From a virus: a DNA stretch of 64,000 nt. A program made the translations under genes and the position numbers. The DNA lies in IMG/VR virus record IMGVR_UViG_3300022927_001696, positions 27,581 through 91,580 of that record; one strand, given 5' to 3'. The stretch's first letter is position 1, and every line of letters starts with the position of its first letter. Below, in pieces: positions 1 through 64,000 of the stretch. Below the pieces are notes generated by a model. It was not told the origin of the DNA. It worked only from the letters and a program-made list of their open reading frames with translations, and made no database searches.

Positions 1-1
1 T

Positions 2-2296
2 GAAGATGTTCCCTTAAATTGGACTGCACATGAAGTTATTGTTACATTAAGAAAAGAATTTGATAGTGCAGAAATATCTTCAATACAACAGCAGATAGAA
101 GATAAGAAAACGTTTGGCATAGGATACATGTTGACTAATAAATCTACATCTCTTTTAGCAGATAAATGGTATGTAATAGAAAATGAAAATTTAGATAAAA
201 CAAGTCCATACAACGTATCCAATGCAGGTAGCACAACGGGCTCACCAATAGATGCAAGTTGGGTAGTATTATTTAATTACGTTCCAATAGATGATAATTC
301 ATACAAGTATGATGTATCCATACGAGGTGAACAATATATATTACAAAGTGCTAAAGATATAAAATTTTACAATATCAAAAATATAAAAGTTGTAGATTCT
401 AATAATAAAGCAAACACAGATAAAATTACAATCACAACATTTAACGATAAACCCGGCAGTAGTGAAGTATTTAGATGGTACGACAGTACAGGTAATGGAA
501 TAGGCGATACCTGGTACAGTGAAGAGACTGCTTCTACTACCACACCAAACGGATTTGAAATAAATCTTCCATTAAGAACAAGAAATCAAAAATGGTATGA
601 TGTTGAATTTAACTGGGTCAGTAACTTTGGTATTTTAAAATCAGAGGGAGAATCCAATGTTTCAGTAATTACTGCAGAAAATGAATTTGTTCATGAAGCA
701 GTAGTTCCAATTAATACATATTTTGATAACGGTGATGCGGCCGCACTTACACCAAATGTAACTATAGCAAATAATTTGGGTAGAGTAAATAGAGTACCTA
801 GTAACGTAAATGTATCATTTAATAATGCAACATTCGGCTTTAATATTTTAGATGGGTCTGGAAATGTACATTACAAGCAATTAAATTCAGGCACAGGAGT
901 CGTAGAATTTTATCAGGCAAATAATAGTGGAGCCACAAAAAGTTTTGGTACAGACGGAGCAACTTATAATGCTAGTGCAGATGGGCATTTAATATTAACA
1001 AGCTCAAATACATCCACACAATCAGGCACATTCCTATATGAAGATTTAGATAATAATAATCATCTTTTAGCACAAGATTCTACTGCTGTAACAAGTACAG
1101 ATAAAATAAGATTGGATTATGTGAATTATAAAGAAAGATTAGACACTAACATAGATTGGCATATAGTTGATACTGTTATAGAAGATGACGGGTATACCGA
1201 TAGATCTAAAGTTGTAATTGCGCCTTTTGATACTGATAACGATTTGATCCCGGATAGACCGTTACAATTTTATGAATTTGTTGATACTGATGACTTAGTT
1301 TATTTAGAAAAGTATTTAGACTTTGATGGATATAGTTATGATGTCCCATCTTCAGGAAAAATTTTAGATTACCGTAAAGAAACATCTGTTAATTTGGACA
1401 TAGGTTCAGATACAATAAGTCCTACATCTTATAGTGACCCAGTTGATATAAGTGGTAATGATATAGCATGGATATCAGTTGTAAGTAAATCTATATTAGA
1501 GAATGATTTAGAAAATGACAGTGGTAAACTTTCCGGTACAAAGGTATATGTTGAATCAGAAGATAAGGTATATTTACTCACACCTAATAGTACGAATACA
1601 TTACAGATTAGAGGTGTTGTAACAACAGATTGTTCTGTAAGAAACGGTAGAGGGGAAACACAAAATACACTTTTACCAGTTAAAAATGCAATGATATTTA
1701 AATGGAATCATGTTGCTGATAAGAATGTAAGAATTGATCCCAGTATCAGCAATGTTGTAGAATTTTTAGTATTGACTGAAACATATAATGACCAAGTACA
1801 AAGATACCTAAATGTTCCTGGAACTGCCTTCCCATTACCTCCAACAAGTAATGATCTTGCATTAGAATTTGCAGATCTAAATCAATTTAAAACAGCAAGT
1901 GATATACTAGTATATAAAAGCGGTAAATTTAAACTTTTATTTGGCAACGATGCAAGTCCGGAATTGAGGGCAAAATTCAGAGTAGTAAAATTAAACGAAA
2001 GATTTAGTGATAACGAAATTAAAACAAGAATTATTAGAGCATTTAATAGATATTTTGACCCAACAAATTGGAACTTTGGGGAAACATTTTATTTTACAGA
2101 ATTAAGTTCTTTTATACACAGTCAATTAGGCAATAGTATAGGTAGTATAGTGATTTTACCTAAAAACACAAATGGAAAATTTGGTGATCTATTTTCAGTA
2201 AAAGCAGAATCAGATGAAATATTCTTAAGTACTGCAAGTGTATCTGATATAGAGGTAGTTAGTAAAATTACAGAACAAACATTAAAAACTAGATAA
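2..2296 (+). CDS. Baseplate wedge-like virion protein, 5'-truncated (frame is open from the window start)
   Basis: No stop upstream of the track's Met at 128 (EDVPLNWTAHEV...). The C-terminus (RIDPSISN, NWNFGETFYFTELSSFIH) resembles wedge proteins of large myoviruses. Lies directly upstream of the giant virion gene. Confidence 0.65.
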   Translation, partial: EDVPLNWTAHEVIVTLRKEFDSAEISSIQQQIEDKKTFGIGYMLTNKSTSLLADKWYVIENENLDKTSPYNVSNAGSTTGSPIDASWVVLFNYVPIDDNSYKYDVSIRGEQYILQSAKDIKFYNIKNIKVVDSNNKANTDKITITTFNDKPGSSEVFRWYDSTGNGIGDTWYSEETASTTTPNGFEINLPLRTRNQKWYDVEFNWVSNFGILKSEGESNVSVITAENEFVHEAVVPINTYFDNGDAAALTPNVTIANNLGRVNRVPSNVNVSFNNATFGFNILDGSGNVHYKQLNSGTGVVEFYQANNSGATKSFGTDGATYNASADGHLILTSSNTSTQSGTFLYEDLDNNNHLLAQDSTAVTSTDKIRLDYVNYKERLDTNIDWHIVDTVIEDDGYTDRSKVVIAPFDTDNDLIPDRPLQFYEFVDTDDLVYLEKYLDFDGYSYDVPSSGKILDYRKETSVNLDIGSDTISPTSYSDPVDISGNDIAWISVVSKSILENDLENDSGKLSGTKVYVESEDKVYLLTPNSTNTLQIRGVVTTDCSVRNGRGETQNTLLPVKNAMIFKWNHVADKNVRIDPSISNVVEFLVLTETYNDQVQRYLNVPGTAFPLPPTSNDLALEFADLNQFKTASDILVYKSGKFKLLFGNDASPELRAKFRVVKLNERFSDNEIKTRIIRAFNRYFDPTNWNFGETFYFTELSSFIHSQLGNSIGSIVILPKNTNGKFGDLFSVKAESDEIFLSTASVSDIEVVSKITEQTLKTR

Positions 2297-5200
2297 TGGC
2301 AGATAAATTATATAAAAAGTTACCAGGCATATTGCAAACGGATGCTACAAAGAATTTCTTTGAAAGTACTGTTGAGCAACTCTTCAGTAAAGCAAATGTT
2401 GAAGTAATTAATGGTTATGTAGGGTTACAGAAGTCTGAAGACTTCGATGTAACATCTGAGTTTTTAAGAGAAAGCACAGCAACTAGACAGCATTATGCAT
2501 TAAGTCCTGCTGTTAATACTTTAAATGCAAATACCAATGCCAGTGAAAATTTAATCTTTTATGATGAATTTTTAGATACTTTAAAAATTAGCGGAACTGG
2601 AACCAATAATCAAAATAGATTATTCAGTACAGATTATTCTTCTTTCCTTCCCCCTATAGATATTGATAAATTTGTAAATTATCAAGAGTACTATTGGAGT
2701 TATGATCAACTACCAGCAATAAGAATTTCTGGAACAGTAGATAATCCTATAGATATAGATGTTGATATTATTGGTAAGAAGTCATTCACATCAGCAAATG
2801 GAGTAACATTAAAATCAGGAATGAGAATTATTTTTGATGGTGGATATGTTATACCAGACACCAAAACTACAGCAGAATATTTTGTTGAAGGTGTAGGTGA
2901 ATCTATAAGACTTATAGATACAAACGAAAATGTAGAAACACCTTTTAGTACAGCAACATTAACAGCCTGGGATAGTACAGCATTCACAAGCAATGACAGT
3001 AATGTGGCATACACAGCCGGTAACATATCCTCTGTAAGTGTTTTACATGGCGGCATTGGTTATATAAACCCTGTGGTAAATTTTATAGGTGCTAATACAT
3101 CTGTTGCTTCTGCAACTGCAAATGTGGATAGCAATGGCACAATAACTGATGTTACTGTAACTAATACAGGTGCAAATTATAGTGCACCAATAAGCATACA
3201 AATATCCAGTGATTCCATTACAACAAGTTTAAATTCAGGAAATACCTTTGTAACATTTTTAAATGAAAGTATTTCACAAATTGCACCTTACAAAACAATT
3301 TCTGTAGATAGCACAAACGATGTTTTTGCTGGACAACAATTTAGCCTTAATGGCGAAACAAGAACTATAGAAACTGTTAATAATGCTAGTATTATTGCTA
3401 TAGAAAACATAACAAATCAATATGATTCCAGCAGAACTCCAGGTAGTTACATAGTAAATGGCACCGGCGGTTCAGGGTCTGGACAAGAATTTATTGTAGA
3501 TGTTGTTGGGCCTAATGCAGACGGTATTGTTGAAGTCGGAAATATCACATTAAGCAACACTTCCTTAACCGGTACTTATCCAATAGATTTTAGGTCTGCT
3601 AATAGTTTTATAGCAGGTAATATAACAACATCAGGCACTGGAGCAAATGCATATTTGTCCGTAACTTTGGACGGCAGTGGCGGTGCAGATATTGAGATTG
3701 TTAAGGGCGGAGATGGTTTTGTAGAAAATGATACTATTACTATAAGTGATAATATTTTAGGTGGCGACGGTTCAGGTAATTTAGAGCTCGTTGTAACAGA
3801 TGCCGTTACTGTAGGCGATACATTTATTTCACTTAGCAAGAACGGAAGCGGTTTTATTGTTGGTGAAACAATAACTATATCAGACAGTGATTTAGGCGGC
3901 GGCGGCGCAAACAACATTACTTTTGATATTGCAAGAATAGGTGATACTCTCACTATAGACGAAGAAATATATTTAGACGGCACAAGTAACGGGAATATAC
4001 AATTCATTGCTAACGGATTCCAAGCAAGTATACAAACAAGTATGTTTACACTTACATCTGATGCAAATGGTTCTGTAATTACCGGTGTTTCCTCTATGGC
4101 ACTTGCCGGAGTTAATCCAACAACAGGAGAATTTTATCTTAGTGGTAGTCCAGATTTTGGAGAGAATTTCGGTTGGGACATAGATACAGATAGTAGCCTG
4201 CCTGGTGGCGACGCGGAAGGCGATATTCCATGGGGAGGTAGAACAACTCAAGATAATCCAGATTATAATGTAGTAGGAAGAGGGGCATCTAATAAAAATA
4301 TCTGGAGTAGGGTAAACTTCTGGCATCATGCAGATAACTTTAAAGAAGCAGGAGTTGATTTACCTGGTGCAGAATATAGAGCTAAAAGACCAATTATAGA
4401 ATTTGATTATTCACTGGAAATGTTTAATACAGGAAACCTATCAGTTGGTGTCGTAAATATTGTAAGTAACGAATTTAATAAAGATGATATAGACGGAACC
4501 ATATCATCCGATACTGTTGATAATAGTCCATTAAGTATTGGTTCAACTATTATTTTCCCTAACGACGAAGACAACAAAAAGTACATATTTAAAATTGCCC
4601 ATGTAGGCGGAAATATCAGTTTATCAAAAATAGGCGACCCTATAAGTAATCCTGCAGATACAGAAGAAGGAGATGTAGGATTTATTCCTTTTGAATTTAA
4701 AGAAGGAATGCAAGTCAGTATAAAATCAGGCGCTTTGGGTAGAGGATTAGAATATCACTTTAAAGACAATAACTTAATTTTAGCACAGTCTAAATTAAAA
4801 TTACATCAGGCGCCTTTATTTAATTTATATAATGATGAAGGAAAATATTTAGGTGACGAGCTTTTATTTAAAGACAATACCTTTATTGGCTCTAAGATTT
4901 TTAATTACAAAGTCGGCACAGGCACAGATGATAGTGTTTTAAATTTCCCATTGTCATATAAACCTTTTACGAACTCTGCAGAAATAGAATTTCAAAACTT
5001 TTTAGAAACAGATAGAACAAATTATATTCCAGTAGGCTCAACATCAGAAACAGAAATTTTAGGTTACTATTATTTTAAATCTCAAAACGGGTACAGTAAT
5101 AACTGGAAGATGTCTGATTCTAAATCTATGCAAGATATTAAAACTTTTTATCATATAAACACTTTTAATATAAAGGATAAAAATACAAAATATTATATAG

Positions 5201-8200
5201 GATGTGAACCTAATATAAATTCTAATAAGTCTAGTGGGTATGACATAACCGTATTAAAAAATGGTAGTGAAATAAAAGATTACACTTACGTTGGAAAAGG
5301 ATTTATAGAATTTAATACTTTCAATTTTATTGCAAAAGATATTATAGAAATAATTGCTAAATCAGATTCTGGATTATTAAATGAAAGATCTATAAGTAAG
5401 TATACCATACCTTTAAACTGGTCTAGAAATCCGGATAAAGAAAATATAACATTTATTTCAGAACCAGAGTATTTAGGTCATTTTACCAATTTAATCAAAG
5501 GGCAAGAAAATTTTACTGGTAAAGAATTAGAAGCAAATAATTTTAAAGATACAGCAAAAAATTCTAAATTTGCTACAGACATAGTAAATGTTGAAGAGGA
5601 TTTAAGATTAGGAGCATTTTTATTAGATGATCAACCACATAACTTATTAGAAGCAATAAGATTTAGTGAAAGAGAATACACTAAGTACAAAAATAGATTA
5701 AGATCTGAAGTAACAAAATATTATAATTCTTTTGATGTAAATGAATTTACAAATGAATATATACTTAATCAAGTTTTAAGAAATGTATTATCTCTTAATG
5801 TAGGTAATAATACTTTTCAACAAACATACATAGTTCCCTTTGGAGATAATTATATAGAAGAATCATTTATAATAAATGATGTATCTCTTAGATCCTTCAC
5901 AATGACTGCCTATGAGGATTTAAAAAAATTAGAAAACAGTTTATTGGTCTATAAGGCCAGAGGCAATACACATACTCTTTTAACAATAAATGAAGAATTC
6001 ACTCTAGATTCTTATAACCCTATTAAAATTACATTAAACGCCAATTTAGATATTGAATTGGGTGATATTATATATTTAAAACTTTATAATAAAGATAGAG
6101 ATAGTGCCCAATGCCCACCTACACCAAGTGCAATGGGTCTTTATCCTCTTACATTACCAGTAATAGAAAAGGATTATTCTTTTAAAGAAGAAATTAGTGT
6201 GCTAGTAGGACACGATGGTTCAAGAAGCACTCTATTTGGTGATGCCAGAGACGATATAATTTTAGAATTTGAAAAGCGAATTTATAACTCGGCAATTGAA
6301 GAACTAATTGATGCAAACAGTTTACCCTCATTAAATATTTTTAATGTAAGAGCCGGAGCATTTAGAAAAACAAATTTCAGTAATAGTGAGTGGTTTGATT
6401 TGTTATCAAATAATTTTTCTAATTGGGTTAAAGATAACAACGTTGATCCGGTAATAAATGAAACATATAATTCATCTGATAGTTGGACATGGAATTTTAG
6501 GGGTTCTCAAGATATACCTGGATACTGGAAGGGCTGGTATGAATACTATTACGATACAGTAAGACCTCATACTCACCCTTGGGAAATGTTAGGTTTTACA
6601 GAAAAACCAAGTTGGTGGGAAGATGAATATGGTACAGATTATACTTCCACAAACACAGCATTGTGGGACGATTTAGAATTAGGTATTATTAGAAAAGGCC
6701 CTAGAGCAAACTTTGTAGATAACTCTTATTTGGATTTACCAAACAACCCATGTGCTAGAATAGGATTACACGAAGTAATTCCTGTAGACGGTAATGGAAA
6801 TCTAATATCACCTTATGATATTATATCAACAGGTAGCACTACATTAAAAACTGTATGGACAAATGCATTTGTTTCAAATACATTCCCAGGAAATACCTTT
6901 ATAAACAATGATGGTAGTTTAAACAATGGTGTATCTGTATCTACAGATGCATCAAACATTTACATTTCTAGTAATGCATTAGTAAACCATGATATTAATC
7001 TTACTACAAATAATGTAGGACATAATGAATTAGAAGAACAAATTATTAGTTACAATGTTCCTTTTACATCGATATCAGGAATTAATTCAGTAACATCAAA
7101 TCCAACAAGTATGCCAGAATATGCAATAGGGGTATTAGTAAACGGTCTCCCATTATACAATGTTGCATCAGAAAACAGTTTTGATAACGGTAACACTTGG
7201 CATTATAATAAATTATTATCTGAACACAGTGATTTAGAATTAGGCCATACTGATGAAAAAGGCCTTTTACATTATTATAAACCTAGTCCACAAATTCTAG
7301 GACTAGATGAATGGAGTACTGACGAGCATTCCCCTATAGTAGGCTGGAGTTTTGATGGTATTCCAATTTATGGACCTTATGGGTATACAGAATATGAAGC
7401 AAATGGCGACATAAAAGATAATACAATAACAAATATAAAGAGTTGCTTTAGATTGAGACTTGGAGACAGGATTTCAACTCCAAAAGGTTCTTATTCAGGT
7501 TACTTTGTAGAAGATTACGAATATGACAGTTCAAAAGAAGGTATACCAGGACATACCGGTAGCACAAGTTCAGGTTCATATGGAAAATACAATTTAAGAT
7601 ATGGTATTACGCCTGACTCCAATGGAACGCCTATACAGTTTTATGTTGCTACACAAGATGATAACGGTGAACCGATGTTCCCTTATGCTATAGGTGGCGG
7701 AACAAAAACACATTCAGGTGGAAACTTAGTATATGCTAATAAGTATTATGGAACACCTCAAGATATTGCTAATAATACATTATCAAAAGGTTACGAAAAT
7801 ACAAGTGCTTCTGAAATTGTAAGAACAATAAAGACTATAGATAAATCAAGTACAGACAAAATCAATGATTCATGGATGCTTGGTGACGGTGCTCCAGTAG
7901 AAAATGCATGGAAGTATAGTTCATCTTATCCATTCGCTATTACTACAGCATTATTACTTGCAAAACCAGGTAGATTTGCAACAGTATTTGCTGATCCTAT
8001 TAATGTAGTAAGCACAAATATAGAAAAGAAAAGATTAATACATAAAAATACCAGAAGATCTTGGAATTTTAAAGATTCAACTGATTTTATAATACACGGT
8101 AGTAGAGATACTAACGGTAATTTCGTTTCAAATGTTGGTTATACACAATTTATAAAATCATATTTAAATTATCAAGGATTAGAAATACAAGATAATTTTA

Positions 8201-11200
8201 TTACACCATTAAAAACTTTAAATATTAAATTAGCTCACAGAATGAGTGGATTTATTGATAAAGATACATCAACTATAAGAACTGATCAATATAGTATAAC
8301 TGGTTCGGCAAGAACATTGATAATACCTTCAGAAAACATATCAATAAATGTTCACGACTCAGCATACAAATCAAGAAATTCCTATACAGGTGTAATTATA
8401 GAAAAAACAACTAATGGATATAAGGTACGTGGATACGATAGAAGTTTTAGTTACTTTACAATATTAGAAAGTGATAAAAATGGTAGAAAACAAAGTATAG
8501 AAAGAGGCGGAAAGCCGGCTGACTATGTAAATTGGTCAACTAATCAGTCATTTAATATTAATACCATTGTAAAATATTTAAATTCTTATTATATTGCTAA
8601 AGAAAAGATACCAGCAAGTTCAAGTTTTGATAAATCACTGTGGTCAAGGCTACCTTCACTACCACAAATCGGAGGTGCTAAAGGTGTCTATTACAATGAT
8701 ACAACAGGATTTACAAGACGTGTAAATTATGATACAGAATACACAAAAGTTGAAGATTTATTTGATTTTCTTGTAAGTTTAGGAAGATATCAAAAATCTT
8801 TAGGTTATTCTTTTGGAGAATATGATACAACTATTAATGATGTGAGAGATTGGGCATATGCGGCGGAACAATTCTTGTTTTGGACAACAGGCGGCTGGGA
8901 AATAGGTAATACTTTAGAATTATCTCCTATGGCATCCAATGTGATATTTGAAAACAGTAATGAATTTGTCGCAAAAATTAATAAAACTGATAAAAACCAG
9001 TTTACTTTGTTAGATCAAGACGGAATATCTATATCTCCAGAAGAATGTAGTATTTTAAGAGAAAATAATAGAATAGAAATTACTCCACCACAGGGTAGAC
9101 AAATTTATAGTGCTGTATTATTCACAAAACAAATAGAACATGCTCTTATTCTTGATAATTTAACAGATTTCAATGATACCATTTACAATCCTTTACTAAA
9201 CCAACGACAGGATAGGATTTTTATTAAAGGTAAAAGAACATTAGGTTGGACAGGTCGTTTCAGTAGTGAAGGATACATTATAGACAATGATGAATTACAA
9301 CCTAATTTAGATAATGCTACAAGCACAATGGGAGACTACCATACATTAGGGTTTATACCTGTAGACAAAGACGTTTATGTGGCATCCAGAAGCCTTTTTG
9401 GATTTGAAGAAAGATCTTACCTAACAGATTTAGATATTTTAGATGACGATCAATTTGAATTCTATAAAGGTATGCTACAAAGCAAAGGAACAGAACAAAG
9501 TTTATCACAAATAGGAAGAAGTAGCTCTATTGTACAAGGTAATATTACAGTTTACAGCGAATGGGCCTTAAAAACAGGTGAATTTGGTGATACAGATAAC
9601 GAACAAAGTTTAGAATTAAAAATAGACAAGCACGAAATAGTTCAAGACCCACAATTATTTAAATTAGAATTTCCTGAAGACGTTACCGGTATAATTAAAG
9701 ATATTGTAATCACAGAAAACAAACACAAGTATTTTACAGTACCTTCTTTGGAAATATCTGCTCCAACTAAAGAACCCAAAGAACAGGCAACTGGATTAGT
9801 TACTTTAGATAGTGACGGACTTATATCAAGTGCAACAATCACAAATCAAGGTAGTGGATACGAATCTCAAAACGCAGTTGCAAAAGTCTTAGCAGGAAAT
9901 ATTAATATATCAGATACTTCTACTACATTTAATGTTGTAATTGCACAAAGTTCTGCATTATTTGGTAATGCTAACGTAGTAGGCATATCAGATATAGAAA
10001 TTACAGACCATTTTGGTAATGGATTAGCAACAAACATAGATTTAAGTTCAGCAAACACAGTGATAGACGTTGTATCAGCAATTAATTCTAATAGCATAAC
10101 AAATGCTAATGTTGTAGCAAGTTCAGTGGAATCATTTGATGCAAACAGCAATACAAACTTTTATGTATTACAGATAACTGGTAATGATTTTACATTAGGC
10201 GGTTCAGGGTTAGCAAATCTTAATATTTCTGCAGATAGATATCAACCTAAACAAAGATATGCTATAGATATCGCTGGAAATACTTCAGCAGGAACAGGAG
10301 CAACAGTTAAATCAGATATATTGGTATATGTTGATAACACTTTGGTTAGCGATACAAATTACGACTATGATGCAGGTGATAGATGGCAATTCACAACATC
10401 ATCTATAATTACATCTGGAAATTATGTACAAAATATATTAAATCCAGGTTCTGAAAATAGTAGTTCTGCATTTGCATCTGAAAATATTGTACAAGTAGAT
10501 GGAAAATATCCTTTTGTAGATGTTTATGTAAATGGCACCAAATTAATTAATGATACAAATCAAACACAATACACAGTTGCCAATACTACAGCAATCACTT
10601 TCCCTGATGTTACAAATTTACCAGGTGGAAAACTTGATACAAACGCAAATGTTTATATTGTGGAACGTGCAACTATAGATTTTGTTGATGCTTATCAGGG
10701 AGACATACCAGGAAAAACTTTACAAATAAAAGTACAAACAAATGATGGTATTGCCTTTACATATGGTGAGAAAAAATTATATACTATAACACCAGATATA
10801 GAAAACGACGAAATTATTACTATAGATATAGACGATAACGAAAGATTCCTTAAGAAACCAACAGGTGCTAGAAACAATAAATTATGGCCTACTACAGATA
10901 AAGTAAATTATTCAGGTGTAACAGATTCTGATTATAGAACTTTACCAAATGCAGGTTACGTTTTAAGGAATAATGTAGATTATCAGGCATATGGTGTTAC
11001 AGATATAGCAGATCTTTTTGATGTAGATAGATTATATAAACCAAGTAAAGACAATTTAATACATGTGGCATCAAGTGAGAACAAAGACTGGAACGTTTAT
11101 AAATTAAGACAGCCAGCCAATAGCCAAATATCTTTTGTAGAACAAGAGTCCATAGATGATACAGCATATCTATATTCTACATCTAATTTATTTGATTATA

Positions 11201-14200
11201 TAGACAGTAATCAATTGCAACAAAACGATTTATCAAGGTATTTAGATTATACATTAGTACTTAAAAAGGCAAGTATTACAGATAATTTAGTGATTTGGAC
11301 AAACCAAGAAATAGTTGATAAAAAATCTGCAATGATTAGAGATTTTGGTGCAGTATCAATGTTGCAAACAGATGTTGCGAACGTAACTCCTATTGATACA
11401 TATGAGATAACAAATATTCAACCTGCTTTTTCACAAGTAATTGAAGGGACAGCAACAGTAGGTGCAAACAGCACGGTTACAATCAGTTATAATCAGGGTG
11501 CACCTAAAAACGGAGACACAGTACGAATAGTTGATATTGCTGACAACAATCAAACATATAGTGCAAGTAATATAGCTCACAAAGATTACGGTAATGCAAA
11601 TTTATCACCGGCACCCGGAGCAGTCTATAATAGTTATATAGAGGTAACAACAAATGCGGCAAATGTTGCTAACATTGTGCCTAATGTGACGCCTATTGTT
11701 TTAACATTTACAGCAAGTGATTATGATGGTATAGAAGTTGAAGACGTTTTAGAAGAAGTATTTGTTGCGAGTAATGTAAATTATGCAACAGGCGTATTTG
11801 AAATTTACAGTGATTCTGCTGTGTTCCAATCCTATTTTGGAAATGTTGTTCATGATTCCAATATAGCAAATATAACCAGTAATATAACAAATATAAGTTA
11901 TTCAATAGATGTTAAGAGTAACATTCATAATCAACAGTATACAATAAGTAATGTAAATCCAAATACAAGTACATTTACAATTACTGATGCAAATGTAACG
12001 GCAAATGTTTCACCAGTTATGGTTGAATATTTCAATAAATGTGAACTTACCGTATTGCCTATTATTGCAAATACAACATCATATATGCACAATTTAGTTG
12101 CAGGAGATGTAATTAAAGTATTCTCACAAAATATCAGAGGGTACTATAACGTTCAAGATGCAACAGAAGAAACTATTATTATTAATGCACCTTATGATTC
12201 AAATATTGCAACAACAGGAAAAATTGTTACAAGAGGTGTAGATATACAAACAACCGAAAATCATAATTTAGATAAAAAGTATAAAGGCAAACGTGTTATG
12301 ATACACAATGCTGATAATAGATATTATAACCAGTTGTACAGAGTATTCAATGTTATTAATGACAATACAATAAGAAACACAGAAATATTTGCATACGAGC
12401 CAGGAAGAACCGAATTAGCAAATGCAATACTTACAACATTAGATCACGATGTTGTTAAGTTAAATAATACATCTATTAAAATAGACAACATATCCAGTGT
12501 TCCTGCTATTGCTGACAGTATAAACAGAACGCAGGCTATTAAACGTGGGTTTACAACCAGTGATACATTTGGATTAAGTTTCCCAATGCTTACAAATGGT
12601 ATAAACAATCTAGGATTTAAACCTTTAGATTTTGCAGGTAGTATACCATATGTCACAAAATTTGATAGAGAGGCATTAGAAAATTTAACCATAGCAGGTG
12701 GGTTACCCATAGCAAAAAATTTACCAACTGGATTTACTAAAGATAAAATAAAAGGAAATGAATTAGAGCCTAAGTATATAGAAGCAATGTCTAATAGAGA
12801 TGGAGTTCCTAATCCGATGACTTTTATAGAACCAATCGGGCAAGGTTCTAACTTACCATACAATCAACCAGTACAGAGTCCTATCAACAAAACTATTGAT
12901 CCTTATGTAGCACCAATTGATTATGGAGAGCCTAAGGATACAATTACAGAAGTTCCTGTTGTGAGAATAACAAGTAAAGGTGCTTCAAGACTAAAAGGTG
13001 TAGATAAAAATCCTAGATTAGGTAACAGGGAATCAGTTGTTTTGACAGCAAGTGTATTAGATACAGCACCAAAGAAAAAATGTGGTCCTGAGTGTTCAAC
13101 AACAAGATACAGAGGAACAAGAAAAGAAGATATTAAAAATCCAGTAACATGCTATACTGGTGTTAATCTTACAAACTGGTCAGTGAACGGAACAGGTAAA
13201 GACGAAAGAAAATGGCAGTCACAATACAGTGGATTTTATACCCCAACTAATTCTGCAGGTGGTAGTCATGGTAGTATTGGTTTCCAGAAACTTGGTATTG
13301 CTGGTGCAAAAACATGGAGTGATAACGGTTCTACAGAAAGTATCACAATGTCATTTACAAGTCAGACAAAAGGCACAATATACATACATGTATATCAAAT
13401 AGGTAAAGGAAGTTACGATACAACAAGAATAAGTGTTTCAGGAGGTTCACCTGATTTTAGCACTTTACCAGGTTATTATATTGGTAAGACTGAAAGAGCA
13501 GGTAGTGTATCACGAAATATAATTAGACTTGATTTAGAAGAAGGCGACAATATCACAATAACTGGAACTGTTAAGGGAGGTAGTAATCACTGGCATGCAT
13601 TAGAATTCCATTTATCCGCTCAAGAAGCCTCATTTAATACTTGTAGTCTTCCTCAAACAGACAATTCTGAAGAAGACTCTGGAACAGCAAATGCCCCATC
13701 TACTGGAACAGATACAGATAGAAAAATATTTGCTTATCATTATAAGGGTACTAGTATAGGATTCCCCTGGTGGTCTCAAGAAGAAAAAAGAAATCATTTT
13801 TATTCAGTTTCAAATGGCGGACTAGGCACATTGTTATTTGAACACTGGGGCATAGCAGATGCCATAAATATTTTCCAAGGTAAAGACAAAGAAAGTTGTA
13901 GTAAGTTAATCGGGCAATCTAATTTAGATCAATTAAGAAAATTAACAAGTGAAGAAAAAGATCTACTTATGCATGGGGAATTATGGGGGACAAGTGGTAC
14001 CAAAAATTTTGCTAAGACTCCATTTACAGGCGGTTTTAAACCTGAAAGTAAAATCACAAATAAAAGATACGGAGTAAGAGGTTCAGGTGCTTTAGACTTT
14101 AATATAAATGAAGAAGACGGAAAATTCTTGAGGATAGAAGTATACGGAAAAAGCACTTATCATCATGCATTACAACTACCAAATGTAATTCCAGATATAG

Positions 14201-17200
14201 AAAATCCAGGAGTAGATCCTAATCCAGTTGTAGGCTGTGGGGAGGAAACACCAATACCTGAAGATGCTAATTCAAGTGTTGTTGCAACACCTTCTGCAGG
14301 TGCTAAGACATCGATTATTACTCCTGTGGGCAACCCAACAACCAAGAAACAATCAGGCGGTAATAGAAGAAGAGGCGGTGGCGGCGGACACACCAGATAC
14401 GATCAGACTGCATATAAGTATCATCATAACTTTGCAGGCTTTAACAGGCCGTCTATGGCAGGATTTAGTTTTATACCAAGTATATTTAGAAAATCTGTAA
14501 AACTCACGTATGCACCAGACTATGGTGTTCCAGTTTCACTTGCTAGTGGTAGGTATGTAAATAATAATGTACAAAAAATCAGCGGTGGTTTCATATTACC
14601 ATTAGCAAAAAGATTGACATCTAATATTCCTTTAGATAGTGCACCATTAAGATCCTTAGACTCAAAAGAATTACCATTCTATAACATTTTAGATGCAAAT
14701 CAAAGATCATTTGAAAGAGGCGGTATTTTCTATAACTTTGATCCTAGAAAAATTAGTTCAAGTATTAAATTATCTGATGGCACATTCGTAGATGTTTCTA
14801 CAGGAACAACAATTACAGCAGGTGAAGACGGACAACTATTAGGATTAAATCTTGGTGAAACATTTAATTATGATAATCCATATGATGGTTCTAATCCATT
14901 TGGTCCACCGTCAGAAGACCCAGTTGACGTAATACCACCAGAAGAAATTTCTGAAGGTCCTGTACAACCTGATGAGTACAACGAAAATATGATTATTACT
15001 ATTACACCTACAGACGGTGACAATAATCCTGCAGGGCCCGAAGTTCCGGTGCCAATTTTTAGACCTACACCAGGATATACAATTGATTTAAATGGTATTA
15101 ATTTGAATCCAGAAGATGATTTCTTTATTAATGGAACTAGAATTGCTCCAAAAGGAAACAGTCAAGCAGATATTTTAAAATCTATAAATTGTGTAGCCGT
15201 AACAGGATTTGAAGCAAAACCTATAGGCAAAGATAAAATAAGGATCAGTAGTTGTACCAATGCTCCACTTACAGTAAAAGAAGGTTGCTCAGGTGGTGTA
15301 TACAAAGAAGTACTTGACTTCCATATTGTTAAATCATTTGTTAATTCTGAAGTAAGTAATACATCAGTACTAGCACCTGGTACAATATCTGGTAATACTA
15401 ATCCTGTAAATAATTACACACACTTAGATACTGATGGTGGTGTTATTGGAACATCCACATCAACAACATCAGGTGCAACAGGACAAGGTTATGTATTATC
15501 AAGTAAATCAGTAACCACAGGTGGTGACGGATATAGTGTTGGTGACAGACTTAGATTAATAGGTGGTACACCTATTACAGATCCGTTTGCAGGAATCAAA
15601 GAAATCTGTATTCCATTTGCAGGTGCCGGTTATAGTGCACCAGAAAATATTGTAATTACAATTGGAGATGGTACAACCCCAGGTAGAAATGCCACAGTTA
15701 AGGGTGTTGTATTTGATAAAAATAATGGTATTAAAAATGTACTTATAGATAATCCAGGAAGTGAATACGATGCAAATAGACCCCCAGTAGTAAATATAAT
15801 TGATACAGGTTCTGCACAATCACCTATAGTATGGGCAAGTAATATTTCAGTATCAACTAATGATTTAATTCAATACAACGTAAAGGGTGTAGAGTTTATT
15901 ACAAATATTAGCTCAGCAGATGCCGACAGAACACCAGGAACATACGATGTTGATACTTACAATTACAGTTTACAAGGTGGTAGAAAAGCAGAGTTTAGGA
16001 TTACTATAGATGAAACAGGCGCCGCAACAGTAGATATTTTAGCACCTGGAATAGATTTCCCTCAAATTGCAGGTGGTACGTTTACTATTGATGCCGGCGA
16101 TATAGGCGGCACAGGAAGTGATTTAACTTTTGATCTCTTTAGTGTAGGAACTGTAGACATAAAATATTATCAAGCATACGGTAATTTTACAACCGGTAAT
16201 ACATTTGATACAAATAATTTAAGAGAAAGAAACTCTTGGACTGCGCCTGTTCCTGCTAAATTAGAAGCAGTAGTGGCAGAAAACGGAAGAATACCTCGTG
16301 TTGCTAAATTTGAAGTAACAAGTACAGACTACTTAGGAGGTATAACATCTCTAAGAATAATAGACAGAGGTATATACAAAGTCTTCCCAAGTGACTTAAC
16401 AAATGGTTTACCTATAGAATACGATCACGTTAATTTAGGTGATGAAACCGGTACTGACGATGACGGAAACTTTACACAAGGTTCAGGTTTAGGTGAATTT
16501 GATCCTCAAACATTAATAGCTCTGGAATCACCTGGAGCATACGATCCTATATTAGGATTGACCGGAGGTGGTAGAGGTGCCAAAGTATTCTTAACTTCAA
16601 GAGAAATTCCAGACTGTAGTCAGAAAGGTGGAATGAAAGATGCTCTAGGCTTACCAGACTTAATAAACGATCTTAATCCTTTAGACGACTTAGCAAGTGC
16701 TATACAAGGAGCAATAGGCGATTACGGTTACGATCCAGATGATTTAAACGTTGACGTTGATGATATAAATGATTATATAGGCAGACTGAAAATAAATGCA
16801 CCTGGTTTCGAAGGCATTAATATAGATGAGTTGACACCAGGATTATTAACAAAATTAGGTATACCGCCTGGAGATTATAATGTTGCATCACTTTGTATAC
16901 AAGCAGTTGTAGAAACATCTGAAGCAGACGACAATCCGGTTGTAATTGATAAATTAACAGAATTTGCAGATAACTTAGGTTTAGGAATCAGTAAAGAAGG
17001 ACCTGTAGAAGTGTTAAAACTACTTTGTGTTGACACTATAGGTACAGGCCCAGGCTCACAGACACCTGGTCTTACAGATGACAATAATGTTAATATACCG
17101 GGTGCTTCATCTAATATAAATGGTGACGGTTCAAACGGGCAAGACAGAAATAGTATTTTTGGAGACGGTAAAGTTACATTTGCAAAAGACTTATATCAAT

Positions 17201-20200
17201 ATGAATTAAGAACAGTAACAGGTAAACCTGTAAATTTATTAGGTTCCGAAATAAGTCAGGAAACTGAAGTATTATATTTAGAAAGTCAAAGATACGATAC
17301 AGAAACTGCATTAGTTTCTGCAAATAATATAAACATTTCTAACAATATAAACACATTTGGTAATGTATGGATAGACGACTATCAAGGAAATGGTTGGGCA
17401 TATTTAGAAAACGGCGATATAATTCTACAACAAGAAGATATGGTTGATCCTAAATTTATAAACAACTCATTATTATATGATTCAGAAACAGGAAATAAAA
17501 AATATGACTTAGATCTGTGGGACCCATTTAAAGGTGTATTACCGGGCTTTATAGATAAAGAAATTGATTTTATAAGTGAAAATGATCCTGTAGTTTATAC
17601 ATCTTCCAGAAGTAAATTTGATGACAATTATGTTGGTAAGGTCTGGTGGGATACAAGTACACTAAGATATAATTGGTACGAACAAGGTACTAATAGACAA
17701 AGGTGGCTAAATTGGGGTAGCACGTTTCCTGGTAGTGTTATATCATTATATGAATGGGTTAAGAGTGATGTACCACCAACAGGCTTTGCTGGAGAAGGAA
17801 CACCTAAATCTACAGACGGTTATATAGAAAGAAAAGAAAGAAACCCTGTAACAAATATTCTACAACCTGTATATTACTACTGGGTAAGAAATTTAAAAGT
17901 TTTAAGTGATGAAGTTGCAAATAGATTAGGAAGAAATTACGATACATACACTCTAGCAACATATATTTCAGACCCAATAAATTACGGTTTAAATTTAATT
18001 AGTTTTATAAGTGATAATTCATTTGTTGCAAGTAACTTGTCACAAATAATAGATGATGAAGGAGATCATTTACAGATTAATTTCAGTAGAAGTTTAAATA
18101 ACGATGGTAAAAAACATGCCTCATGGGCATTAACTAGAGAAGGCGACAATAATAGTATTATACCAGAAGATCACAGTAGAAAATTAATAGATAGTATTTG
18201 TGAAAAAGATTCTGCAGGAAATATTGTACCGGACCCATTATTAAGTAAAGTACAAAAATATGGTATAAACTTTAGACCAAGACAAACAATGTTTAAAAAT
18301 GCTAAGGAAAGCAGAAGAGAACTTGTAAAATATTTAAACAATCTATTTGCTGGATTGAAATTAAATACAGAATATTCGAATTGGGATTCAACATTACCTG
18401 TAGAAAGAAAATATATTAAAACTGTTGATTGGTTTGAAACTAAAGGACGAGATAATGTTTCTAAACAACCTATTTATTTCGATGAAACATTTAAACCAAT
18501 TTACAAAGTTAATAGTACAGCAGAACTCTTTACATTAAATAATATAGATGACGGTACAGTTGTTCAAGTACAAGGTAGTGCTTCTGAAAGAGCAAAATTA
18601 TACATTTACGATGGCATTAGTAAGACATTTGGATTAATATCAATAAAAGCAGAAACAATACAAATAGATTCTTCTGCATATACCGATGATATAAACGACC
18701 AATTAGCAAATGAGTTACGTTTATTATTGCAATTATTAAAAGACAATGTTTTAAAAGAAAAAGTTATTTGGAATAATTTATTCTTTACAATGTTAAACTA
18801 TGCAATGGTAGAACAACCACAACTTGATTGGGCATTTAAAACAAGTTATGTATATGTCGAAAAAGAAGAAGAAGACCTTAAAGAATTTAAAGGATTTAAA
18901 CCTGATAACTTTGAAAAAGTTATAGAATATATGAATGAGGTAAAACCGTTTACAGCAAAAATCAGAGAATATAAAGACGGCAAGTCTACACCAATAGAAT
19001 ATATTAAAGATCAAATGATAAGTGATTTTGATAAACCGCCTTATGTAGATTTTGTAAATGGAACTGTAAGAATTTTAGATGAAAATAATGCAGACGATGT
19101 AACAATTTTAAGTACAGATACACAATATACAAAATACAATTCAATTTCTAATAAAGGCAGTAGCCCGATTAGACAAGGCAATACGACTATTGTATTTGAT
19201 AGAACAAACTGGAAACCCACACAATTTGAGTGGCAACCCTCAGTAGAATCCGCCAATTTAAGCATTGCCAAAAACTTAGCATGGTTGAGTTCAAGTTCAA
19301 ATACAATAGTTTCAGCCAACACAAATGTAAGGGCAGTTGATAGATTATTTAAATATGATAGTGGTATACAATCATCATTTAGTACAGGAATGCAAAATTA
19401 TTTAACAACAGAGTTAAGTTATTCTAGTGATGACGCAAGTAATATTGCAAATATAAATTTACAAAATAATATATTTAATGCTATAGAAACAGGATATCTT
19501 GATAGTACATTATCAGATCTTAAACTTAAAGTTGGAGGCAATTTTAAAGGTGAAATATTAGATGCAAATGTATTTACAAAGGTAGTTCCTGGCTCCGATG
19601 GCACCTCAGATTTGCAGACAACTTTTGCATATGATACATTAACATATGATTCTGATAGTTTAGATATAAATGCTGATGTTGTAAATTACTCAGGAACTTT
19701 CGATGATAGTGAAGTAGATTTCAGAAGATTTGATGCTACATATCAAGGTTTTGACGGCGTGACATTTAATAAAATGTTATATGGTGAAGAAAGACCGGAA
19801 GAATTGATTTCAATAGACCCACTAGAGAATTTTATAATTACAGTTACAACAAGTGGGTATGAAAACGGTGATGCAACTGGTAATCTAATTACTGCAAATG
19901 CAAGTACAGTAATATATAGAACACACAAAGACATGTTTGGTGGCGCAGAATTTATTAGAGTTAATTTATCAAATGCTACTACTTTATCAGCAAATGTTGA
20001 TGTAAAAGATGATGTTATAAGTGTTGTTGATGCTTCGATATTACCAAAACCTAGAGAAAATACACCAGGTGTTATTTGGATTGAATCAGAAAGAATTGAA
20101 TACAAATCTAGAGATACTGTTAATAATATAATAACTGAATTGACGAGAGGAACAAGAGGAACTACACCACAAAGTTGGATCATAACAGATGAGTCTGGTG

Positions 20201-20373
20201 CAAGTATTACAAGAAACGTATATGATGGTAGCGAAGATCAAACATTTACAAATTTAGTACAAGAACCAGAAAAAGGAATATGGTTAGACAGTGGTGCAAT
20301 AAGTTTATCTGATAAGGCAAATTCAGACATAGGAAATATATCAAGCATCATGAACTTCCTTCACAATAATTAA
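2296..20373 (+). CDS. Giant (6025 aa) virion/baseplate structural protein with YHYH-like domain, CBM-like motifs and Gly-rich beta repeats
   Basis: Uninterrupted 18-kb ORF with TAATG overlap to the upstream gene. Contains GSGY/GxGF repeat modules, HSPIVGWSFDGIPIYGPYGY and a C-terminal ESERIEY...LTRGTRGT motif typical of phage structural proteins. Confidence 0.75.
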   Translation: MADKLYKKLPGILQTDATKNFFESTVEQLFSKANVEVINGYVGLQKSEDFDVTSEFLRESTATRQHYALSPAVNTLNANTNASENLIFYDEFLDTLKISGTGTNNQNRLFSTDYSSFLPPIDIDKFVNYQEYYWSYDQLPAIRISGTVDNPIDIDVDIIGKKSFTSANGVTLKSGMRIIFDGGYVIPDTKTTAEYFVEGVGESIRLIDTNENVETPFSTATLTAWDSTAFTSNDSNVAYTAGNISSVSVLHGGIGYINPVVNFIGANTSVASATANVDSNGTITDVTVTNTGANYSAPISIQISSDSITTSLNSGNTFVTFLNESISQIAPYKTISVDSTNDVFAGQQFSLNGETRTIETVNNASIIAIENITNQYDSSRTPGSYIVNGTGGSGSGQEFIVDVVGPNADGIVEVGNITLSNTSLTGTYPIDFRSANSFIAGNITTSGTGANAYLSVTLDGSGGADIEIVKGGDGFVENDTITISDNILGGDGSGNLELVVTDAVTVGDTFISLSKNGSGFIVGETITISDSDLGGGGANNITFDIARIGDTLTIDEEIYLDGTSNGNIQFIANGFQASIQTSMFTLTSDANGSVITGVSSMALAGVNPTTGEFYLSGSPDFGENFGWDIDTDSSLPGGDAEGDIPWGGRTTQDNPDYNVVGRGASNKNIWSRVNFWHHADNFKEAGVDLPGAEYRAKRPIIEFDYSLEMFNTGNLSVGVVNIVSNEFNKDDIDGTISSDTVDNSPLSIGSTIIFPNDEDNKKYIFKIAHVGGNISLSKIGDPISNPADTEEGDVGFIPFEFKEGMQVSIKSGALGRGLEYHFKDNNLILAQSKLKLHQAPLFNLYNDEGKYLGDELLFKDNTFIGSKIFNYKVGTGTDDSVLNFPLSYKPFTNSAEIEFQNFLETDRTNYIPVGSTSETEILGYYYFKSQNGYSNNWKMSDSKSMQDIKTFYHINTFNIKDKNTKYYIGCEPNINSNKSSGYDITVLKNGSEIKDYTYVGKGFIEFNTFNFIAKDIIEIIAKSDSGLLNERSISKYTIPLNWSRNPDKENITFISEPEYLGHFTNLIKGQENFTGKELEANNFKDTAKNSKFATDIVNVEEDLRLGAFLLDDQPHNLLEAIRFSEREYTKYKNRLRSEVTKYYNSFDVNEFTNEYILNQVLRNVLSLNVGNNTFQQTYIVPFGDNYIEESFIINDVSLRSFTMTAYEDLKKLENSLLVYKARGNTHTLLTINEEFTLDSYNPIKITLNANLDIELGDIIYLKLYNKDRDSAQCPPTPSAMGLYPLTLPVIEKDYSFKEEISVLVGHDGSRSTLFGDARDDIILEFEKRIYNSAIEELIDANSLPSLNIFNVRAGAFRKTNFSNSEWFDLLSNNFSNWVKDNNVDPVINETYNSSDSWTWNFRGSQDIPGYWKGWYEYYYDTVRPHTHPWEMLGFTEKPSWWEDEYGTDYTSTNTALWDDLELGIIRKGPRANFVDNSYLDLPNNPCARIGLHEVIPVDGNGNLISPYDIISTGSTTLKTVWTNAFVSNTFPGNTFINNDGSLNNGVSVSTDASNIYISSNALVNHDINLTTNNVGHNELEEQIISYNVPFTSISGINSVTSNPTSMPEYAIGVLVNGLPLYNVASENSFDNGNTWHYNKLLSEHSDLELGHTDEKGLLHYYKPSPQILGLDEWSTDEHSPIVGWSFDGIPIYGPYGYTEYEANGDIKDNTITNIKSCFRLRLGDRISTPKGSYSGYFVEDYEYDSSKEGIPGHTGSTSSGSYGKYNLRYGITPDSNGTPIQFYVATQDDNGEPMFPYAIGGGTKTHSGGNLVYANKYYGTPQDIANNTLSKGYENTSASEIVRTIKTIDKSSTDKINDSWMLGDGAPVENAWKYSSSYPFAITTALLLAKPGRFATVFADPINVVSTNIEKKRLIHKNTRRSWNFKDSTDFIIHGSRDTNGNFVSNVGYTQFIKSYLNYQGLEIQDNFITPLKTLNIKLAHRMSGFIDKDTSTIRTDQYSITGSARTLIIPSENISINVHDSAYKSRNSYTGVIIEKTTNGYKVRGYDRSFSYFTILESDKNGRKQSIERGGKPADYVNWSTNQSFNINTIVKYLNSYYIAKEKIPASSSFDKSLWSRLPSLPQIGGAKGVYYNDTTGFTRRVNYDTEYTKVEDLFDFLVSLGRYQKSLGYSFGEYDTTINDVRDWAYAAEQFLFWTTGGWEIGNTLELSPMASNVIFENSNEFVAKINKTDKNQFTLLDQDGISISPEECSILRENNRIEITPPQGRQIYSAVLFTKQIEHALILDNLTDFNDTIYNPLLNQRQDRIFIKGKRTLGWTGRFSSEGYIIDNDELQPNLDNATSTMGDYHTLGFIPVDKDVYVASRSLFGFEERSYLTDLDILDDDQFEFYKGMLQSKGTEQSLSQIGRSSSIVQGNITVYSEWALKTGEFGDTDNEQSLELKIDKHEIVQDPQLFKLEFPEDVTGIIKDIVITENKHKYFTVPSLEISAPTKEPKEQATGLVTLDSDGLISSATITNQGSGYESQNAVAKVLAGNINISDTSTTFNVVIAQSSALFGNANVVGISDIEITDHFGNGLATNIDLSSANTVIDVVSAINSNSITNANVVASSVESFDANSNTNFYVLQITGNDFTLGGSGLANLNISADRYQPKQRYAIDIAGNTSAGTGATVKSDILVYVDNTLVSDTNYDYDAGDRWQFTTSSIITSGNYVQNILNPGSENSSSAFASENIVQVDGKYPFVDVYVNGTKLINDTNQTQYTVANTTAITFPDVTNLPGGKLDTNANVYIVERATIDFVDAYQGDIPGKTLQIKVQTNDGIAFTYGEKKLYTITPDIENDEIITIDIDDNERFLKKPTGARNNKLWPTTDKVNYSGVTDSDYRTLPNAGYVLRNNVDYQAYGVTDIADLFDVDRLYKPSKDNLIHVASSENKDWNVYKLRQPANSQISFVEQESIDDTAYLYSTSNLFDYIDSNQLQQNDLSRYLDYTLVLKKASITDNLVIWTNQEIVDKKSAMIRDFGAVSMLQTDVANVTPIDTYEITNIQPAFSQVIEGTATVGANSTVTISYNQGAPKNGDTVRIVDIADNNQTYSASNIAHKDYGNANLSPAPGAVYNSYIEVTTNAANVANIVPNVTPIVLTFTASDYDGIEVEDVLEEVFVASNVNYATGVFEIYSDSAVFQSYFGNVVHDSNIANITSNITNISYSIDVKSNIHNQQYTISNVNPNTSTFTITDANVTANVSPVMVEYFNKCELTVLPIIANTTSYMHNLVAGDVIKVFSQNIRGYYNVQDATEETIIINAPYDSNIATTGKIVTRGVDIQTTENHNLDKKYKGKRVMIHNADNRYYNQLYRVFNVINDNTIRNTEIFAYEPGRTELANAILTTLDHDVVKLNNTSIKIDNISSVPAIADSINRTQAIKRGFTTSDTFGLSFPMLTNGINNLGFKPLDFAGSIPYVTKFDREALENLTIAGGLPIAKNLPTGFTKDKIKGNELEPKYIEAMSNRDGVPNPMTFIEPIGQGSNLPYNQPVQSPINKTIDPYVAPIDYGEPKDTITEVPVVRITSKGASRLKGVDKNPRLGNRESVVLTASVLDTAPKKKCGPECSTTRYRGTRKEDIKNPVTCYTGVNLTNWSVNGTGKDERKWQSQYSGFYTPTNSAGGSHGSIGFQKLGIAGAKTWSDNGSTESITMSFTSQTKGTIYIHVYQIGKGSYDTTRISVSGGSPDFSTLPGYYIGKTERAGSVSRNIIRLDLEEGDNITITGTVKGGSNHWHALEFHLSAQEASFNTCSLPQTDNSEEDSGTANAPSTGTDTDRKIFAYHYKGTSIGFPWWSQEEKRNHFYSVSNGGLGTLLFEHWGIADAINIFQGKDKESCSKLIGQSNLDQLRKLTSEEKDLLMHGELWGTSGTKNFAKTPFTGGFKPESKITNKRYGVRGSGALDFNINEEDGKFLRIEVYGKSTYHHALQLPNVIPDIENPGVDPNPVVGCGEETPIPEDANSSVVATPSAGAKTSIITPVGNPTTKKQSGGNRRRGGGGGHTRYDQTAYKYHHNFAGFNRPSMAGFSFIPSIFRKSVKLTYAPDYGVPVSLASGRYVNNNVQKISGGFILPLAKRLTSNIPLDSAPLRSLDSKELPFYNILDANQRSFERGGIFYNFDPRKISSSIKLSDGTFVDVSTGTTITAGEDGQLLGLNLGETFNYDNPYDGSNPFGPPSEDPVDVIPPEEISEGPVQPDEYNENMIITITPTDGDNNPAGPEVPVPIFRPTPGYTIDLNGINLNPEDDFFINGTRIAPKGNSQADILKSINCVAVTGFEAKPIGKDKIRISSCTNAPLTVKEGCSGGVYKEVLDFHIVKSFVNSEVSNTSVLAPGTISGNTNPVNNYTHLDTDGGVIGTSTSTTSGATGQGYVLSSKSVTTGGDGYSVGDRLRLIGGTPITDPFAGIKEICIPFAGAGYSAPENIVITIGDGTTPGRNATVKGVVFDKNNGIKNVLIDNPGSEYDANRPPVVNIIDTGSAQSPIVWASNISVSTNDLIQYNVKGVEFITNISSADADRTPGTYDVDTYNYSLQGGRKAEFRITIDETGAATVDILAPGIDFPQIAGGTFTIDAGDIGGTGSDLTFDLFSVGTVDIKYYQAYGNFTTGNTFDTNNLRERNSWTAPVPAKLEAVVAENGRIPRVAKFEVTSTDYLGGITSLRIIDRGIYKVFPSDLTNGLPIEYDHVNLGDETGTDDDGNFTQGSGLGEFDPQTLIALESPGAYDPILGLTGGGRGAKVFLTSREIPDCSQKGGMKDALGLPDLINDLNPLDDLASAIQGAIGDYGYDPDDLNVDVDDINDYIGRLKINAPGFEGINIDELTPGLLTKLGIPPGDYNVASLCIQAVVETSEADDNPVVIDKLTEFADNLGLGISKEGPVEVLKLLCVDTIGTGPGSQTPGLTDDNNVNIPGASSNINGDGSNGQDRNSIFGDGKVTFAKDLYQYELRTVTGKPVNLLGSEISQETEVLYLESQRYDTETALVSANNINISNNINTFGNVWIDDYQGNGWAYLENGDIILQQEDMVDPKFINNSLLYDSETGNKKYDLDLWDPFKGVLPGFIDKEIDFISENDPVVYTSSRSKFDDNYVGKVWWDTSTLRYNWYEQGTNRQRWLNWGSTFPGSVISLYEWVKSDVPPTGFAGEGTPKSTDGYIERKERNPVTNILQPVYYYWVRNLKVLSDEVANRLGRNYDTYTLATYISDPINYGLNLISFISDNSFVASNLSQIIDDEGDHLQINFSRSLNNDGKKHASWALTREGDNNSIIPEDHSRKLIDSICEKDSAGNIVPDPLLSKVQKYGINFRPRQTMFKNAKESRRELVKYLNNLFAGLKLNTEYSNWDSTLPVERKYIKTVDWFETKGRDNVSKQPIYFDETFKPIYKVNSTAELFTLNNIDDGTVVQVQGSASERAKLYIYDGISKTFGLISIKAETIQIDSSAYTDDINDQLANELRLLLQLLKDNVLKEKVIWNNLFFTMLNYAMVEQPQLDWAFKTSYVYVEKEEEDLKEFKGFKPDNFEKVIEYMNEVKPFTAKIREYKDGKSTPIEYIKDQMISDFDKPPYVDFVNGTVRILDENNADDVTILSTDTQYTKYNSISNKGSSPIRQGNTTIVFDRTNWKPTQFEWQPSVESANLSIAKNLAWLSSSSNTIVSANTNVRAVDRLFKYDSGIQSSFSTGMQNYLTTELSYSSDDASNIANINLQNNIFNAIETGYLDSTLSDLKLKVGGNFKGEILDANVFTKVVPGSDGTSDLQTTFAYDTLTYDSDSLDINADVVNYSGTFDDSEVDFRRFDATYQGFDGVTFNKMLYGEERPEELISIDPLENFIITVTTSGYENGDATGNLITANASTVIYRTHKDMFGGAEFIRVNLSNATTLSANVDVKDDVISVVDASILPKPRENTPGVIWIESERIEYKSRDTVNNIITELTRGTRGTTPQSWIITDESGASITRNVYDGSEDQTFTNLVQEPEKGIWLDSGAISLSDKANSDIGNISSIMNFLHNN

Positions 20374-20392
20374 TAATATGTTTTTTGAAATA

Positions 20393-20401
20393 TGATAAAT
20401 A
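20393..20401 (+). promoter_or_regulatory. T4-like late promoter (TGATAAATA)
   Basis: TAAATA core, 5 nt before ATG 20407. The motif recurs before several genes. Confidence 0.65.
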
Positions 20402-20406
20402 GTTAC

Positions 20407-21045
20407 ATGGAACACAAGATGAAAGAAAATAACGAACAAAACGTAGATACAAGCCATACTATAGATAATGCCGGTATCAACGTAAGTGGTCACATCTTAA
20501 TCAGAGACAAAGACACAGGCGAAGAATTAATAAACAAGAGAAATGCTATCCATTATGGAAATATGGCATTTATTGTAGCACAGGCATTAAATGGGTTTAA
20601 TACAGAAAATGCATTTATAGATAGAATTGCATTTGGTAATGGTGCTACTAGTGTTGATACCTCTGGTAAAGTAATTTATAAGTCACCTAAGGTAAGTGAA
20701 TCGTATGAGAATTCTGCTTCATTATATAGTAGAACATACTCTAAAAGATTAAATCCTGCGACTTCGGATACATTCATAGAAACTATTAGTGGTGCAAGTT
20801 ATACTGATATAAAGATAAGTTGTACACTTGGTTATAATGAACCCAGTGATGCAGAAAATTTTGATTCTTCAGCAAATAATGAAGGTGACTATGTGTTTGA
20901 CGAACTTGGTCTATTTACATTTCCAACAGATGGTTCTGATATAGATACTAGTACCATGCTTACACATGTAATCTTTCATCCAGTGCAAAAGAGTCAAAAT
21001 AGAAAAATCGAAGTTGTATATACAGTAAGAGTACAACTGAGCTAA
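20407..21045 (+). CDS. Virion structural protein (baseplate/tail associated)
   Basis: GHILIRD...NAIHYGN...FDELGL...HVIFHPVQKS motif pattern and structural context. Start moved from 20392 because that ATG overlaps the promoter. Confidence 0.6.
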   Translation: MEHKMKENNEQNVDTSHTIDNAGINVSGHILIRDKDTGEELINKRNAIHYGNMAFIVAQALNGFNTENAFIDRIAFGNGATSVDTSGKVIYKSPKVSESYENSASLYSRTYSKRLNPATSDTFIETISGASYTDIKISCTLGYNEPSDAENFDSSANNEGDYVFDELGLFTFPTDGSDIDTSTMLTHVIFHPVQKSQNRKIEVVYTVRVQLS

Positions 21046-21056
21046 TGGGGTAAACG

Positions 21057-23042
21057 ATGGCATATACAATTACAAATTCAGATAGTAGTGTTACAATAAC
21101 AGTTCAGGACACAACTGTCGATACAACCTATGCCTTAAAATTAATAGGTAGAAATGTATCAGGATACGGTCAGTACTTTGTAGAGAATACAGTACGACAA
21201 TTAGAAAATTTTGCAAGTACAGTTCAACCATCCGGTATAAAATTAGAAGGACAAATTTGGTACGACAAGGGTGAAAAAATTCTAAAAGTTTGGACTGGAA
21301 CTAACTGGAAAAGAGCAACAAATATTGTAATTGGTACATCTGAACCTACAAATTCTGTAGCAGGTGACGCCTGGTATAGAACAGATAACAAAAAATTATA
21401 TATTTACGATGGTTCAAATTTTGCTTTATCAGGTTATGCAGGTGAAATATCAGATGCATATAAAAACGATTCCACAGTAGGAAATCCAAATAATTACGGT
21501 ACAAAATTAAGAAACATCTATCTAACAGATAGTACAGGTAAAGCGAAACCAGTCTTAGCATTAACAATGGTTAACGATGGTTCTTTAAATGCTGGTACAA
21601 CTGTAACGCCAGATGGTAAAGAAACTATAATGGCAATATTCAGTGATCATCCGGAGTTTACTGCTAAAAACGATAACAGTATTTCAGAAGGGTCACAAAT
21701 AAATTATTACAATGAGTTAGTAAATTCAAGTGGTATAGGTACTACTATTAAACCAGGTCTTAATTTAAGAAGTGAGTATGCAGATACGGCTGTTGCACTT
21801 TCAGAAAGAGCATACAGATCAGATGCTTCATATAAATTAAATCTGGGAACACCTGGTACAGATGCAGGTAATATTGATGCAAGTTGGGTAGCATACAACA
21901 GAGTTGACTTTATACCTAATACAACAAACAGCATTCAATTAGGTAACGATCAAAAACATTTTGCAGGATTATACACAAATTTAATAAGAATAGGTGAAGG
22001 CGGAACAGCGGCCATAGAAGCAAATGGTACTATAAGTATTGGTAACAGCAGTAGCAGAGTAAATAAAATATGGTCACAAGATTTAGATGTTAGCGGAGAT
22101 ATAACATTTGGGTCAGGTGTGCAAAATATAGGTGCAAGTGGCACTCCAGTAGAGAATTTTTATACTGCGAATGCTGTAGTTAGTTCTTCTTTTACTGTTG
22201 GTAGCGGAGGTTCAGCATATACATTACCTTCATCAGACGGAACAACAGACTATGCTTTAATAACAAATGGTTCAGGCACAGTAAGTTTTGGACCAGTACC
22301 ATTGACAACAACACAAATGATTGCCGGTGCAGGTTTAACAGGTGGCGGTACTCTTGCAAGTGATAGAACATTTAATGTAGGCGCTGGTTCGTACATCACA
22401 GTAGCCGCAGATTCAGTAAGTGTTGACGGAACAGTACCAGCAACAGCAAGTAAAGTTGTTGTAAGGACAGGTTCAGGCGGAATTAATTCTGAAGGATTAG
22501 ATGCAGGTGCTGGAACAATAGAAACAACAGGAACAGTAAGAGGTGGTACTGTAACGGACGGAACATTAAGTATTTCTTCTGGAAGTATTACATCAGGTGC
22601 AACTGCAACATTCTCAGGTAATGTTGACGCCGCAAACTTTAACGGTGTAGCATCGTCGGCCAAATATGCTGACTTGGCTGAGATATATGAGGCAGATGCA
22701 GACTACGAGCCTGGTACAGTTGTTAAAATAGGCGGAGAAAAAGAAATTACACAAACATCAAGTCATGCAGATTTAGAAGTATTTGGTGTTATCAGTACAG
22801 ATCCTGCATATTTAATGAACAGTGATGCAAGTGGATTACCAGTAGCATTACAGGGTAGAGTACCAGTTAAAGTTGTAGGTAAAATTAAGAAAGGCGAAAG
22901 ATTAGTAGCAAGTGACGAACCAGGATATGCTTGGGGACTAGGATCAGACGAGTATGACCCAAGATCAATTATTGGTAGAGCATTACAAGATAAAGAAGAC
23001 GGCGGCTTGGGAATTATCGAAGCAGTCATAGGTATTAAATAG
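21057..23042 (+). CDS. Tail fibre protein with C-terminal peptidase G2-like intramolecular chaperone
   Basis: N-terminal LKLIGRNVSGYG...LENFA...GQIWYD anchor, Gly/Ser/Thr-rich shaft, C-terminal YADLAEIY...GVISTDPAYLMN...VALQGRVPVKV. Confidence 0.8.
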   Translation: MAYTITNSDSSVTITVQDTTVDTTYALKLIGRNVSGYGQYFVENTVRQLENFASTVQPSGIKLEGQIWYDKGEKILKVWTGTNWKRATNIVIGTSEPTNSVAGDAWYRTDNKKLYIYDGSNFALSGYAGEISDAYKNDSTVGNPNNYGTKLRNIYLTDSTGKAKPVLALTMVNDGSLNAGTTVTPDGKETIMAIFSDHPEFTAKNDNSISEGSQINYYNELVNSSGIGTTIKPGLNLRSEYADTAVALSERAYRSDASYKLNLGTPGTDAGNIDASWVAYNRVDFIPNTTNSIQLGNDQKHFAGLYTNLIRIGEGGTAAIEANGTISIGNSSSRVNKIWSQDLDVSGDITFGSGVQNIGASGTPVENFYTANAVVSSSFTVGSGGSAYTLPSSDGTTDYALITNGSGTVSFGPVPLTTTQMIAGAGLTGGGTLASDRTFNVGAGSYITVAADSVSVDGTVPATASKVVVRTGSGGINSEGLDAGAGTIETTGTVRGGTVTDGTLSISSGSITSGATATFSGNVDAANFNGVASSAKYADLAEIYEADADYEPGTVVKIGGEKEITQTSSHADLEVFGVISTDPAYLMNSDASGLPVALQGRVPVKVVGKIKKGERLVASDEPGYAWGLGSDEYDPRSIIGRALQDKEDGGLGIIEAVIGIK

Positions 23043-23049
23043 ATAAATA
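23042..23049 (+). promoter_or_regulatory. Late promoter (GATAAATA)
   Basis: TAAATA core followed by AGGAG (23062-23066) and ATG 23073. Confidence 0.6.
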
Positions 23050-23072
23050 CACTATATATTTAGGAGATTTAG

Positions 23073-24110
23073 ATGGCATCAGGATCAACAGTTTCACTAA
23101 CAGGCGGAACTAATATGACGCAAGTTGTATCAGGTGACGTTATAGACGACGCAGATTTCAATAATGCTAGAACCAATGTAAATAACATGCTAGGCAATGC
23201 TCAGGATGTAACATTAGGCACATATACAGCATCATCAACATACGGTTACACCCAGGGTGGTGTAGGTGTAAATGCCGCTAGTGCAGGTGGATTGGTATAC
23301 GCCGATAACGCCACAGGCGGTTTTAAAAGATTACAAGACGATGTACAGGCATTATGTGCATTCTTAGGCCAAACTGTTAGAAGTGGTGTTGGTAGTGATG
23401 TAACAAGTAGTACAACTATTACAGCATCTACATGGTCTAATTTAATGTTAAACATCAAAGATTGTTGGGATAACAGATTTTCACCAGCAAGTAGAACTCT
23501 ATCAACAATAGGCACAGTAACTAGAACAAGTGCATGGAGTTCAACATTAACACAAGAAACAACATATACATTTGCTAATGAACAAACTGCTAGAGGTTAT
23601 TTTAACGGTGGTGGAAGAATTGGTTTCAGTTCAAGTAGATCAGGCGGTAGTTCAACAACTCAAAATACTGACTGGACAAACTTATTAAGTGCGATGGGTT
23701 TTGTGTATATTACACATAATACGGCAGGTGGTGCTTCAGGTACTAATGCAGGTAAAGGATTTTACGAGTTAACTACATCATATCAAACACTATGGACAAA
23801 ATACGGTTCAGGTGCTTATGCAAGTAACTTCTTTAGAATGGACGGTAAAGTTAATTCAACAACTAACCCAACAGTTGTAACACTTAAAGCAACATATAGT
23901 GATCCATATACAGCGGCGGCGGCCGCGGCGGCAGATGGTGCTGTGGGTCCTGACGGTGTACCAAGTACAGGTGACGATGCTTCAGGATACACAGACAGCA
24001 TTGACGGAACACTAACACTTAATGCTAGAGCACAGGTACCAGATGCTAACGGTTCAGGATTTAGTTTTTCTGCTCCAACAGACAGTATGGGTGCTATAAG
24101 CGGTTCATAA
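23073..24110 (+). CDS. Virion structural/tail-associated protein (Ser/Thr/Gly-rich)
   Basis: Strong RBS and late promoter. Contains ARGYFNGGGRI and a 7-Ala run. Confidence 0.6.
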   Translation: MASGSTVSLTGGTNMTQVVSGDVIDDADFNNARTNVNNMLGNAQDVTLGTYTASSTYGYTQGGVGVNAASAGGLVYADNATGGFKRLQDDVQALCAFLGQTVRSGVGSDVTSSTTITASTWSNLMLNIKDCWDNRFSPASRTLSTIGTVTRTSAWSSTLTQETTYTFANEQTARGYFNGGGRIGFSSSRSGGSSTTQNTDWTNLLSAMGFVYITHNTAGGASGTNAGKGFYELTTSYQTLWTKYGSGAYASNFFRMDGKVNSTTNPTVVTLKATYSDPYTAAAAAAADGAVGPDGVPSTGDDASGYTDSIDGTLTLNARAQVPDANGSGFSFSAPTDSMGAISGS

Positions 24111-24127
24111 AATTAACAATATACAAG

Positions 24128-24150
24128 AAAAGGGCTATTGCCCTTTTTTT
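24128..24150 (+). terminator. Rho-independent terminator closing the virion module
   Basis: AAAAGGGC-TATT-GCCCTTTTTTT. Confidence 0.85.
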
Positions 24151-24155
24151 GTGAC

Positions 24156-24161
24156 TAAATA
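24156..24161 (+). promoter_or_regulatory. Late promoter core TAAATA
   Basis: Immediately after the terminator, 5 nt before ATG 24167. Confidence 0.65.
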
Positions 24162-24166
24162 TTAGC

Positions 24167-25402
24167 ATGTTAAATTACAAAATTACAGAGTTCTATATAG
24201 AACACTTACAGGGAGTTTTGGACGACCTTGTGCGTAATAATTATAATGAAGGAATAATTGAATTTAAAAATAAAAAAGTATTAATTCTTTACTTGGAAGA
24301 TCCTTTATTAGATAAAGCATTACAAACTTTTAAATTAATAAAAAAACATGATAATCTAGACGGTATAATATTATTTAATCCTTCAGAAGTAATAGACTTT
24401 GAAATAATAAAAGTATTTTATTTTTATTGTATAGATAATAAAATTAATCACATTGCTATACATGATCCTAGATTGAATGATGGTAATCAGATAAATTTTC
24501 CTTTTGCTGGAAGAAATGTATCCATGCCCGTAATACCAACAACAGTCCTAGGACTAATAATCAATACTAATATAAATCCAGATGTTATAGAAAATTTAGA
24601 TCTATCTAATACAGACTGGGAGGGCATTAACAAAAAATTACAGGAAAATAAATTAAGACATGATAGATATTACTATTATACAAAAGATAACTTCAAATCC
24701 GGTAGCGAAAGAAATGTTTTATTCACTTGTTATAATAGGCAACCAAGAGTAAATAGAGTTTTATTAATAAATGAAATTTGCAAACAGGATTTGCATGAAA
24801 AAGGTGTTATAAGTTGTGGGTATCATGATGCAAAATTTAAATATTATAAAGATTTAGTAGAAGAAAAATATGTAGACTTATTCCCCATGCAATTAGAAGA
24901 TAGTACGATATACACAAATCAAAGTATAAATGATGAAATATGTAACCAGTCTATAACTAATGAACAATTAAATTCTTTTATAAATGTTGTTTCAGAAAGT
25001 TCAAGTGATTGTAATATCTTACCTTTAGATAAGGACAGTTGGACAGCACCTTTTTTTACTGAAAAAACTGCAAAAGCATTTATTTGTCATAATATTCCAT
25101 TATTCTATGCAACAAGATTTTATGTAAAGAAATTAAGAGATTTAAATTTTGATGTTTTTGATGATTTTATAGATCACAGTTATGATACTGAAATAAACCC
25201 AATTAGAAGAGTGGAAAAACTCACAAATGAATTAAAACGACTATGCTCTTTGCCTAAATCAGAACTCGTCGATATAGTAGACGGGTTAGAACACAGAATG
25301 AAAAGCAACATGTTAAATCTTATACATTATATGAATGATATAGATATAGACAAATCCAAAGAATTTTTAAAATTTTTTGAGGGCGTAGCAAAAAATAAAT
25401 AG
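24167..25402 (+). CDS. Putative glycosyltransferase-like protein (GT10/fucosyltransferase-like C-terminus); paralog of 41026..42228
   Basis: FINVVSES...FTEKTAKAF...PLF...LNFDVFDDFIDHSYD motif shared with 41026..42228. Confidence 0.45.
   Translation: MLNYKITEFYIEHLQGVLDDLVRNNYNEGIIEFKNKKVLILYLEDPLLDKALQTFKLIKKHDNLDGIILFNPSEVIDFEIIKVFYFYCIDNKINHIAIHDPRLNDGNQINFPFAGRNVSMPVIPTTVLGLIINTNINPDVIENLDLSNTDWEGINKKLQENKLRHDRYYYYTKDNFKSGSERNVLFTCYNRQPRVNRVLLINEICKQDLHEKGVISCGYHDAKFKYYKDLVEEKYVDLFPMQLEDSTIYTNQSINDEICNQSITNEQLNSFINVVSESSSDCNILPLDKDSWTAPFFTEKTAKAFICHNIPLFYATRFYVKKLRDLNFDVFDDFIDHSYDTEINPIRRVEKLTNELKRLCSLPKSELVDIVDGLEHRMKSNMLNLIHYMNDIDIDKSKEFLKFFEGVAKNK
25396..25401 (+). promoter_or_regulatory. 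Late promoter core TAAATA
   Basis: 5 nt before ATG 25407; overlaps the upstream stop. Confidence 0.55.
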
Positions 25403-25406
25403 TTAT

Positions 25407-26036
25407 ATGGAACTATATTGGAAATTTGATATCCCTGCACAAAAATTGTCTGTAAATATAGATGACAATTTATCTTATCAGGCTCTTAAAGGCTGTCGTG
25501 AAGGAGTGATAAAAACTTATAACAGTAAGGAATCATTTATTTCTTATGAAGATTGGCAAACAGAAAAAGAATGGCTTTCTAAAAATTATTCTCATATTGT
25601 AGGTGAACTAAAGGAGCCAAGTTTAGAGGAAATGAATTCATATAGAGAAAGAATTTCTCACATAACAGATGATCCAGGTGAGCCCTCTCACGGAATATCT
25701 TTAGACGGCTGGGCATATGATCGAATGCAACGAAAATCTTTATGGTTGCAGAATGCTGAATGTTCTTTAATGGTAGAAATAGGCAGAATAGAAAATGTAG
25801 GTATTTTTGAAACACCAGACGGAACAAATGTTTATAAAAGACCGTGGTGTGAATACGAAAATACATATTATAATACTATGCCCTGTTGTGTCTTTCCGGA
25901 CAATCCTGGATGGCAAAAATCCAGTATACAAGAATTAGAAAAATATGATTTAGATATTAATCATGACTGGGTTAAAAGTAATTTAAATAATGTACAAAAA
26001 GATTTATTGAATTCTTTATTTGTTTTACCAGCATAA
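25407..26036 (+). CDS. Hypothetical protein
   Basis: 209-aa ORF in operon orientation. Confidence 0.6.
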   Translation: MELYWKFDIPAQKLSVNIDDNLSYQALKGCREGVIKTYNSKESFISYEDWQTEKEWLSKNYSHIVGELKEPSLEEMNSYRERISHITDDPGEPSHGISLDGWAYDRMQRKSLWLQNAECSLMVEIGRIENVGIFETPDGTNVYKRPWCEYENTYYNTMPCCVFPDNPGWQKSSIQELEKYDLDINHDWVKSNLNNVQKDLLNSLFVLPA

Positions 26037-26045
26037 CTTTGTAGG

Positions 26046-26051
26046 TAAATA
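26046..26051 (+). promoter_or_regulatory. Late promoter core TAAATA
   Basis: 5 nt before ATG 26057. Confidence 0.6.
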
Positions 26052-26056
26052 TAGAT

Positions 26057-26416
26057 ATGAGTACACATTTGAATAAAGCTCTTGAGTTTGCAAATTATCG
26101 AGTCACATTAAATAATCAGCATTCGCAACTTAAAGCAAAAACACAAAGTTTGTTAAGTTATAGTATAAATGGCGGAACATTTACTATAGATATACCCCTT
26201 ATCACATTTTGTAAACAACTATTAGATGACAAATATACTGATGTCATACTTTTAGATATTTACAATAATCCCATAAAAATAGATGTTAAAACGTTTTATG
26301 ATGAAATTCATAGTAGATATTTTGAAGTAACAAACGATTACTATGCTGAATATGAAAAACTTCGCAAAGCAAGAAAAGTTCATAAGGTTTTAGGTCTAAA
26401 TGAAAAAGGAGAATAG
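26057..26416 (+). CDS. Hypothetical phage protein
   Basis: ALEFANYRVTL...NGGTF...LLDIYNNPI; overlaps the downstream GT gene. Confidence 0.6.
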   Translation: MSTHLNKALEFANYRVTLNNQHSQLKAKTQSLLSYSINGGTFTIDIPLITFCKQLLDDKYTDVILLDIYNNPIKIDVKTFYDEIHSRYFEVTNDYYAEYEKLRKARKVHKVLGLNEKGE

Positions 26417-27299
26417 TAAAGGATTTTTAATGTTTGCTCATAATAATGAGGAAATAGACTATATGCAATTGGCTGTAATAAACTCTTTACTAATACAAAA
26501 GCATCTTAAAATAAAAAACATCACAGTTGTTACTGATCCTCACAGTTTAAAACATGCCGAAAAAACATTAGGCAAAAAACTTATTAAAAAAGCAATTAAT
26601 AATTTAGTTGTTGTAGAAAAAGATAAAAAATTTAAAGCAAAAAATATTAGACTGTATAAAGATACAAGTCATACTGCTAAATCCTTACCTTTTTATAATG
26701 TAAATAGATGTGACGCATATGATATATCACCATATGACGAAACAATTCTTATTGATGTAGACTATCTTATATTAAGCGATGTTCTTAATCAATGTTGGGG
26801 ACACAATAATGAGGTTATGATGAATTGGAAATTTCAGGACATAATGTATGAAAGAAAAGATCCTACATTAAATAGACTATACGATATGGGTATAACCATG
26901 TATTGGGCCACAGTGGTTTATTTTAGAAAAACAGATTATGTTAAGGATTTATTTGAGTGTGTAAAACATGTTAGAAATAATCAGCAATATTATAGAGATA
27001 TTTATAAATGGCCCGGTAATCTATATAGAAATGACTTCAGTTTTAGTATTGCCGCTCATATGATGTCTGGCTTTGTGGATAAAGGTATACCACAACTACC
27101 AACTACATTATATAAAAGTTTTGATACTGATAATATTCACAAAGCAGTAGATGATGAGACTATAATTATGCTTTTAGAAAAGCCAAAGAGCCCGGGAGAT
27201 TTTATGTTGACCAGATGGAAAGGTCTGGATTTGCATATAATGAATAAATGGGCTATAAATAGAGCAAGTAAGGAATTGTTAAGTTATGTCAGTGACTAA
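26400..27299 (+). CDS. GT-A fold (GT8-like) glycosyltransferase
   Basis: SPYDETILIDVD (DxD motif); paralog of 28299..29162. Confidence 0.7.
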   Translation: MKKENSKGFLMFAHNNEEIDYMQLAVINSLLIQKHLKIKNITVVTDPHSLKHAEKTLGKKLIKKAINNLVVVEKDKKFKAKNIRLYKDTSHTAKSLPFYNVNRCDAYDISPYDETILIDVDYLILSDVLNQCWGHNNEVMMNWKFQDIMYERKDPTLNRLYDMGITMYWATVVYFRKTDYVKDLFECVKHVRNNQQYYRDIYKWPGNLYRNDFSFSIAAHMMSGFVDKGIPQLPTTLYKSFDTDNIHKAVDDETIIMLLEKPKSPGDFMLTRWKGLDLHIMNKWAINRASKELLSYVSD

Positions 27300-27471
27300 A
27301 ATAAAATCTCCTTGTGTGGGCATTTGTAATTTAGATTTTTCTACACATACAGTTTGTCAAGGATGTGGGAGATCAGTAGATGATATAGCAAACTGGTCAG
27401 TATATACTGATGAAGAAAAAATATCAGCAATAGAATCAGCAACAGAAAGAATGAAAGAAATAAATGGGTAA
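27286..27471 (+). CDS. DUF1289-like small Cys-rich protein
   Basis: SPCVGIC...CQGCGRSVDDIANW signature. Confidence 0.75.
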   Translation: MSVTKIKSPCVGICNLDFSTHTVCQGCGRSVDDIANWSVYTDEEKISAIESATERMKEING

Positions 27472-27643
27472 AAAAAGACAACCAGAAATAGGAGACAAAA
27501 TAGAACATTTTTGTCGTTTGAACGGAGCATTTCAAGGTGAAGTAATAGAAATACTTGGTATGCAGTTTGTTTATAAAACAGGCGATGGTCTCGAAAGGCA
27601 TTGTCTGTTTAGAGAACAATGGAAATTTATAAATGAAAAATAG
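27464..27643 (+). CDS. Small hypothetical protein (59 aa, not in ORF track)
   Basis: MGKKRQPEIGDKIEHFCRLNG...WKFINEK*; fills the gap and overlaps both neighbours. Confidence 0.65.
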   Translation: MGKKRQPEIGDKIEHFCRLNGAFQGEVIEILGMQFVYKTGDGLERHCLFREQWKFINEK

Positions 27644-28079
27644 ATATTATATATTAGCCGGTGTACTGTACACATTGTTTATAGGCTTTACTGCGAGTGC
27701 AATCCAGTACAGACTTTCAATGGAGGAAATTAAAGAACGGTATCAGACAGAATATTGTGAAGTTGTATATGAATACACAGGTGAAGTAGGCGGAGAAGAT
27801 TGGGAAGAATTGATGACTCTTGCTATAGAAATGCAGGAAGAACGTGACGAGTTACAAGAAATAGTTGACGAAGGTATAGACAAGTACTACGAAGAAGAAT
27901 TTGGCGAAAGCCGTAATCAAAGTGATGCTGATGCATACATAAGTTTATTTATGAATTTGACTGATCCTATTAATTGGGTATTCACATTGATAATTGCTAC
28001 ATTCATAGCAAGTTTTTATCTAGCATTTTATAGTTGTAAACTTGCTATAGAAAGACATTTTAGGAAAGAAGATGACTAA
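27633..28079 (+). CDS. Membrane protein (2 predicted TM segments)
   Basis: Hydrophobic N- and C-terminal stretches flanking an acidic helical loop. Confidence 0.6.
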   Translation: MKNRYYILAGVLYTLFIGFTASAIQYRLSMEEIKERYQTEYCEVVYEYTGEVGGEDWEELMTLAIEMQEERDELQEIVDEGIDKYYEEEFGESRNQSDADAYISLFMNLTDPINWVFTLIIATFIASFYLAFYSCKLAIERHFRKEDD

Positions 28080-28302
28080 GAAATATATACACGTTAATCA
28101 ACACAAGATTAGAAGTAATTTAAAACACGGCACTAACGAGCCTGTGATTACAATTAAAGAAGGACGTAATAACACATACTGCCACGAAGTAGAAGTCAAA
28201 GGTCCCAGCAAAGTAATTTACGGCGTAGACGGTGAAAAAATACTTGCCTGTGGTGCAAGAGTAGTAATAGAAACAGAGAGTGATATAGAAATAGTACGAT
28301 GA
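28072..28302 (+). CDS. Hypothetical phage protein
   Basis: IHVNQHKIRSN...PVITIK...CGARVVIET pattern, as seen in phage small proteins. Confidence 0.6.
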   Translation: MTKKYIHVNQHKIRSNLKHGTNEPVITIKEGRNNTYCHEVEVKGPSKVIYGVDGEKILACGARVVIETESDIEIVR

Positions 28303-29162
28303 GTAGAGGTTATATAGTAATCGCACAGAATAACGAAACGACTGATTATTTAGAGCAGGCGTATGCACTCGCACTCAATTTAAAACTAACACAGACGGTT
28401 GTAAGCAATCTAACAGTATGTGTAGACACTGATACTAAGAAACTTTTAACGGCAAAACACAAAAAAGTCTTTGATAATATCGTAGATATTCCTTGGCAAG
28501 ATGATGCCGCAGATGCAGATTGGAAAATTAATAATAAATGGAAGTATTACTATATGACTCCGTACGATGAAACTGTAATACTAGACACAGATATGATATT
28601 CCCCACAGATGTAAGTTATTGGTGGGATATTATGTCACAACAGGACGTTTGGGCAACTACAAAAGTAAGAACTTATAGAGGAGAGGTTGTAACAAGTAAT
28701 TTTTATAGAAAATATTTTGTAGCAAATAACCTACCTAATGTATATACAGCATTTTTTTACTTTAAAAAATCAGATCTAGCAAGTGAGTTATTTGCTATGA
28801 TAGAAATAATTTTTCAACACTGGCAACGTATGTTTTACAAATATATGCCTAAAGGAAAACCAGATTGGTTGAGCGGTGATGTTGCATTCGCTCTAGCGAT
28901 GCAAATATTAGGTATAGAGGCAGAATGTACAAGAGAAAATATAGACGAAGTACCAACATTTATACATATGAAAAGTCATGTGCAAAATATACCTGATACA
29001 AGAATAAGCGAATTATGGACTGAAACACTCCCTACTTATTATAACTCATATAAAAATTTTAAAATAGGTAACTTCCAGCAACAATATCCTTTTCATTATG
29101 TAGAAAAAAATTGGATGGATAAAAATAAAATTAAACAAATGGAAAAAGAATTACTAGCATAG
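28299..29162 (+). CDS. GT-A fold (GT8-like) glycosyltransferase
   Basis: TPYDETVILDTD (DxD motif); paralog of 26400..27299. Confidence 0.7.
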   Translation: MSRGYIVIAQNNETTDYLEQAYALALNLKLTQTVVSNLTVCVDTDTKKLLTAKHKKVFDNIVDIPWQDDAADADWKINNKWKYYYMTPYDETVILDTDMIFPTDVSYWWDIMSQQDVWATTKVRTYRGEVVTSNFYRKYFVANNLPNVYTAFFYFKKSDLASELFAMIEIIFQHWQRMFYKYMPKGKPDWLSGDVAFALAMQILGIEAECTRENIDEVPTFIHMKSHVQNIPDTRISELWTETLPTYYNSYKNFKIGNFQQQYPFHYVEKNWMDKNKIKQMEKELLA

Positions 29163-29170
29163 GAGAATTT

Positions 29171-29815
29171 ATGACAACATCATTAGCAGAAAAAAGACGT
29201 AAATTATTTTTGAAGGAAAAAGAAAAACATGAAGATGTAAATGCCCTTATAAGGAATAATATAGAAAAAGATGTAGATGTATATTTTAATGATAACGGAG
29301 ATATTTTACAAATAGGCCATGGTAAAAGAAGAAAAAACAAAAAAGAATTAAAAATTACAATGAAGAGAGAACAAGTAAATATCTTAGAGGGGAAAAATTG
29401 GAACCTATATAAAATAGAAAAAGACCCTATAGAAGATAATGTTTTTTCTATTCAACTAAGACCAACAGAAAATTTATTTGTTAAAAGTGAAGAAGAGTTT
29501 TTGCAAAAAATAGAAACTGGAAACAAAAGAGATTCAGAAATAATTATCACTATAAAAGAATACTATGTAAGAATTGAGATGTCTAAAAAGGCTAAAAATA
29601 TTTTTAAAGGCAAAGAAAACGTTTCCATAAAAGGTTCTAAAGTCTTAAAATTCTATTTTACAGCAGAAAATGATCCTCATTATATGATACATGGTATAAA
29701 TGTTTTCTTAAAAGATTTAATAAAAGAAGAAGCAGTAGAGGTTAAAACACCTTTGGATGTTACTCACTGTGATGTGTATACCTATAAATTATTTGATAAA
29801 TATGTGCGTACTTAA
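29171..29815 (+). CDS. Hypothetical protein
   Basis: AGGAG RBS at 29161; Lys/Glu-rich ORF. Confidence 0.6.
   Translation: MTTSLAEKRRKLFLKEKEKHEDVNALIRNNIEKDVDVYFNDNGDILQIGHGKRRKNKKELKITMKREQVNILEGKNWNLYKIEKDPIEDNVFSIQLRPTENLFVKSEEEFLQKIETGNKRDSEIIITIKEYYVRIEMSKKAKNIFKGKENVSIKGSKVLKFYFTAENDPHYMIHGINVFLKDLIKEEAVEVKTPLDVTHCDVYTYKLFDKYVRT
29794..29802 (+). promoter_or_regulatory. Late promoter (TGATAAATA)
   Basis: Upstream of AGGA and ATG 29837. Confidence 0.5.
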
Positions 29816-29836
29816 AAAATACACAGGACGACACAT

Positions 29837-30835
29837 ATGGCAAAAATTGATGTTACAGAACTAGATATATTCTATATTTCTTACGATGAACCTAATGCAG
29901 AAGAGCATTGGGCTGATTTATTAAACAAAGTACCGTGGGCAAAACGTGTTCATGGAGTTACAGGCTTTGACGCCGCTCATAAGGCATGTGCAGAACAATC
30001 TGAAACAGACCGTTTTATCACAGTAGATGGTGATAATATAGTTATGCCTGATTTCTTTGAGCAGGTATTGGATGTACCTGATACTGACCATGACGGTAAT
30101 GACATCAGCCAAAGTATATTCAGTTGGAATGCTAAAAATATATTAAACGGTTTAGTATATGGTAATGGCGGACTTAAATGTTGGCCTAAGCAATATGCAT
30201 TAGATATGAAAACACACGAAGATGCAGATGATGATGAAGGCATGGAATTTTGCTGGAAACTTAACTACATACAACTAAACGATACATTCTCAGAAGTACA
30301 TCAGACTGCTTCTCCCTTCCAGGCATTTAGAGCAGGTTTTAGGGAAGGAGTAAAGATGAGCCTAGATCAAGGTTTAAGAGTTAGACCAGATGAATTTATA
30401 CAAAAAATTTGGTATGGCAACTATAATAGATTGCAAACTTGGTGTAACATTGGCAGTGATGTTGAGAACGGACTATGGGCAATATATGGTGCAAGACTAG
30501 GATGTGATATGACGGTATTAAGTGATTGGGACACTAATCTTATTTCAGACTACGATTGGTTTAAAGATTTTTTTAAGAATGACATAATTCCTCGTTTCCC
30601 TGGTGATACTATTTGTAACAATACCAAAGTCTCTTACAACTCAGAAATGTTATATATTGCTATACAAGATTTAGGAGTAAAACTAAATGAAAACATAAAT
30701 GAGATGATGCTATTTGATCCAAACGAACAAATGTGTAAATTTTTTAAAAAAACTTTTGTCAATCCTAGACGATGGGGTGTTATGATAAGAGAAAAACAAA
30801 TACAAGATTTATTAGAAAAAGGATTAATTAAATGA
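29837..30835 (+). CDS. GT-A-like glycosyltransferase
   Basis: DIFYISYDEPNA...AAHKACA...FITVDGD (DxD); homologous to the last domain of 48372..52214. Confidence 0.6.
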   Translation: MAKIDVTELDIFYISYDEPNAEEHWADLLNKVPWAKRVHGVTGFDAAHKACAEQSETDRFITVDGDNIVMPDFFEQVLDVPDTDHDGNDISQSIFSWNAKNILNGLVYGNGGLKCWPKQYALDMKTHEDADDDEGMEFCWKLNYIQLNDTFSEVHQTASPFQAFRAGFREGVKMSLDQGLRVRPDEFIQKIWYGNYNRLQTWCNIGSDVENGLWAIYGARLGCDMTVLSDWDTNLISDYDWFKDFFKNDIIPRFPGDTICNNTKVSYNSEMLYIAIQDLGVKLNENINEMMLFDPNEQMCKFFKKTFVNPRRWGVMIREKQIQDLLEKGLIK

Positions 30836-31485
30836 TTAAAAGATATGTATTAGGATTCGCTACAGCAATATTATTACTATTATTAAGTTTTAAAGTATCA
30901 GCACTTGATGTTGGTTTGGGTATAGAGGAAGATGACGGCGATATAGAAATTGATTTAAGTCTTGATTGGGCAAATGAAGTTGGCCCATGGCAATCAATTG
31001 TAGAATTCGATCATGTAACAGAAGAATCTCAAGGAGAAGAGAAAACAAATTTAACATATTTAAATTTAAAACAAAATTATCAGTATAGTGATAAAATATA
31101 TGTTATAGGAATAGTGCAGTTCGATACAGATAAATTTAGGGAAGACTACAAAACAAGATCAGTAATTGGTGGTGGTATAGGTTATAAAATTTATAAATCA
31201 GATAGAATAAAAATTAGTAACGAATTTTCTGTTGCATATTTAGAAAGTGATATTACAGAAGAAATATATAGAAATAGTTTATGGGCATCTTTTAAACTTG
31301 CAGAAAAGATAAATGCATCTAATAAGTTTTTATATGAGTCTGGCGATGAGCCCTATAAAAGAAATGAATTTGAAATAGATTATCAACTAACAGAAAATAT
31401 GTTTATTGGATTATCATGGAGGAAAATACAAGAAGGATTAAAAGACAGAGATACAAAATCTTTAACTTTCAAAATTAAATTTTAA
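30832..31485 (+). CDS. DUF481-like outer-membrane beta-barrel protein
   Basis: Signal peptide, alternating amphipathic strands, GGGIGYK motif, C-terminal LTFKIKF. Confidence 0.7.
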   Translation: MIKRYVLGFATAILLLLLSFKVSALDVGLGIEEDDGDIEIDLSLDWANEVGPWQSIVEFDHVTEESQGEEKTNLTYLNLKQNYQYSDKIYVIGIVQFDTDKFREDYKTRSVIGGGIGYKIYKSDRIKISNEFSVAYLESDITEEIYRNSLWASFKLAEKINASNKFLYESGDEPYKRNEFEIDYQLTENMFIGLSWRKIQEGLKDRDTKSLTFKIKF

Positions 31486-33017
31486 TGAGCATATATGATC
31501 AAGCCGCAGATAAGGCCAAAGAACAATTAGATGCCATAAGCGATACAATGTGTTACGCAAAATGGACACAGGTGTCTATGCATTTAACAAATGGCAAAAC
31601 ACATAGTTGCTATCATCCTCCTACACATGATATAGATGTAGAAGAACTAGAGAATAATCCTTCAGCATTACATAATACAGCAGAAAAGAAAGAACAACGT
31701 AGACAAATGTTAGCAGGTGAACGACCTGAAGGTTGTAGTTACTGTTGGCGTATAGAAGATGTAGGCGGTAGAAGTGATAGAGTTTATCGTAGTGGTGAAT
31801 ACTGGGCACAAAACGCCAGAGAAGAAATATCAGAAGCAGGTGCAGACGGAAATATAAATCCACGTTATGTAGAAGTAAACTTTAACCAAGCCTGTAATTT
31901 TAAATGCTCATATTGTTCTCCTCATTTAAGTAATAGTTGGGAAAAAGAGATTAAAGAATTTGGTGCATACAAGATAATAGATGGTGAGCATAACAATTTA
32001 GAAAGTTTAAGTAATCAGAGATTACTACCACAAAAATTAGCACAAGGGGAAAATCCATACGTTACAGCATTTTGGAAATGGTGGCCTGAATTATACAAAA
32101 CATTAGAAGTATTTCGTATGACTGGGGGCGAGCCATTAATGGATAGTAATACATTTAAGGTTCTAGACTATGTGTATGAAAATCCAAATGCCTGGTTGGA
32201 GATGTCATTAACATCGAACATGGTACCACCTAAACCTATCTTAATGGATATGTTTATAGAGAAACTACAAAGATTAGAAGAGATACAAATTTGGGAAGAT
32301 CCAGAAAAGTTTAATCCAAACTCTGGAAATAACTGGTATGTAGCACCAGCATGTAAGAACTTTGCCACGTTTGTAAGTGTAGATGGTTACGGTGTACAAG
32401 CAGAGTATATGCGTACAGGTATGGATTTTTCAGTGCTACAAAAAAATGTAAAACGTATATTATCAGAAACAGATAATAGTACTATAACATTTATTAATAC
32501 GTTCAATGTGTTAAGTCTTACAAGTTTACGTGACTATTTACAATGGATATTAGACTTGCGAGATGAGTATGCTAAAGACAGACAAGGTATAAAATATATA
32601 CCTATACCAGATAATGGTGATCATAAACATGATGATTATGAAATAAGACCCAAACAAAGAATATGGTTTGATATTCCTTTACTAAGAGCACCTTTATGGC
32701 AATGTATACAAATATTACCTGAGTACTATCAAAGTTATTTAGAAGAAGCAATAGCATTTATGGAAATGAATCAAGCAGATGAAGTAAATATAGACTATAG
32801 AGGATTTAAAGACTTTGAGATAGACAAAGTTAGACGTAATTTAGAATGGATGAAAGCAGGTTCTAAAATGGAAAAAGAAGAAGTTATCAAAGCAAGAGCA
32901 AATTTTTATAAATTTTTTACGCAACATGACGAAAGAAGAAGCACAGATTTTTTAAGCACATTTCCTGAAATGGAAGACTGGTGGCAAATTTGTAAAGAGG
33001 CAGAGGCAATGGTATGA
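31485..33017 (+). CDS. Radical SAM protein with N-terminal twitch domain (#1)
   Basis: CYAKW...SCYHPP...CSYCW, then CNFKCSYC and TGGEP. Confidence 0.9.
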   Translation: MSIYDQAADKAKEQLDAISDTMCYAKWTQVSMHLTNGKTHSCYHPPTHDIDVEELENNPSALHNTAEKKEQRRQMLAGERPEGCSYCWRIEDVGGRSDRVYRSGEYWAQNAREEISEAGADGNINPRYVEVNFNQACNFKCSYCSPHLSNSWEKEIKEFGAYKIIDGEHNNLESLSNQRLLPQKLAQGENPYVTAFWKWWPELYKTLEVFRMTGGEPLMDSNTFKVLDYVYENPNAWLEMSLTSNMVPPKPILMDMFIEKLQRLEEIQIWEDPEKFNPNSGNNWYVAPACKNFATFVSVDGYGVQAEYMRTGMDFSVLQKNVKRILSETDNSTITFINTFNVLSLTSLRDYLQWILDLRDEYAKDRQGIKYIPIPDNGDHKHDDYEIRPKQRIWFDIPLLRAPLWQCIQILPEYYQSYLEEAIAFMEMNQADEVNIDYRGFKDFEIDKVRRNLEWMKAGSKMEKEEVIKARANFYKFFTQHDERRSTDFLSTFPEMEDWWQICKEAEAMV

Positions 33018-33265
33018 ATACAAAAGTAATAATTGACGCACTTAAAGAAGGAGTTGTAACAGTTGTATTCGAAAAAATAGATACAGGCGAAATAAGAACA
33101 ATGCCTTGCACATTAAATAATAAAATATCAGGGACAAGTATGACAATAAAAGATTACAGTAGTCCTGATACTTTAGTAATGTATGGCTTAGATGTAAAAG
33201 CATGGAGAGATGTAAGGGTAGATACTATACAAGATTGGTATGAAGGATATCCAAAGGAGAAATAA
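33014..33265 (+). CDS. Small WYL-like/SH3-fold phage protein
   Basis: VVTVVFEKIDTGEIRTMPCTL...DVKAWRDVRVD, typical of T4-like phage small proteins. Confidence 0.6.
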   Translation: MNTKVIIDALKEGVVTVVFEKIDTGEIRTMPCTLNNKISGTSMTIKDYSSPDTLVMYGLDVKAWRDVRVDTIQDWYEGYPKEK

Positions 33266-34929
33266 TGGGAAGAAGGCAAGGCGAAAGTCACAGAGAATAT
33301 AAAGCAAGGATGATAGATCCTGTTTCAGAATCCTTTTGTGGTGCTAAGTGGTACAATGCTACCATATGGCTAGGACACGGCGGAACAACCAGTTGTCACC
33401 ATCCACCTGCACACCAAATTGATTTAGAAGAGATTAAAACTAATCCTTCTGCGATTCATAACACACGTCATAAAAAGAAAATGCGTGATATGATGCAGAA
33501 AGGTGATAGACCTAAAGAGTGTGAGTACTGTTGGAAGATAGAAGACATGGAAAAAGACTCTGATGGTAATGAGCCTGTAAGTGATAGAGTTTACAAAACA
33601 GTTATATATGAAGATGAAGATTTACATACTGCGGCAACATTAGACCCGCAGTTTGATGTAAACTTAAAAACATTGGAAATAGCATTTAATAGAACTTGCC
33701 AATTAGCATGTAGTTATTGTAACCCAGCATTCTCCTCTACATGGGTAAAAGACATTAGAACTAATGGAGGTTATCAAGGAATTAAGAGTGATGCAAGAGG
33801 TCATTTTATCGACGATGCCCCCTACGCCGAACCATTTGATGAAGGGCAAGCCAACCCTTATGTGGATGCCTTCTGGAGATGGTGGCCAGAACTTAGTAAA
33901 GATTTAGAAGAAATCAGAGTTACAGGTGGAGAACCACTTATGACTCCTGACATTTATCAGTTGTTTGATTGGTTTGAAACAACAGACGAGCCAAATAAAG
34001 ATAATATGAGATTTGCTATTAATAGTAATTTAATGGCAAAGAAAAGTTTACTAGACAAACTTATAGCAGGTACACAAAATATTAATAGATTCCATTTATA
34101 TTCTAGTTGCGAAGCAATGGGCAAACAAGCAGAATATATCAGAGATGGATTAGATTGGGATACCTGGACACAAAATTTTGAAAGAATATGTAGCGAAGCA
34201 AATATTGAAGGACTACATATGATGATGACAATCAATGCACTATGTTTAGATACCATAGTGGAATTTTTAGATTGGATGCTAGGAATGAAACGTAAATACG
34301 GTCATAATCGTCCTGGATTTACCTGTAACATTTTACGTTTCCCTAGTTTCCAATCGCCTTTAACATTGCCTGACAACTTGCGTAAATTATATCACGACGA
34401 GATAAGTGCTTGGTTAGATGGAGTCAGAGAACGTGAAGAAAAGGATAAAGACGGATTACTACTAGTGCAACCTTGGGAACAAGACCAATTAACAAGACTA
34501 ATAGAATACTTAGATGTTGTTAAGACTCCACATAGAAATACTGCTGACAAAGAACTATTAGAACATGATTTTAAATTATTTTATGAGCAATATGATGCTA
34601 GAAGAGGGTATAACTTTAAAGAAACATTTCCAAGACTTGCAGAATTTTATGATAATATAAAGATTATGTCAATAGGAGACAATGAATTAGACGTACAAGC
34701 ACCTAAAACACACGGTGTTACTGATAGTTTATATGCTAAACGTATTGTTACAGAAGACGGTGAAGTAAAAGTAGTTGAAATGAAAATGCGAGGAAGAGAA
34801 ACAGGTGAAAGTCAAGATAACTACGACGATGAAAAGTATGCTGATGATGAAAGAAAAAATAAAACTGGCAGTAGTATTGGTTGGGACACTGAAACAGATG
34901 GGTTAGGCGGAGAAGTAGGCAATGATTGA
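33265..34929 (+). CDS. Radical SAM protein with N-terminal twitch domain (#2), acidic C-terminal tail
   Basis: CGAKW...SCHHPP...CEYCW, then CQLACSYC and TGGEP; close paralog of #1. Confidence 0.9.
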   Translation: MGRRQGESHREYKARMIDPVSESFCGAKWYNATIWLGHGGTTSCHHPPAHQIDLEEIKTNPSAIHNTRHKKKMRDMMQKGDRPKECEYCWKIEDMEKDSDGNEPVSDRVYKTVIYEDEDLHTAATLDPQFDVNLKTLEIAFNRTCQLACSYCNPAFSSTWVKDIRTNGGYQGIKSDARGHFIDDAPYAEPFDEGQANPYVDAFWRWWPELSKDLEEIRVTGGEPLMTPDIYQLFDWFETTDEPNKDNMRFAINSNLMAKKSLLDKLIAGTQNINRFHLYSSCEAMGKQAEYIRDGLDWDTWTQNFERICSEANIEGLHMMMTINALCLDTIVEFLDWMLGMKRKYGHNRPGFTCNILRFPSFQSPLTLPDNLRKLYHDEISAWLDGVREREEKDKDGLLLVQPWEQDQLTRLIEYLDVVKTPHRNTADKELLEHDFKLFYEQYDARRGYNFKETFPRLAEFYDNIKIMSIGDNELDVQAPKTHGVTDSLYAKRIVTEDGEVKVVEMKMRGRETGESQDNYDDEKYADDERKNKTGSSIGWDTETDGLGGEVGND

Positions 34930-35686
34930 TCTTTATGCTAATATAGGCATGGCACATGAATGTGATTGGCAAGTCATAAAATCTAGAGTGGTAGCGGCGG
35001 CACAATGTAATGCTGATGCCGTAATAATGACAAAATCTACACCTAGAATTGCAATTCCGGAACACAAAAAATATGTTAGTATTCAGAGCAAGTGGGGAAA
35101 TTTACCATATATAGAAGTCGCCGAGCAAAGTGAAGTTGATGACCTTGTAATTAAAAAATTTAATGATTTAACAAAACAAATTGGTATACCGGTAATATGG
35201 TGTATAACAGATTCAGAAGCAGGAGGTTGGGTAAAAGAAAAAACAGATTGCCAGCATGTTAAAATACATTACGATTTTAAAAATGATAAAGAAACAATAG
35301 ATTATGCTATTAACAATTTTAAACAAATTATCTTATCAGGAGATAGTATTTGGAAGGATTACTGTATTAAATTATGTAAAAACGTAAGAGATCGCCAAAA
35401 CTTCTCTTTTTACCATACAACAAGTAAATTCCCTTCTCAAATAGAAGAACTAAATTTAAATCATATGAGAACATTTACTAAATTATCAGATTTCAAAATA
35501 GGATATGAAGGCAGATGTAATGGTATTTTTCCAGATTGTTCTGTAGTATTTAAAGATGTAGATTTTATAGAAAAATATTTAGGTGATAATGATACAGAAA
35601 ATTCTGTATTATTGAATCATCAAGAATTTTATGATTTTTTTGTAAATATGAATCAATTAGAAGTTGCAAATGGCAAAAAAGATTAG
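34922..35686 (+). CDS. NeuB/N-acetylneuraminate synthase-like protein, degenerate
   Basis: YANIGMAH...AAAQCNADAV, HTTSKFP...ELNL, IGYEG and FIEKY align with NeuB motifs but carry substitutions. Confidence 0.65.
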   Translation: MIDLYANIGMAHECDWQVIKSRVVAAAQCNADAVIMTKSTPRIAIPEHKKYVSIQSKWGNLPYIEVAEQSEVDDLVIKKFNDLTKQIGIPVIWCITDSEAGGWVKEKTDCQHVKIHYDFKNDKETIDYAINNFKQIILSGDSIWKDYCIKLCKNVRDRQNFSFYHTTSKFPSQIEELNLNHMRTFTKLSDFKIGYEGRCNGIFPDCSVVFKDVDFIEKYLGDNDTENSVLLNHQEFYDFFVNMNQLEVANGKKD

Positions 35687-37076
35687 ACCTAAATGGGAAC
35701 ACGGGCAAATGAGCCCAGACTCAGAAAACAAAGTTTTTTGTACTGCACCTTGGACCCACACATATATTTCTCCTCAGTCAGAGAGGCGTATGTGCTGTGC
35801 CTCCCGCGAAGATCACATGATGCAAAAGCAATATATAGATGCCAGTAATGACGAAAGTACAGGAATGTTTAGACCAGTAGGAACAATGGCAGACTATAAA
35901 CCAGTAACACTAAAAGAACACTGGAACTCAGCATATATGATGGACATAAGAAAGAAACTTATGGCAGGTGAGGAAATACCACAATGTAATGTTTGTAACG
36001 ATAGTGTGTTAAGCCAAAGTACATATAGACAATGGTTTACCGGTTACTTGTTTGAAAATAAAATAGATCAATGTTTTGAGGAGACAGACGAAAATGGATA
36101 TACTACAATGGAACCTATCTCTTTTGATTATAGGGTTAGTAATTTATGCAATTTTAAATGCCGTATGTGTGGTGAGCCGCTCAGCTCAGCATGGGAGGCC
36201 GAGAAGCGAAAGCATAATCAATGGTCGCCTGAAAACCAGCCGTTCATGGTTCCAGAGAATAAAAAGATAATAGACAAGTTTCAAAAGGAAGTAGTAGAAG
36301 AAGAATTTTGGGAATATATTTGTTCAGGAACAGTTGAAGAATTGTACTGGGTAGGCGGCGAACCATTAATGTATGATATACATTGGCGAGCAATGGATAG
36401 ACTAGCACAAGATGATAATCTTAAAAAAGTACATTTAAGATATAACAGTAATTTAAGTCGTGTGAGATTTAAAGACTATTACTTATACGATTGGTTACCA
36501 CAAGCAAAAGACTGGACAATGTGTGCAAGTATAGACGGCACGGGTTGGATAGGAGAGTTTATTCGTACAGGTCTTAATTGGGAAGAGTGGGATAAAAATT
36601 TCAGAGAAGGCGTGGCATTACCCGGTGGTAAAGATAAAATGTTAATGGATCTAACACTTACAGGTCCTGGTATGCTAGACTTAAAAAACTTTTTTGACTA
36701 TGCATTAGAACTAGATGTTAAAATAGAAACAAAACGTATGTTTGCATTTCATAGTGATATAGTTTTTAGTCCTATGGCATGGCCTAGACATATATTAGAT
36801 CGTATTATACATGAAAACTTAGACTATATACGCCCACGTGCAACAGATAAACAACAAACTCTAATAAATGAATTAGAAAATATGCTCACAGTTCCTAATT
36901 TTGAGGAACAATGGCCAGAAGAACATGAAGAAAATTTCTTTAGAGGCAGAGGGTGGCAAAGAAAAATTGCTGAGATGAGACCAGACCAAAAGTATACAAT
37001 TGAAGATGTTTATAAACTAGATGATCAATTATATGATTGGTGGATGAAAATAGATAAAAAGCATAACCAAAGATAA
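35670..37076 (+). CDS. Radical SAM protein with N-terminal twitch domain (#3)
   Basis: FCTAPW...MCC...CNVC, then CNFKCRMC and GGEP. ATG at 35670 preferred to TTG at 35664. Confidence 0.9.
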   Translation: MAKKIRPKWEHGQMSPDSENKVFCTAPWTHTYISPQSERRMCCASREDHMMQKQYIDASNDESTGMFRPVGTMADYKPVTLKEHWNSAYMMDIRKKLMAGEEIPQCNVCNDSVLSQSTYRQWFTGYLFENKIDQCFEETDENGYTTMEPISFDYRVSNLCNFKCRMCGEPLSSAWEAEKRKHNQWSPENQPFMVPENKKIIDKFQKEVVEEEFWEYICSGTVEELYWVGGEPLMYDIHWRAMDRLAQDDNLKKVHLRYNSNLSRVRFKDYYLYDWLPQAKDWTMCASIDGTGWIGEFIRTGLNWEEWDKNFREGVALPGGKDKMLMDLTLTGPGMLDLKNFFDYALELDVKIETKRMFAFHSDIVFSPMAWPRHILDRIIHENLDYIRPRATDKQQTLINELENMLTVPNFEEQWPEEHEENFFRGRGWQRKIAEMRPDQKYTIEDVYKLDDQLYDWWMKIDKKHNQR

Positions 37077-37095
37077 ATTTCTTTATCAAAAAACC

Positions 37096-37104
37096 TGATA
37101 AATA
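37096..37104 (+). promoter_or_regulatory. Late promoter (TGATAAATA)
   Basis: Intergenic, upstream of AGGAG (37129-37133) and ATG 37140. Confidence 0.65.
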
Positions 37105-37139
37105 TAACTGTATTTAATACAACACAACAGGAGATAAAG

Positions 37140-38462
37140 ATGGCCTCAGTCGGATTTATCGGTGTAGGTAAGTTAGGACAAGCCTGTGCCGAGATGGTCG
37201 CTGAAGTACATGATGTTGTTGGGTATGATGTTAATCCTGTAGAGCCTGAAAACTTTGCAATGGTAGACAGTATAGCAGATGCTGTACATGGTAGAGATAT
37301 TGTTTTTATAGCAGTACCTACACCGCATGACCCACAATATGATGGAAAAGCACCAACCAGCCATTTACCTAATAAGGACTTTGACTATTCATTGGTCAAG
37401 CAAGTACTTAGTGAAGTAAATGCGGTTGCAACAAAAGACCAATTAGTAGTCCTTATATCAACAGTACTCCCTGGAACAACCAGACGTGAGTTTATTGATT
37501 TAATTCCAAATGCCCGATTCGTTTATAATCCATATCTTATTGCTATGGGTACAGTAAAGTGGGATATGGTAAATCCAGAAATGGTAATGATAGGAACAGA
37601 AGATGGAAGTGAAACAGGTGATGCAAAAGAACTTGTTGACTTTTATAAAACAATAATGCAGAACGAACCAAGATACATTATAGGTACTTGGGACGAAACA
37701 GAATGTATAAAAGTATTTTACAATACATTTATTAGTGCTAAAGTAAGTCTAGTAAACATGATACAAGACGTTGCGGAAAACTTAGGCAACATAAACGCAG
37801 AAGTAGTTTGCGATGCACTTGCACAAAGTGACAGACGTATTATGGGACCAGGTTATATGAAACCAGGTATGGGCGATGGGGGTGCTTGTCATCCAAGAGA
37901 TAATATCGCTTTACGTTGGATGGCTGAAGAACTTGACCTAGGATATGACTTGTTTGATGCTGTGATGTTATCAAGAGAAAAACAAGCAGAAAACATGGCT
38001 AATAGACTTTGCGAACTTGCAGAAGGAGATTTTCATCCTACAACAAGAACAATGATAGGTGCATTGCCAGTAATTATTGTTGGTAAAGCATACAAACCAT
38101 TAGTAGAATATGAAGCCGGTTCGGCAAGTATGTTAGTAGGCCACTATGTACAAAATCGTGGTCATGAATTACATTACTTAGACGAAAAAACCGGAGATAT
38201 GCCTCCGCAATCAGTATTAGATAAACCTGCTGTATATTTACTTGCACATAATCCTGGCATAACATATGGTGATCAATTAGATACTGTACCAGGCTGGTAT
38301 GGTGATCATAAAGTTACAGACTGTGATGATGCATTAGTATCAACAGGTAATGGTACAGAGTTAAACTTTGCTTCAGGTAGTATTGTAGTTGACCCATGGA
38401 GAAAAACTCCAGACATAGAAGGTGTTAAAGTAATTCATTACGGAAATACTAGAGGAAAATAG
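37140..38462 (+). CDS. ugd: UDP-glucose/GDP-mannose dehydrogenase family protein
   Basis: GFIGVGKLG Rossmann motif, FIAVPTP, STVLPGT, KVFYNTF, catalytic GGACHPRD. Confidence 0.88.
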   Translation: MASVGFIGVGKLGQACAEMVAEVHDVVGYDVNPVEPENFAMVDSIADAVHGRDIVFIAVPTPHDPQYDGKAPTSHLPNKDFDYSLVKQVLSEVNAVATKDQLVVLISTVLPGTTRREFIDLIPNARFVYNPYLIAMGTVKWDMVNPEMVMIGTEDGSETGDAKELVDFYKTIMQNEPRYIIGTWDETECIKVFYNTFISAKVSLVNMIQDVAENLGNINAEVVCDALAQSDRRIMGPGYMKPGMGDGGACHPRDNIALRWMAEELDLGYDLFDAVMLSREKQAENMANRLCELAEGDFHPTTRTMIGALPVIIVGKAYKPLVEYEAGSASMLVGHYVQNRGHELHYLDEKTGDMPPQSVLDKPAVYLLAHNPGITYGDQLDTVPGWYGDHKVTDCDDALVSTGNGTELNFASGSIVVDPWRKTPDIEGVKVIHYGNTRGK

Positions 38463-38463
38463 G

Positions 38464-39798
38464 ATGTCAGAACCTAGATATTGCAGTTTACTTTGGGCAC
38501 ATATCAGTAATGAGCCTTTGGGTCATGTTAGAACATGTTGTATAGCAAAAGAGCGAGTCAAAGATGACGAAGGTAATGACTTTACACTGGGTTCAACATC
38601 TGTAAGAGACATTTTTCATAGTGAATTTTATAAAAAAATAAGACAAGACATAAGAGAAGGAAAACTTCCAGAAAATTGTGAACCTTGTTGGCGAGAAGAA
38701 GATAACGGAAAAAAATCTAAAAGACAAATTTATAATGAATATGCTGAATGGAGATTTGACCCTATAGATTATTCTAAAGAACCTGACATGCCTCAAGATA
38801 TGCAACTTATTTTAAGTACTACATGTAATTTAAAATGTAGAAGTTGTAATCCAAACTACAGTAGTAAATGGGTTAAAGAAGCAGATGCAAGAGGTCTTCC
38901 TTATTTTAAAGAAAAAGTTACAATCCCAATGGATGACCCTGAAAAGTCAAAGTTTTGGACTGAAATAGATGATTGGTTACCACATATTAGAAATCTAGAA
39001 ATTATGGGCGGTGAGCCTCTGTACATGAAAGAGTTCAAATCCTTTGCAAATAAATTAATAGATCAGAATATTGCACCTAAAGTAGGTTTAAGTTTTAGTA
39101 CAAATGGAACTATGGCAGGTGGAGAATTTTTTGAGAGAATTATAGATAATTTTAAATCTGTATCTTTTAATGTAAGTATAGATGCCGCTGAAAAGAAAAG
39201 ATTTGACTATTTAAGACACGGTGCTGATTGGAACGAAGTAGAAAAAAATTTAGACACAATTCACAGTATGATTGGTCAGGGGAATGTTTTTGCTGGAATC
39301 ACATGTACAGTAACAGCACTAAATGTTATGTATCTTACAGAAATGCATAAAGAGTTTAACGAAAGATGGCCTAAATTTCATATATTTCATAATATAGCAA
39401 ATTTACCTAGTTGGTATAACCCTAATGTGTTCCCAAATGAAATGAAAGAAGATATTGTTAAACCGTTAAGGGAAGGATTAGAAAATAATGTTTTTAAAAC
39501 AGATCATGCTATTTCAGAAATAACAGGTATAATAAATCATTCCATAGCACCCAGAGAAGATGTAATAAGACCATATGGCAATCAGCCTACAGATACAATA
39601 GAAAATGAAATTGCTGTACGTTGGAATATGTTTAGAAAGCAAGTAGTTGCTGGTGATGAATATAGAGATGAAGATTTTAGAGATGTATTTCCTGAGCTTT
39701 GGGAAATCGTAAAAGAGGATTTCTTTTATAGTAAATTATATGAAAGAGCAAAGGCAGACCCAATGTACGGTGCAATTGATAAGGGAACATTTATATAA
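38464..39798 (+). CDS. Radical SAM protein with N-terminal twitch domain (#4)
   Basis: YCSLLW...TCC...CEPC, then CNLKCRSC and GGEP. Confidence 0.9.
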   Translation: MSEPRYCSLLWAHISNEPLGHVRTCCIAKERVKDDEGNDFTLGSTSVRDIFHSEFYKKIRQDIREGKLPENCEPCWREEDNGKKSKRQIYNEYAEWRFDPIDYSKEPDMPQDMQLILSTTCNLKCRSCNPNYSSKWVKEADARGLPYFKEKVTIPMDDPEKSKFWTEIDDWLPHIRNLEIMGGEPLYMKEFKSFANKLIDQNIAPKVGLSFSTNGTMAGGEFFERIIDNFKSVSFNVSIDAAEKKRFDYLRHGADWNEVEKNLDTIHSMIGQGNVFAGITCTVTALNVMYLTEMHKEFNERWPKFHIFHNIANLPSWYNPNVFPNEMKEDIVKPLREGLENNVFKTDHAISEITGIINHSIAPREDVIRPYGNQPTDTIENEIAVRWNMFRKQVVAGDEYRDEDFRDVFPELWEIVKEDFFYSKLYERAKADPMYGAIDKGTFI

Positions 39799-41036
39799 TG
39801 AGTAATACTTTTTGTCCGCTACCTTGGATGCATTTAGGAACACACCCACATGGTGGTGTTACTCCTTGTTGTATTTCTGATATGACTGCCGGCAAGAATA
39901 GAGCCAGGAACTACACTGATCAAGGTGATGAGTTCTATAATTTAAATGATCACAATATTGATACACATATGAACAGTGATTATTTTAAAGAAATTAGATT
40001 GGAGATGTTAAATGATGTGGAGCCTAAAGCATGTAAAAGATGCTACGATGAAGAAAGAAAAGGAATTAAGAGCAAACGTGTCCACGAGTCCGAGGTATAT
40101 AAGGACTTTGACGCCGATTACTCATCCAGAATTACAAGTGAGGATGGTAGCATACCTATGGATCTTCGCTTTGTTGAGTTGCGTCTTGGTAACGTATGTA
40201 ATGTCCGCTGTCGCACTTGTAATCCAGCAAGTAGTTCGAGGTGGGTGGCAGACTATAAAAAGATTGTTGACTCGCTAGATTTTGTAAATGATGGATACAG
40301 TTGGTTAGATCACAAACACGATTTTCAATGGCCAGAAGATGAAAACTTTTATGAGGATTTATTTGAATGTGCACCTAACATGGAAGTTTTATATATAAAT
40401 GGTGGGGAACCAACACTAATTAAAGCACATTGGAATTACTTACGCAAATTAGTTGATAGTGGTCGTAGTAAAAATATTATATTGTGGTATAATATTAATA
40501 TGACAAACTTACCTAATGAAGCAATTCCGCTTTGGAAAGAATTCAAAGAGGCCAGAGTCTGTCCTAGTATAGACGATCTGGAACACAGAAACAAATATAT
40601 CAGATTTCCTACAGAATGGTCAGATGTAGAAAAGAATTTAGATACTGTAATAAATGTACCTGAACTCACTGTGAGAATAACACAAACAGTAAGTGCATAC
40701 AGTTACATTTATTTAGACGAGTTTTTAAACTGGGCACCATGCCCAGTTGATATGAACTTTGTATATGACCCTGATTACCTATCGCCTGGAATATTACCTC
40801 CTGTCGTGAGACACGAGGCCCATGCCAAGTTTAGAAAAACGATGGGTAACAGACATGAACTCGGAACATTGTTGAGCATGTATGATAACGATGATTGGGA
40901 TGAAGTTAAATGGGAACACTTTTGTCGGTACAATGACGAGTTAGATAAGATACGCCAACACGAAAATGGTTGGAGAGAAATTTTTCCTGAACTAATAGCA
41001 CTTTTAGATAAACATGGAGTAAAACATGCATATTAG
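39798..41036 (+). CDS. Radical SAM protein with N-terminal twitch domain (#5)
   Basis: FCPLPW...PCC...CKRC, then CNVRCRTC and GGEP. Confidence 0.9.
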   Translation: MSNTFCPLPWMHLGTHPHGGVTPCCISDMTAGKNRARNYTDQGDEFYNLNDHNIDTHMNSDYFKEIRLEMLNDVEPKACKRCYDEERKGIKSKRVHESEVYKDFDADYSSRITSEDGSIPMDLRFVELRLGNVCNVRCRTCNPASSSRWVADYKKIVDSLDFVNDGYSWLDHKHDFQWPEDENFYEDLFECAPNMEVLYINGGEPTLIKAHWNYLRKLVDSGRSKNIILWYNINMTNLPNEAIPLWKEFKEARVCPSIDDLEHRNKYIRFPTEWSDVEKNLDTVINVPELTVRITQTVSAYSYIYLDEFLNWAPCPVDMNFVYDPDYLSPGILPPVVRHEAHAKFRKTMGNRHELGTLLSMYDNDDWDEVKWEHFCRYNDELDKIRQHENGWREIFPELIALLDKHGVKHAY

Positions 41037-42228
41037 AATGTCCTTAAATATAGGATCTAAAGTCCTTGAAAATGGAGTAACTGTTTTTTTTAAAGACGAG
41101 TTTAGTCCTTGTAGACTATACAATGATTTACCAAAAGGAGACTATATTATAATAGATTTTAGTTCCGTCTGGGAACAAGACTTTATGTTTTTTGCTATGA
41201 AAACTATAGAAAAAGCAAAAGAAATCTCCAGAAATGTTATAATGACATATCAAACAGAAGCATTTCATAGTAAATTTTGGGAATTCACGTGCCAAATTTT
41301 AGAGGATCAAGGATTCAACAGGGCAATGATTATAGATGCCGGAATAAATTTAGGTTTTGAAGGTTATGTTAATACAGGACATAGATTAAAAGTAGTACAT
41401 GTTCCTGCTTCACAATGGTTTGATTATTATACAGATATCGTACCTGATAATTCACTACATATGCAAGAATTTCAAGGAGATAGAAGTAAACATTTTATTT
41501 CTCTTGCGAGGTTTGCCAGAGCGGAAAGAATAGAATTTACAAACGAAATATTAGATAGTTTTTTAAGATACAAAGGCAGATTCAGTTGTGGATGGGGAGA
41601 TATGCAGGATAACCCTATGGTTTGGCATAAAGATTCTACAGTATGGAGTTTAATACCTAATCATCTTAGGAAATATTACCCAATTACATTAGGTGATAGT
41701 CTAGATGATCAACACAAATTAATGGATCATATTGCCGATAATGTTTTTAATGTTGTATTAGAAGCAGAGACTGGGCATAATCCAGCATGTTATAAAATAC
41801 AGAGTGACATACGAGCAACATGGGAAAGAACTGCGGGTAGATTTTTAACAGTTTATAGTGATAGAATAATGGCAACAGAAAAAACCACAAAGGTTTTTGC
41901 AATGAATCAGATTCCTTTATTTTTAGGTCCTCCTGCTATGGTGTTTACACTGGATCATTTAGGATTTGATATGTTTGATGATTTAGTGGATCATGATTAT
42001 GATAAAAAGGATTCTTTAGAAACAAGAAGTAAATTATTAATTAAAGAATTAAAGCGACTTTGTACTAAACCTTTATCAGAATTAAACGAGTTTTTAGAAG
42101 AAAACAAAGATAGATTAAAAGGTAATCAAGATCATTGCAAAGTTTTAGGTAATAGATTACATAGCAGAGCAATAAATTACACAAAAGAGTTTATTATAAA
42201 TGGAAACTTGGAATATAGAGAATTATAA
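41026..42228 (+). CDS. Putative glycosyltransferase-like protein; paralog of 24167..25402
   Basis: FNVVLEAE...ATEKTTKVF...PLFLG...LGFDMFDDLVDHDYD. Confidence 0.45.
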   Translation: MHIRMSLNIGSKVLENGVTVFFKDEFSPCRLYNDLPKGDYIIIDFSSVWEQDFMFFAMKTIEKAKEISRNVIMTYQTEAFHSKFWEFTCQILEDQGFNRAMIIDAGINLGFEGYVNTGHRLKVVHVPASQWFDYYTDIVPDNSLHMQEFQGDRSKHFISLARFARAERIEFTNEILDSFLRYKGRFSCGWGDMQDNPMVWHKDSTVWSLIPNHLRKYYPITLGDSLDDQHKLMDHIADNVFNVVLEAETGHNPACYKIQSDIRATWERTAGRFLTVYSDRIMATEKTTKVFAMNQIPLFLGPPAMVFTLDHLGFDMFDDLVDHDYDKKDSLETRSKLLIKELKRLCTKPLSELNEFLEENKDRLKGNQDHCKVLGNRLHSRAINYTKEFIINGNLEYREL

Positions 42229-43450
42229 AGACAGTGATGTAATGTGTATCCTACCCTGGATTCACATGCACCCGTGGCCAAACGGCAAAACTATGCTGTG
42301 TTGTGATTCTCCTTGGGAAGATCATATAGGTGATTTACGAGAAAGTAGTTTACAAGAAGTTTGGAATAGCGAAAAAATGAAGCAAGTTCGCTTAAACATG
42401 TTAAACGGTAAAAAGTGTTCGCAATGTGTACGTTGCTATGAGAAAGAAGAAAAAGGCCATGACAGTTTAAGAGTCAGAAGTAATCGAGATTGGTTAGAAC
42501 CTCATTGGGATAAAGTTGAAAAAACAAATGCAGACGGTAGTCTCGATGATCTACACATTGTATACTTAGACTTTAGATTTAGTAATGTATGTAACTTACG
42601 TTGTAGATATTGCGGACCTGAACTAAGCAGTAATTGGTATGCTGATGCTAAAGCAAGTACATTTAATATAAGTCCAACAGAACGTATCATACAAATTCGT
42701 AAAGACGTAGACGGCTTTATGGAAGAATTTGATCCTATGTTAGAACATATTGAACAAATATATTGGGCTGGCGGCGAACCTATATTAATGGACGAACATT
42801 GGGGTATAATGAACAGACTTGTAGAAATGGGTAAAACAGATATACGAATATTTTATAATACAAATTTTACAACATTAGAATACAAGGGGCAGAGTGTATT
42901 AGATTTATGGAAAAAATTTGAACATGTATGCATAGGAGCAAGTTTAGATGCAGAAGGTTCAAGAGGGGAATATCAACGAAAAGGTACTGTTTGGTCTGAT
43001 GTTATAAATAATATGGAAGAATTTAGAAAAGTCAATCACCTAACTAATAATCCTGCAAAAGACAAAGTTGTAGACTTCTACATAAGTGCAACTGTAAATG
43101 CCTATAATGCTTGGCACATAACAGATTTTCACAGAAACTGGGTTGATCAGGGGTACATATTACCCGGTGACTGGTATATGAATGTACTATTAAATAATCC
43201 ACGTTTTAGAATGAGTGTGTTACCTAAAGAATTTAAAGAAAAAATAAAAGAAAAATGGTTGGCACATTTAGAATGGCTAGAACCTTTAGATCATATAGGT
43301 AGAGCAACAGAAGGATATAAAAGTGCAATTAAATTTTTAGATGATGACGATACTGATCTTTGGCAGGAGTTTAAAGATTTTAATAAAGAGTTTGATAAGT
43401 TAAGAAATGAAACATTTGATGAAATATTTCCGGAGTTGGCAGAATTATGA
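42200..43450 (+). CDS. Radical SAM protein with N-terminal twitch domain (#6)
   Basis: MCILPW...LCC...IGDL...CVRC, then CNLRCRYC and GGEP. Confidence 0.9.
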   Translation: METWNIENYKDSDVMCILPWIHMHPWPNGKTMLCCDSPWEDHIGDLRESSLQEVWNSEKMKQVRLNMLNGKKCSQCVRCYEKEEKGHDSLRVRSNRDWLEPHWDKVEKTNADGSLDDLHIVYLDFRFSNVCNLRCRYCGPELSSNWYADAKASTFNISPTERIIQIRKDVDGFMEEFDPMLEHIEQIYWAGGEPILMDEHWGIMNRLVEMGKTDIRIFYNTNFTTLEYKGQSVLDLWKKFEHVCIGASLDAEGSRGEYQRKGTVWSDVINNMEEFRKVNHLTNNPAKDKVVDFYISATVNAYNAWHITDFHRNWVDQGYILPGDWYMNVLLNNPRFRMSVLPKEFKEKIKEKWLAHLEWLEPLDHIGRATEGYKSAIKFLDDDDTDLWQEFKDFNKEFDKLRNETFDEIFPELAEL

Positions 43451-44640
43451 GTAAGTATTTTTGTCCAATGCCGTTTGTAAATTTAGAAGCCAGAACTGAT
43501 GGCTCAATGTCTATCTGCTGTCAAATGGATGAGCTAATCAGTAAAGACGGCCAAAATTTATCTCTTACACACGATGTATTAACCGACGGCTGGAGAAGTG
43601 AATGGTTAGCAAATTTAAGAAAAGATTTTTTAGATGGTAAAAAACCTGCTTCTTGCTACAGTTGTTGGACTGCCGAGGATGCCGGAATAGACAGTAAACG
43701 TCAGAGAGCATTGAGAGACTTCCCTACAGCATTAGAAGAAGCATTGGAAAAGAAAGAACACATTAAACCAAAATCTATGGATTTAAAACTTGGTAATGTA
43801 TGTAATAATAAATGTAGAATTTGTAATAGTTTTGCAAGTAGTCTATGGGTACCAGAAGAGAAAAAACGAGATGGTACAAACAATTTGTTTTGGGATAGAA
43901 TGCGTACAGTGGGTAGATGGCCAGAAACAAATGAGGCATTTTGGGAAGACTTTGAAGAACTTAGTGATGACTTAGAAGTATTAGAATTTTATGGCGGTGA
44001 ACCATTATTAATAAAAAGACATTATGATATTTTACAGGATTTAGTTGATTCCGGTAAAAGTAAAGATATAAAATTATTGTATAATACAAATGGTTCAATA
44101 TATCCTGAGAGAGGATTAGAACTATGGCCTCACTTTAAACAAGTAATGTTAAGTTGGAGTTTTGATGGAGTAGGAGAGCAATTTGAATACATAAGGCATC
44201 CTGCTAAATGGAACGAGGTACAAGAAAATTTACAAAAAGTATTAGATAAAAATATACCAAATATATTTGTAGACATATGCTATACTGTGGGAATCTTTAA
44301 CATTTTTTATATGGAAGAAATTTTAGAATGGAGGGACAATTTTAAACCAGATCTTCCTATATATTTTAATCATGTTTATACGCCAGATCATTTTAGTTGC
44401 AAGGTATTACCTAAAGAAATAAAAGATAAAATTGTAGACAAGTATAAAGATAATACACATCCTGACATTGTGAGTTCTGTTAAATATTGTACAGATGTAG
44501 ATTATGATGTAAGTCTTATGGAAATGTTCTATAAACAGGTTAAGTTTAGTGATGAATTTAGAGGAGAAAATTTTGCTAAAACTTTTCCAGAATTTTATAA
44601 TTTATTAAAAGAATATGGTAATGCACCGGAGGACTTTTAA
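43447..44640 (+). CDS. Radical SAM protein with N-terminal twitch domain (#7)
   Basis: FCPMPF...ICC...CYSC, then CNNKCRIC and GGEP. Confidence 0.9.
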   Translation: MSKYFCPMPFVNLEARTDGSMSICCQMDELISKDGQNLSLTHDVLTDGWRSEWLANLRKDFLDGKKPASCYSCWTAEDAGIDSKRQRALRDFPTALEEALEKKEHIKPKSMDLKLGNVCNNKCRICNSFASSLWVPEEKKRDGTNNLFWDRMRTVGRWPETNEAFWEDFEELSDDLEVLEFYGGEPLLIKRHYDILQDLVDSGKSKDIKLLYNTNGSIYPERGLELWPHFKQVMLSWSFDGVGEQFEYIRHPAKWNEVQENLQKVLDKNIPNIFVDICYTVGIFNIFYMEEILEWRDNFKPDLPIYFNHVYTPDHFSCKVLPKEIKDKIVDKYKDNTHPDIVSSVKYCTDVDYDVSLMEMFYKQVKFSDEFRGENFAKTFPEFYNLLKEYGNAPEDF

Positions 44641-45263
44641 TGGATAAATTAATTTTAAAGTCTAAACTTAATAATAAACAACAACATATTTTGGGTAATA
44701 TTTTTGATTCTAATTTATACGAAGACTGGATTTATTATGATGAATCAGAAGCAAATAAAGATATTAAATCTACTGTTGAAGCAAGGGGAAGAAAATATCT
44801 AAACTTAAATGATATAGACAATAAGGAATTACAATCCGTATTAACAGAAATAAAAAAAGAATTATTTGAATCTAATGGATTTGATGAGTCAAAATTTAAA
44901 TTGATAGAGATTGATGAAGGAAAGGGTTTATACCCTACTATGCTTTCGTGTATATATAAAGTTGATGGACTACCTAATCATGGTGTACACACTCATAAAG
45001 ACTGGAGAGGTGCAAATGACGAAATGCAGGTAAGATTTAATTATCTTGTCAGGAAACCGGAAGAAGGGGGAGAACCTGTAATTAATAGAAGAGTAATTGA
45101 TTTACAGGAGAAAGAAGGTATGGTACTTTTTGCATCAGAATGGCTACATGCAGGTATGCCAGTAGAAGGTAGCAAAACAAGAATATTATTAAGTATTGGT
45201 TATCTTGTTGAAAACGAATATGCACAGGAATTAGAAAAGAGATTTAATTATGGAAGAATATAG
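44640..45263 (+). CDS. 2OG-Fe(II) oxygenase-like protein
   Basis: HKD (HxD), EEGGEP, distal H in WLHAGMPV, then R in KTRILLS. Confidence 0.7.
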   Translation: MDKLILKSKLNNKQQHILGNIFDSNLYEDWIYYDESEANKDIKSTVEARGRKYLNLNDIDNKELQSVLTEIKKELFESNGFDESKFKLIEIDEGKGLYPTMLSCIYKVDGLPNHGVHTHKDWRGANDEMQVRFNYLVRKPEEGGEPVINRRVIDLQEKEGMVLFASEWLHAGMPVEGSKTRILLSIGYLVENEYAQELEKRFNYGRI

Positions 45264-46557
45264 TAAAACATTTTGTCCTTATCCTTGGATATCGATAATG
45301 ACTCAACCTACTGGTACTGTTAGTTGGTGTTGTGTTGCGAGAGACAATTTTAAAAATGATGACAACACTATGTTCGACCTTAATAAGGGAGACAAAATAG
45401 AATCTGTCTGGAATAACAATCATATGCGTAAAATCCGTAAGCAAATGATAGAAGGCGATGTGGTAAAAGGTTGCGAACATTGTTATGATTTAGAAGATAT
45501 GGGTTTTCCTAGTTATAGAACAAACTATATCAGAGACTGGTTTGAATATAGCGGAAGAGGAGAGGAAATACATGAGATTATAGAACGCAGTATAAACAAC
45601 GACTATAAAGTAGAAGAATCTCCAATGTACTTGGATTTTAGGTTAGGCAATATGTGTAACCTGAAGTGTAGAATGTGTCAACCTCAAAATTCAAGTCAAA
45701 TACAAAAAGAATATAAAAAAATAGAAACTGCTGATCCAATGGCAGGAAAATTTATTAAGGACAATTTCACCTGGGGTCAATTTGTTGATCACTTAACGCC
45801 ATGGCAAGATGATCCGGAGTTTCTGCGTCAAGTAGAAGAATGGTTACCCAGTGTTAGTAAATTATATTTCACTGGAGGAGAGCCAACTATTATAGAACGT
45901 GTATATTGGATCATGGAAAAATGTGTTGAAATGGGTATAGCCCAAAATATTGAATTGGTATTTAATAGTAATATGACTAACGTTCAAGGAAGATTTTTAA
46001 ATTTAGTAGAGCAGTTTAAAAATGTTTTAATGTGTATAAGTGTTGATGCATACGGCAAAGAAAACGAATATATCCGTGGGGCGAGCCATTGGAAACAAGT
46101 AGATAAAAATATTAGAAAATATTGTGAAAGTGAAGTTGTAGGTAGAATTTTATTTTCACCAGTAATACAAGTTTATAATATTTTAACAATTACTAAATTA
46201 TTAGATTACTGTGAAGAATTAGAAGAAGAATACGGTAGAGAAATTTTTGTTACGTTTTTAATATGTGATTATCCAACAAGTTTAGATTTTAGAATCTGTC
46301 CGGAGCAAGTTAGAGAAGTTGCGGCAGGAAGATTAGAGCAATGGCTTAAACGCAGTAAAGTACTTGTAAACAGGCCTGAAAATGTACAAAGTATAGAAGC
46401 AACAATAAAGGCATTAAAAGAAAATCGTAAAGAGAATTGGAGACAAGAATTAAAGACTTTTCAAAAGTATACAAATTTATTAGACAAGCAAAGAGACGAA
46501 TGCATGGAAGATGCATTACCGGAATTATATAGATTAATGTATCAATCAAATAGGTAA
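45250..46557 (+). CDS. Radical SAM protein with N-terminal twitch domain (#8)
   Basis: FCPYPW...WCC...CEHC, then CNLKCRMC and TGGEP. Confidence 0.9.
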   Translation: MEEYSKTFCPYPWISIMTQPTGTVSWCCVARDNFKNDDNTMFDLNKGDKIESVWNNNHMRKIRKQMIEGDVVKGCEHCYDLEDMGFPSYRTNYIRDWFEYSGRGEEIHEIIERSINNDYKVEESPMYLDFRLGNMCNLKCRMCQPQNSSQIQKEYKKIETADPMAGKFIKDNFTWGQFVDHLTPWQDDPEFLRQVEEWLPSVSKLYFTGGEPTIIERVYWIMEKCVEMGIAQNIELVFNSNMTNVQGRFLNLVEQFKNVLMCISVDAYGKENEYIRGASHWKQVDKNIRKYCESEVVGRILFSPVIQVYNILTITKLLDYCEELEEEYGREIFVTFLICDYPTSLDFRICPEQVREVAAGRLEQWLKRSKVLVNRPENVQSIEATIKALKENRKENWRQELKTFQKYTNLLDKQRDECMEDALPELYRLMYQSNR

Positions 46558-46561
46558 TATT

Positions 46562-46684
46562 ATGGAAGAAAATAAAGATAAAAAAGAAATTAATGATGAA
46601 TTAGAATTGACTCCTGAAGAGGAAGAACAACTAAAAAAGAAATTAGAAGAATTAAGAAAAAGAGACCCTTTTATATATAGATGA
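46562..46684 (+). CDS. 40-aa acidic peptide ending RKRDPFIYR (not in ORF track)
   Basis: MEENKDKKEINDELELTPEEEEQLKKKLEELRKRDPFIYR*; ATGA overlap with the carbamoyltransferase. Confidence 0.7.
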   Translation: MEENKDKKEINDELELTPEEEEQLKKKLEELRKRDPFIYR

Positions 46685-48195
46685 GAATATTAGGTTTAAG
46701 TTTTGGATTTCATGATGCAGGAGTCTGTATGCTTGATAACGAAACCATAGAATTTGCAAGTCATAGTGAAAGATATAGTAAAATAAAAAACGATCCTTGG
46801 CTAAACCATGAAATAATTGCAGATGCTATTGCAGGCGGTAAACCTGATGTTATAGTCTTACATGAAAAAGCATGGGCCAAACGTGCAAGAAATATATATG
46901 CAGGTAATTGGTCGGCATTCAAGGAACCTACACAAACAGAATGGATTAAAAAGTTTTATCCAGAACTAAAAGATATACCTATTGTAGATTATTGGCATCA
47001 CGAAACACATGCGGCCGCAGGTGTACTAACAAGCAAGTTTGATAATGCAACGGTAATGGTTATAGATGCTATAGGAGAATTTGATACTGCAACTATTTGG
47101 GATTGGAATTGTGGTATACTAGAAAAGAAAGATAGTGTAAAGTTTCCTAACAGTATAGGATTATTTTATAGTGCCATAACAGCTCTAGTTGGATTGAAAC
47201 CAATGGAAGATGAATATATACTTATGGGCATGGCCGCATACGGTGAACCTAAGTATGCCAAATATTTAGAAAAAACTTTGTTTAAAAACAACACATTAAA
47301 AACAAGAAAAAATTTACAAAGAGGATTACCAAAGAATTTTTTAAATAGAGATCAATACACTACAGTAGATGAATTTGGGCATACAAAAATAGACTACGAT
47401 ATAGCCGCAAGTGCTCAAAAAGTAGTAGAAGATAAAGTTATGGCATACGCCAGAAAAGCAAAAAAGATTGCAAAACACAAAAATTTAGTTTTTATGGGTG
47501 GTGTATCATTAAATTGTGTAGCAAATAGTTTGTTACATAATCTTTTTGATAACATTTATATAATGCCTAACCCGGGTGACTGCGGAAGTAGTTTAGGGGC
47601 GGCGGCATTGTATCTGTATAACGAAACAGGCAAGTTAGTTAATTGGCATGATCCATATTTAGGATATAATATAGAGGGTAAATATCCTATTGAAAAATCA
47701 CTAGAAAGTTTAAGAGCGGGGGAAATATTTGGTATAGCGAATGGTAGAGCAGAATTTGGGCCTAGAGCATTAGGTAATAGGACATTGTGTTCCGATCCTA
47801 GAGGAAGTACAATTAAGGACAAAATGAATGTTATTAAAAAACGACAAAAGTTTAGACCATTTGCACCAATGATTTTAGAGGAGCATGTACACGAATATTT
47901 TGAAATGCCAGGAGGTATTTCACATGCACCTTACATGCAGTTTGTAGCAAAGTGCAAAAAGCCAGAAGAGTTTCCTGCCATTGTACATAAAGACGGAACA
48001 AGTCGAGTACAAACAGTTAGACGCAGTGAACACCCTGAATTACATAAATTATTAACTCTCTTTTACAAAGAAACTGGTTGCCCTATGCTTGTAAATACAA
48101 GTTTAAATATTAAGGGTCAACCTATAGTTAATGACGAAAAAGATGCAGAAACATTTGCAAAGCATTACGGAGTAAAAGTACATGTCAGAGATTAA
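46681..48195 (+). CDS. Carbamoyltransferase, NodU/CmcH family
   Basis: ILGLSFGFHDAG, ERYSKIKND, HHETHAA, DAIGE, GRAEFGPRALGNR, RPFAP, VHKDGTSRVQTV, NTSLN. Confidence 0.93.
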   Translation: MRILGLSFGFHDAGVCMLDNETIEFASHSERYSKIKNDPWLNHEIIADAIAGGKPDVIVLHEKAWAKRARNIYAGNWSAFKEPTQTEWIKKFYPELKDIPIVDYWHHETHAAAGVLTSKFDNATVMVIDAIGEFDTATIWDWNCGILEKKDSVKFPNSIGLFYSAITALVGLKPMEDEYILMGMAAYGEPKYAKYLEKTLFKNNTLKTRKNLQRGLPKNFLNRDQYTTVDEFGHTKIDYDIAASAQKVVEDKVMAYARKAKKIAKHKNLVFMGGVSLNCVANSLLHNLFDNIYIMPNPGDCGSSLGAAALYLYNETGKLVNWHDPYLGYNIEGKYPIEKSLESLRAGEIFGIANGRAEFGPRALGNRTLCSDPRGSTIKDKMNVIKKRQKFRPFAPMILEEHVHEYFEMPGGISHAPYMQFVAKCKKPEEFPAIVHKDGTSRVQTVRRSEHPELHKLLTLFYKETGCPMLVNTSLNIKGQPIVNDEKDAETFAKHYGVKVHVRD

Positions 48196-48379
48196 TTGGC
48201 ATAATATACAACGCAAACTAGAAGGCAGATGTCACATGTGCGGTGGTGAATTACCTGATCATAGAGGCGTATGTCCTGTGTACGGAGAAGAACTTAAGAA
48301 AAGATATGACTCCTTAAATGAATCTGTAAAAAAAATAAGTGATATAGCACAAGATATAATAAAGAAGCATAATGTTTGA
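48182..48379 (+). CDS. Small Zn-ribbon-like protein
   Basis: CHMCGGELPDHRGVCP; overlaps both neighbours. Confidence 0.55.
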   Translation: MSEINWHNIQRKLEGRCHMCGGELPDHRGVCPVYGEELKKRYDSLNESVKKISDIAQDIIKKHNV

Positions 48380-51300
48380 TATATTCTATATAGGCAAAAA
48401 CGAAACATTAGAGAAAGACTTTCCTTTCGCTAAACAAGTACCGAGCCATGAAGATATAAATCCTATTACAAAGATGTATTGGGTGGTGGAACCTAATATA
48501 GAAGTAATAGATTCAGAAGTTTTTAATTATAGACCTGAAAGTTTTGATATGGAATATAAACATATATGGAAATGGGACGATCAAAATTATGGTGGTATAT
48601 CATTAATACCAAAAAATAAAACAGAAGGTATAAAAGAAATTAATAAAGTAGTTTGTAAAAAATCTTTTACAAAATTAAATACTAAGACACCAGGAAAATA
48701 CTTTGAAAATAACCCCTACGCAACCCATGTTTGGTGTATTGATCCTGAATACAAATTGCCTGAGGATTTAAATTGGGCACCTAACAATTTTGAACCTAAC
48801 TTTATACATAGTTTTCATTTAAGAGGACAATTAGAGCATAAGTATCCTGCAGAAGAAGGAGGTATCAAACTTTATCCTAGAAACTGGAAAGAATGCGATA
48901 CAAAATATCATAATTTTTTAAATGCAAGTGCAACATATCCTGTATTTTATGTTAAAGATGTAGAAGATTATTCTCAACGTAAAATATTTACAGATGATTA
49001 TGTGTGGCTTATTGATTCACAATATAAGATAAACGCAGGTACTCTAGATTGGGTTCCAAATCCTTTTGAGGACACAATGATACATGTATTTAAAATGCCA
49101 TATCAATTACAAGAAAAATATCCTATGGCAATGGGCGGTATAAGACTCGTACCTAAAAAATGGCATGAAGCAGAAACAAAAATACATCCTGCTTGTCCTG
49201 TAGAAGATGAAAGTTATGACGTATTCTATGTAGATGAAGATGAGTTTACGGCTGAATCATATACAGAATGTGCCGAACGTAGTAAAACAGATTGGTTCTG
49301 GGTAGTAGACAGAGAGTTTCAATTTAACGGAAAACTATTATATGTACCTGCTATACACGAAAGAGATTATATACATGTATTTAAGGTCCCGGGACATTTA
49401 GAAGAAAGATATCCACCCGATTATACAGACGCATGGGATAATCGATGTGGCGGTATTAGACTTGTACATAAAGAGTTTGATTTCACTAAACACAAATATC
49501 AAAAAGATATTGTGCCTGTTAGGTATGATATTTTTTATACAGATAATATAAATGATTATGAATCAGCGGCTAGAAAGAGTAGAACAAAAATGTTTTGGTT
49601 AGTTGACAACGAGCACGAACTAAATGATGTTTTTAAATATGTTCCTGCTAAGTACGATCAAAAAACAATACAAGTATTTAAAATACCTAACCAGTTAGAA
49701 CATAAGTATCCAAAAAGTATTACTAATATAAGCGACAATAGATGTGGTGGTGTTAAGTTAGTACCTAAAGCATATAATACTGACAGCATTAAATATGTTG
49801 CTACTAATCCTACTAGCGATAGAAGTTACCCAGTTATTAAAGTTGATAACGTTGACGAGTATACAGAAGTATTTCAAGACTGTTGGATTGTTGACCGTGA
49901 GTACGAAATAAATCAAAAGATTGAATGGGCACCACCATTGTTTCAACAAAATTGCATTCATACATTTCATGTTGGAGATCAACTAAGACATAAGTATCCT
50001 GAAAGCATAGGTGGACTTAGATGGGTACCAGTAGATTGGAGTGGCGACATAGTCATACATGCAGAAATGCTAAATGCTATACCAGAGTATCCTATTTACT
50101 TTGTAGATGACCCCTCAATAAATCCTAAAAAAGATCACAGTTGTTGGGTAGCAGATAAATCATACCGCTTAGATGAAAGTATAAAATGGGCACCAAGTTC
50201 CTTTGACATAGACAAAGTTCATGTTTTTCATGTACACAATCAATTAACAAACAAATATCCAGAAGAAATGGGAGGCTTATATTGGTATCCTGATAGCAGT
50301 ACAGAAGAATTAAAAATACATAAAGAACCTTTAGTTATAAATGCCAAAACATTCCCGGTATATAGAGTAAGTAATCCAAGTGACTATAACGATATTACAG
50401 AAGATTGCTGGTTAGTGGACGAAGAGTATGTGTTAGATGATAATGATTTTAAATTTATTCCATGGCAGAACGAAAACGAAAAAGACCAAATACATGTTTA
50501 TCAAGTTAGCGGACAGTTAGAGCATAAGTATCCAGATGAGATGGGAGGTATATATTGGGTACCTGCTAATCATAAAGATAGCAAATTAAATATTCATAAC
50601 ACAACACCATTTGGAGAACAACTTACATTTCCTGTGTTTGAATCTGAAGAGCAAGGCCGTATAAAAACTTCAACTAGTTGGTTTTGGGTTATAGATCCAG
50701 ATGTAAATGTACTTGAAACTTTTGATTTTAGGTTTGTACCTAAAATTTGGGATAATGGAAAAACACATGTATGGCAAAAACTAAATCCAATTACGGGTAG
50801 GCAGTACGATTACGGTGGTGTAATGTTATGTCCTAAAGTAGCACAGACAAAGGGTAGACCGAAATATATTAGGGAACCTGCATGTACACAAAAAGAATAT
50901 CCAGTGTATAAGTTACAGGCAGATGACTATAAAGACGGCTTACAGAAGGTCTATGAGCGTCTAGCAGGGGATTGTGCAACAGATATGTATTGGATTGTAG
51001 ATGCTTACACCCAAATAGATCAAGATTTTAAATTTGATTATTATCCAACACAATGGGATAAAAAGAACGTTCATATATGGCAAAACGAGGATGGAGAATT
51101 TAGAAATATTAGATTAGTACCTAAAGAAACATTTTTAGATAGACAATATACTGATAAAGAGATTGCTAACAATAGTTTTGAACATCTAAAATTAATAAAT
51201 ACTATAGCAAGCCTTAAGCCTAAATGGCCAGTTATCCACTTGCAGAGTTTAGAACGCAAAGAGTTTATAAACGCGATAAAGGACATAGAAACCCCCTTTG

Positions 51301-52214
51301 TTTGGACTGTAGACCCAGATGTCAAAGTGGAACAAGACGTGCTTGACCGTGGATTCATGCCTTTGATTACTGACGTAAACAAAATTCATACATGGCAGAA
51401 AATAAATTCCAGAACAAAAAAAGTTCATGCATACGGCGGCTTAAGATTATGGCCCACTAATTTAGACCTTGATAATATAAAATCTGACGATCTTAAATTT
51501 AATAGATTTAAAAATTTACAATATGTAAAATCCCCAGGCTCTATTACTAATGAATATGATATTGTGTTTTTATCATATAAAGAAAAGGGTGCAGAAGAAC
51601 GATATAATAATTTAAAAGAAAAATACAATATTATATGGATTAAAGACATAGAGGGAATCTTTAATGCACATAAGAAAGCATCTGAAGAAGTAAATAGTAG
51701 TATGTTCTGGGTCGTAGATGCTGATGCAGATATAGTTGACGACTTTGATTTTTCCTATATACCTGATGTATATGATGAAGAAGTTGTACATGTATGGGGA
51801 AGTAAAAATCCAGTCAATAATTTAGAATATGGTTATGGAGGAGTAAAACTGTTTCCAACTAATATGGTTAGAGAAGCAGACACTTGGGGTATTGATTTTA
51901 CAACTGGTTTGAGTAGTAGGTTTAAATCTATGCCTCAAATCAGTTGTATTACAAACTTTAATGTTGACGAATTTAGTACATGGCGTAGTGCGTTCAGAGA
52001 ATGTGTAAAATTAACATTAAATAATGACGAAGAAAGTAATCAAAGATTAGAGGCTTGGTTAAAATGTGATACTGAAGCACAATTTGTAGAATATGCAAGA
52101 AAAGGTGCTGAAGAAGGCAATAAATATGCCAAAGAAAATATTAACAACATAGAAAATTTAAATAAAATAAACGACTTTAAATGGTTAAATGAGCAATATA
52201 ATAAATCTAAATAG
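48372..52214 (+). CDS. 1280-aa protein of about 12 tandem GT-A-like repeats; the last is the most complete (DAD)
   Basis: Repeating W-x-x-D...P...H-x-F/W...(QLxHKYP)...GG-I/V/L-x-L/W-x-P unit. The C-terminal domain is homologous to 29837..30835. Confidence 0.65.
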   Translation: MFDIFYIGKNETLEKDFPFAKQVPSHEDINPITKMYWVVEPNIEVIDSEVFNYRPESFDMEYKHIWKWDDQNYGGISLIPKNKTEGIKEINKVVCKKSFTKLNTKTPGKYFENNPYATHVWCIDPEYKLPEDLNWAPNNFEPNFIHSFHLRGQLEHKYPAEEGGIKLYPRNWKECDTKYHNFLNASATYPVFYVKDVEDYSQRKIFTDDYVWLIDSQYKINAGTLDWVPNPFEDTMIHVFKMPYQLQEKYPMAMGGIRLVPKKWHEAETKIHPACPVEDESYDVFYVDEDEFTAESYTECAERSKTDWFWVVDREFQFNGKLLYVPAIHERDYIHVFKVPGHLEERYPPDYTDAWDNRCGGIRLVHKEFDFTKHKYQKDIVPVRYDIFYTDNINDYESAARKSRTKMFWLVDNEHELNDVFKYVPAKYDQKTIQVFKIPNQLEHKYPKSITNISDNRCGGVKLVPKAYNTDSIKYVATNPTSDRSYPVIKVDNVDEYTEVFQDCWIVDREYEINQKIEWAPPLFQQNCIHTFHVGDQLRHKYPESIGGLRWVPVDWSGDIVIHAEMLNAIPEYPIYFVDDPSINPKKDHSCWVADKSYRLDESIKWAPSSFDIDKVHVFHVHNQLTNKYPEEMGGLYWYPDSSTEELKIHKEPLVINAKTFPVYRVSNPSDYNDITEDCWLVDEEYVLDDNDFKFIPWQNENEKDQIHVYQVSGQLEHKYPDEMGGIYWVPANHKDSKLNIHNTTPFGEQLTFPVFESEEQGRIKTSTSWFWVIDPDVNVLETFDFRFVPKIWDNGKTHVWQKLNPITGRQYDYGGVMLCPKVAQTKGRPKYIREPACTQKEYPVYKLQADDYKDGLQKVYERLAGDCATDMYWIVDAYTQIDQDFKFDYYPTQWDKKNVHIWQNEDGEFRNIRLVPKETFLDRQYTDKEIANNSFEHLKLINTIASLKPKWPVIHLQSLERKEFINAIKDIETPFVWTVDPDVKVEQDVLDRGFMPLITDVNKIHTWQKINSRTKKVHAYGGLRLWPTNLDLDNIKSDDLKFNRFKNLQYVKSPGSITNEYDIVFLSYKEKGAEERYNNLKEKYNIIWIKDIEGIFNAHKKASEEVNSSMFWVVDADADIVDDFDFSYIPDVYDEEVVHVWGSKNPVNNLEYGYGGVKLFPTNMVREADTWGIDFTTGLSSRFKSMPQISCITNFNVDEFSTWRSAFRECVKLTLNNDEESNQRLEAWLKCDTEAQFVEYARKGAEEGNKYAKENINNIENLNKINDFKWLNEQYNKSK

Positions 52215-52869
52215 TTGGAAGGAAGTTACAGAATATATTGATAAAGGATTCTGGAAACCTACACCTAGTTATTTTGAACATATAGTCCAGCATGGAAACT
52301 ATTATCCTGCACACGCATTTAGCAAAGGACAGTTAGCAAGTAAAAGTTGGTTATTAAACGAACTTTATCACACATATCCTAAAATTCCTAATGTTAATGT
52401 AGCAATATTAGGTAGTTGGATAGGTGCATTAGTTGAACCATTACATCAAAATTTCAATATAGAAAGAATATATGGAATAGATACAGATGCAGAAGCAATA
52501 GAAAAATCAGAAAAATTAAATCAACCTTTTGTACAAGACAGTTGGAAATATAAAGGGATAGTAGCAGATGTAGACATGTTAGATTGCAGTAATATGGAGT
52601 TTGAAACGAGTGGAGAACTAATTAATGTAAAACCTGATTGGATAATAAACACTAGTTGTGAGCATATGAGTACAGGTTGGTTCGATACTGTGGATTCAGA
52701 TCAATTAATTATAATGCAAACTAACGATTCTCCAGATTTCGAGGGTCACATAAACCCTGTGGCAAGTTTAAAAGACATGGAACTACTCTATCCACTTAGT
52801 AATTCAATGTTTTCTGGCCAATTAAAGACACCTGCATACACTCGTTTTATGCAAATAGGATACAAATAA
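52189..52869 (+). CDS. Class I SAM-dependent methyltransferase-like protein
   Basis: ILGSWIG, YGIDTD and IINTSCEH motifs. Confidence 0.7.
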   Translation: MSNIINLNSWKEVTEYIDKGFWKPTPSYFEHIVQHGNYYPAHAFSKGQLASKSWLLNELYHTYPKIPNVNVAILGSWIGALVEPLHQNFNIERIYGIDTDAEAIEKSEKLNQPFVQDSWKYKGIVADVDMLDCSNMEFETSGELINVKPDWIINTSCEHMSTGWFDTVDSDQLIIMQTNDSPDFEGHINPVASLKDMELLYPLSNSMFSGQLKTPAYTRFMQIGYK

Positions 52870-55305
52870 TTACAACCTTATATTAAATCCTAATTCGTAA
52901 GAATTCATATTATTAGAATTGATCTTAGCAGAAAAATATAAAAAATTATATCTATGTGTTAAACTAAAACTGGTTACTACCTCATCTCTATTATAATCAT
53001 ATTTTAAAATATCAGCAAATGTAGTTGTAGTATCATCAAATGTATTATAATAGTCTGCACCAGCAGTAAAAAGTGTTTGTCCTAATTTAGATTTATACAA
53101 ATAGTTTATATCAGTAAAAACACTAAATGTATTCATTGTAAAGTCGTGTACATGAACATTGTATTGGCTACCGTTTTCCTTAAAATCTTTTATAGTTGTA
53201 AAGCCTAAAGATGCCCCACTCCTATTAAAAAATCCGTTTTCAAACTGATATCTATACTCAGTAAATGTTAAAAGTGCAGAATAATCTATATCTGCATAGC
53301 CGGTTCCATACCACTTAGTTTTGTTATGCCCTTTTACTGTATTATTGATATAAGTTACACCTACATGCATATCACCTAGATCATAATCTATATTAATAAA
53401 TCCACCTTCAGAATTACCACTGCTTTTACCTATTGTAACTCCATATTTGTCGCCACTATGCGAATACCCTGTAATTTCCGAGTCTTCAAATTTATTATAA
53501 AACAAATTAGTTCCTGTAGTTTGCTTACGTAGGTCCTTATAGCGAATAAGATCGTCATAGACAGCATCTATGTGTCCCTTAGGCTTAGTGACTATATCTT
53601 GTTGCATTTCAGCAAAAGGGGGATCTAGTACTTGAAAGAATGTTAATGTTCTACTAGGTATACCATTTACATCTTGTTCACTCCAATTATATCCTATAAA
53701 ATCATACCAATATTTTCCATCGATTTCCACAGGGAAATAGGACATTCCTTTATTACCAAATTTAGGAAAGTCATCGTAAAGCCTAAATGTACCATTGTCA
53801 TTAAGTAGTACATATGTATCCATACTAGTATCAACAATATCAAGATCTCCGTCGTGATCAAAATCCACAATAACTATATCTCCCTCTCCGTTCCATAAAT
53901 TAGGATTAGTAATTCCTCCATCAGCATACTTTGTAGTTCCATACGTAGATGTCATATCTGTAAAAGATGTGCCACCATTGTTTTTAAAGAACTGTATCAT
54001 TCTACCTTTATAATAAGGGTCGTGCCTTGTAGTTGCTAAAACAATATCTATATAGCCATCACCGTCAAAATCAAATGCCTGCATATCATTGGCATTTCCG
54101 TTTTCACCAAAATAGTTATCTGGTAATTCTACCCATGCTCTATTACTCCAGTCATTATTACCGTCGTTAAAAAATACAGCACCAGCACTATTTTCGTATG
54201 TTTCTCCAAATCCATATTCTCTGGCTAGTGCAGGATTAAACCAACCAACTGCAACATCACCATGCCCATCGTTATCAAAATCAGCAACAGTGGCAGTGGT
54301 TGGCCAAAATATTTCAGACTGTCCTACTTCATAGGGTTCAGGTATTCTATAAAAATTTTGATTTGCTGTAAAGTTTCCATTGCCGTCATTTATTAACATA
54401 GTCCATGGAATCCTGTTATTATCCCAATCGTAATCAAAAACCGGTAAAAATATATCAACATCACCGTCGCCTTCAGCATCTCCTATTGCAGTATCATGAA
54501 AAAACAGTCTACCTAATTCTTCGTTAAAAAATAGATCGTTAGGTAAATTACTGTGACTTACATTTACTATTTTACCATTATCAGATAACATTAATGAAGA
54601 ACCTAAGAATAAATCAGTAATTCCATCGCCGTTAAAATCTGCGGCTTGACCTCCTCTATGAGAATCAGTCCAAGCACAATCACTATATGGATTACCCTGA
54701 TTATCCCTAGTATGCTCTGTGGCACTAGAAGAACCTCCATATAAACAAGTAGAGCCCTCAAAAATATCATTAGATAAAATAAAATGCCCATTGCCATCAT
54801 TAATAAATGCCATTAAATTAGATTCTGGAACATATTCTGTATCACCATTAAAGTAAGGCATAATGTAAAAATCCATCATACCATCACCATTTAAATCAGC
54901 CTCCCATAGGTAACTATGAGATGTAAAATGTCTTGATTGAACTTCTTCATCACCACAAGTTTCGTTAGGGCACCCATCATGATTACCTGTAATTGTTACT
55001 TCAAAAAATCCATAATCTGCAATTTTAAATTTTTCTGTTGGTGCTGGTAGTCCTGTTGTTGTATAAGGTGTCATACCATATGAAACTGTAATCTCATCAC
55101 TGTAACCATCAATATTAGGATAATATGTAAAAGAAAACTCATCAAAAGGTATTCTTTCATCTGTTGGTGTGGTTGAACCCCCACCATTACTTGGAGGTGG
55201 AGTAGGTGTTGCTGTAACTCCTGCACTTCCGCCACCACTTGCACAACTGGTTATAGCAAATATTACTACACCAATTAAAAATAAATCAACTAATTTCTTT
55301 AACAT
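52870..55305 (-). CDS. Lipoprotein with FG-GAP/VCBS repeats and probable C-terminal beta-barrel (autotransporter-like)
   Basis: Start revised to 55305 (GGGGGA RBS). Signal peptide with lipobox ITSC, multiple DxNGDGxxD repeats, aromatic amphipathic C-terminus. Confidence 0.7.
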   Translation of the reverse strand: MLKKLVDLFLIGVVIFAITSCASGGGSAGVTATPTPPPSNGGGSTTPTDERIPFDEFSFTYYPNIDGYSDEITVSYGMTPYTTTGLPAPTEKFKIADYGFFEVTITGNHDGCPNETCGDEEVQSRHFTSHSYLWEADLNGDGMMDFYIMPYFNGDTEYVPESNLMAFINDGNGHFILSNDIFEGSTCLYGGSSSATEHTRDNQGNPYSDCAWTDSHRGGQAADFNGDGITDLFLGSSLMLSDNGKIVNVSHSNLPNDLFFNEELGRLFFHDTAIGDAEGDGDVDIFLPVFDYDWDNNRIPWTMLINDGNGNFTANQNFYRIPEPYEVGQSEIFWPTTATVADFDNDGHGDVAVGWFNPALAREYGFGETYENSAGAVFFNDGNNDWSNRAWVELPDNYFGENGNANDMQAFDFDGDGYIDIVLATTRHDPYYKGRMIQFFKNNGGTSFTDMTSTYGTTKYADGGITNPNLWNGEGDIVIVDFDHDGDLDIVDTSMDTYVLLNDNGTFRLYDDFPKFGNKGMSYFPVEIDGKYWYDFIGYNWSEQDVNGIPSRTLTFFQVLDPPFAEMQQDIVTKPKGHIDAVYDDLIRYKDLRKQTTGTNLFYNKFEDSEITGYSHSGDKYGVTIGKSSGNSEGGFINIDYDLGDMHVGVTYINNTVKGHNKTKWYGTGYADIDYSALLTFTEYRYQFENGFFNRSGASLGFTTIKDFKENGSQYNVHVHDFTMNTFSVFTDINYLYKSKLGQTLFTAGADYYNTFDDTTTTFADILKYDYNRDEVVTSFSLTHRYNFLYFSAKINSNNMNSYELGFNIRL

Positions 55306-55591
55306 GTTTACAATTCCCCCTAAATGTATATCCTGGACAACTACACTTACCATCTTCTATGGTATATGTATTGCCGTTTGAGCCTTTTACAATTACAACA
55401 TCAGAAGACAATTCTTCTGGACGTTCACCTATTTTAGTAAACTTACGTCTTGCTTTTGAAAACTGTTTTATTGGATTTTTAAATACTTTATCATTATACT
55501 GAACAAGTTGCCCTGCACTATTAACATGGTATACACCATTAGCAACTGGGTATTTGCCCCAATCAGTTATTTCCTGTAGTATCTCTATCAT
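55286..55591 (-). CDS. SWIM zinc-finger protein
   Basis: CSCPGYTFRGNCKH; AAGGAG RBS. Confidence 0.75.
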   Translation of the reverse strand: MIEILQEITDWGKYPVANGVYHVNSAGQLVQYNDKVFKNPIKQFSKARRKFTKIGERPEELSSDVVIVKGSNGNTYTIEDGKCSCPGYTFRGNCKHVKEIS

Positions 55592-55621
55592 AAATTACTC
55601 CTTACCTTAATTTATATAACT

Positions 55622-55649
55622 ATTATAGCAAAAAATGATAATTTGTCAA
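55622..55649 (-). promoter_or_regulatory. Sigma70-like early promoter
   Basis: TTGACA-N16-TATAAT with extended -10 TGC. Confidence 0.8.
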
Positions 55650-55660
55650 CCTTAAAAGAT

Positions 55661-55688
55661 AAAAAAAGGGCGCCTAAACACCCTTTTT
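55661..55688 (-). terminator. Rho-independent terminator
   Basis: Minus strand AAAAAGGGTG-TTTAGG-CGCCCTTTTTTT downstream of the HTH gene. Confidence 0.7.
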
Positions 55689-55704
55689 CTAACATAAGTT
55701 AAAC

Positions 55705-55962
55705 TTATGAAGTAGCCAATGCTTTATAACCAGCGGCAATAACAGCTCTAGAAGGTGTACCTAATCTGTACACATTTCTGCTTCTGTTTTTAGTGTCAGT
55801 CACTGTGTTCAAATAGATTGGAAATCCTTTGAATCTTAGTGATTGAATCACTGCTTGTGGATTACCAGCACCAAATTGTGCTCTAATTTGAGCTGAACTT
55901 AAAGTTCTGCCTGATTGTAGTGCTGTAAGCACTTTCATTTCTTTAGTTGTTGAAGTAGTCAT
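55705..55962 (-). CDS. Small winged-HTH DNA-binding protein
   Basis: VLTALQSGRTLSSAQI...NPQAVIQSLRFKGFPIY; AGGAGG RBS; has its own promoter and terminator. Confidence 0.65.
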   Translation of the reverse strand: MTTSTTKEMKVLTALQSGRTLSSAQIRAQFGAGNPQAVIQSLRFKGFPIYLNTVTDTKNRSRNVYRLGTPSRAVIAAGYKALATS

Positions 55963-56017
55963 ATGACCTCCTATTTTTCTTCATTAAACAAAGCACTATT
56001 TTCATAGTATTAAATAC

Positions 56018-56045
56018 ATTATACATTCTTTTTACTTTTTGTCAA
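56018..56045 (-). promoter_or_regulatory. Sigma70-like early promoter
   Basis: TTGACA-N16-TATAAT. Confidence 0.8.
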
Positions 56046-56056
56046 CCTTTATATAA

Positions 56057-56084
56057 GAAAAAAGTGCCCTGTTTCCAGGGCACT
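56057..56084 (-). terminator. Rho-independent terminator
   Basis: Minus strand AGTGCCCTG-GAAA-CAGGGCACT followed by a T-tract. Confidence 0.88.
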
Positions 56085-56135
56085 CACCTTGTGCGTTCTT
56101 TAGGTAGGGAGTAACATAGGTAGGCGCACAAGGAT
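56057..56135 (-). ncRNA. Candidate 3'-UTR-derived small RNA (9-bp stem with a 29-nt C-rich loop, then the terminator)
   Basis: Stem CCTTGTGCG/CGCACAAGG at 56087-56095 and 56125-56133; loop CCUACCUAUGUUACUCCCUACCUAAAGAA. Confidence 0.4.
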
Positions 56136-56144
56136 TTTTAACTA

Positions 56145-57251
56145 TTATACTATGTACTTAATATATTTTTTACTAAATGTATCCCTAAGTTCCTTATCAA
56201 GATCAGTTCTCACATTAAATTTAATGTTATAATCTTTCATTATAGTTCTAAATAAGAACACAACCATTTCTGGTTCAAAGTTATCAAAACTAAATCTTAT
56301 AACATTATTAAGAGACTTAACAAAATCTTTATCTAGACCTTTATCCAAATACTTTTCATTTAGCTCGTATGCAATTCCTACAACCAAACTATATTTTGCA
56401 CTAAGCTCAGAACTAACCTTGTTATCAAGTTTCTTTGCTTTTCCGTCTAAAATATCGCTTGGATTAGGAAGATGTTTAGCAACTTTTCTGTGTTCTACAA
56501 ATTTTATTGACATTCCTTCACCTATAGCACCTGCAATTTCTGCCTTTTGTTCAAAACTTTCAGCAGTATCAAAGCCTGATGCACCAAGCATTTCACTAAC
56601 AAAGGTCCAACTTCTTGGTGTAGCAAAAGCCTGCGAACTAGATTTTGGATCAAAATCAAACAAGTCGCCTTTGCTGTAAGTTAAGTAACCTACAACATCA
56701 GGGTGTACGTTGTTATTAACAGCCCATTGTTGCCAATCATCAAAATTAACATCCATATTAATGTGTCTAAATCTGTTAGCCAATGGGGCAGGCATTCTAA
56801 ATGTAACACCTCTATCAGTCTCTCTGTTACCTGCGGCAACTATTCTGACGTTCTCTGGTAGTCTGTATTGCCCTACTCTTCTGTTTAATACTAGTTGATA
56901 CGCCGCGGCCTGCACACTTGGAGGTGCTGAATTAAGCTCATCTAAAAATAAAACAACATTATCATACTGACTAGCGAATTCTTCACTAGGAAGATCTGCT
57001 GGGGGCGACCACTCCATAGTATTTGTTTCTGGATTTCTAAAAGGATATCCTCTTAGATCGGTTGGCTCTAATAATGCTAAACGCATATCAATCATTGTAG
57101 CATTACCTAAATCACCACTATTAACAATAGACTCAACAAGTTCGGATTTTCCAATTCCTGGAGGCCCCCAAACAAATATTGGTCTATTTACTTTAAATGA
57201 TCTTAACAGAATTGGTTTAACCTGTGTTGATCTGACTTTTAATGTTTCCAT
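56145..57251 (-). CDS. AAA+ ATPase (MoxR/dynein-related type)
   Basis: Walker A GPPGIGKS, Walker B LFLDE, AAGN, PLANRF. Confidence 0.88.
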   Translation of the reverse strand: METLKVRSTQVKPILLRSFKVNRPIFVWGPPGIGKSELVESIVNSGDLGNATMIDMRLALLEPTDLRGYPFRNPETNTMEWSPPADLPSEEFASQYDNVVLFLDELNSAPPSVQAAAYQLVLNRRVGQYRLPENVRIVAAGNRETDRGVTFRMPAPLANRFRHINMDVNFDDWQQWAVNNNVHPDVVGYLTYSKGDLFDFDPKSSSQAFATPRSWTFVSEMLGASGFDTAESFEQKAEIAGAIGEGMSIKFVEHRKVAKHLPNPSDILDGKAKKLDNKVSSELSAKYSLVVGIAYELNEKYLDKGLDKDFVKSLNNVIRFSFDNFEPEMVVFLFRTIMKDYNIKFNVRTDLDKELRDTFSKKYIKYIV

Positions 57252-57282
57252 AAATTACTCCTTTACCTTAATTTACTATATT

Positions 57283-57310
57283 AGTATACTACAATTAAAG
57301 AGTTTGTCAA
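57283..57310 (-). promoter_or_regulatory. Sigma70-like early promoter
   Basis: TTGACA-N16-TATACT; leader nearly identical to that of the 55591 gene. Confidence 0.75.
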
Positions 57311-57328
57311 GTCTTTTTTTAGATTTTT

Positions 57329-57760
57329 TTACATTTTATCTATAAATGTATGAATGTCATTACCGTTAAGTTTATACCATGCGGCATCTTCCTTGCAATA
57401 TAAAACAAGTTTCTTTTTTGTAAAATAATAAGGCCATTCCATTGCATCATCTAAAAATAAATACATTTTAGGAGTAGGATTTATATCATGAGAAAAATCC
57501 CAATATTCAAAGTTTCTTTTTAATATTTCATTACCTAAAGATGTAAGTCTTAGACCTTGTGGTACTCCATTTTTTAAACGAAAATTACTAAAAATTTTAT
57601 ATCCTAATTTTTCTTTAGGTATATCTTTAAACTTTTCATAGAATTTGGAGTTTTTTGGTATGTTTGGTATTCTGGATCTATTATGTAGTAGACCTTCAGA
57701 AAGAATAGATTGTATAGAATTAATTATTTTATATTGTAAGGACTCTTTTTCATTCATCAT
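57329..57760 (-). CDS. Hypothetical phage protein
   Basis: GLRLTSLG...[10 protein letters not shown]; operon context. Confidence 0.6.
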
Positions 57761-58046
57761 CTTCCAATACTACTACACCAGAAGTAAGTTTGATAACCTG
57801 AAAATCTTCTGTATCAAATAGTTTATTCAATCTTTCTGCAAGATTAAAAGCATGACCACTATTACTGAAAGAAACTTTTTTGTATTTAGGTCCTGGATAA
57901 GAAACTAATTTATTAAGAACTCTTAAATTTATTGGTTTTTCTTTATAAAATACACTATAGATAGCATCAGCAGATAGAATCTGTTCTGCTTTGTATGTCT
58001 GCTTGTTTATAGATTCTAAAAGTATATCTGGCTTAGGTCTGCTCAT
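57750..58046 (-). CDS. Hypothetical phage protein
   Basis: MSRPKP...[23 protein letters not shown]; AGGAG RBS. Confidence 0.7.
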
Positions 58047-58069
58047 ATGTGTAATCTCCTATACACATA

Positions 58070-58078
58070 TATTTATCA
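58070..58078 (-). promoter_or_regulatory. Late promoter (TGATAAATA)
   Basis: Intergenic, upstream of the RBS of 58046. Confidence 0.6.
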
Positions 58079-58099
58079 TTTTTTTATTAAAACAGTTGT

Positions 58100-58549
58100 T
58101 TATTTTCCTGGTAATCCTGCTTCAATAAAAGCACCAATTGTTTCCATGTCTTTATCACTAAGCATTCCTGCCTGTGCCCACATAGTGCTACTCATTGCAC
58201 CAACTTGTTCTTTGTTTTTGTATTGTACAAGTCTTTGAACAATGTATGCTTTGTCTTTGCCTTGTAAACTTGGGAAAGGTCCCATACCGCCACCGTCTTG
58301 TCCGTGACATGCGGCACAACCTGCCCATAAACTTCTTATGGAACTAAACTCGTCCAAGTTAGCCAACTCCTTCTTTCTTTGTTCTATTTCAACAACTGTA
58401 CCGTTAAGAGCCACATATTCTTCGTAGCATTCTCCTGTACACGACCCCTGACTTGAATATCCTGTATATTCTAAATCTGGGTAAATTTTAAAACCAAAGA
58501 ACAATGCTATTGCCATTGTTCCTAATAATGCCATTCCTAATTCTTTCAT
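58100..58549 (-). CDS. Membrane-anchored class I c-type cytochrome (c553/c4-like)
   Basis: N-terminal TM, heme motif CAACH, PSLQGK...YIVQRLVQYK, Met ligand region STMWAQA. Confidence 0.85.
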   Translation of the reverse strand: MKELGMALLGTMAIALFFGFKIYPDLEYTGYSSQGSCTGECYEEYVALNGTVVEIEQRKKELANLDEFSSIRSLWAGCAACHGQDGGGMGPFPSLQGKDKAYIVQRLVQYKNKEQVGAMSSTMWAQAGMLSDKDMETIGAFIEAGLPGK

Positions 58550-58779
58550 TACTTACTTGCTTCTACTAAGGCTTTGTATTCTGTAAAGCCGCCTATCTTC
58601 TCGCCGTTTACTATAATTTGTGGGAATGTTCTTGCTCCTGGAAAAGTTTCGAATAACTCTTCTCTGCTGAAGTCTTCATCTAACATTTTATATATTAATT
58701 CATGTCCTTCTCTTTCTGCTAGACCTTTTGCTTGTACACAAAATGGACATGCTGGTTTACTGTATATTTCTACTTTCAT
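58549..58779 (-). CDS. grx: Glutaredoxin
   Basis: CPFC, TFPQI, IGGF. Confidence 0.92.
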   Translation of the reverse strand: MKVEIYSKPACPFCVQAKGLAEREGHELIYKMLDEDFSREELFETFPGARTFPQIIVNGEKIGGFTEYKALVEASK

Positions 58780-58994
58780 TATTCGCTTTTAGTTTTAGGT
58801 GTGAGATCACACGTTGAGTTAATTTCCATACCGTTAATTTCCCTATTAAATTCTACTTCCATACCTTTTAATAATTCAGCAGGGGCAGGAGGATTTACAA
58901 TATGATGTCTTTTAACATACACATTATTCTTACCTTCAGATACTACACCGTAATGTTTTCTACTATTCCAAAAATTTAATGTGCCTGTATTCAT
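58779..58994 (-). CDS. Cold-shock-domain-like small protein
   Basis: MNTGTLNFWNSRKHYGVV...NVYV...GMEVEF resembles a CSD OB fold. Start revised to 58994. Confidence 0.5.
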   Translation of the reverse strand: MNTGTLNFWNSRKHYGVVSEGKNNVYVKRHHIVNPPAPAELLKGMEVEFNREINGMEINSTCDLTPKTKSE

Positions 58995-59014
58995 AACTGT
59001 ATTTATATTTTTAT

Positions 59015-59290
59015 CTAAGGATCTATTCTTAATTTGGCATGTATCAAATCCCATTTACTTTCAAATGTTAAAATTAAAGTTTGATCTTTATACCAGTCTT
59101 CATTAGAATAGTTCATATTTTTATGTGGTAAGAAATGCCAACCAAATTTTTTCCTGCAAATCTTTTTTAATTCTCCGATAGCAACACCAGATAAACCATG
59201 TTTAGGTGCACAATTCCATTGATATTTAAATATATGATTGTATCCATAACCTTCTGGTAAAGATAAAGTTTCAGTTAAATTGTCCGCCAT
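59015..59290 (-). CDS. Hypothetical protein
   Basis: ORF in operon orientation. Confidence 0.55.
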   Translation of the reverse strand: MADNLTETLSLPEGYGYNHIFKYQWNCAPKHGLSGVAIGELKKICRKKFGWHFLPHKNMNYSNEDWYKDQTLILTFESKWDLIHAKLRIDP

Positions 59291-59438
59291 CTAAATTTAT
59301 TTCTTGAATTTTATTTTCTGCAGTTGTGTCTATATTATCTAAAATACTTAATAACCAATCAACATTAACATTAAATTCTTTATGCCCTGATTTCTTTAAA
59401 TTTTTTAAATGAAGAACTAATTCTTGTAATTCTGTCAT
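59271..59438 (-). CDS. Small hypothetical protein (55 aa, not in ORF track)
   Basis: MTELQELVLHLKNL...EINLDGGQFN*; fills the gap and overlaps both neighbours. Confidence 0.6.
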   Translation of the reverse strand: MTELQELVLHLKNLKKSGHKEFNVNVDWLLSILDNIDTTAENKIQEINLDGGQFN

Positions 59439-59953
59439 TTATTTTTTAATTTATTAAGTTTTTTAACTTCTGTCTTACATTCTATTTCAGTTTTGAAAGG
59501 ACCTATATATCCATAAGTAGCAAGAGTAACATACTTAGGACCTTTTGCTCTTTTCCAACCTTTTTCAAAATTAATTCCGTACCAACCAGCGGCATAATAA
59601 ACATCGCTGTCAGATGTTTTAGTATACAATGGAACTCTTTCATCATAATCAGGATGAGATGTATCTAAAGGATATGGATTTTCGTAGTCTATTTGGTACC
59701 CTTTTATGAAAAATTCTTCACTTACTACAGTAGGCTCATCTACTTGTTCAGTAAATAAATGTACATTGCCAAAATGTTTGACTACAGCAGTTTCGTCTTC
59801 AAATTTGACTGATTCTTTTCCAGTAATATAAAAAAACTTTTCCTGAATATCTTTATTTAAAATGCCAAGTCTTTTTTCTCCTTGACGTACAAGCCATGCA
59901 ACATCACTTATTTGTTGTAATTGAGTTTTACTTTTTCTTTTATTCTTTACCAT
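59435..59953 (-). CDS. Hypothetical phage protein
   Basis: PLYTKT...YYAAGWY...PKYVTL...YIGPFKT. Confidence 0.65.
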   Translation of the reverse strand: MVKNKRKSKTQLQQISDVAWLVRQGEKRLGILNKDIQEKFFYITGKESVKFEDETAVVKHFGNVHLFTEQVDEPTVVSEEFFIKGYQIDYENPYPLDTSHPDYDERVPLYTKTSDSDVYYAAGWYGINFEKGWKRAKGPKYVTLATYGYIGPFKTEIECKTEVKKLNKLKNK

Positions 59954-60180
59954 GCTTTATTCTCCTTATTTCCGTAATCTTCATCTTTACCTACAATCTT
60001 TCCATCAATAGAATATAATTGTTTATTTGGTGTGCCTTTAGAATTTTTAAATTCTTCTGGACATACATCTTGTCTCATTTGTCTATATACTTTAATTTGA
60101 TCTGGACTTGTATATATCCAATGTGGATTTGCTGGCCAATCCATTGTTATACGTTTGATAGCTCTATCCAACTTGTCCAT
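59947..60180 (-). CDS. Hypothetical protein
   Basis: ORF overlapping both neighbours. Confidence 0.55.
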   Translation of the reverse strand: MDKLDRAIKRITMDWPANPHWIYTSPDQIKVYRQMRQDVCPEEFKNSKGTPNKQLYSIDGKIVGKDEDYGNKENKAW

Positions 60181-61162
60181 TTAAAAACTCTGCATAGTCA
60201 CCTGGGTTTTGAGACATTCTTTCTAAATTCCACTTAGCACAAAACTTCATAAAATACACACCTACTTGTTGTTTAGGTTCTTGTAGTTTTGCATTTTCAA
60301 TAATTTGTTTACTTTCTGCTTTTACTTCATCAGGTTGTTGTGTGAGATCTATAAGAATCTTATTACGTTCAAAGTCATCTCTAACTCTATGTTCTTGTTC
60401 TTCATGATCAACCCAACGTTGTAACATAAAGTTATTAAAGTTATAACCTCCATTATGTCTATCATCAAATGCTTCAGTAATACCTGTCTTGTTTTTAGTG
60501 CCTTTTAGTCTTGCACCAGGATAGGCACTAAACACATTATCAGCACTATCTCCTCTTACACACTTCTCAAACAATACCCATTCAGGTACTACTGGTGTTT
60601 TCTTTTCGTTTGTCTTTTTATCTATAACCCATTCACCTGTTTTTGCATTTTTAAAGCCTTCAAGTGAAACTATTTGATCTGTTGTGCCATTATATTGTAT
60701 AACATTATCCGCAAGTAATTGATAAAAGTCACTATCAGTACTAATTATAACATGCTTATCTTCTGGGTGTTCTTGTATCCAAGTAGCAATTAAATCATCT
60801 GCTTCTGCATTAGGTTGTTGTATAACACTTACATTAGTACGTTCTTCTAAAAATTTAGTTAAATCATTATATGATTCAAAAAACAATTCGTCATCTTCTT
60901 GCTCTTTAACACTTCTTTTGTCCATTAGAACTTTTCTATTTGCTTTGTAAGGAGGATAAAAGTCTTTACGCCAACTTCTACCTTCTAAACACATAACAAC
61001 ATGATCACCATCAAAGTCGTTCCATACTTTCTTAATACTGTTAAACATAATATGCATGGCCATTCCAACACGCATGTCAATATCCTTACCGCCGCCTACA
61101 TGTTTGGCACGAAAGAACATGTTTAAACTATCTACTAATATGTATGTTTTTTTACTCATCAT
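60164..61162 (-). CDS. rnh: T4 RNase H-like 5'-3' exonuclease (FEN family)
   Basis: ILVDSLN, RKDFYPPYKANR, EADDLIA, STDSDFYQL, GDSADNV. Confidence 0.9.
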   Translation of the reverse strand: MMSKKTYILVDSLNMFFRAKHVGGGKDIDMRVGMAMHIMFNSIKKVWNDFDGDHVVMCLEGRSWRKDFYPPYKANRKVLMDKRSVKEQEDDELFFESYNDLTKFLEERTNVSVIQQPNAEADDLIATWIQEHPEDKHVIISTDSDFYQLLADNVIQYNGTTDQIVSLEGFKNAKTGEWVIDKKTNEKKTPVVPEWVLFEKCVRGDSADNVFSAYPGARLKGTKNKTGITEAFDDRHNGGYNFNNFMLQRWVDHEEQEHRVRDDFERNKILIDLTQQPDEVKAESKQIIENAKLQEPKQQVGVYFMKFCAKWNLERMSQNPGDYAEFLNGQVG

Positions 61163-61400
61163 TTATTCCTAAACTATCATTTATTATAGCATCGAAAGGC
61201 GATTCTTTCAAGTTCTTTTCTCGAATATTTTCAAAATCTCTAGTAAGATCGTATTTTAAATGTTTACGAAAATTTGCCAATACATACTCTATTTCAGCAG
61301 AAGTAAATTCTTCTAACTGTTTTTCAACTACGGGTTCTATAGACTTAACTAGGATCGCTAGTTTCGTCTTCGCCTGTGTTTCCAGTTGTTCTGATGACAT
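61152..61400 (-). CDS. Hypothetical protein
   Basis: Start revised to ATG 61400 (GGAG upstream). Confidence 0.55.
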   Translation of the reverse strand: MSSEQLETQAKTKLAILVKSIEPVVEKQLEEFTSAEIEYVLANFRKHLKYDLTRDFENIREKNLKESPFDAIINDSLGINDE

Positions 61401-61872
61401 CTGTGGCTCCTGTTTGTTCTTGTAACCCATAATCTTGATCTGCAAGTTCCTGTACTAATACGGTTCTGCAAACATCATTAAACCATTTGTTTACTACTGC
61501 TTCGTCACTTTCACCCGTATATCCGTTTTCGTGTAAAAATTTAACAAAGTGATCGTTCCAGTCTAATTCCATATAACCTGCTTTAGCATTTTCTGGATTT
61601 ACATCTAAATGAAGAACATTTACATAAGGTAATTCTTTAATATCAGCGATTGCTTTATCATATTCATATTTTCCAATTTTATCATTTTTAAATTGGACAT
61701 CTAATTTAGCAATTTCTTTATCAACATCTGTTTCTGCTTCTAATTGTGCTAAAACTTCTTCTAGTTCTTCACCATCATAGTAATATTCTGCTTCTGCTAT
61801 TGCTCGAGACTTACCTTTAAGCCCCCAACTAGCAGGCATCATGCTAAAAGGTAATTTAGTTTTCTTCGCCAT
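61345..61872 (-). CDS. Hypothetical phage protein
   Basis: ELDWNDHFV...GYTGESDEAVVNKWF; GAGGAG before ATG 61872. Confidence 0.65.
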   Translation of the reverse strand: MAKKTKLPFSMMPASWGLKGKSRAIAEAEYYYDGEELEEVLAQLEAETDVDKEIAKLDVQFKNDKIGKYEYDKAIADIKELPYVNVLHLDVNPENAKAGYMELDWNDHFVKFLHENGYTGESDEAVVNKWFNDVCRTVLVQELADQDYGLQEQTGATDVIRTTGNTGEDETSDPS

Positions 61873-62311
61873 CTTCTTTCTCCTCAATAACTTCTGTTAT
61901 TCTTTTTATAGTACACGGCCATAGTGCTGTTCTATTTGACCAACTTATAGGCATAATACTATCTCCCTTTCCAATACTGTTAAATCCACCCCACGGTTTA
62001 AATTGTAATCCTGTAGCATAAGGCATATCAAAACATCTATTAAAAAATTCTACATCTACTTGTTTTTTCCTGTTAAGTGTAAGTCTTAATGTATCTGTTT
62101 CTTCTATCCATTTCCAACTTCTGATAGAATCAACTCTAACACTTCTAACTTCTAATTCTGCTTTAGTGACCGGTATTCCATGTTCAGTATATCCCATAAC
62201 TTTATTTTCATCTGCTTTTGTTTCATATGCCACCATTAAAAAGAACATTACAACTGCTGTAATCAAAAGAGGACTCATATTTTTTATAAAATTCCAATCA
62301 TGTTTATCCAT
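61856..62311 (-). CDS. Secreted/membrane-anchored protein (DUF6491-like)
   Basis: N-terminal hydrophobic segment; IRSWKWI...RCFDM...GDSI...CTIKRI. Confidence 0.45.
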   Translation of the reverse strand: MDKHDWNFIKNMSPLLITAVVMFFLMVAYETKADENKVMGYTEHGIPVTKAELEVRSVRVDSIRSWKWIEETDTLRLTLNRKKQVDVEFFNRCFDMPYATGLQFKPWGGFNSIGKGDSIMPISWSNRTALWPCTIKRITEVIEEKEDGEEN

Positions 62312-62519
62312 TATTACAGACTCCTTCTTTATAAGTTCCTTCCTCTACAATCGTTAAAGTATTTTCTATTACTACACGATACTCAGCATATTTATTTTCA
62401 CATTCAGCAAATACTTTTTGTTTAACTTCTTCTATAGAATTTCCTATAGCATGAGGGTACCAACCCATTTCGTAGGCTCCCCATCCTTTTATAAAAATTT
62501 GATATTGTTTACCCTTCAT
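62304..62519 (-). CDS. Hypothetical protein
   Basis: ATG overlaps the QueE stop. Confidence 0.55.
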   Translation of the reverse strand: MKGKQYQIFIKGWGAYEMGWYPHAIGNSIEEVKQKVFAECENKYAEYRVVIENTLTIVEEGTYKEGVCNNG

Positions 62520-63403
62520 TAAGTCCCCCATGCATTTCCAAATAAACTAATATGTAATCTAGGACTAAACTTATATCCAGTCTTCATACATATCTCAGCA
62601 ACATTTTTTTCAGTTAATGTTTGTTGCTCTAATGTAGCACCCTCAGGCATACAGTAAATAGAATCAAGTTTAACACCTGACTCTTTATAACTATCAACAA
62701 ACATATCAACTTCATTAAAACATTCCTCATCTCTAACAACAAACTTTGTATATAGATAACTATTATGAACAGAATTCATTGATAATAATGACTTTGGTAT
62801 TAGAGCATCATCAGTCTTCTCACCACTAATACTTAATTTAGGAGATGTACTCCATGTAACATGTAAATTAGGTTGTGTTAAGTTAAAATATGTTATTAGA
62901 TCATTTTTAATATCTTGCGTACCATTTGTTTCAAATGTTACATTTTTTAACCCTACATTCTTACACTTATCTAAAAGTGCTGGCCAAACACGTTGCCACC
63001 CTAGTAGCGGTTCACCACCTGTGATCACCAAGTGTATGTCTTCACCGTGTTGGCCAGTGAAAGTACCAGTTGGTAGCAATGATGTGATGTGATCAAACAC
63101 TTCATCTACAGATCGAGTAAACTGTAAATGTTTATACTTCATTGCCCAACTGGCACTTGAATCACACCCAATGGGTGTGACGGGTAAATCTTCTATGCTT
63201 TTATAAGCATCAGGATGGTTTTTATCTGCTTTAGGATCTAACATATAAGGCATTTGATCAGTTGCAATTAAATTTTCTCTAGGTTGTCCGAACCCAGCAC
63301 ATTCAAAATTACAACCAAATACTCTTAAGAAGATACTAGGCACACCAACAAATCTGCCTTCTCCTTGTACTGAGTAAAATGCTTCGCTATATCTTAATTT
63401 CAT
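62519..63403 (-). CDS. queE: 7-carboxy-7-deazaguanine synthase QueE-like radical SAM
   Basis: EAFYSVQGEG, FLRVFGCNFEC...GCDS, VITGGEP, ETNGT, SPKL, PRLH. Confidence 0.88.
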   Translation of the reverse strand: MKLRYSEAFYSVQGEGRFVGVPSIFLRVFGCNFECAGFGQPRENLIATDQMPYMLDPKADKNHPDAYKSIEDLPVTPIGCDSSASWAMKYKHLQFTRSVDEVFDHITSLLPTGTFTGQHGEDIHLVITGGEPLLGWQRVWPALLDKCKNVGLKNVTFETNGTQDIKNDLITYFNLTQPNLHVTWSTSPKLSISGEKTDDALIPKSLLSMNSVHNSYLYTKFVVRDEECFNEVDMFVDSYKESGVKLDSIYCMPEGATLEQQTLTEKNVAEICMKTGYKFSPRLHISLFGNAWGT

Positions 63404-63896
63404 CTAATTCTACTTGTAATAAATTGTATAAATCTTCCATTGATATTTGTCCATCTATCATACTTTCAACAGCATCAAAAACAATGGTATGTAGCTCAGA
63501 GTTTTCAAACTGTCTATGTCCGTTATGTATATCTTCATAACATTCATATGCTAAATTTAAAAATCCTACATCAAATAATTTATTAAAATCTTCTAAATTA
63601 TCATTAATGACTTTACCAAATTGAACTATTTTTAAAAATAGGTTATCAGTAATGGAAACTGTTTGTATTTGTATGTCCTCATTAGTTCCTATATTTTTAC
63701 ATTTTAACCTGTCTCTAGAAGTAATACTATCAAGGTCTGCAATCGCATCTAAACATTCAAATACTTCTTCTTTACTAATTGGATATTTTTTACAAATAAC
63801 TTCCAACTCGTTACGTTCTACAATACAGTCAGTAATTTCCCTAATAGGAACACTAAATTTACCTACAACAAGATACCCGTTTCTATTATTAATCAT
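63387..63896 (-). CDS. Hypothetical protein (DUF433-like N-terminus)
   Basis: VPIREI...EVICKKYPISKEEVFECL. Confidence 0.45.
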   Translation of the reverse strand: MINNRNGYLVVGKFSVPIREITDCIVERNELEVICKKYPISKEEVFECLDAIADLDSITSRDRLKCKNIGTNEDIQIQTVSITDNLFLKIVQFGKVINDNLEDFNKLFDVGFLNLAYECYEDIHNGHRQFENSELHTIVFDAVESMIDGQISMEDLYNLLQVELDEIKI

Positions 63897-63897
63897 A

Positions 63898-63999
63898 TTA
63901 TTTACTTGCGTATTCTTGTTGTAATTTTATATTATCAAAAAACTCTTTCTTTGTACTTGAATCATCAAAGAAAGAACCTTCTAATACAGTTGTTTGTGT
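63898..63999 (-). CDS. folE: 3' end of GTP cyclohydrolase I (FolE), truncated by the window edge
   Basis: TQTTVLEGSFFDDSSTKKEFFDNIKLQQEYASK* matches the FolE C-terminal pattern; two genes from queE. Confidence 0.65.
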   Translation of the reverse strand, partial: TQTTVLEGSFFDDSSTKKEFFDNIKLQQEYASK

Positions 64000-64000
64000 T

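Follow-up and report, generated by a model that had tools for sequence, protein, structure and literature searches.

The window analysed here, a stretch of 64,000 nucleotides, belongs to a virus contig whose completeness is 26% according to CheckV, leaving about 74% of the genome unseen. This contig is ~26% of the genome of a roughly 350-kb jumbo myovirus of the T4 superfamily. The phage is uncultured, its habitat is coastal and salt-marsh water, and 7 kb of the window gave no match in a nucleotide search of a phage collection. No tRNA genes were found within the window, and no methylases of the families PF00145 (m5C) and PF01555 (N4/N6) were found in the contig or in four large relatives' records. 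The features that matter for the following argument are collected in Table 1; they include a cluster, formed by FolE, a conserved gene of 169 codons and a QueE-like gene, at the end of the window.

Table 1. Features of the window considered in the text (positions counted from its first nucleotide)
Feature	Position	Strand	Details
Whole window	1..64000	.	G000:C1:27581-91580 of a 91,580-bp IMG/VR virus record
Ala-Ala-Ala recoding	737..745	+	GCG GCC GCA; sequence around 737: GGTGATGCGGCCGCACTTACA
Ala-Ala-Ala recoding	34994..35002	+	GCG GCG GCA, codons read in the sequence
AAA-type ATPase gene	56145..57251	-	phrog_1297, E 7e-97; QAAAY = CAG GCC GCG GCG TAT
Phage cytochrome c gene	58100..58549	-	PF00034, E 2.4e-7; CAACH = TGT GCC GCA TGT CAC
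QueE-like radical SAM gene, 294 aa	62519..63403	-	phrog_2076, E 1.3e-52, full profile
Conserved 169-aa gene	63387..63896	-	between FolE and the QueE-like gene; syntenic in relatives
FolE (GTP cyclohydrolase I), 3' end	63898..63999	-	last 33 codons and stop; cut by the contig end

The QueE-like protein is a candidate for the 7-carboxy-7-deazaguanine synthase step in a preQ0-type pathway, as suggested by its membership in the same PHROG as the QueE of phage CAjan (phrog_2076). The NCBIfam QueE models match the first ~35 residues only, below their cut-offs, and BLASTP aligns the protein with CAjan QueE at 46% identity over 37 aa. The gene is present also in many phages without the purge described below. 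The FolE fragment gives a translation identical to the C-terminus of the product of L083:35-640, which matches PF01227 (E 8.6e-37), and the QueE-like gene of L083 is 100% identical to that of the window. The 169-aa protein has no match in Pfam, PHROG or NCBIfam; its assignment as QueD (T-fold) was rejected, as Foldseek finds no PDB match for its AlphaFold2 model (pLDDT 91).

The most conspicuous property of this DNA is the complete absence of the word GCWGC. Neither GCAGC nor GCTGC occurs in the 64-kb window on either strand, as an earlier note on this sequence had seen by eye, and both are likewise missing (0 and 0) across the 91,580-bp contig. Contig-wide Markov models of order 0 to 3 predict 49-70 sites (64 at order 3), and synonymous codon shuffling within genes predicts 70.8 +/- 4.3, never fewer than 62 across 300 shuffles; for the genes lying wholly inside the window, the shuffled expectation is 35.1 +/- 3.3, again with none observed. 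The sister word GCSGC is 3.5-fold enriched (99-102 observed versus 28 expected), and this excess is the compensating change for the loss of GCWGC.

The removal is silent at the protein level. GCA and GCT make up 82-83% of all Ala codons, so that the earlier note's description of Ala as mostly GCA/GCT is accurate, and its observation that every Ala-Ala junction it checked begins with GCG or GCC is confirmed for all 37 junctions of the window genes (17 GCG, 20 GCC) and all 80 of the contig (47 GCG, 33 GCC), none of which starts with GCA or GCT. The examples it had cited, at 737, 47011, 16021 and 34994 and in the CAACH and QAAAY peptides, also have the codons claimed. The other two reading frames are purged too: no AGC or TGC follows NGC, and no CAG or CTG stands between a G and a C. 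The encoded peptides were kept, with the 80 Ala-Ala pairs retained as GCG/GCC and the Ser, Cys, Gln and Leu codons switched in the other frames. The pattern has these marks of restriction-site avoidance: the word is a known recognition sequence of Type II enzymes, is depleted against composition- and codon-aware nulls, and is lost in both orientations and removed silently.

The same absence extends through a clade. Among 80 IMG/VR relatives found via the portal gene, 67 are GCWGC-free, except for one lineage with a single site (identical in L055 and L057), and 13 have normal counts. A de-duplicated set of 745-801 kb, covering two different genome regions, holds 3-6 GCWGC sites where about 770 are expected. 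The GCWGC-normal records fall into two groups on the portal tree, each nested within purged records, and these two lineages have regained normal counts; they carry hundreds of sites with the gene order unchanged. Further words differ by subclade. AGCT is depleted to a varying degree among the 67 purged relatives and falls to zero in four subclades, CTAG is completely missing in two (0/80 and 0/70), GTTAAC stands at 0 to 0.07 of expectation in three, and GCGC at 0.17 in one. This mosaic of purged palindromes is a classic footprint of Type II restriction pressure. An MjaI-like CTAG enzyme sought in the CTAG-free subclades gave noise-level matches only.

In the window, AGCT, GCGC, CGCG and GTTAAC are purged as well, save for copies in or adjoining a GA or GGC step. 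The contig contains 42 AGCT sites where about 204 are expected. When contig sites are divided by whether a GA or GGC lies within or directly beside the word, the observed numbers compare with synonymous-shuffle expectation as follows: for AGCT, 0 versus 116.6 without such a step and 38 versus 87.7 with it; for GCGC, 0 versus 18 and 11 versus 26.9; for CGCG, 0 versus 5.2 and 10 versus 16.8; and for GTTAAC, 1 versus 19.9 and 2 versus 2.1. Control words stay at about 1 observed/expected in both flank classes. In 745 kb of de-duplicated relatives the rule is strict, with 332/332 AGCT sites shielded and none unshielded (background 723 to 931) and 152/152 GCGC sites likewise shielded and none unshielded (background 268 to 159). 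GCWGC, in contrast, is erased regardless of flank, and GGCWGC is found 0 times against about 22-24 expected. Palindromes containing GA escape the purge, but they do not differ significantly from other palindromes in this respect (Fisher p = 0.11). The depletion of AGCT, the status of GCWGC as one of several purged words and the flank-limited survivors had all been overlooked by the earlier note.

Strong selection by a nuclease specific for GCWGC is well supported because the loss is total, synonymous in three frames, present on both strands and clade-wide, and because it is accompanied by other lineage-specific purges of Type II-type palindromes. The explanation that we consider somewhat better than evenly probable as a whole is that the lack of GCWGC reflects restriction-site avoidance, probably of a host enzyme, combined with a layer of DNA modification at GA and GGC. 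According to this explanation, a virulent jumbo lineage of ~350 kb in the T4 superfamily would have lost all its GCAGC and GCTGC sites through synonymous codon changes, under pressure from an endonuclease that cuts double-stranded DNA with the sequence specificity of TseI/ApeKI or BbvI and is most probably encoded by the hosts of the phage. The second layer, to which about an even chance may be given, would be a guanine modification at the GA and GGC steps of phage DNA, like the dPreQ0 of CAjan, which the FolE and QueE-like genes would help to make. Placed within or beside a site, such a modification would block cutters of the AGCT, GCGC and CGCG type, and therefore erasure would have been needed only for the unprotected copies of these words. 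There is no GA within GCWGC, and a neighbouring GGC apparently does not stop its cutter, which would explain why the word was erased in every context; since GGCWGC is not spared, the shield cannot be general.

Of the earlier note's inference on GCWGC, strong selection by a nuclease reading a double-stranded palindrome stands, while its attribution to the host goes beyond what the data demonstrate. Of the specificities that it named, TseI/ApeKI-like and BbvI-like enzymes are indistinguishable here, as either type would remove both orientations. Methylation, which had been offered as another selecting agent, does not fit: by itself it would exert no selection against sites, and neither of the deamination products, GTWGC and GCWGT, is enriched.

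The components of this explanation have counterparts in known systems. TseI and ApeKI (G^CWGC), BbvI (GCAGC 8/12) and GCWGC methylases recognise the missing word (PMC3643589, PMC8557920, PMC6329791). In published metagenome methylomes, GCWGC methylation is listed only in Chloroflexi, with no link to the present phage. A survey of non-temperate dsDNA phages by Rusinov et al. (2018) described avoidance of short palindromes, i.e. restriction sites (PMC6286503). The present case resembles it in that a Type II-type palindrome is fully or nearly eliminated by silent changes and the avoided words differ among relatives; it differs in that the purge spans a whole clade of uncultured jumbo phages. The strictly flank-dependent survival of several purged words is not described in that survey (PMC6286503). 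A literature search on restriction-site avoidance in jumbo phages, or on the present clade, found nothing relevant. Restriction-site avoidance itself is textbook knowledge, and this is a very clean, clade-wide and essentially absolute case of it in an abundant group of uncultured marine jumbo phages.

For the flank rule the closest counterpart is phage CAjan, in which dPreQ0 at GA and GGC stops enzymes whose sites include either motif (PMC7544227); in phage iggy the modification motif is GA alone (PMC10484667). In the present phage, AGCT, GCGC and CGCG are rescued in exactly the two contexts of CAjan, GA and GGC, and FolE is present together with a QueE-like gene from the PHROG of CAjan QueE. 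Unlike in the DpdA systems of CAjan and iggy, no DpdA, QueC or QueD was found, and the modification is read from the sequence footprint alone. DpdA (PF01702, phrog_887) had no match in the contig's record and those of 29 relatives, of which all but one are fragments of 5-49% and in which the phrog_887 control matched nowhere. QueC (phrog_1550) gave one weak match in a single purged relative, and QueD none in the clade records examined, these being fragments, with ~26% of the genome in the contig. Of 242 records matching CAjan DpdA in a tblastn search, the 60 listed included neither T4-like nor jumbo phages. The two phages differ further in that the protecting G of the present phage is often one base beyond the end of the site, and in that this phage is a T4-superfamily jumbo myovirus whereas CAjan is a siphovirus of the Queuovirinae.

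The earlier note had also expected the motif to point to the host; the motif alone gave none, and the sole lead comes from a separate gene. The contig encodes an inorganic pyrophosphatase, absent from syntenic relatives, which is 76-82% identical to enzymes of Thioglobaceae compared with <=65% for other Gammaproteobacteria, and which groups with Thioglobaceae on a tree. This single gene points tentatively to the Thioglobaceae (SUP05/Arctic96BD-19 group) as a possible host. m5C methylases occur in 37 of 121 sampled genomes of this family, with up to 9 in each, and the members rich in methylases show strong avoidance of several palindromes in their own genomes. In five methylase-rich genomes GCWGC is mildly depleted (0.63-0.86 of expectation). 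PF00145 methylases are absent from eleven free-living Thioglobus-like MAGs, six of which were sampled and have near-normal GCWGC, and a clear GCWGC signal was seen in none of 11 sampled Thioglobaceae genomes. None of the host candidates yielded an enzyme or methylase specific for GCWGC, and a literature search on jumbo phages of Thioglobus found nothing relevant.

This situation bears on the main alternative, in which the cutter is the phage's own: a lone GCWGC endonuclease without a methylase would destroy the DNA of hosts or competitors, while a site-free phage genome would be safe. Such an origin would suit a GCWGC purge that is absolute, flank-independent and common to every subclade, while the other words vary and tolerate shielded copies; it would also suit a candidate host group whose free-living MAGs are methylase-poor and show no GCWGC avoidance, and about three quarters of the genome, where the gene might lie, is unseen. 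However, Pfam, PHROGs and NCBIfam reveal no restriction-enzyme-like gene among the contig ORFs, and the only small nuclease, a SegE-like GIY-YIG protein, is equally conserved in purged and non-purged relatives, for which reason it was rejected as a discriminating gene. Syntenic comparison with a non-purged record (G001) shows no standout nuclease gene, and the mosaic of words is equally well explained by classic host restriction. A phage-borne cutter is judged unlikely, with roughly one chance in a handful. A fuller version, slightly less likely again, would have the purge serve as self-defence against a lone GCWGC nuclease encoded in the unseen part and shredding host or rival DNA, while a separate, undescribed guanine modification at GA/GGC, made without a recognisable DpdA, would protect the phage from the other restriction enzymes of its hosts.

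The remaining alternatives lie much further from the data. GCWGC might be a reserved signal, used once or a few times elsewhere for packaging, replication or regulation and excluded otherwise; the limited portion of the genome seen and the single identical site kept by the L055/L057 lineage would agree with this, but the absence of sites from 91.6 kb, their scarcity in both genome regions of the relatives, the restriction-like behaviour of the other purged words and the two nested lineages with unchanged gene order and hundreds of sites make it improbable. A mutational or compositional origin, whether through deamination of methylated GCWGC, through codon usage or through depletion of some shorter word, is in line with the finding that GCA and TGC are about twice as common in the contig as AGC and GCT. 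Yet 64-71 sites are predicted even by Markov models of order 2 and 3 and by shuffles in which codon usage is preserved. A shorter depleted word was rejected as the cause, as GCAG (276), CAGC (165), GCTG (132) and CTGC (259) are all common in the contig. Deamination decay was also rejected, with GTWGC and GCWGT at 0.98-1.15 of expectation and GCSGC the sole enriched neighbour. Complete absence over a diverse clade needs selection, so that a non-selective origin is very improbable. An artefact of sequencing or assembly is more remote still and practically negligible: normal counts are seen in sister lineages known from data sets of the same type, and the same 9 kb recurs nearly word for word in 20 runs from 19 studies.

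The value of this case lies in its pattern rather than in its uniqueness. Since the purge extends through the whole clade and is all but complete, the words removed make up a heritable fingerprint, which could link phage lineages to hosts or enzymes. The flank-independent loss of GCWGC predicts an enzyme insensitive to the proposed modification, whether it be the host's or the phage's own. Because the GA/GGC rule among the survivors is strict, sequence alone predicts both a DNA modification and its target motif for a phage that has never been cultured, and this prediction is directly testable by native-DNA sequencing of environmental samples.

The word GCWGC (GCAGC and GCTGC) does not occur at all in the window, as an earlier note based on reading the stretch by eye had claimed, nor anywhere else in the contig. 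The comparison of observed with expected counts proposed in that note gives zero sites against 49–70 under Markov models of order 0–3, and against 70.8 ± 4.3 under synonymous codon shuffles within genes (minimum 62 in 300 trials; 35.1 ± 3.3 for genes wholly inside the window). Its observation that the first codon of Ala-Ala pairs is always GCG or GCC is exact, holding at all 37 junctions in window genes and all 80 in the contig, while GCA and GCT make up 82–83% of alanine codons overall. The remaining two reading frames also lack GCWGC, and the four-letter sub-words are common, so a shorter motif does not account for the loss. The loss of GCWGC is selection on the DNA word. Mutation bias is ruled out, as GCSGC is enriched 3.5-fold and the deamination products of methylated GCWGC are not enriched; codon usage is ruled out as the cause, since the synonymous shuffles still predict the word.

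This purge extends across a clade. Among 80 IMG/VR loci found via the portal gene (75–92% identity), 67 lack GCWGC (a single site persists in one lineage; 3–38 sites are expected per locus) and 13 have normal counts. Purged relatives, 801 kb after de-duplication, hold 6 GCWGC against 773 expected, and two of the six are one and the same site, present in both copies of a single population; the purged record G004 has one. The portal tree divides the normal rows into two distinct groups, both nested within the purged ones, which means that the GCWGC state changed at least twice. Whole records agree with this. G001, a 122 kb record of a nested lineage collinear with the contig, contains 249 sites. 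G003, nested among purged phages (loci L170–L173; also L072/L074), has regained a normal 149 sites in 74 kb and still has few AGCT (86, 67% of them G-flanked) and few GCGC (26), indicating that each purge is independent of the others.

Other words are avoided in a mosaic manner. AGCT stands at 0.2 of expectation in the contig, is absent from four subclades and reaches about 0.2–0.3 in six. CTAG is missing from two subclades (0/80 and 0/70 observed/expected; L024–L027), GTTAAC falls to 0–0.07 of expectation in three and GCGC to 0.17 in one, and different six-letter words are avoided by the lineage in which GCWGC is normal. AGCT is near normal in one CTAG-free subclade. Avoidance of short palindromes in such a mosaic is known as the mark that pressure from Type II restriction leaves on virulent phages (Rusinov et al. 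2018, PMC6286503).

The surviving sites follow a strict flank rule. In the contig, 42 of 42 AGCT survivors are GAGCT or AGCTC, 13 of 13 GCGC survivors are GGCGC or GCGCC, and all ten CGCG survivors have GA or GGC inside or directly beside them (e.g., CGCGGC, CGCGA and TCGCGA); three of these CGCG sites fit the GA rule only and not a simple doubled-end-base rule. Sites were split by a GA or GGC step in or adjacent to them, and each class was compared with synonymous shuffles; relatives were counted over 745 kb of de-duplicated, purged sequence. Nine control words are near 1 in both flank classes. Codon constraints cannot yield this pattern, because all such sites are silently removable.

Purged words with (shielded) and without (unshielded) a GA or GGC step in or next to the site
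Word	Contig, no GA/GGC (observed/expected)	Contig, GA/GGC (observed/expected)	Relatives, shielded:unshielded	Relatives, background
AGCT	0/116.6	38/87.7	332:0	723:931
GCGC	0/18.0	11/26.9	152:0	268:159
CGCG	0/5.2	10/16.8	110:6	
GTTAAC	1/19.9	2/2.1		

The survivor contexts are exactly the context pair of phage CAjan, in which G is replaced by dPreQ0 at GA and GGC, enzymes whose site includes GA or GGC are blocked, and GC, GT and GGT sites can still be cut (PMC7544227); phage iggy uses the GA context alone (PMC10484667). GCWGC has no internal GA, and a flanking G would make GGC. GGCWGC and GCWGCC together are also missing from the contig (0 vs 22–24 expected), and the relatives have 3 sites against hundreds expected. 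This suggests that the GCWGC cutter is unhindered by the putative GA/GGC shield.

A partial preQ0-type gene cluster lies at the window end. Its QueE-like radical SAM gene matches phrog_2076 (E 1e-52), to which the CAjan QueE also belongs, and comes after a conserved 169-aa gene and the 33 C-terminal codons of GTP cyclohydrolase I, whose complete gene is present in a same-population contig from another sample. In the purged relative at locus L085, a phosphoribosyltransferase gene adjoins FolE, a 167-aa gene and a QueE-like gene, and might act in the same pathway. A DpdA-type transglycosylase, QueC and QueD were not found in the contig and 29 relatives' records, nearly all small fragments, with one control search uninformative. 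The confidently predicted fold of the 169-aa protein has no PDB match in Foldseek, so the protein is not QueD. Many non-purging phages carry the QueE-like gene as well. Given this incomplete gene case, modification at GA/GGC is judged about as probable as its absence. Many T4-like marine phages of ~170 kb (L097–L162), unpurged of GCWGC and AGCT, carry a QueE-like gene 68–75% identical; their sole near-complete record, G005 (170 kb, 99% complete), has no recognisable DpdA.

Features of the contig and of one relative
Feature	Location	Strand	Remark
6,025-aa ORF, baseplate gene block	window 2296-20373	+	between gp6-like wedge gene and fibre genes
Sugar and radical SAM gene block	window 24167-52869		includes UDP-glucose dehydrogenase, carbamoyltransferase, several radical SAM paralogues, 1,280-aa protein
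c-type cytochrome, phage-encoded	window 58100-58549	-	PF00034
169-aa conserved protein	window 63387-63896	-	confident predicted fold, pLDDT 91
Inorganic pyrophosphatase	contig (L001) 15,245-15,769, outside window	-	PF00719, E 3e-55
Phosphoribosyltransferase	L085:8138-8629	+	purged relative

The contig is a single IMG/VR virus record of 91,580 bp and 33% G+C (the window being bases 27,581–91,580), with a CheckV completeness of 26%, which implies a full genome of about 350 kb. Among its genes are T4-type ones for the virion and for replication, including the major head protein, portal, prohead protease, gp46/47-like nuclease subunits, and baseplate hub and wedge proteins. The portal is 52–54% identical to the portals of PA5oct, a jumbo phage of Pseudomonas, and of the relatives of PA5oct, and 43–50% to those of Agrobacterium Atu_ph07, Xanthomonas XaC1 and Asteriusvirus-like phages. 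Metagenomes of salt-marsh, marine and seawater origin contain near-identical DNA, in 20 sequencing runs belonging to 19 studies. Of the 6,025-aa ORF, 41–49% of the length is found in relatives, at 45% identity. The large sugar and radical SAM block is mostly shared with the non-purged G001, and cytochrome homologues occur in a few relatives, both purged and non-purged.

The interpretation in the earlier note, selection against a GCWGC-reading nuclease, is right in kind; a host as the source of the enzyme is probable. A lone GCWGC nuclease could also be encoded by the phage itself, in the three quarters of its genome that lie outside the contig, which would fit a purge that is absolute, universal and flank-independent, but the contig yielded neither a methylase nor a restriction-like gene, and a small SegE-like GIY-YIG nuclease is kept in purged and non-purged relatives alike; a phage-borne cutter is considered rather improbable. 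Restriction-site avoidance itself is a known strategy. To this, the present case adds counts across a whole clade, in which two reversions are seen, a strict rule of survival at GA/GGC that was tested against proper nulls, the partial preQ0-type cluster, and a first host lead.

The motif alone did not identify the host, a use suggested for it in the earlier note; the lead comes from the inorganic pyrophosphatase gene. Absent from syntenic relatives and 76–82% identical to enzymes of Candidatus Thioglobus, Ruthia and related Thioglobaceae (at most 65% to other Gammaproteobacteria), this gene is probably of recent host origin and makes Thioglobaceae a tentative host lead. On the pyrophosphatase tree it groups, with good support, with all 20 Thioglobaceae-type rows. 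The phage gene has zero purged words, and bacterial pyrophosphatase genes average 0.5 GCWGC, 1.8 AGCT and 1.25 GCGC.

Thioglobaceae genomes give a mixed picture. In 11 free-living Thioglobus-like MAGs, m5C methylases are absent and N4/N6 methylases few, and GCWGC is near normal in the six sampled; no clear GCWGC signature appeared among the Thioglobaceae genomes sampled. Within the family, m5C methylases occur in 37 of 121 sampled genomes, up to nine each. Complete genomes rich in methylases show strong avoidance of several palindromes in the bacterial DNA itself, one having GTTAAC at 0/19, ACGT 4/89, GCGC 13/82, GATC 31/141 and GCWGC 66/105. Thioglobaceae can thus be rich in Type II systems. 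Near-complete avoidance of several palindromes is seen in the methylase-rich genome records G060, G081 and G058 (L304–L315), with counts such as 2/185 and 4/89 for ACGT, 0/19 for GTTAAC, 1/33 for GATATC and 19/190 for GATC.

Follow-up and report, generated by a model that had tools for sequence, protein, structure and literature searches.

The open reading frames at 24167–52869 of the window, i.e., the whole 64,000-nucleotide stretch analyzed here, are supported as a real, conserved phage module that is rich in sugar-handling folds and adjoins virion genes. The source is an uncultured salt-marsh/marine giant phage, represented by a 91.6-kb IMG/VR virus record for which CheckV gave a completeness of 26%. 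From the folds, families, synteny, paralogy, and box footprints observed for this island, we infer its substrate, chemistry, timing, and target; the block probably assembles a sugar decoration and then modifies it.

Layout and Conservation of the Island

The island consists of 25 ORFs, all on the + strand, which form a single operon-like block of ~29 kb. The initial annotation described a co-oriented block next to tail genes with many overlapping start and stop codons, and both points were borne out. Approximately 15 of the 24 ORF junctions overlap or abut, and fibre-like genes are located directly 5′ of the island together with the gene of a giant protein of 6025 aa; the ORF at 21057–23042 matches PHROG tail-fibre and virion families. 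The 5′ limit is a hairpin followed by a T-run, for which relatives possess a different hairpin at the equivalent position, directly 5′ of the 26057 orthologue. The 3′ limit is a convergent − strand gene beginning at 52870. The synteny check proposed with the annotation found the island genes linked in relatives, where 15 loci and 3 long contigs preserve their order. The features are listed in Table 1. The accessory genes among them include those for the DUF481 barrel and the 2OG protein as well as the two TEK genes.

Table 1. Features of the island and their counterparts in Ralstonia phage RsoM2USA.
Feature	Position	Strand	Evidence and occurrence	RsoM2USA counterpart (identity)
GATAAATA box	23043–23050	+	30 nt before fibre-like gene 23073	
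Hairpin + T-run	24128–24147	.	Transcript boundary before island	
CTAAATAT box	24155	.	Before TEK gene 24167	
"TEK" family protein, accessory	24167–25402	+	GT-like by motif only	
209-aa protein, accessory	25407–26036	+	No family found; absent in relatives	
TAAATAT box	26046	.	Before 26057; conserved in relatives	
Conserved 119-aa protein opening core island	26057–26416	+	72–79% identity to relatives	354 (35%), same position
Glycogenin-like (GT8-like) protein A	26400–27299	+	Paralogue of 28299; borderline	353 (35%)
Small protein, accessory	27633–28079	+	Two hydrophobic segments; no homologue found in relatives	
Glycogenin-like (GT8-like) protein B	28299–29162	+	Borderline; 79–86% identity to relatives	352 (40%)
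214-aa protein, fast evolving	29171–29815	+	Position kept; 37–40% identity to relatives; no family found	
GATAAATAT box	29796	.	Before GT-A gene 29837; conserved in relatives	
GT-A fold glycosyltransferase-like protein, helical C-terminal domain	29837–30835	+	AF2 model, GT-A fold match	
DUF481 outer-membrane-barrel-like protein, accessory	30832–31485	+	Pfam 49.9 bits; N-terminal hydrophobic segment	
N-twitch radical SAM 1	31485–33017	+	NF033640 323 bits; own orthogroup; subclade with 33265	349 (35%)
WYL_2 small protein, accessory	33014–33265	+	Pfam 32.4 bits; in some relatives only	
N-twitch radical SAM 2	33265–34929	+	NF033640 307 bits	202 (52%), beside carbamoyltransferase
Short NeuB-family TIM-barrel protein, 254 aa	34922–35686	+	Pfam NeuB 54.1 bits; 46–60% identity to relatives	
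N-twitch radical SAM 3	35664–37076	+	NF033640 294 bits; own orthogroup	
GATAAATAT box	37097–37105	+	Before dehydrogenase gene 37140	
Nucleotide-sugar dehydrogenase-like protein	37140–38462	+	Pfam UDPG_MGDP_dh N and central domains pass; 79–97% identity to relatives	
N-twitch radical SAM 4	38464–39798	+	NF033640 300 bits	
N-twitch radical SAM 5	39798–41036	+	NF033640 352 bits	
"TEK" family protein, accessory	41026–42228	+	Paralogue of 24167; in some relatives only	
N-twitch radical SAM 6	42200–43450	+	NF033640 389 bits; AF2 model, pLDDT 89.7	
N-twitch radical SAM 7	43447–44640	+	NF033640 363 bits	
2OG-Fe(II) oxygenase-like protein, accessory	44640–45263	+	Weak call; Pfam 23.1 bits (cut-off 27)	
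N-twitch radical SAM 8	45250–46557	+	NF033640 350 bits	
NodU/CmcH-family carbamoyltransferase	46681–48195	+	Pfam Carbam_trans_N 131.8 bits, Carbam_trans_C 177.9 bits	199 (44%)
1280-aa repeat protein	48372–52214	+	~12 partial repeats of GT-A core of 29837; 42–78% identity to relatives	348 (37%, C-terminal unit)
Conserved 226-aa protein, weakly class-I methyltransferase-like	52189–52869	+	Profile matches of orthologues	347 (31%), same position

TAAATA promoters had also been assigned to the block. In spacers, TAAATA exhibited a modest enrichment, with an odds ratio of 3.7 (p 0.027), whereas the exact TATAAATA showed no enrichment. Boxes of the GATAAATA(T)/TAAATAT type at positions 23043, 26046, 29796, and 37098 have been retained in relatives, although the sequences flanking them differ. 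The box at 37097 was kept in 14 of 14 related loci, in which the flanks have diverged and the spacing is variable. The ATAAATA core of the box at 23043 was kept in the relatives G001, G002, and G005, and this class of box also precedes other fibre-like ORFs on the contig. Consensus sigma-70 promoters were detected in the opposite arm only. The conservation of a GATAAATA-type box upstream of both island and fibre-like genes in relatives is compatible with late expression. RNA-library contigs cover the island, though timing is not readable from them and carried-over DNA may contribute to them.

Radical SAM Enzymes and Sugar-Handling Proteins

Eight radical SAM genes were annotated, and all eight products passed the NCBIfam model NF033640 (N-terminal-twitch radical SAM) at 293–389 bits against a cut-off of 170 bits. 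As in this family, each has a Cys-rich domain at the N terminus, ahead of the CX3CX2C core, and this motif and four N-terminal Cys are invariant in all eight. The old paralogs constitute eight separately conserved orthogroups with long stems and one copy per genome, which points to distinct retained functions. A literature and database search on NF033640 found no assayed member, solved structure, or paper on the family. When the model of radical SAM 6 was used for a fold search, the sugar-acting BlsE and DesII (Z 12.3) appeared in a tied top group with the peptide-acting anSME, CteB, and SkfB, all with Z of ~12, and with SuiB. The radical SAM core is common to the island enzymes and BtrN, DesII, and BlsE, of which BtrN and BlsE have one auxiliary cluster. 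The auxiliary domain is however C-terminal in BtrN and BlsE and N-terminal in the island enzymes, which show 12–19% identity to BtrN, DesII, and BlsE.

Approximately six glycosyltransferase-like proteins had been proposed, for which the assignments varied in strength. The AF2 model of the 29837 product (pLDDT 93) exhibited a GT-A fold, as residues 3–156 align to GT-A enzymes with Z of 8.5–10.3, in agreement with the Foldseek matches, and its D64 and D66 (D-x-D) are conserved. This family comprises 1226 clusters, some of which are fused to GT1/GT28 domains. PBCV-1 A64R and a modelled Che8 transferase are also among the structural matches of 29837. In the repeat protein 48372, D-x-D is retained only in the last units. 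The calls for 26400 and 28299 are borderline; their joint profile matches glycogenin-1/2 (E 1.2e-3), D-x-D is invariant in 26400, and the nearest Pfam-bearing Atlas clusters of 28299 are Nucleotid_trans or Glyco_transf_8, which is a lead only. The TEK proteins 24167 and 41026 are paralogous (E 2e-21), but no family was found for either, and 24167 gave no Pfam or PDB match. The latter has no orthologue in G001, G002, and G005, where its sole matches (31–33%) are to the 41026-like gene.

The annotated UDP-sugar dehydrogenase, NeuB-like protein, and carbamoyltransferase all passed Pfam. The dehydrogenase scored 143 bits against TIGR03026, below the cut-off of 189.8, and the NeuB-like protein is without a SAF domain and far under the NeuB and PseI equivalog cut-offs. 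For the putative 2OG oxygenase, an HxD...H pattern is visible, but the score fell short of the Pfam cut-off and the gene is missing from all relatives examined. The methyltransferase assignment is weak; Methyltransf_12/25/11 matched some orthologues of 52189 at E 0.001–0.01, and PDB methyltransferases matched at E 0.05–0.6.

Proposed Function and Alternatives

The glycan pathway first read from this block is partly supported, by the conserved module, its sugar-handling folds, its virion-gene neighbours, the conserved late-type box at its head, and the adjacency of N-twitch radical SAMs to glycosyltransferases in Vibrio phage K566 and Ralstonia phage RsoM2USA, but not by the DUF481 and 2OG genes, which relatives lack, or by the weak methyltransferase. 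We tentatively regard the island, at slightly below even confidence, as a soluble cytoplasmic glycan-building and -editing module of a giant T4-like phage, with a virion protein as the likeliest acceptor. The block would be transcribed from GATAAATA-type boxes like those of the fibre-like genes. Host nucleotide sugars would serve as the feedstock, and the phage dehydrogenase would make a uronic-acid donor. The glycogenin-like pair and GT-A proteins would place sugars on the acceptor, for which the giant protein of 6025 aa and the fibres are the likeliest candidates, and the resulting glycan would be decorated by the carbamoyltransferase and the methyltransferase-like protein. Each N-twitch radical SAM may then abstract a hydrogen atom at its own sugar position or residue, after which the auxiliary cluster would accept an electron, leading to oxidised, epimerised, dehydrated, or carbon-linked sugars.

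It is rather unlikely that the island instead remodels the host envelope, by altering O-antigen, capsule, or another surface glycan, which could block superinfection or re-adsorption of progeny. Loci for surface polysaccharides typically encode UDP-sugar dehydrogenases and NeuB-type enzymes. Soluble transferases also work on lipid-linked O-antigen intermediates, so that a host-surface target is compatible with soluble proteins. The window adds the outer-membrane-type DUF481 barrel, and host O-chain modification was proposed for the GT8-rich fibre-region cassettes of SAR11 myophages, where radical SAM cassettes were also noted (PMC7029224). However, the barrel gene, which passes Pfam for DUF481, is missing from all relatives examined, and the core island encodes no membrane protein, its products having no hydrophobic segments. 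Furthermore, the late-type boxes are common to the fibre-like genes, and a late-starting surface change would protect a lytic phage little.

Modification of proteins or peptides by the radical SAMs is distinctly unlikely, in which cross-links, epimerised residues, or oxidised side chains would be generated on virion proteins or a small peptide, and the transferases would share this target or act separately. SPASM and twitch enzymes are mostly peptide maturases (PMC11002830), the model ties structurally with anSME, CteB, SuiB, and SkfB, and the island opens with a conserved 119-aa protein. However, no conserved repeated or leader-like short peptide gene was found in the block, and radical SAMs adjoin glycosyltransferases in lineages sharing no other detected island gene, namely Vibrio phage K566 and Ralstonia phage RsoM2USA. 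In K566, four N-twitch radical SAMs are interleaved with GT8 genes that pass Pfam and with one GT4-like gene.

Quite improbable is DNA hypermodification, in which sugars, carbamoyl, or other groups on modified phage bases would evade restriction. Some phage transferases are known to build glycans on DNA (Pyle 2024, as cited in PMC12619734), RsoM2USA encodes two members of the thymidylate-synthase family, the second of them divergent (85 bits), and a QueE-like gene is present on the contig. The island is however part of the structural arm and follows late-type boxes, while DNA-modifying genes normally act with replication, and the folds closest to 29837 are those of protein- or glycan-directed GT-A enzymes, not the T4 DNA glucosyltransferase folds. 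A diffusible sugar-derived small molecule, aminoglycoside-like or nucleoside-like and made late in infection, is very improbable: BlsE and DesII, the closest characterised sugar radical SAMs, and the carbamoyltransferase family of TobZ, NodU, and CmcH work in such pathways, but genes for an aminotransferase, a cyclase, an exporter, or resistance were all missing from the Pfam matches of the block, and the 12-repeat GT-A protein and glycogenin-like pair better suit a polymer or protein acceptor.

Related Phage Systems

The island was initially considered the best candidate for an undescribed system, but its type has been described: papers of 2017 and 2020 (PMC5332604, PMC7029224) listed, without characterising them, fibre-region cassettes of multiple radical SAM and glycosyltransferase genes from marine T4-like phages, including a genome with 12 radical SAMs in the former, and favoured host O-chain modification. 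These cassettes are similar to the island in habitat type, in position by a giant structural gene and fibres, and in their mix of GT8-like, UDP-sugar dehydrogenase, and radical SAM genes, but their genomes are smaller than those here, where one relative contig is 250 kb and an estimated 66% complete. Virus-encoded glycans are known for mycobacteriophage capsids and tails (Freeman 2023, as cited in PMC12619734) and for chloroviruses and mimivirus (PMC9614988). Such virion-glycosylation systems share with the island soluble transferases encoded near structural genes. To our knowledge, none of them uses radical SAM enzymes.

The cultured RsoM2USA (MG752970.1) possesses a mini-island, ORF347–354, in the same order as the island: a small protein, two GT8-like proteins, a GT-A protein, a radical SAM, a GT-A unit, and a methyltransferase-like protein. 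Immediately upstream of it lie ORF361 and ORF356, which MS has confirmed as virion proteins, and the giant ORF of our contig is homologous to ORF361 in collinear patches. In a second locus, ORF199–203, a radical SAM is paired with a carbamoyltransferase. Eight island genes are shared at 31–52% identity with their order kept, but no more than two radical SAMs are present in RsoM2USA, and NeuB-like and dehydrogenase genes were seen in neither locus. The genes of both loci are annotated as hypothetical and are not discussed in PMC8504454. What is new here is a cultured phage that carries both the same-order mini-island and a radical SAM/carbamoyltransferase locus.

Source contig, block layout and promoter boxes

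The window lies within a 91.6-kb IMG/VR virus contig, for which CheckV estimated a completeness of 26%; it comprises bases 27581-91580 and has a G+C content of approximately 32%. Nearly identical DNA was found in salt-marsh and seawater metagenomes. A phage origin is supported by an ORF matching the PHROG tail-fibre and virion families, by the opposite arm, which encodes an ATPase, an exonuclease and a QueE-like gene, by a large related contig, and by a 6025-aa ORF homologous in collinear patches to ORF361 of the cultured Ralstonia phage RsoM2USA (MG752970.1). The related contig extends over 250 kb at an estimated completeness of 66%, and the lineage is therefore one of giant phages. Mass spectrometry placed ORF361 among the virion proteins, with a size of >288 kDa (PMC8504454). 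The 6025-aa ORF contains 17% S+T and 8.6% N, and its product is a candidate glycan acceptor. The QueE-like radical SAM gene on the early arm matched phrog_2076 (E 1.3e-52), a hint that the source phage may have a 7-deazaguanine pathway and, possibly, modified DNA.

The initial annotation described a single co-oriented block, and this was borne out, as all 25 ORFs lie on the plus strand and neighbouring ORFs overlap or adjoin at approximately 15 of the 24 junctions. The convergent gene that begins at the island end encodes an 827-aa FG-GAP/VCBS-repeat protein, which is kept at the same position in the relatives with 36-47% identity. Scanning the window for Rfam families and tRNAs gave no matches. 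Four metatranscriptome runs contained short contigs of 99-100% identity scattered across 33000-52999; these are contigs only, for which DNA carry-over is possible, and neither transcription nor its timing can be read from them.

Coordinates of features in the window (ORFs of the island are named by their start positions)
Feature	Position	Strand	Remark
6025-aa ORF	2296-20373	+	upstream of island
ORF with PHROG tail-fibre and virion matches	21057-23042		
Hairpin with T-run	24128-24147		upstream of block
Island	24167-52869	+	
1280-aa repeat protein	48372-52214	+	
FG-GAP/VCBS-repeat protein	52870-55353	-	N-terminal hydrophobic segment
Perfect 12/12 sigma-70 consensus promoter	56045-56018	-	opposite arm
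Perfect 12/12 sigma-70 consensus promoter	55649-55622	-	opposite arm
Gene with near-identical leader	56145-57251		
98-aa ORF	57750-58046	-	early arm
GATAAATAT box	~58070-58077		early arm, 31 nt 5' of 98-aa ORF
QueE-like radical SAM gene	62519-63403	-	early arm

TAAATA promoters had also been proposed for the block. The exact T4 octamer TATAAATA was rejected as the late promoter, since it is depleted in number (4 sites vs 18 expected), but a GATAAATA variant is conserved before the island and fibre-like genes. Boxes of the form GATAAATA(T) or TAAATAT are located 11-45 nt 5' of ORFs 23073, 24167, 25407, 26057, 29837 and 37140. The box preceding 37140, the dehydrogenase gene, is kept in 14/14 related loci despite differing flanks and spacing, and three relatives retain those preceding 23073, 26057 and 29837. 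A fibre-like ORF of 894 aa in another part of the contig is preceded by the same box. This pattern fits a putative late transcription of the island alongside the virion genes. The occurrence of a GATAAATAT box on the early arm means that the box is not confined to the structural arm. The two sigma-70 promoters, the only perfect ones in the region, represent a class different from the island box; downstream of at least the one at 55649-55622 there is a leader that ends in AAGGAGTAATTT ahead of the ATG, and the gene at 56145-57251 carries a nearly identical leader.

Radical SAM enzymes, glycosyltransferase-like proteins and accompanying enzymes

Eight ORFs (31485, 33265, 35664, 38464, 39798, 42200, 43447 and 45250) scored 293-389 bits on NCBIfam NF033640 (N_Twi_rSAM), for which the curated cut-off is 170, confirming the eight radical SAM paralogues named initially. 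The CX3CX2C motif (C131, C135, C138) is invariant in the eight paralogues and in 23 sequences, the cluster-binding cysteines of the N-terminal twitch (half-SPASM) domain (C16, C35, C76, C79) are likewise invariant, and an N-terminal Pfam SPASM match was obtained for five of the eight. A quick maximum-likelihood tree resolved eight orthogroups with support of 99-100 on long stems, each with one copy per genome from four genomes, which implies that the paralogues are ancient and that each has been retained. Two of them, 31485 and 33265, group apart in a subclade of their own. The AlphaFold model of 42200 (pLDDT 89.7) gave a tie at Z ~12 among BlsE, DesII, anSME, CteB, SuiB, SkfB, MoaA and viperin in a fold search, and a single-sequence PDB search with 42200 found no match. 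The core fold of this model is generic; the search does not separate sugar-type from peptide-type enzymes, and the substrate class is not readable from the fold. Modification of a peptide is a possible alternative to that of a sugar. The family itself is already catalogued in NCBIfam, and literature searches for NF033640 found no characterised member. For the best radical SAM, the protein collection contains 3850 relatives, many of which are from Tara samples.

The estimate of about six glycosyltransferase-like proteins was fair as a count, but the actual fold was demonstrated only for 29837. Its AlphaFold model, built from 69 sequences, reached a pLDDT of 93, and residues 3-156 matched GT-A enzymes (Z 8.5-10.3, rmsd 3.0-3.6 A) including PBCV-1 A64R, SunS/ThuS and WrtF, together with nucleotidyltransferases of the same fold class. 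In the D-x-D motif, D66 is invariant and D64 is conserved in at least 90% of the 69 sequences. The protein gave no significant Pfam match, remaining below the GT2 cut-off (12.7 vs 23.3 bits), and single-sequence PDB searches with 28299 and 29837 found no match. The 29837 family comprises 1226 clusters at 50% identity, and fusions to GT1/GT28 domains occur in some of its members. The 1280-aa protein contains approximately 12 repeats of the middle portion of this GT-A domain; only its last units retain D-x-D, and the last one is 26% identical to 29837. This architecture is unusual, as the pieces are ~95 aa, less than a complete GT-A domain, and most of them have lost the motif.

The paralogues 26400 and 28299 have no Pfam match; their profile, constructed with orthologues, matched only glycogenins, weakly (E 1.2e-3, residues 4-121). 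The paralogues 24167 and 41026 constitute the TEK family, which was found in viruses only and gave neither a Pfam match nor a PDB profile match. The named Atlas clusters closest to the TEK proteins carry GT10, the fucosyltransferase family (0.78-0.79), and this is no more than a lead.

The NodU/CmcH carbamoyltransferase (46681) passed both Pfam domains (131.8 + 177.9 bits) and scored 134.9 bits against the NodU equivalog, not reaching its cut-off of 1000. The N-terminal and central domains of the putative nucleotide-sugar (UDP-glucose/GDP-mannose) dehydrogenase passed Pfam, but no C-terminal domain was matched, and its TIGR03026 score was 143 bits vs a cut-off of 189.8. The barrel of the NeuB-like protein (34922) passed Pfam with 54.1 bits, but this protein is only 254 aa without a SAF domain and fell far under the nonulosonic acid synthase equivalogs (43 vs 400, 34 vs 340). 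The putative 2OG oxygenase (44640) displays an HxD...H pattern, but scored 23.1 bits in Pfam against a cut-off of 27, and the matches of the putative methyltransferase are consistent but weak. DUF481 and the WYL_2 protein also passed Pfam. Hydrophobic segments are absent from every core island protein.

Conservation of the island and its counterparts in cultured phages

In 15 IMG/VR loci and three long contigs the genes follow one another in the same order, beginning with the fibre-like genes and ending with the last ORF. The core genes are 26057, 26400, 28299, 29171, 29837, the eight radical SAMs, 52189, and those for the NeuB-like protein, dehydrogenase, carbamoyltransferase and repeat protein; 24167, 25407, 27633, the DUF481 barrel, WYL_2, 41026 and the 2OG gene are accessory.

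No match was obtained when a 10-kb portion of the island was compared by megablast with 50,697 phage records, and an N-twitch radical SAM was detectable with 42200 in only 3 of these records. Vibrio phage K566 carries four N-twitch radical SAM genes interleaved with two Pfam-positive GT8 genes and one GT4-like gene; its GT8 genes gave no alignment with the 26400/28299 profile (hhalign probability 0.5%). The 29837 family and the 33265-type enzyme were both confined to RsoM2USA among the 50,697 records. Homologues of the fibre-like genes, 26057, 26400, 28299, 29837, a radical SAM, the C-terminal GT-A unit and 52189 occur there in the same order with identities of 31-52%, downstream of the tail sheath and MS-confirmed structural genes. 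This mini-island (ORF347-354), new to this analysis, is a compact version of the island in a cultured phage.

A second RsoM2USA locus (ORF199-203), ~90 kb from the mini-island, contains a 52%-identical relative of 33265 amid three DUF6071 genes, adjoining a 44%-identical carbamoyltransferase. The DUF6071 copies beside the carbamoyltransferase are ORF200, 201 and 203 (L023 11126-15134). In a marine relative, a DUF6071 gene (G002:C1:42854-43213) is located immediately 5' of the carbamoyltransferase, and the pairing looks like a recurring partnership. RsoM2USA also has a second, divergent thymidylate-synthase-family gene (MG752970.1 7739-8398, minus strand; 85 bits vs 242 bits for the normal copy), which could encode a pyrimidine hydroxymethylase.

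Predicted product, acceptor and biological meaning

Taken together, the GT-A and glycogenin-like proteins, the sugar dehydrogenase, the carbamoyltransferase and the methyltransferase-like protein suggest that a glycan is assembled and decorated in the cytoplasm. Sugars are most likely the substrate of the N-twitch radical SAMs, because these enzymes repeatedly accompany transferases in phage lineages that are separate from one another. The partial genomes G000-G003 and G005 yielded no gene for a CMP-sugar synthetase, a sugar nucleotidyltransferase or a member of the thymidylate-synthase family, although in partial genomes this does not show that such genes are missing.

As the acceptor, we favour a virion protein, judging from the position of the island behind virion genes, from homology to virion genes confirmed by MS, from the box in common and from the way the genes are arranged in RsoM2USA. 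Remodelling of the host surface, as proposed in PMC7029224, is possible, as are DNA modification and a small-molecule product. The fuller version of the virion reading, in which up to eight distinct radical SAMs edit a glycan displayed on the virion fibres or giant virion protein, is tentative and in our judgement less likely than not.

Multi-radical-SAM T4-like marine genomes and fibre-region cassettes of radical SAMs and glycosyltransferases were noted in 2017 and 2020 (PMC5332604, PMC7029224); a literature search on jumbo phage, radical SAM and glycosyltransferase found nothing. If it is true, radical SAM editing of virion glycans would add a new class to the viral glyco-modifications and provide the first function of the N-twitch family, whose chemistry on sugars could itself be new. 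The RsoM2USA mini-island offers a cultured system in which the island product may be identified by ordinary bench work. Islands of this kind are common among phages of the ocean and of salt marshes, and the present one occupies ~29 kb of the genome. Should a virion glycan be the product, a chemistry would be assigned to an uncharacterised radical SAM family, and effects on the adsorption, host range and particle stability of abundant marine phages would be expected.
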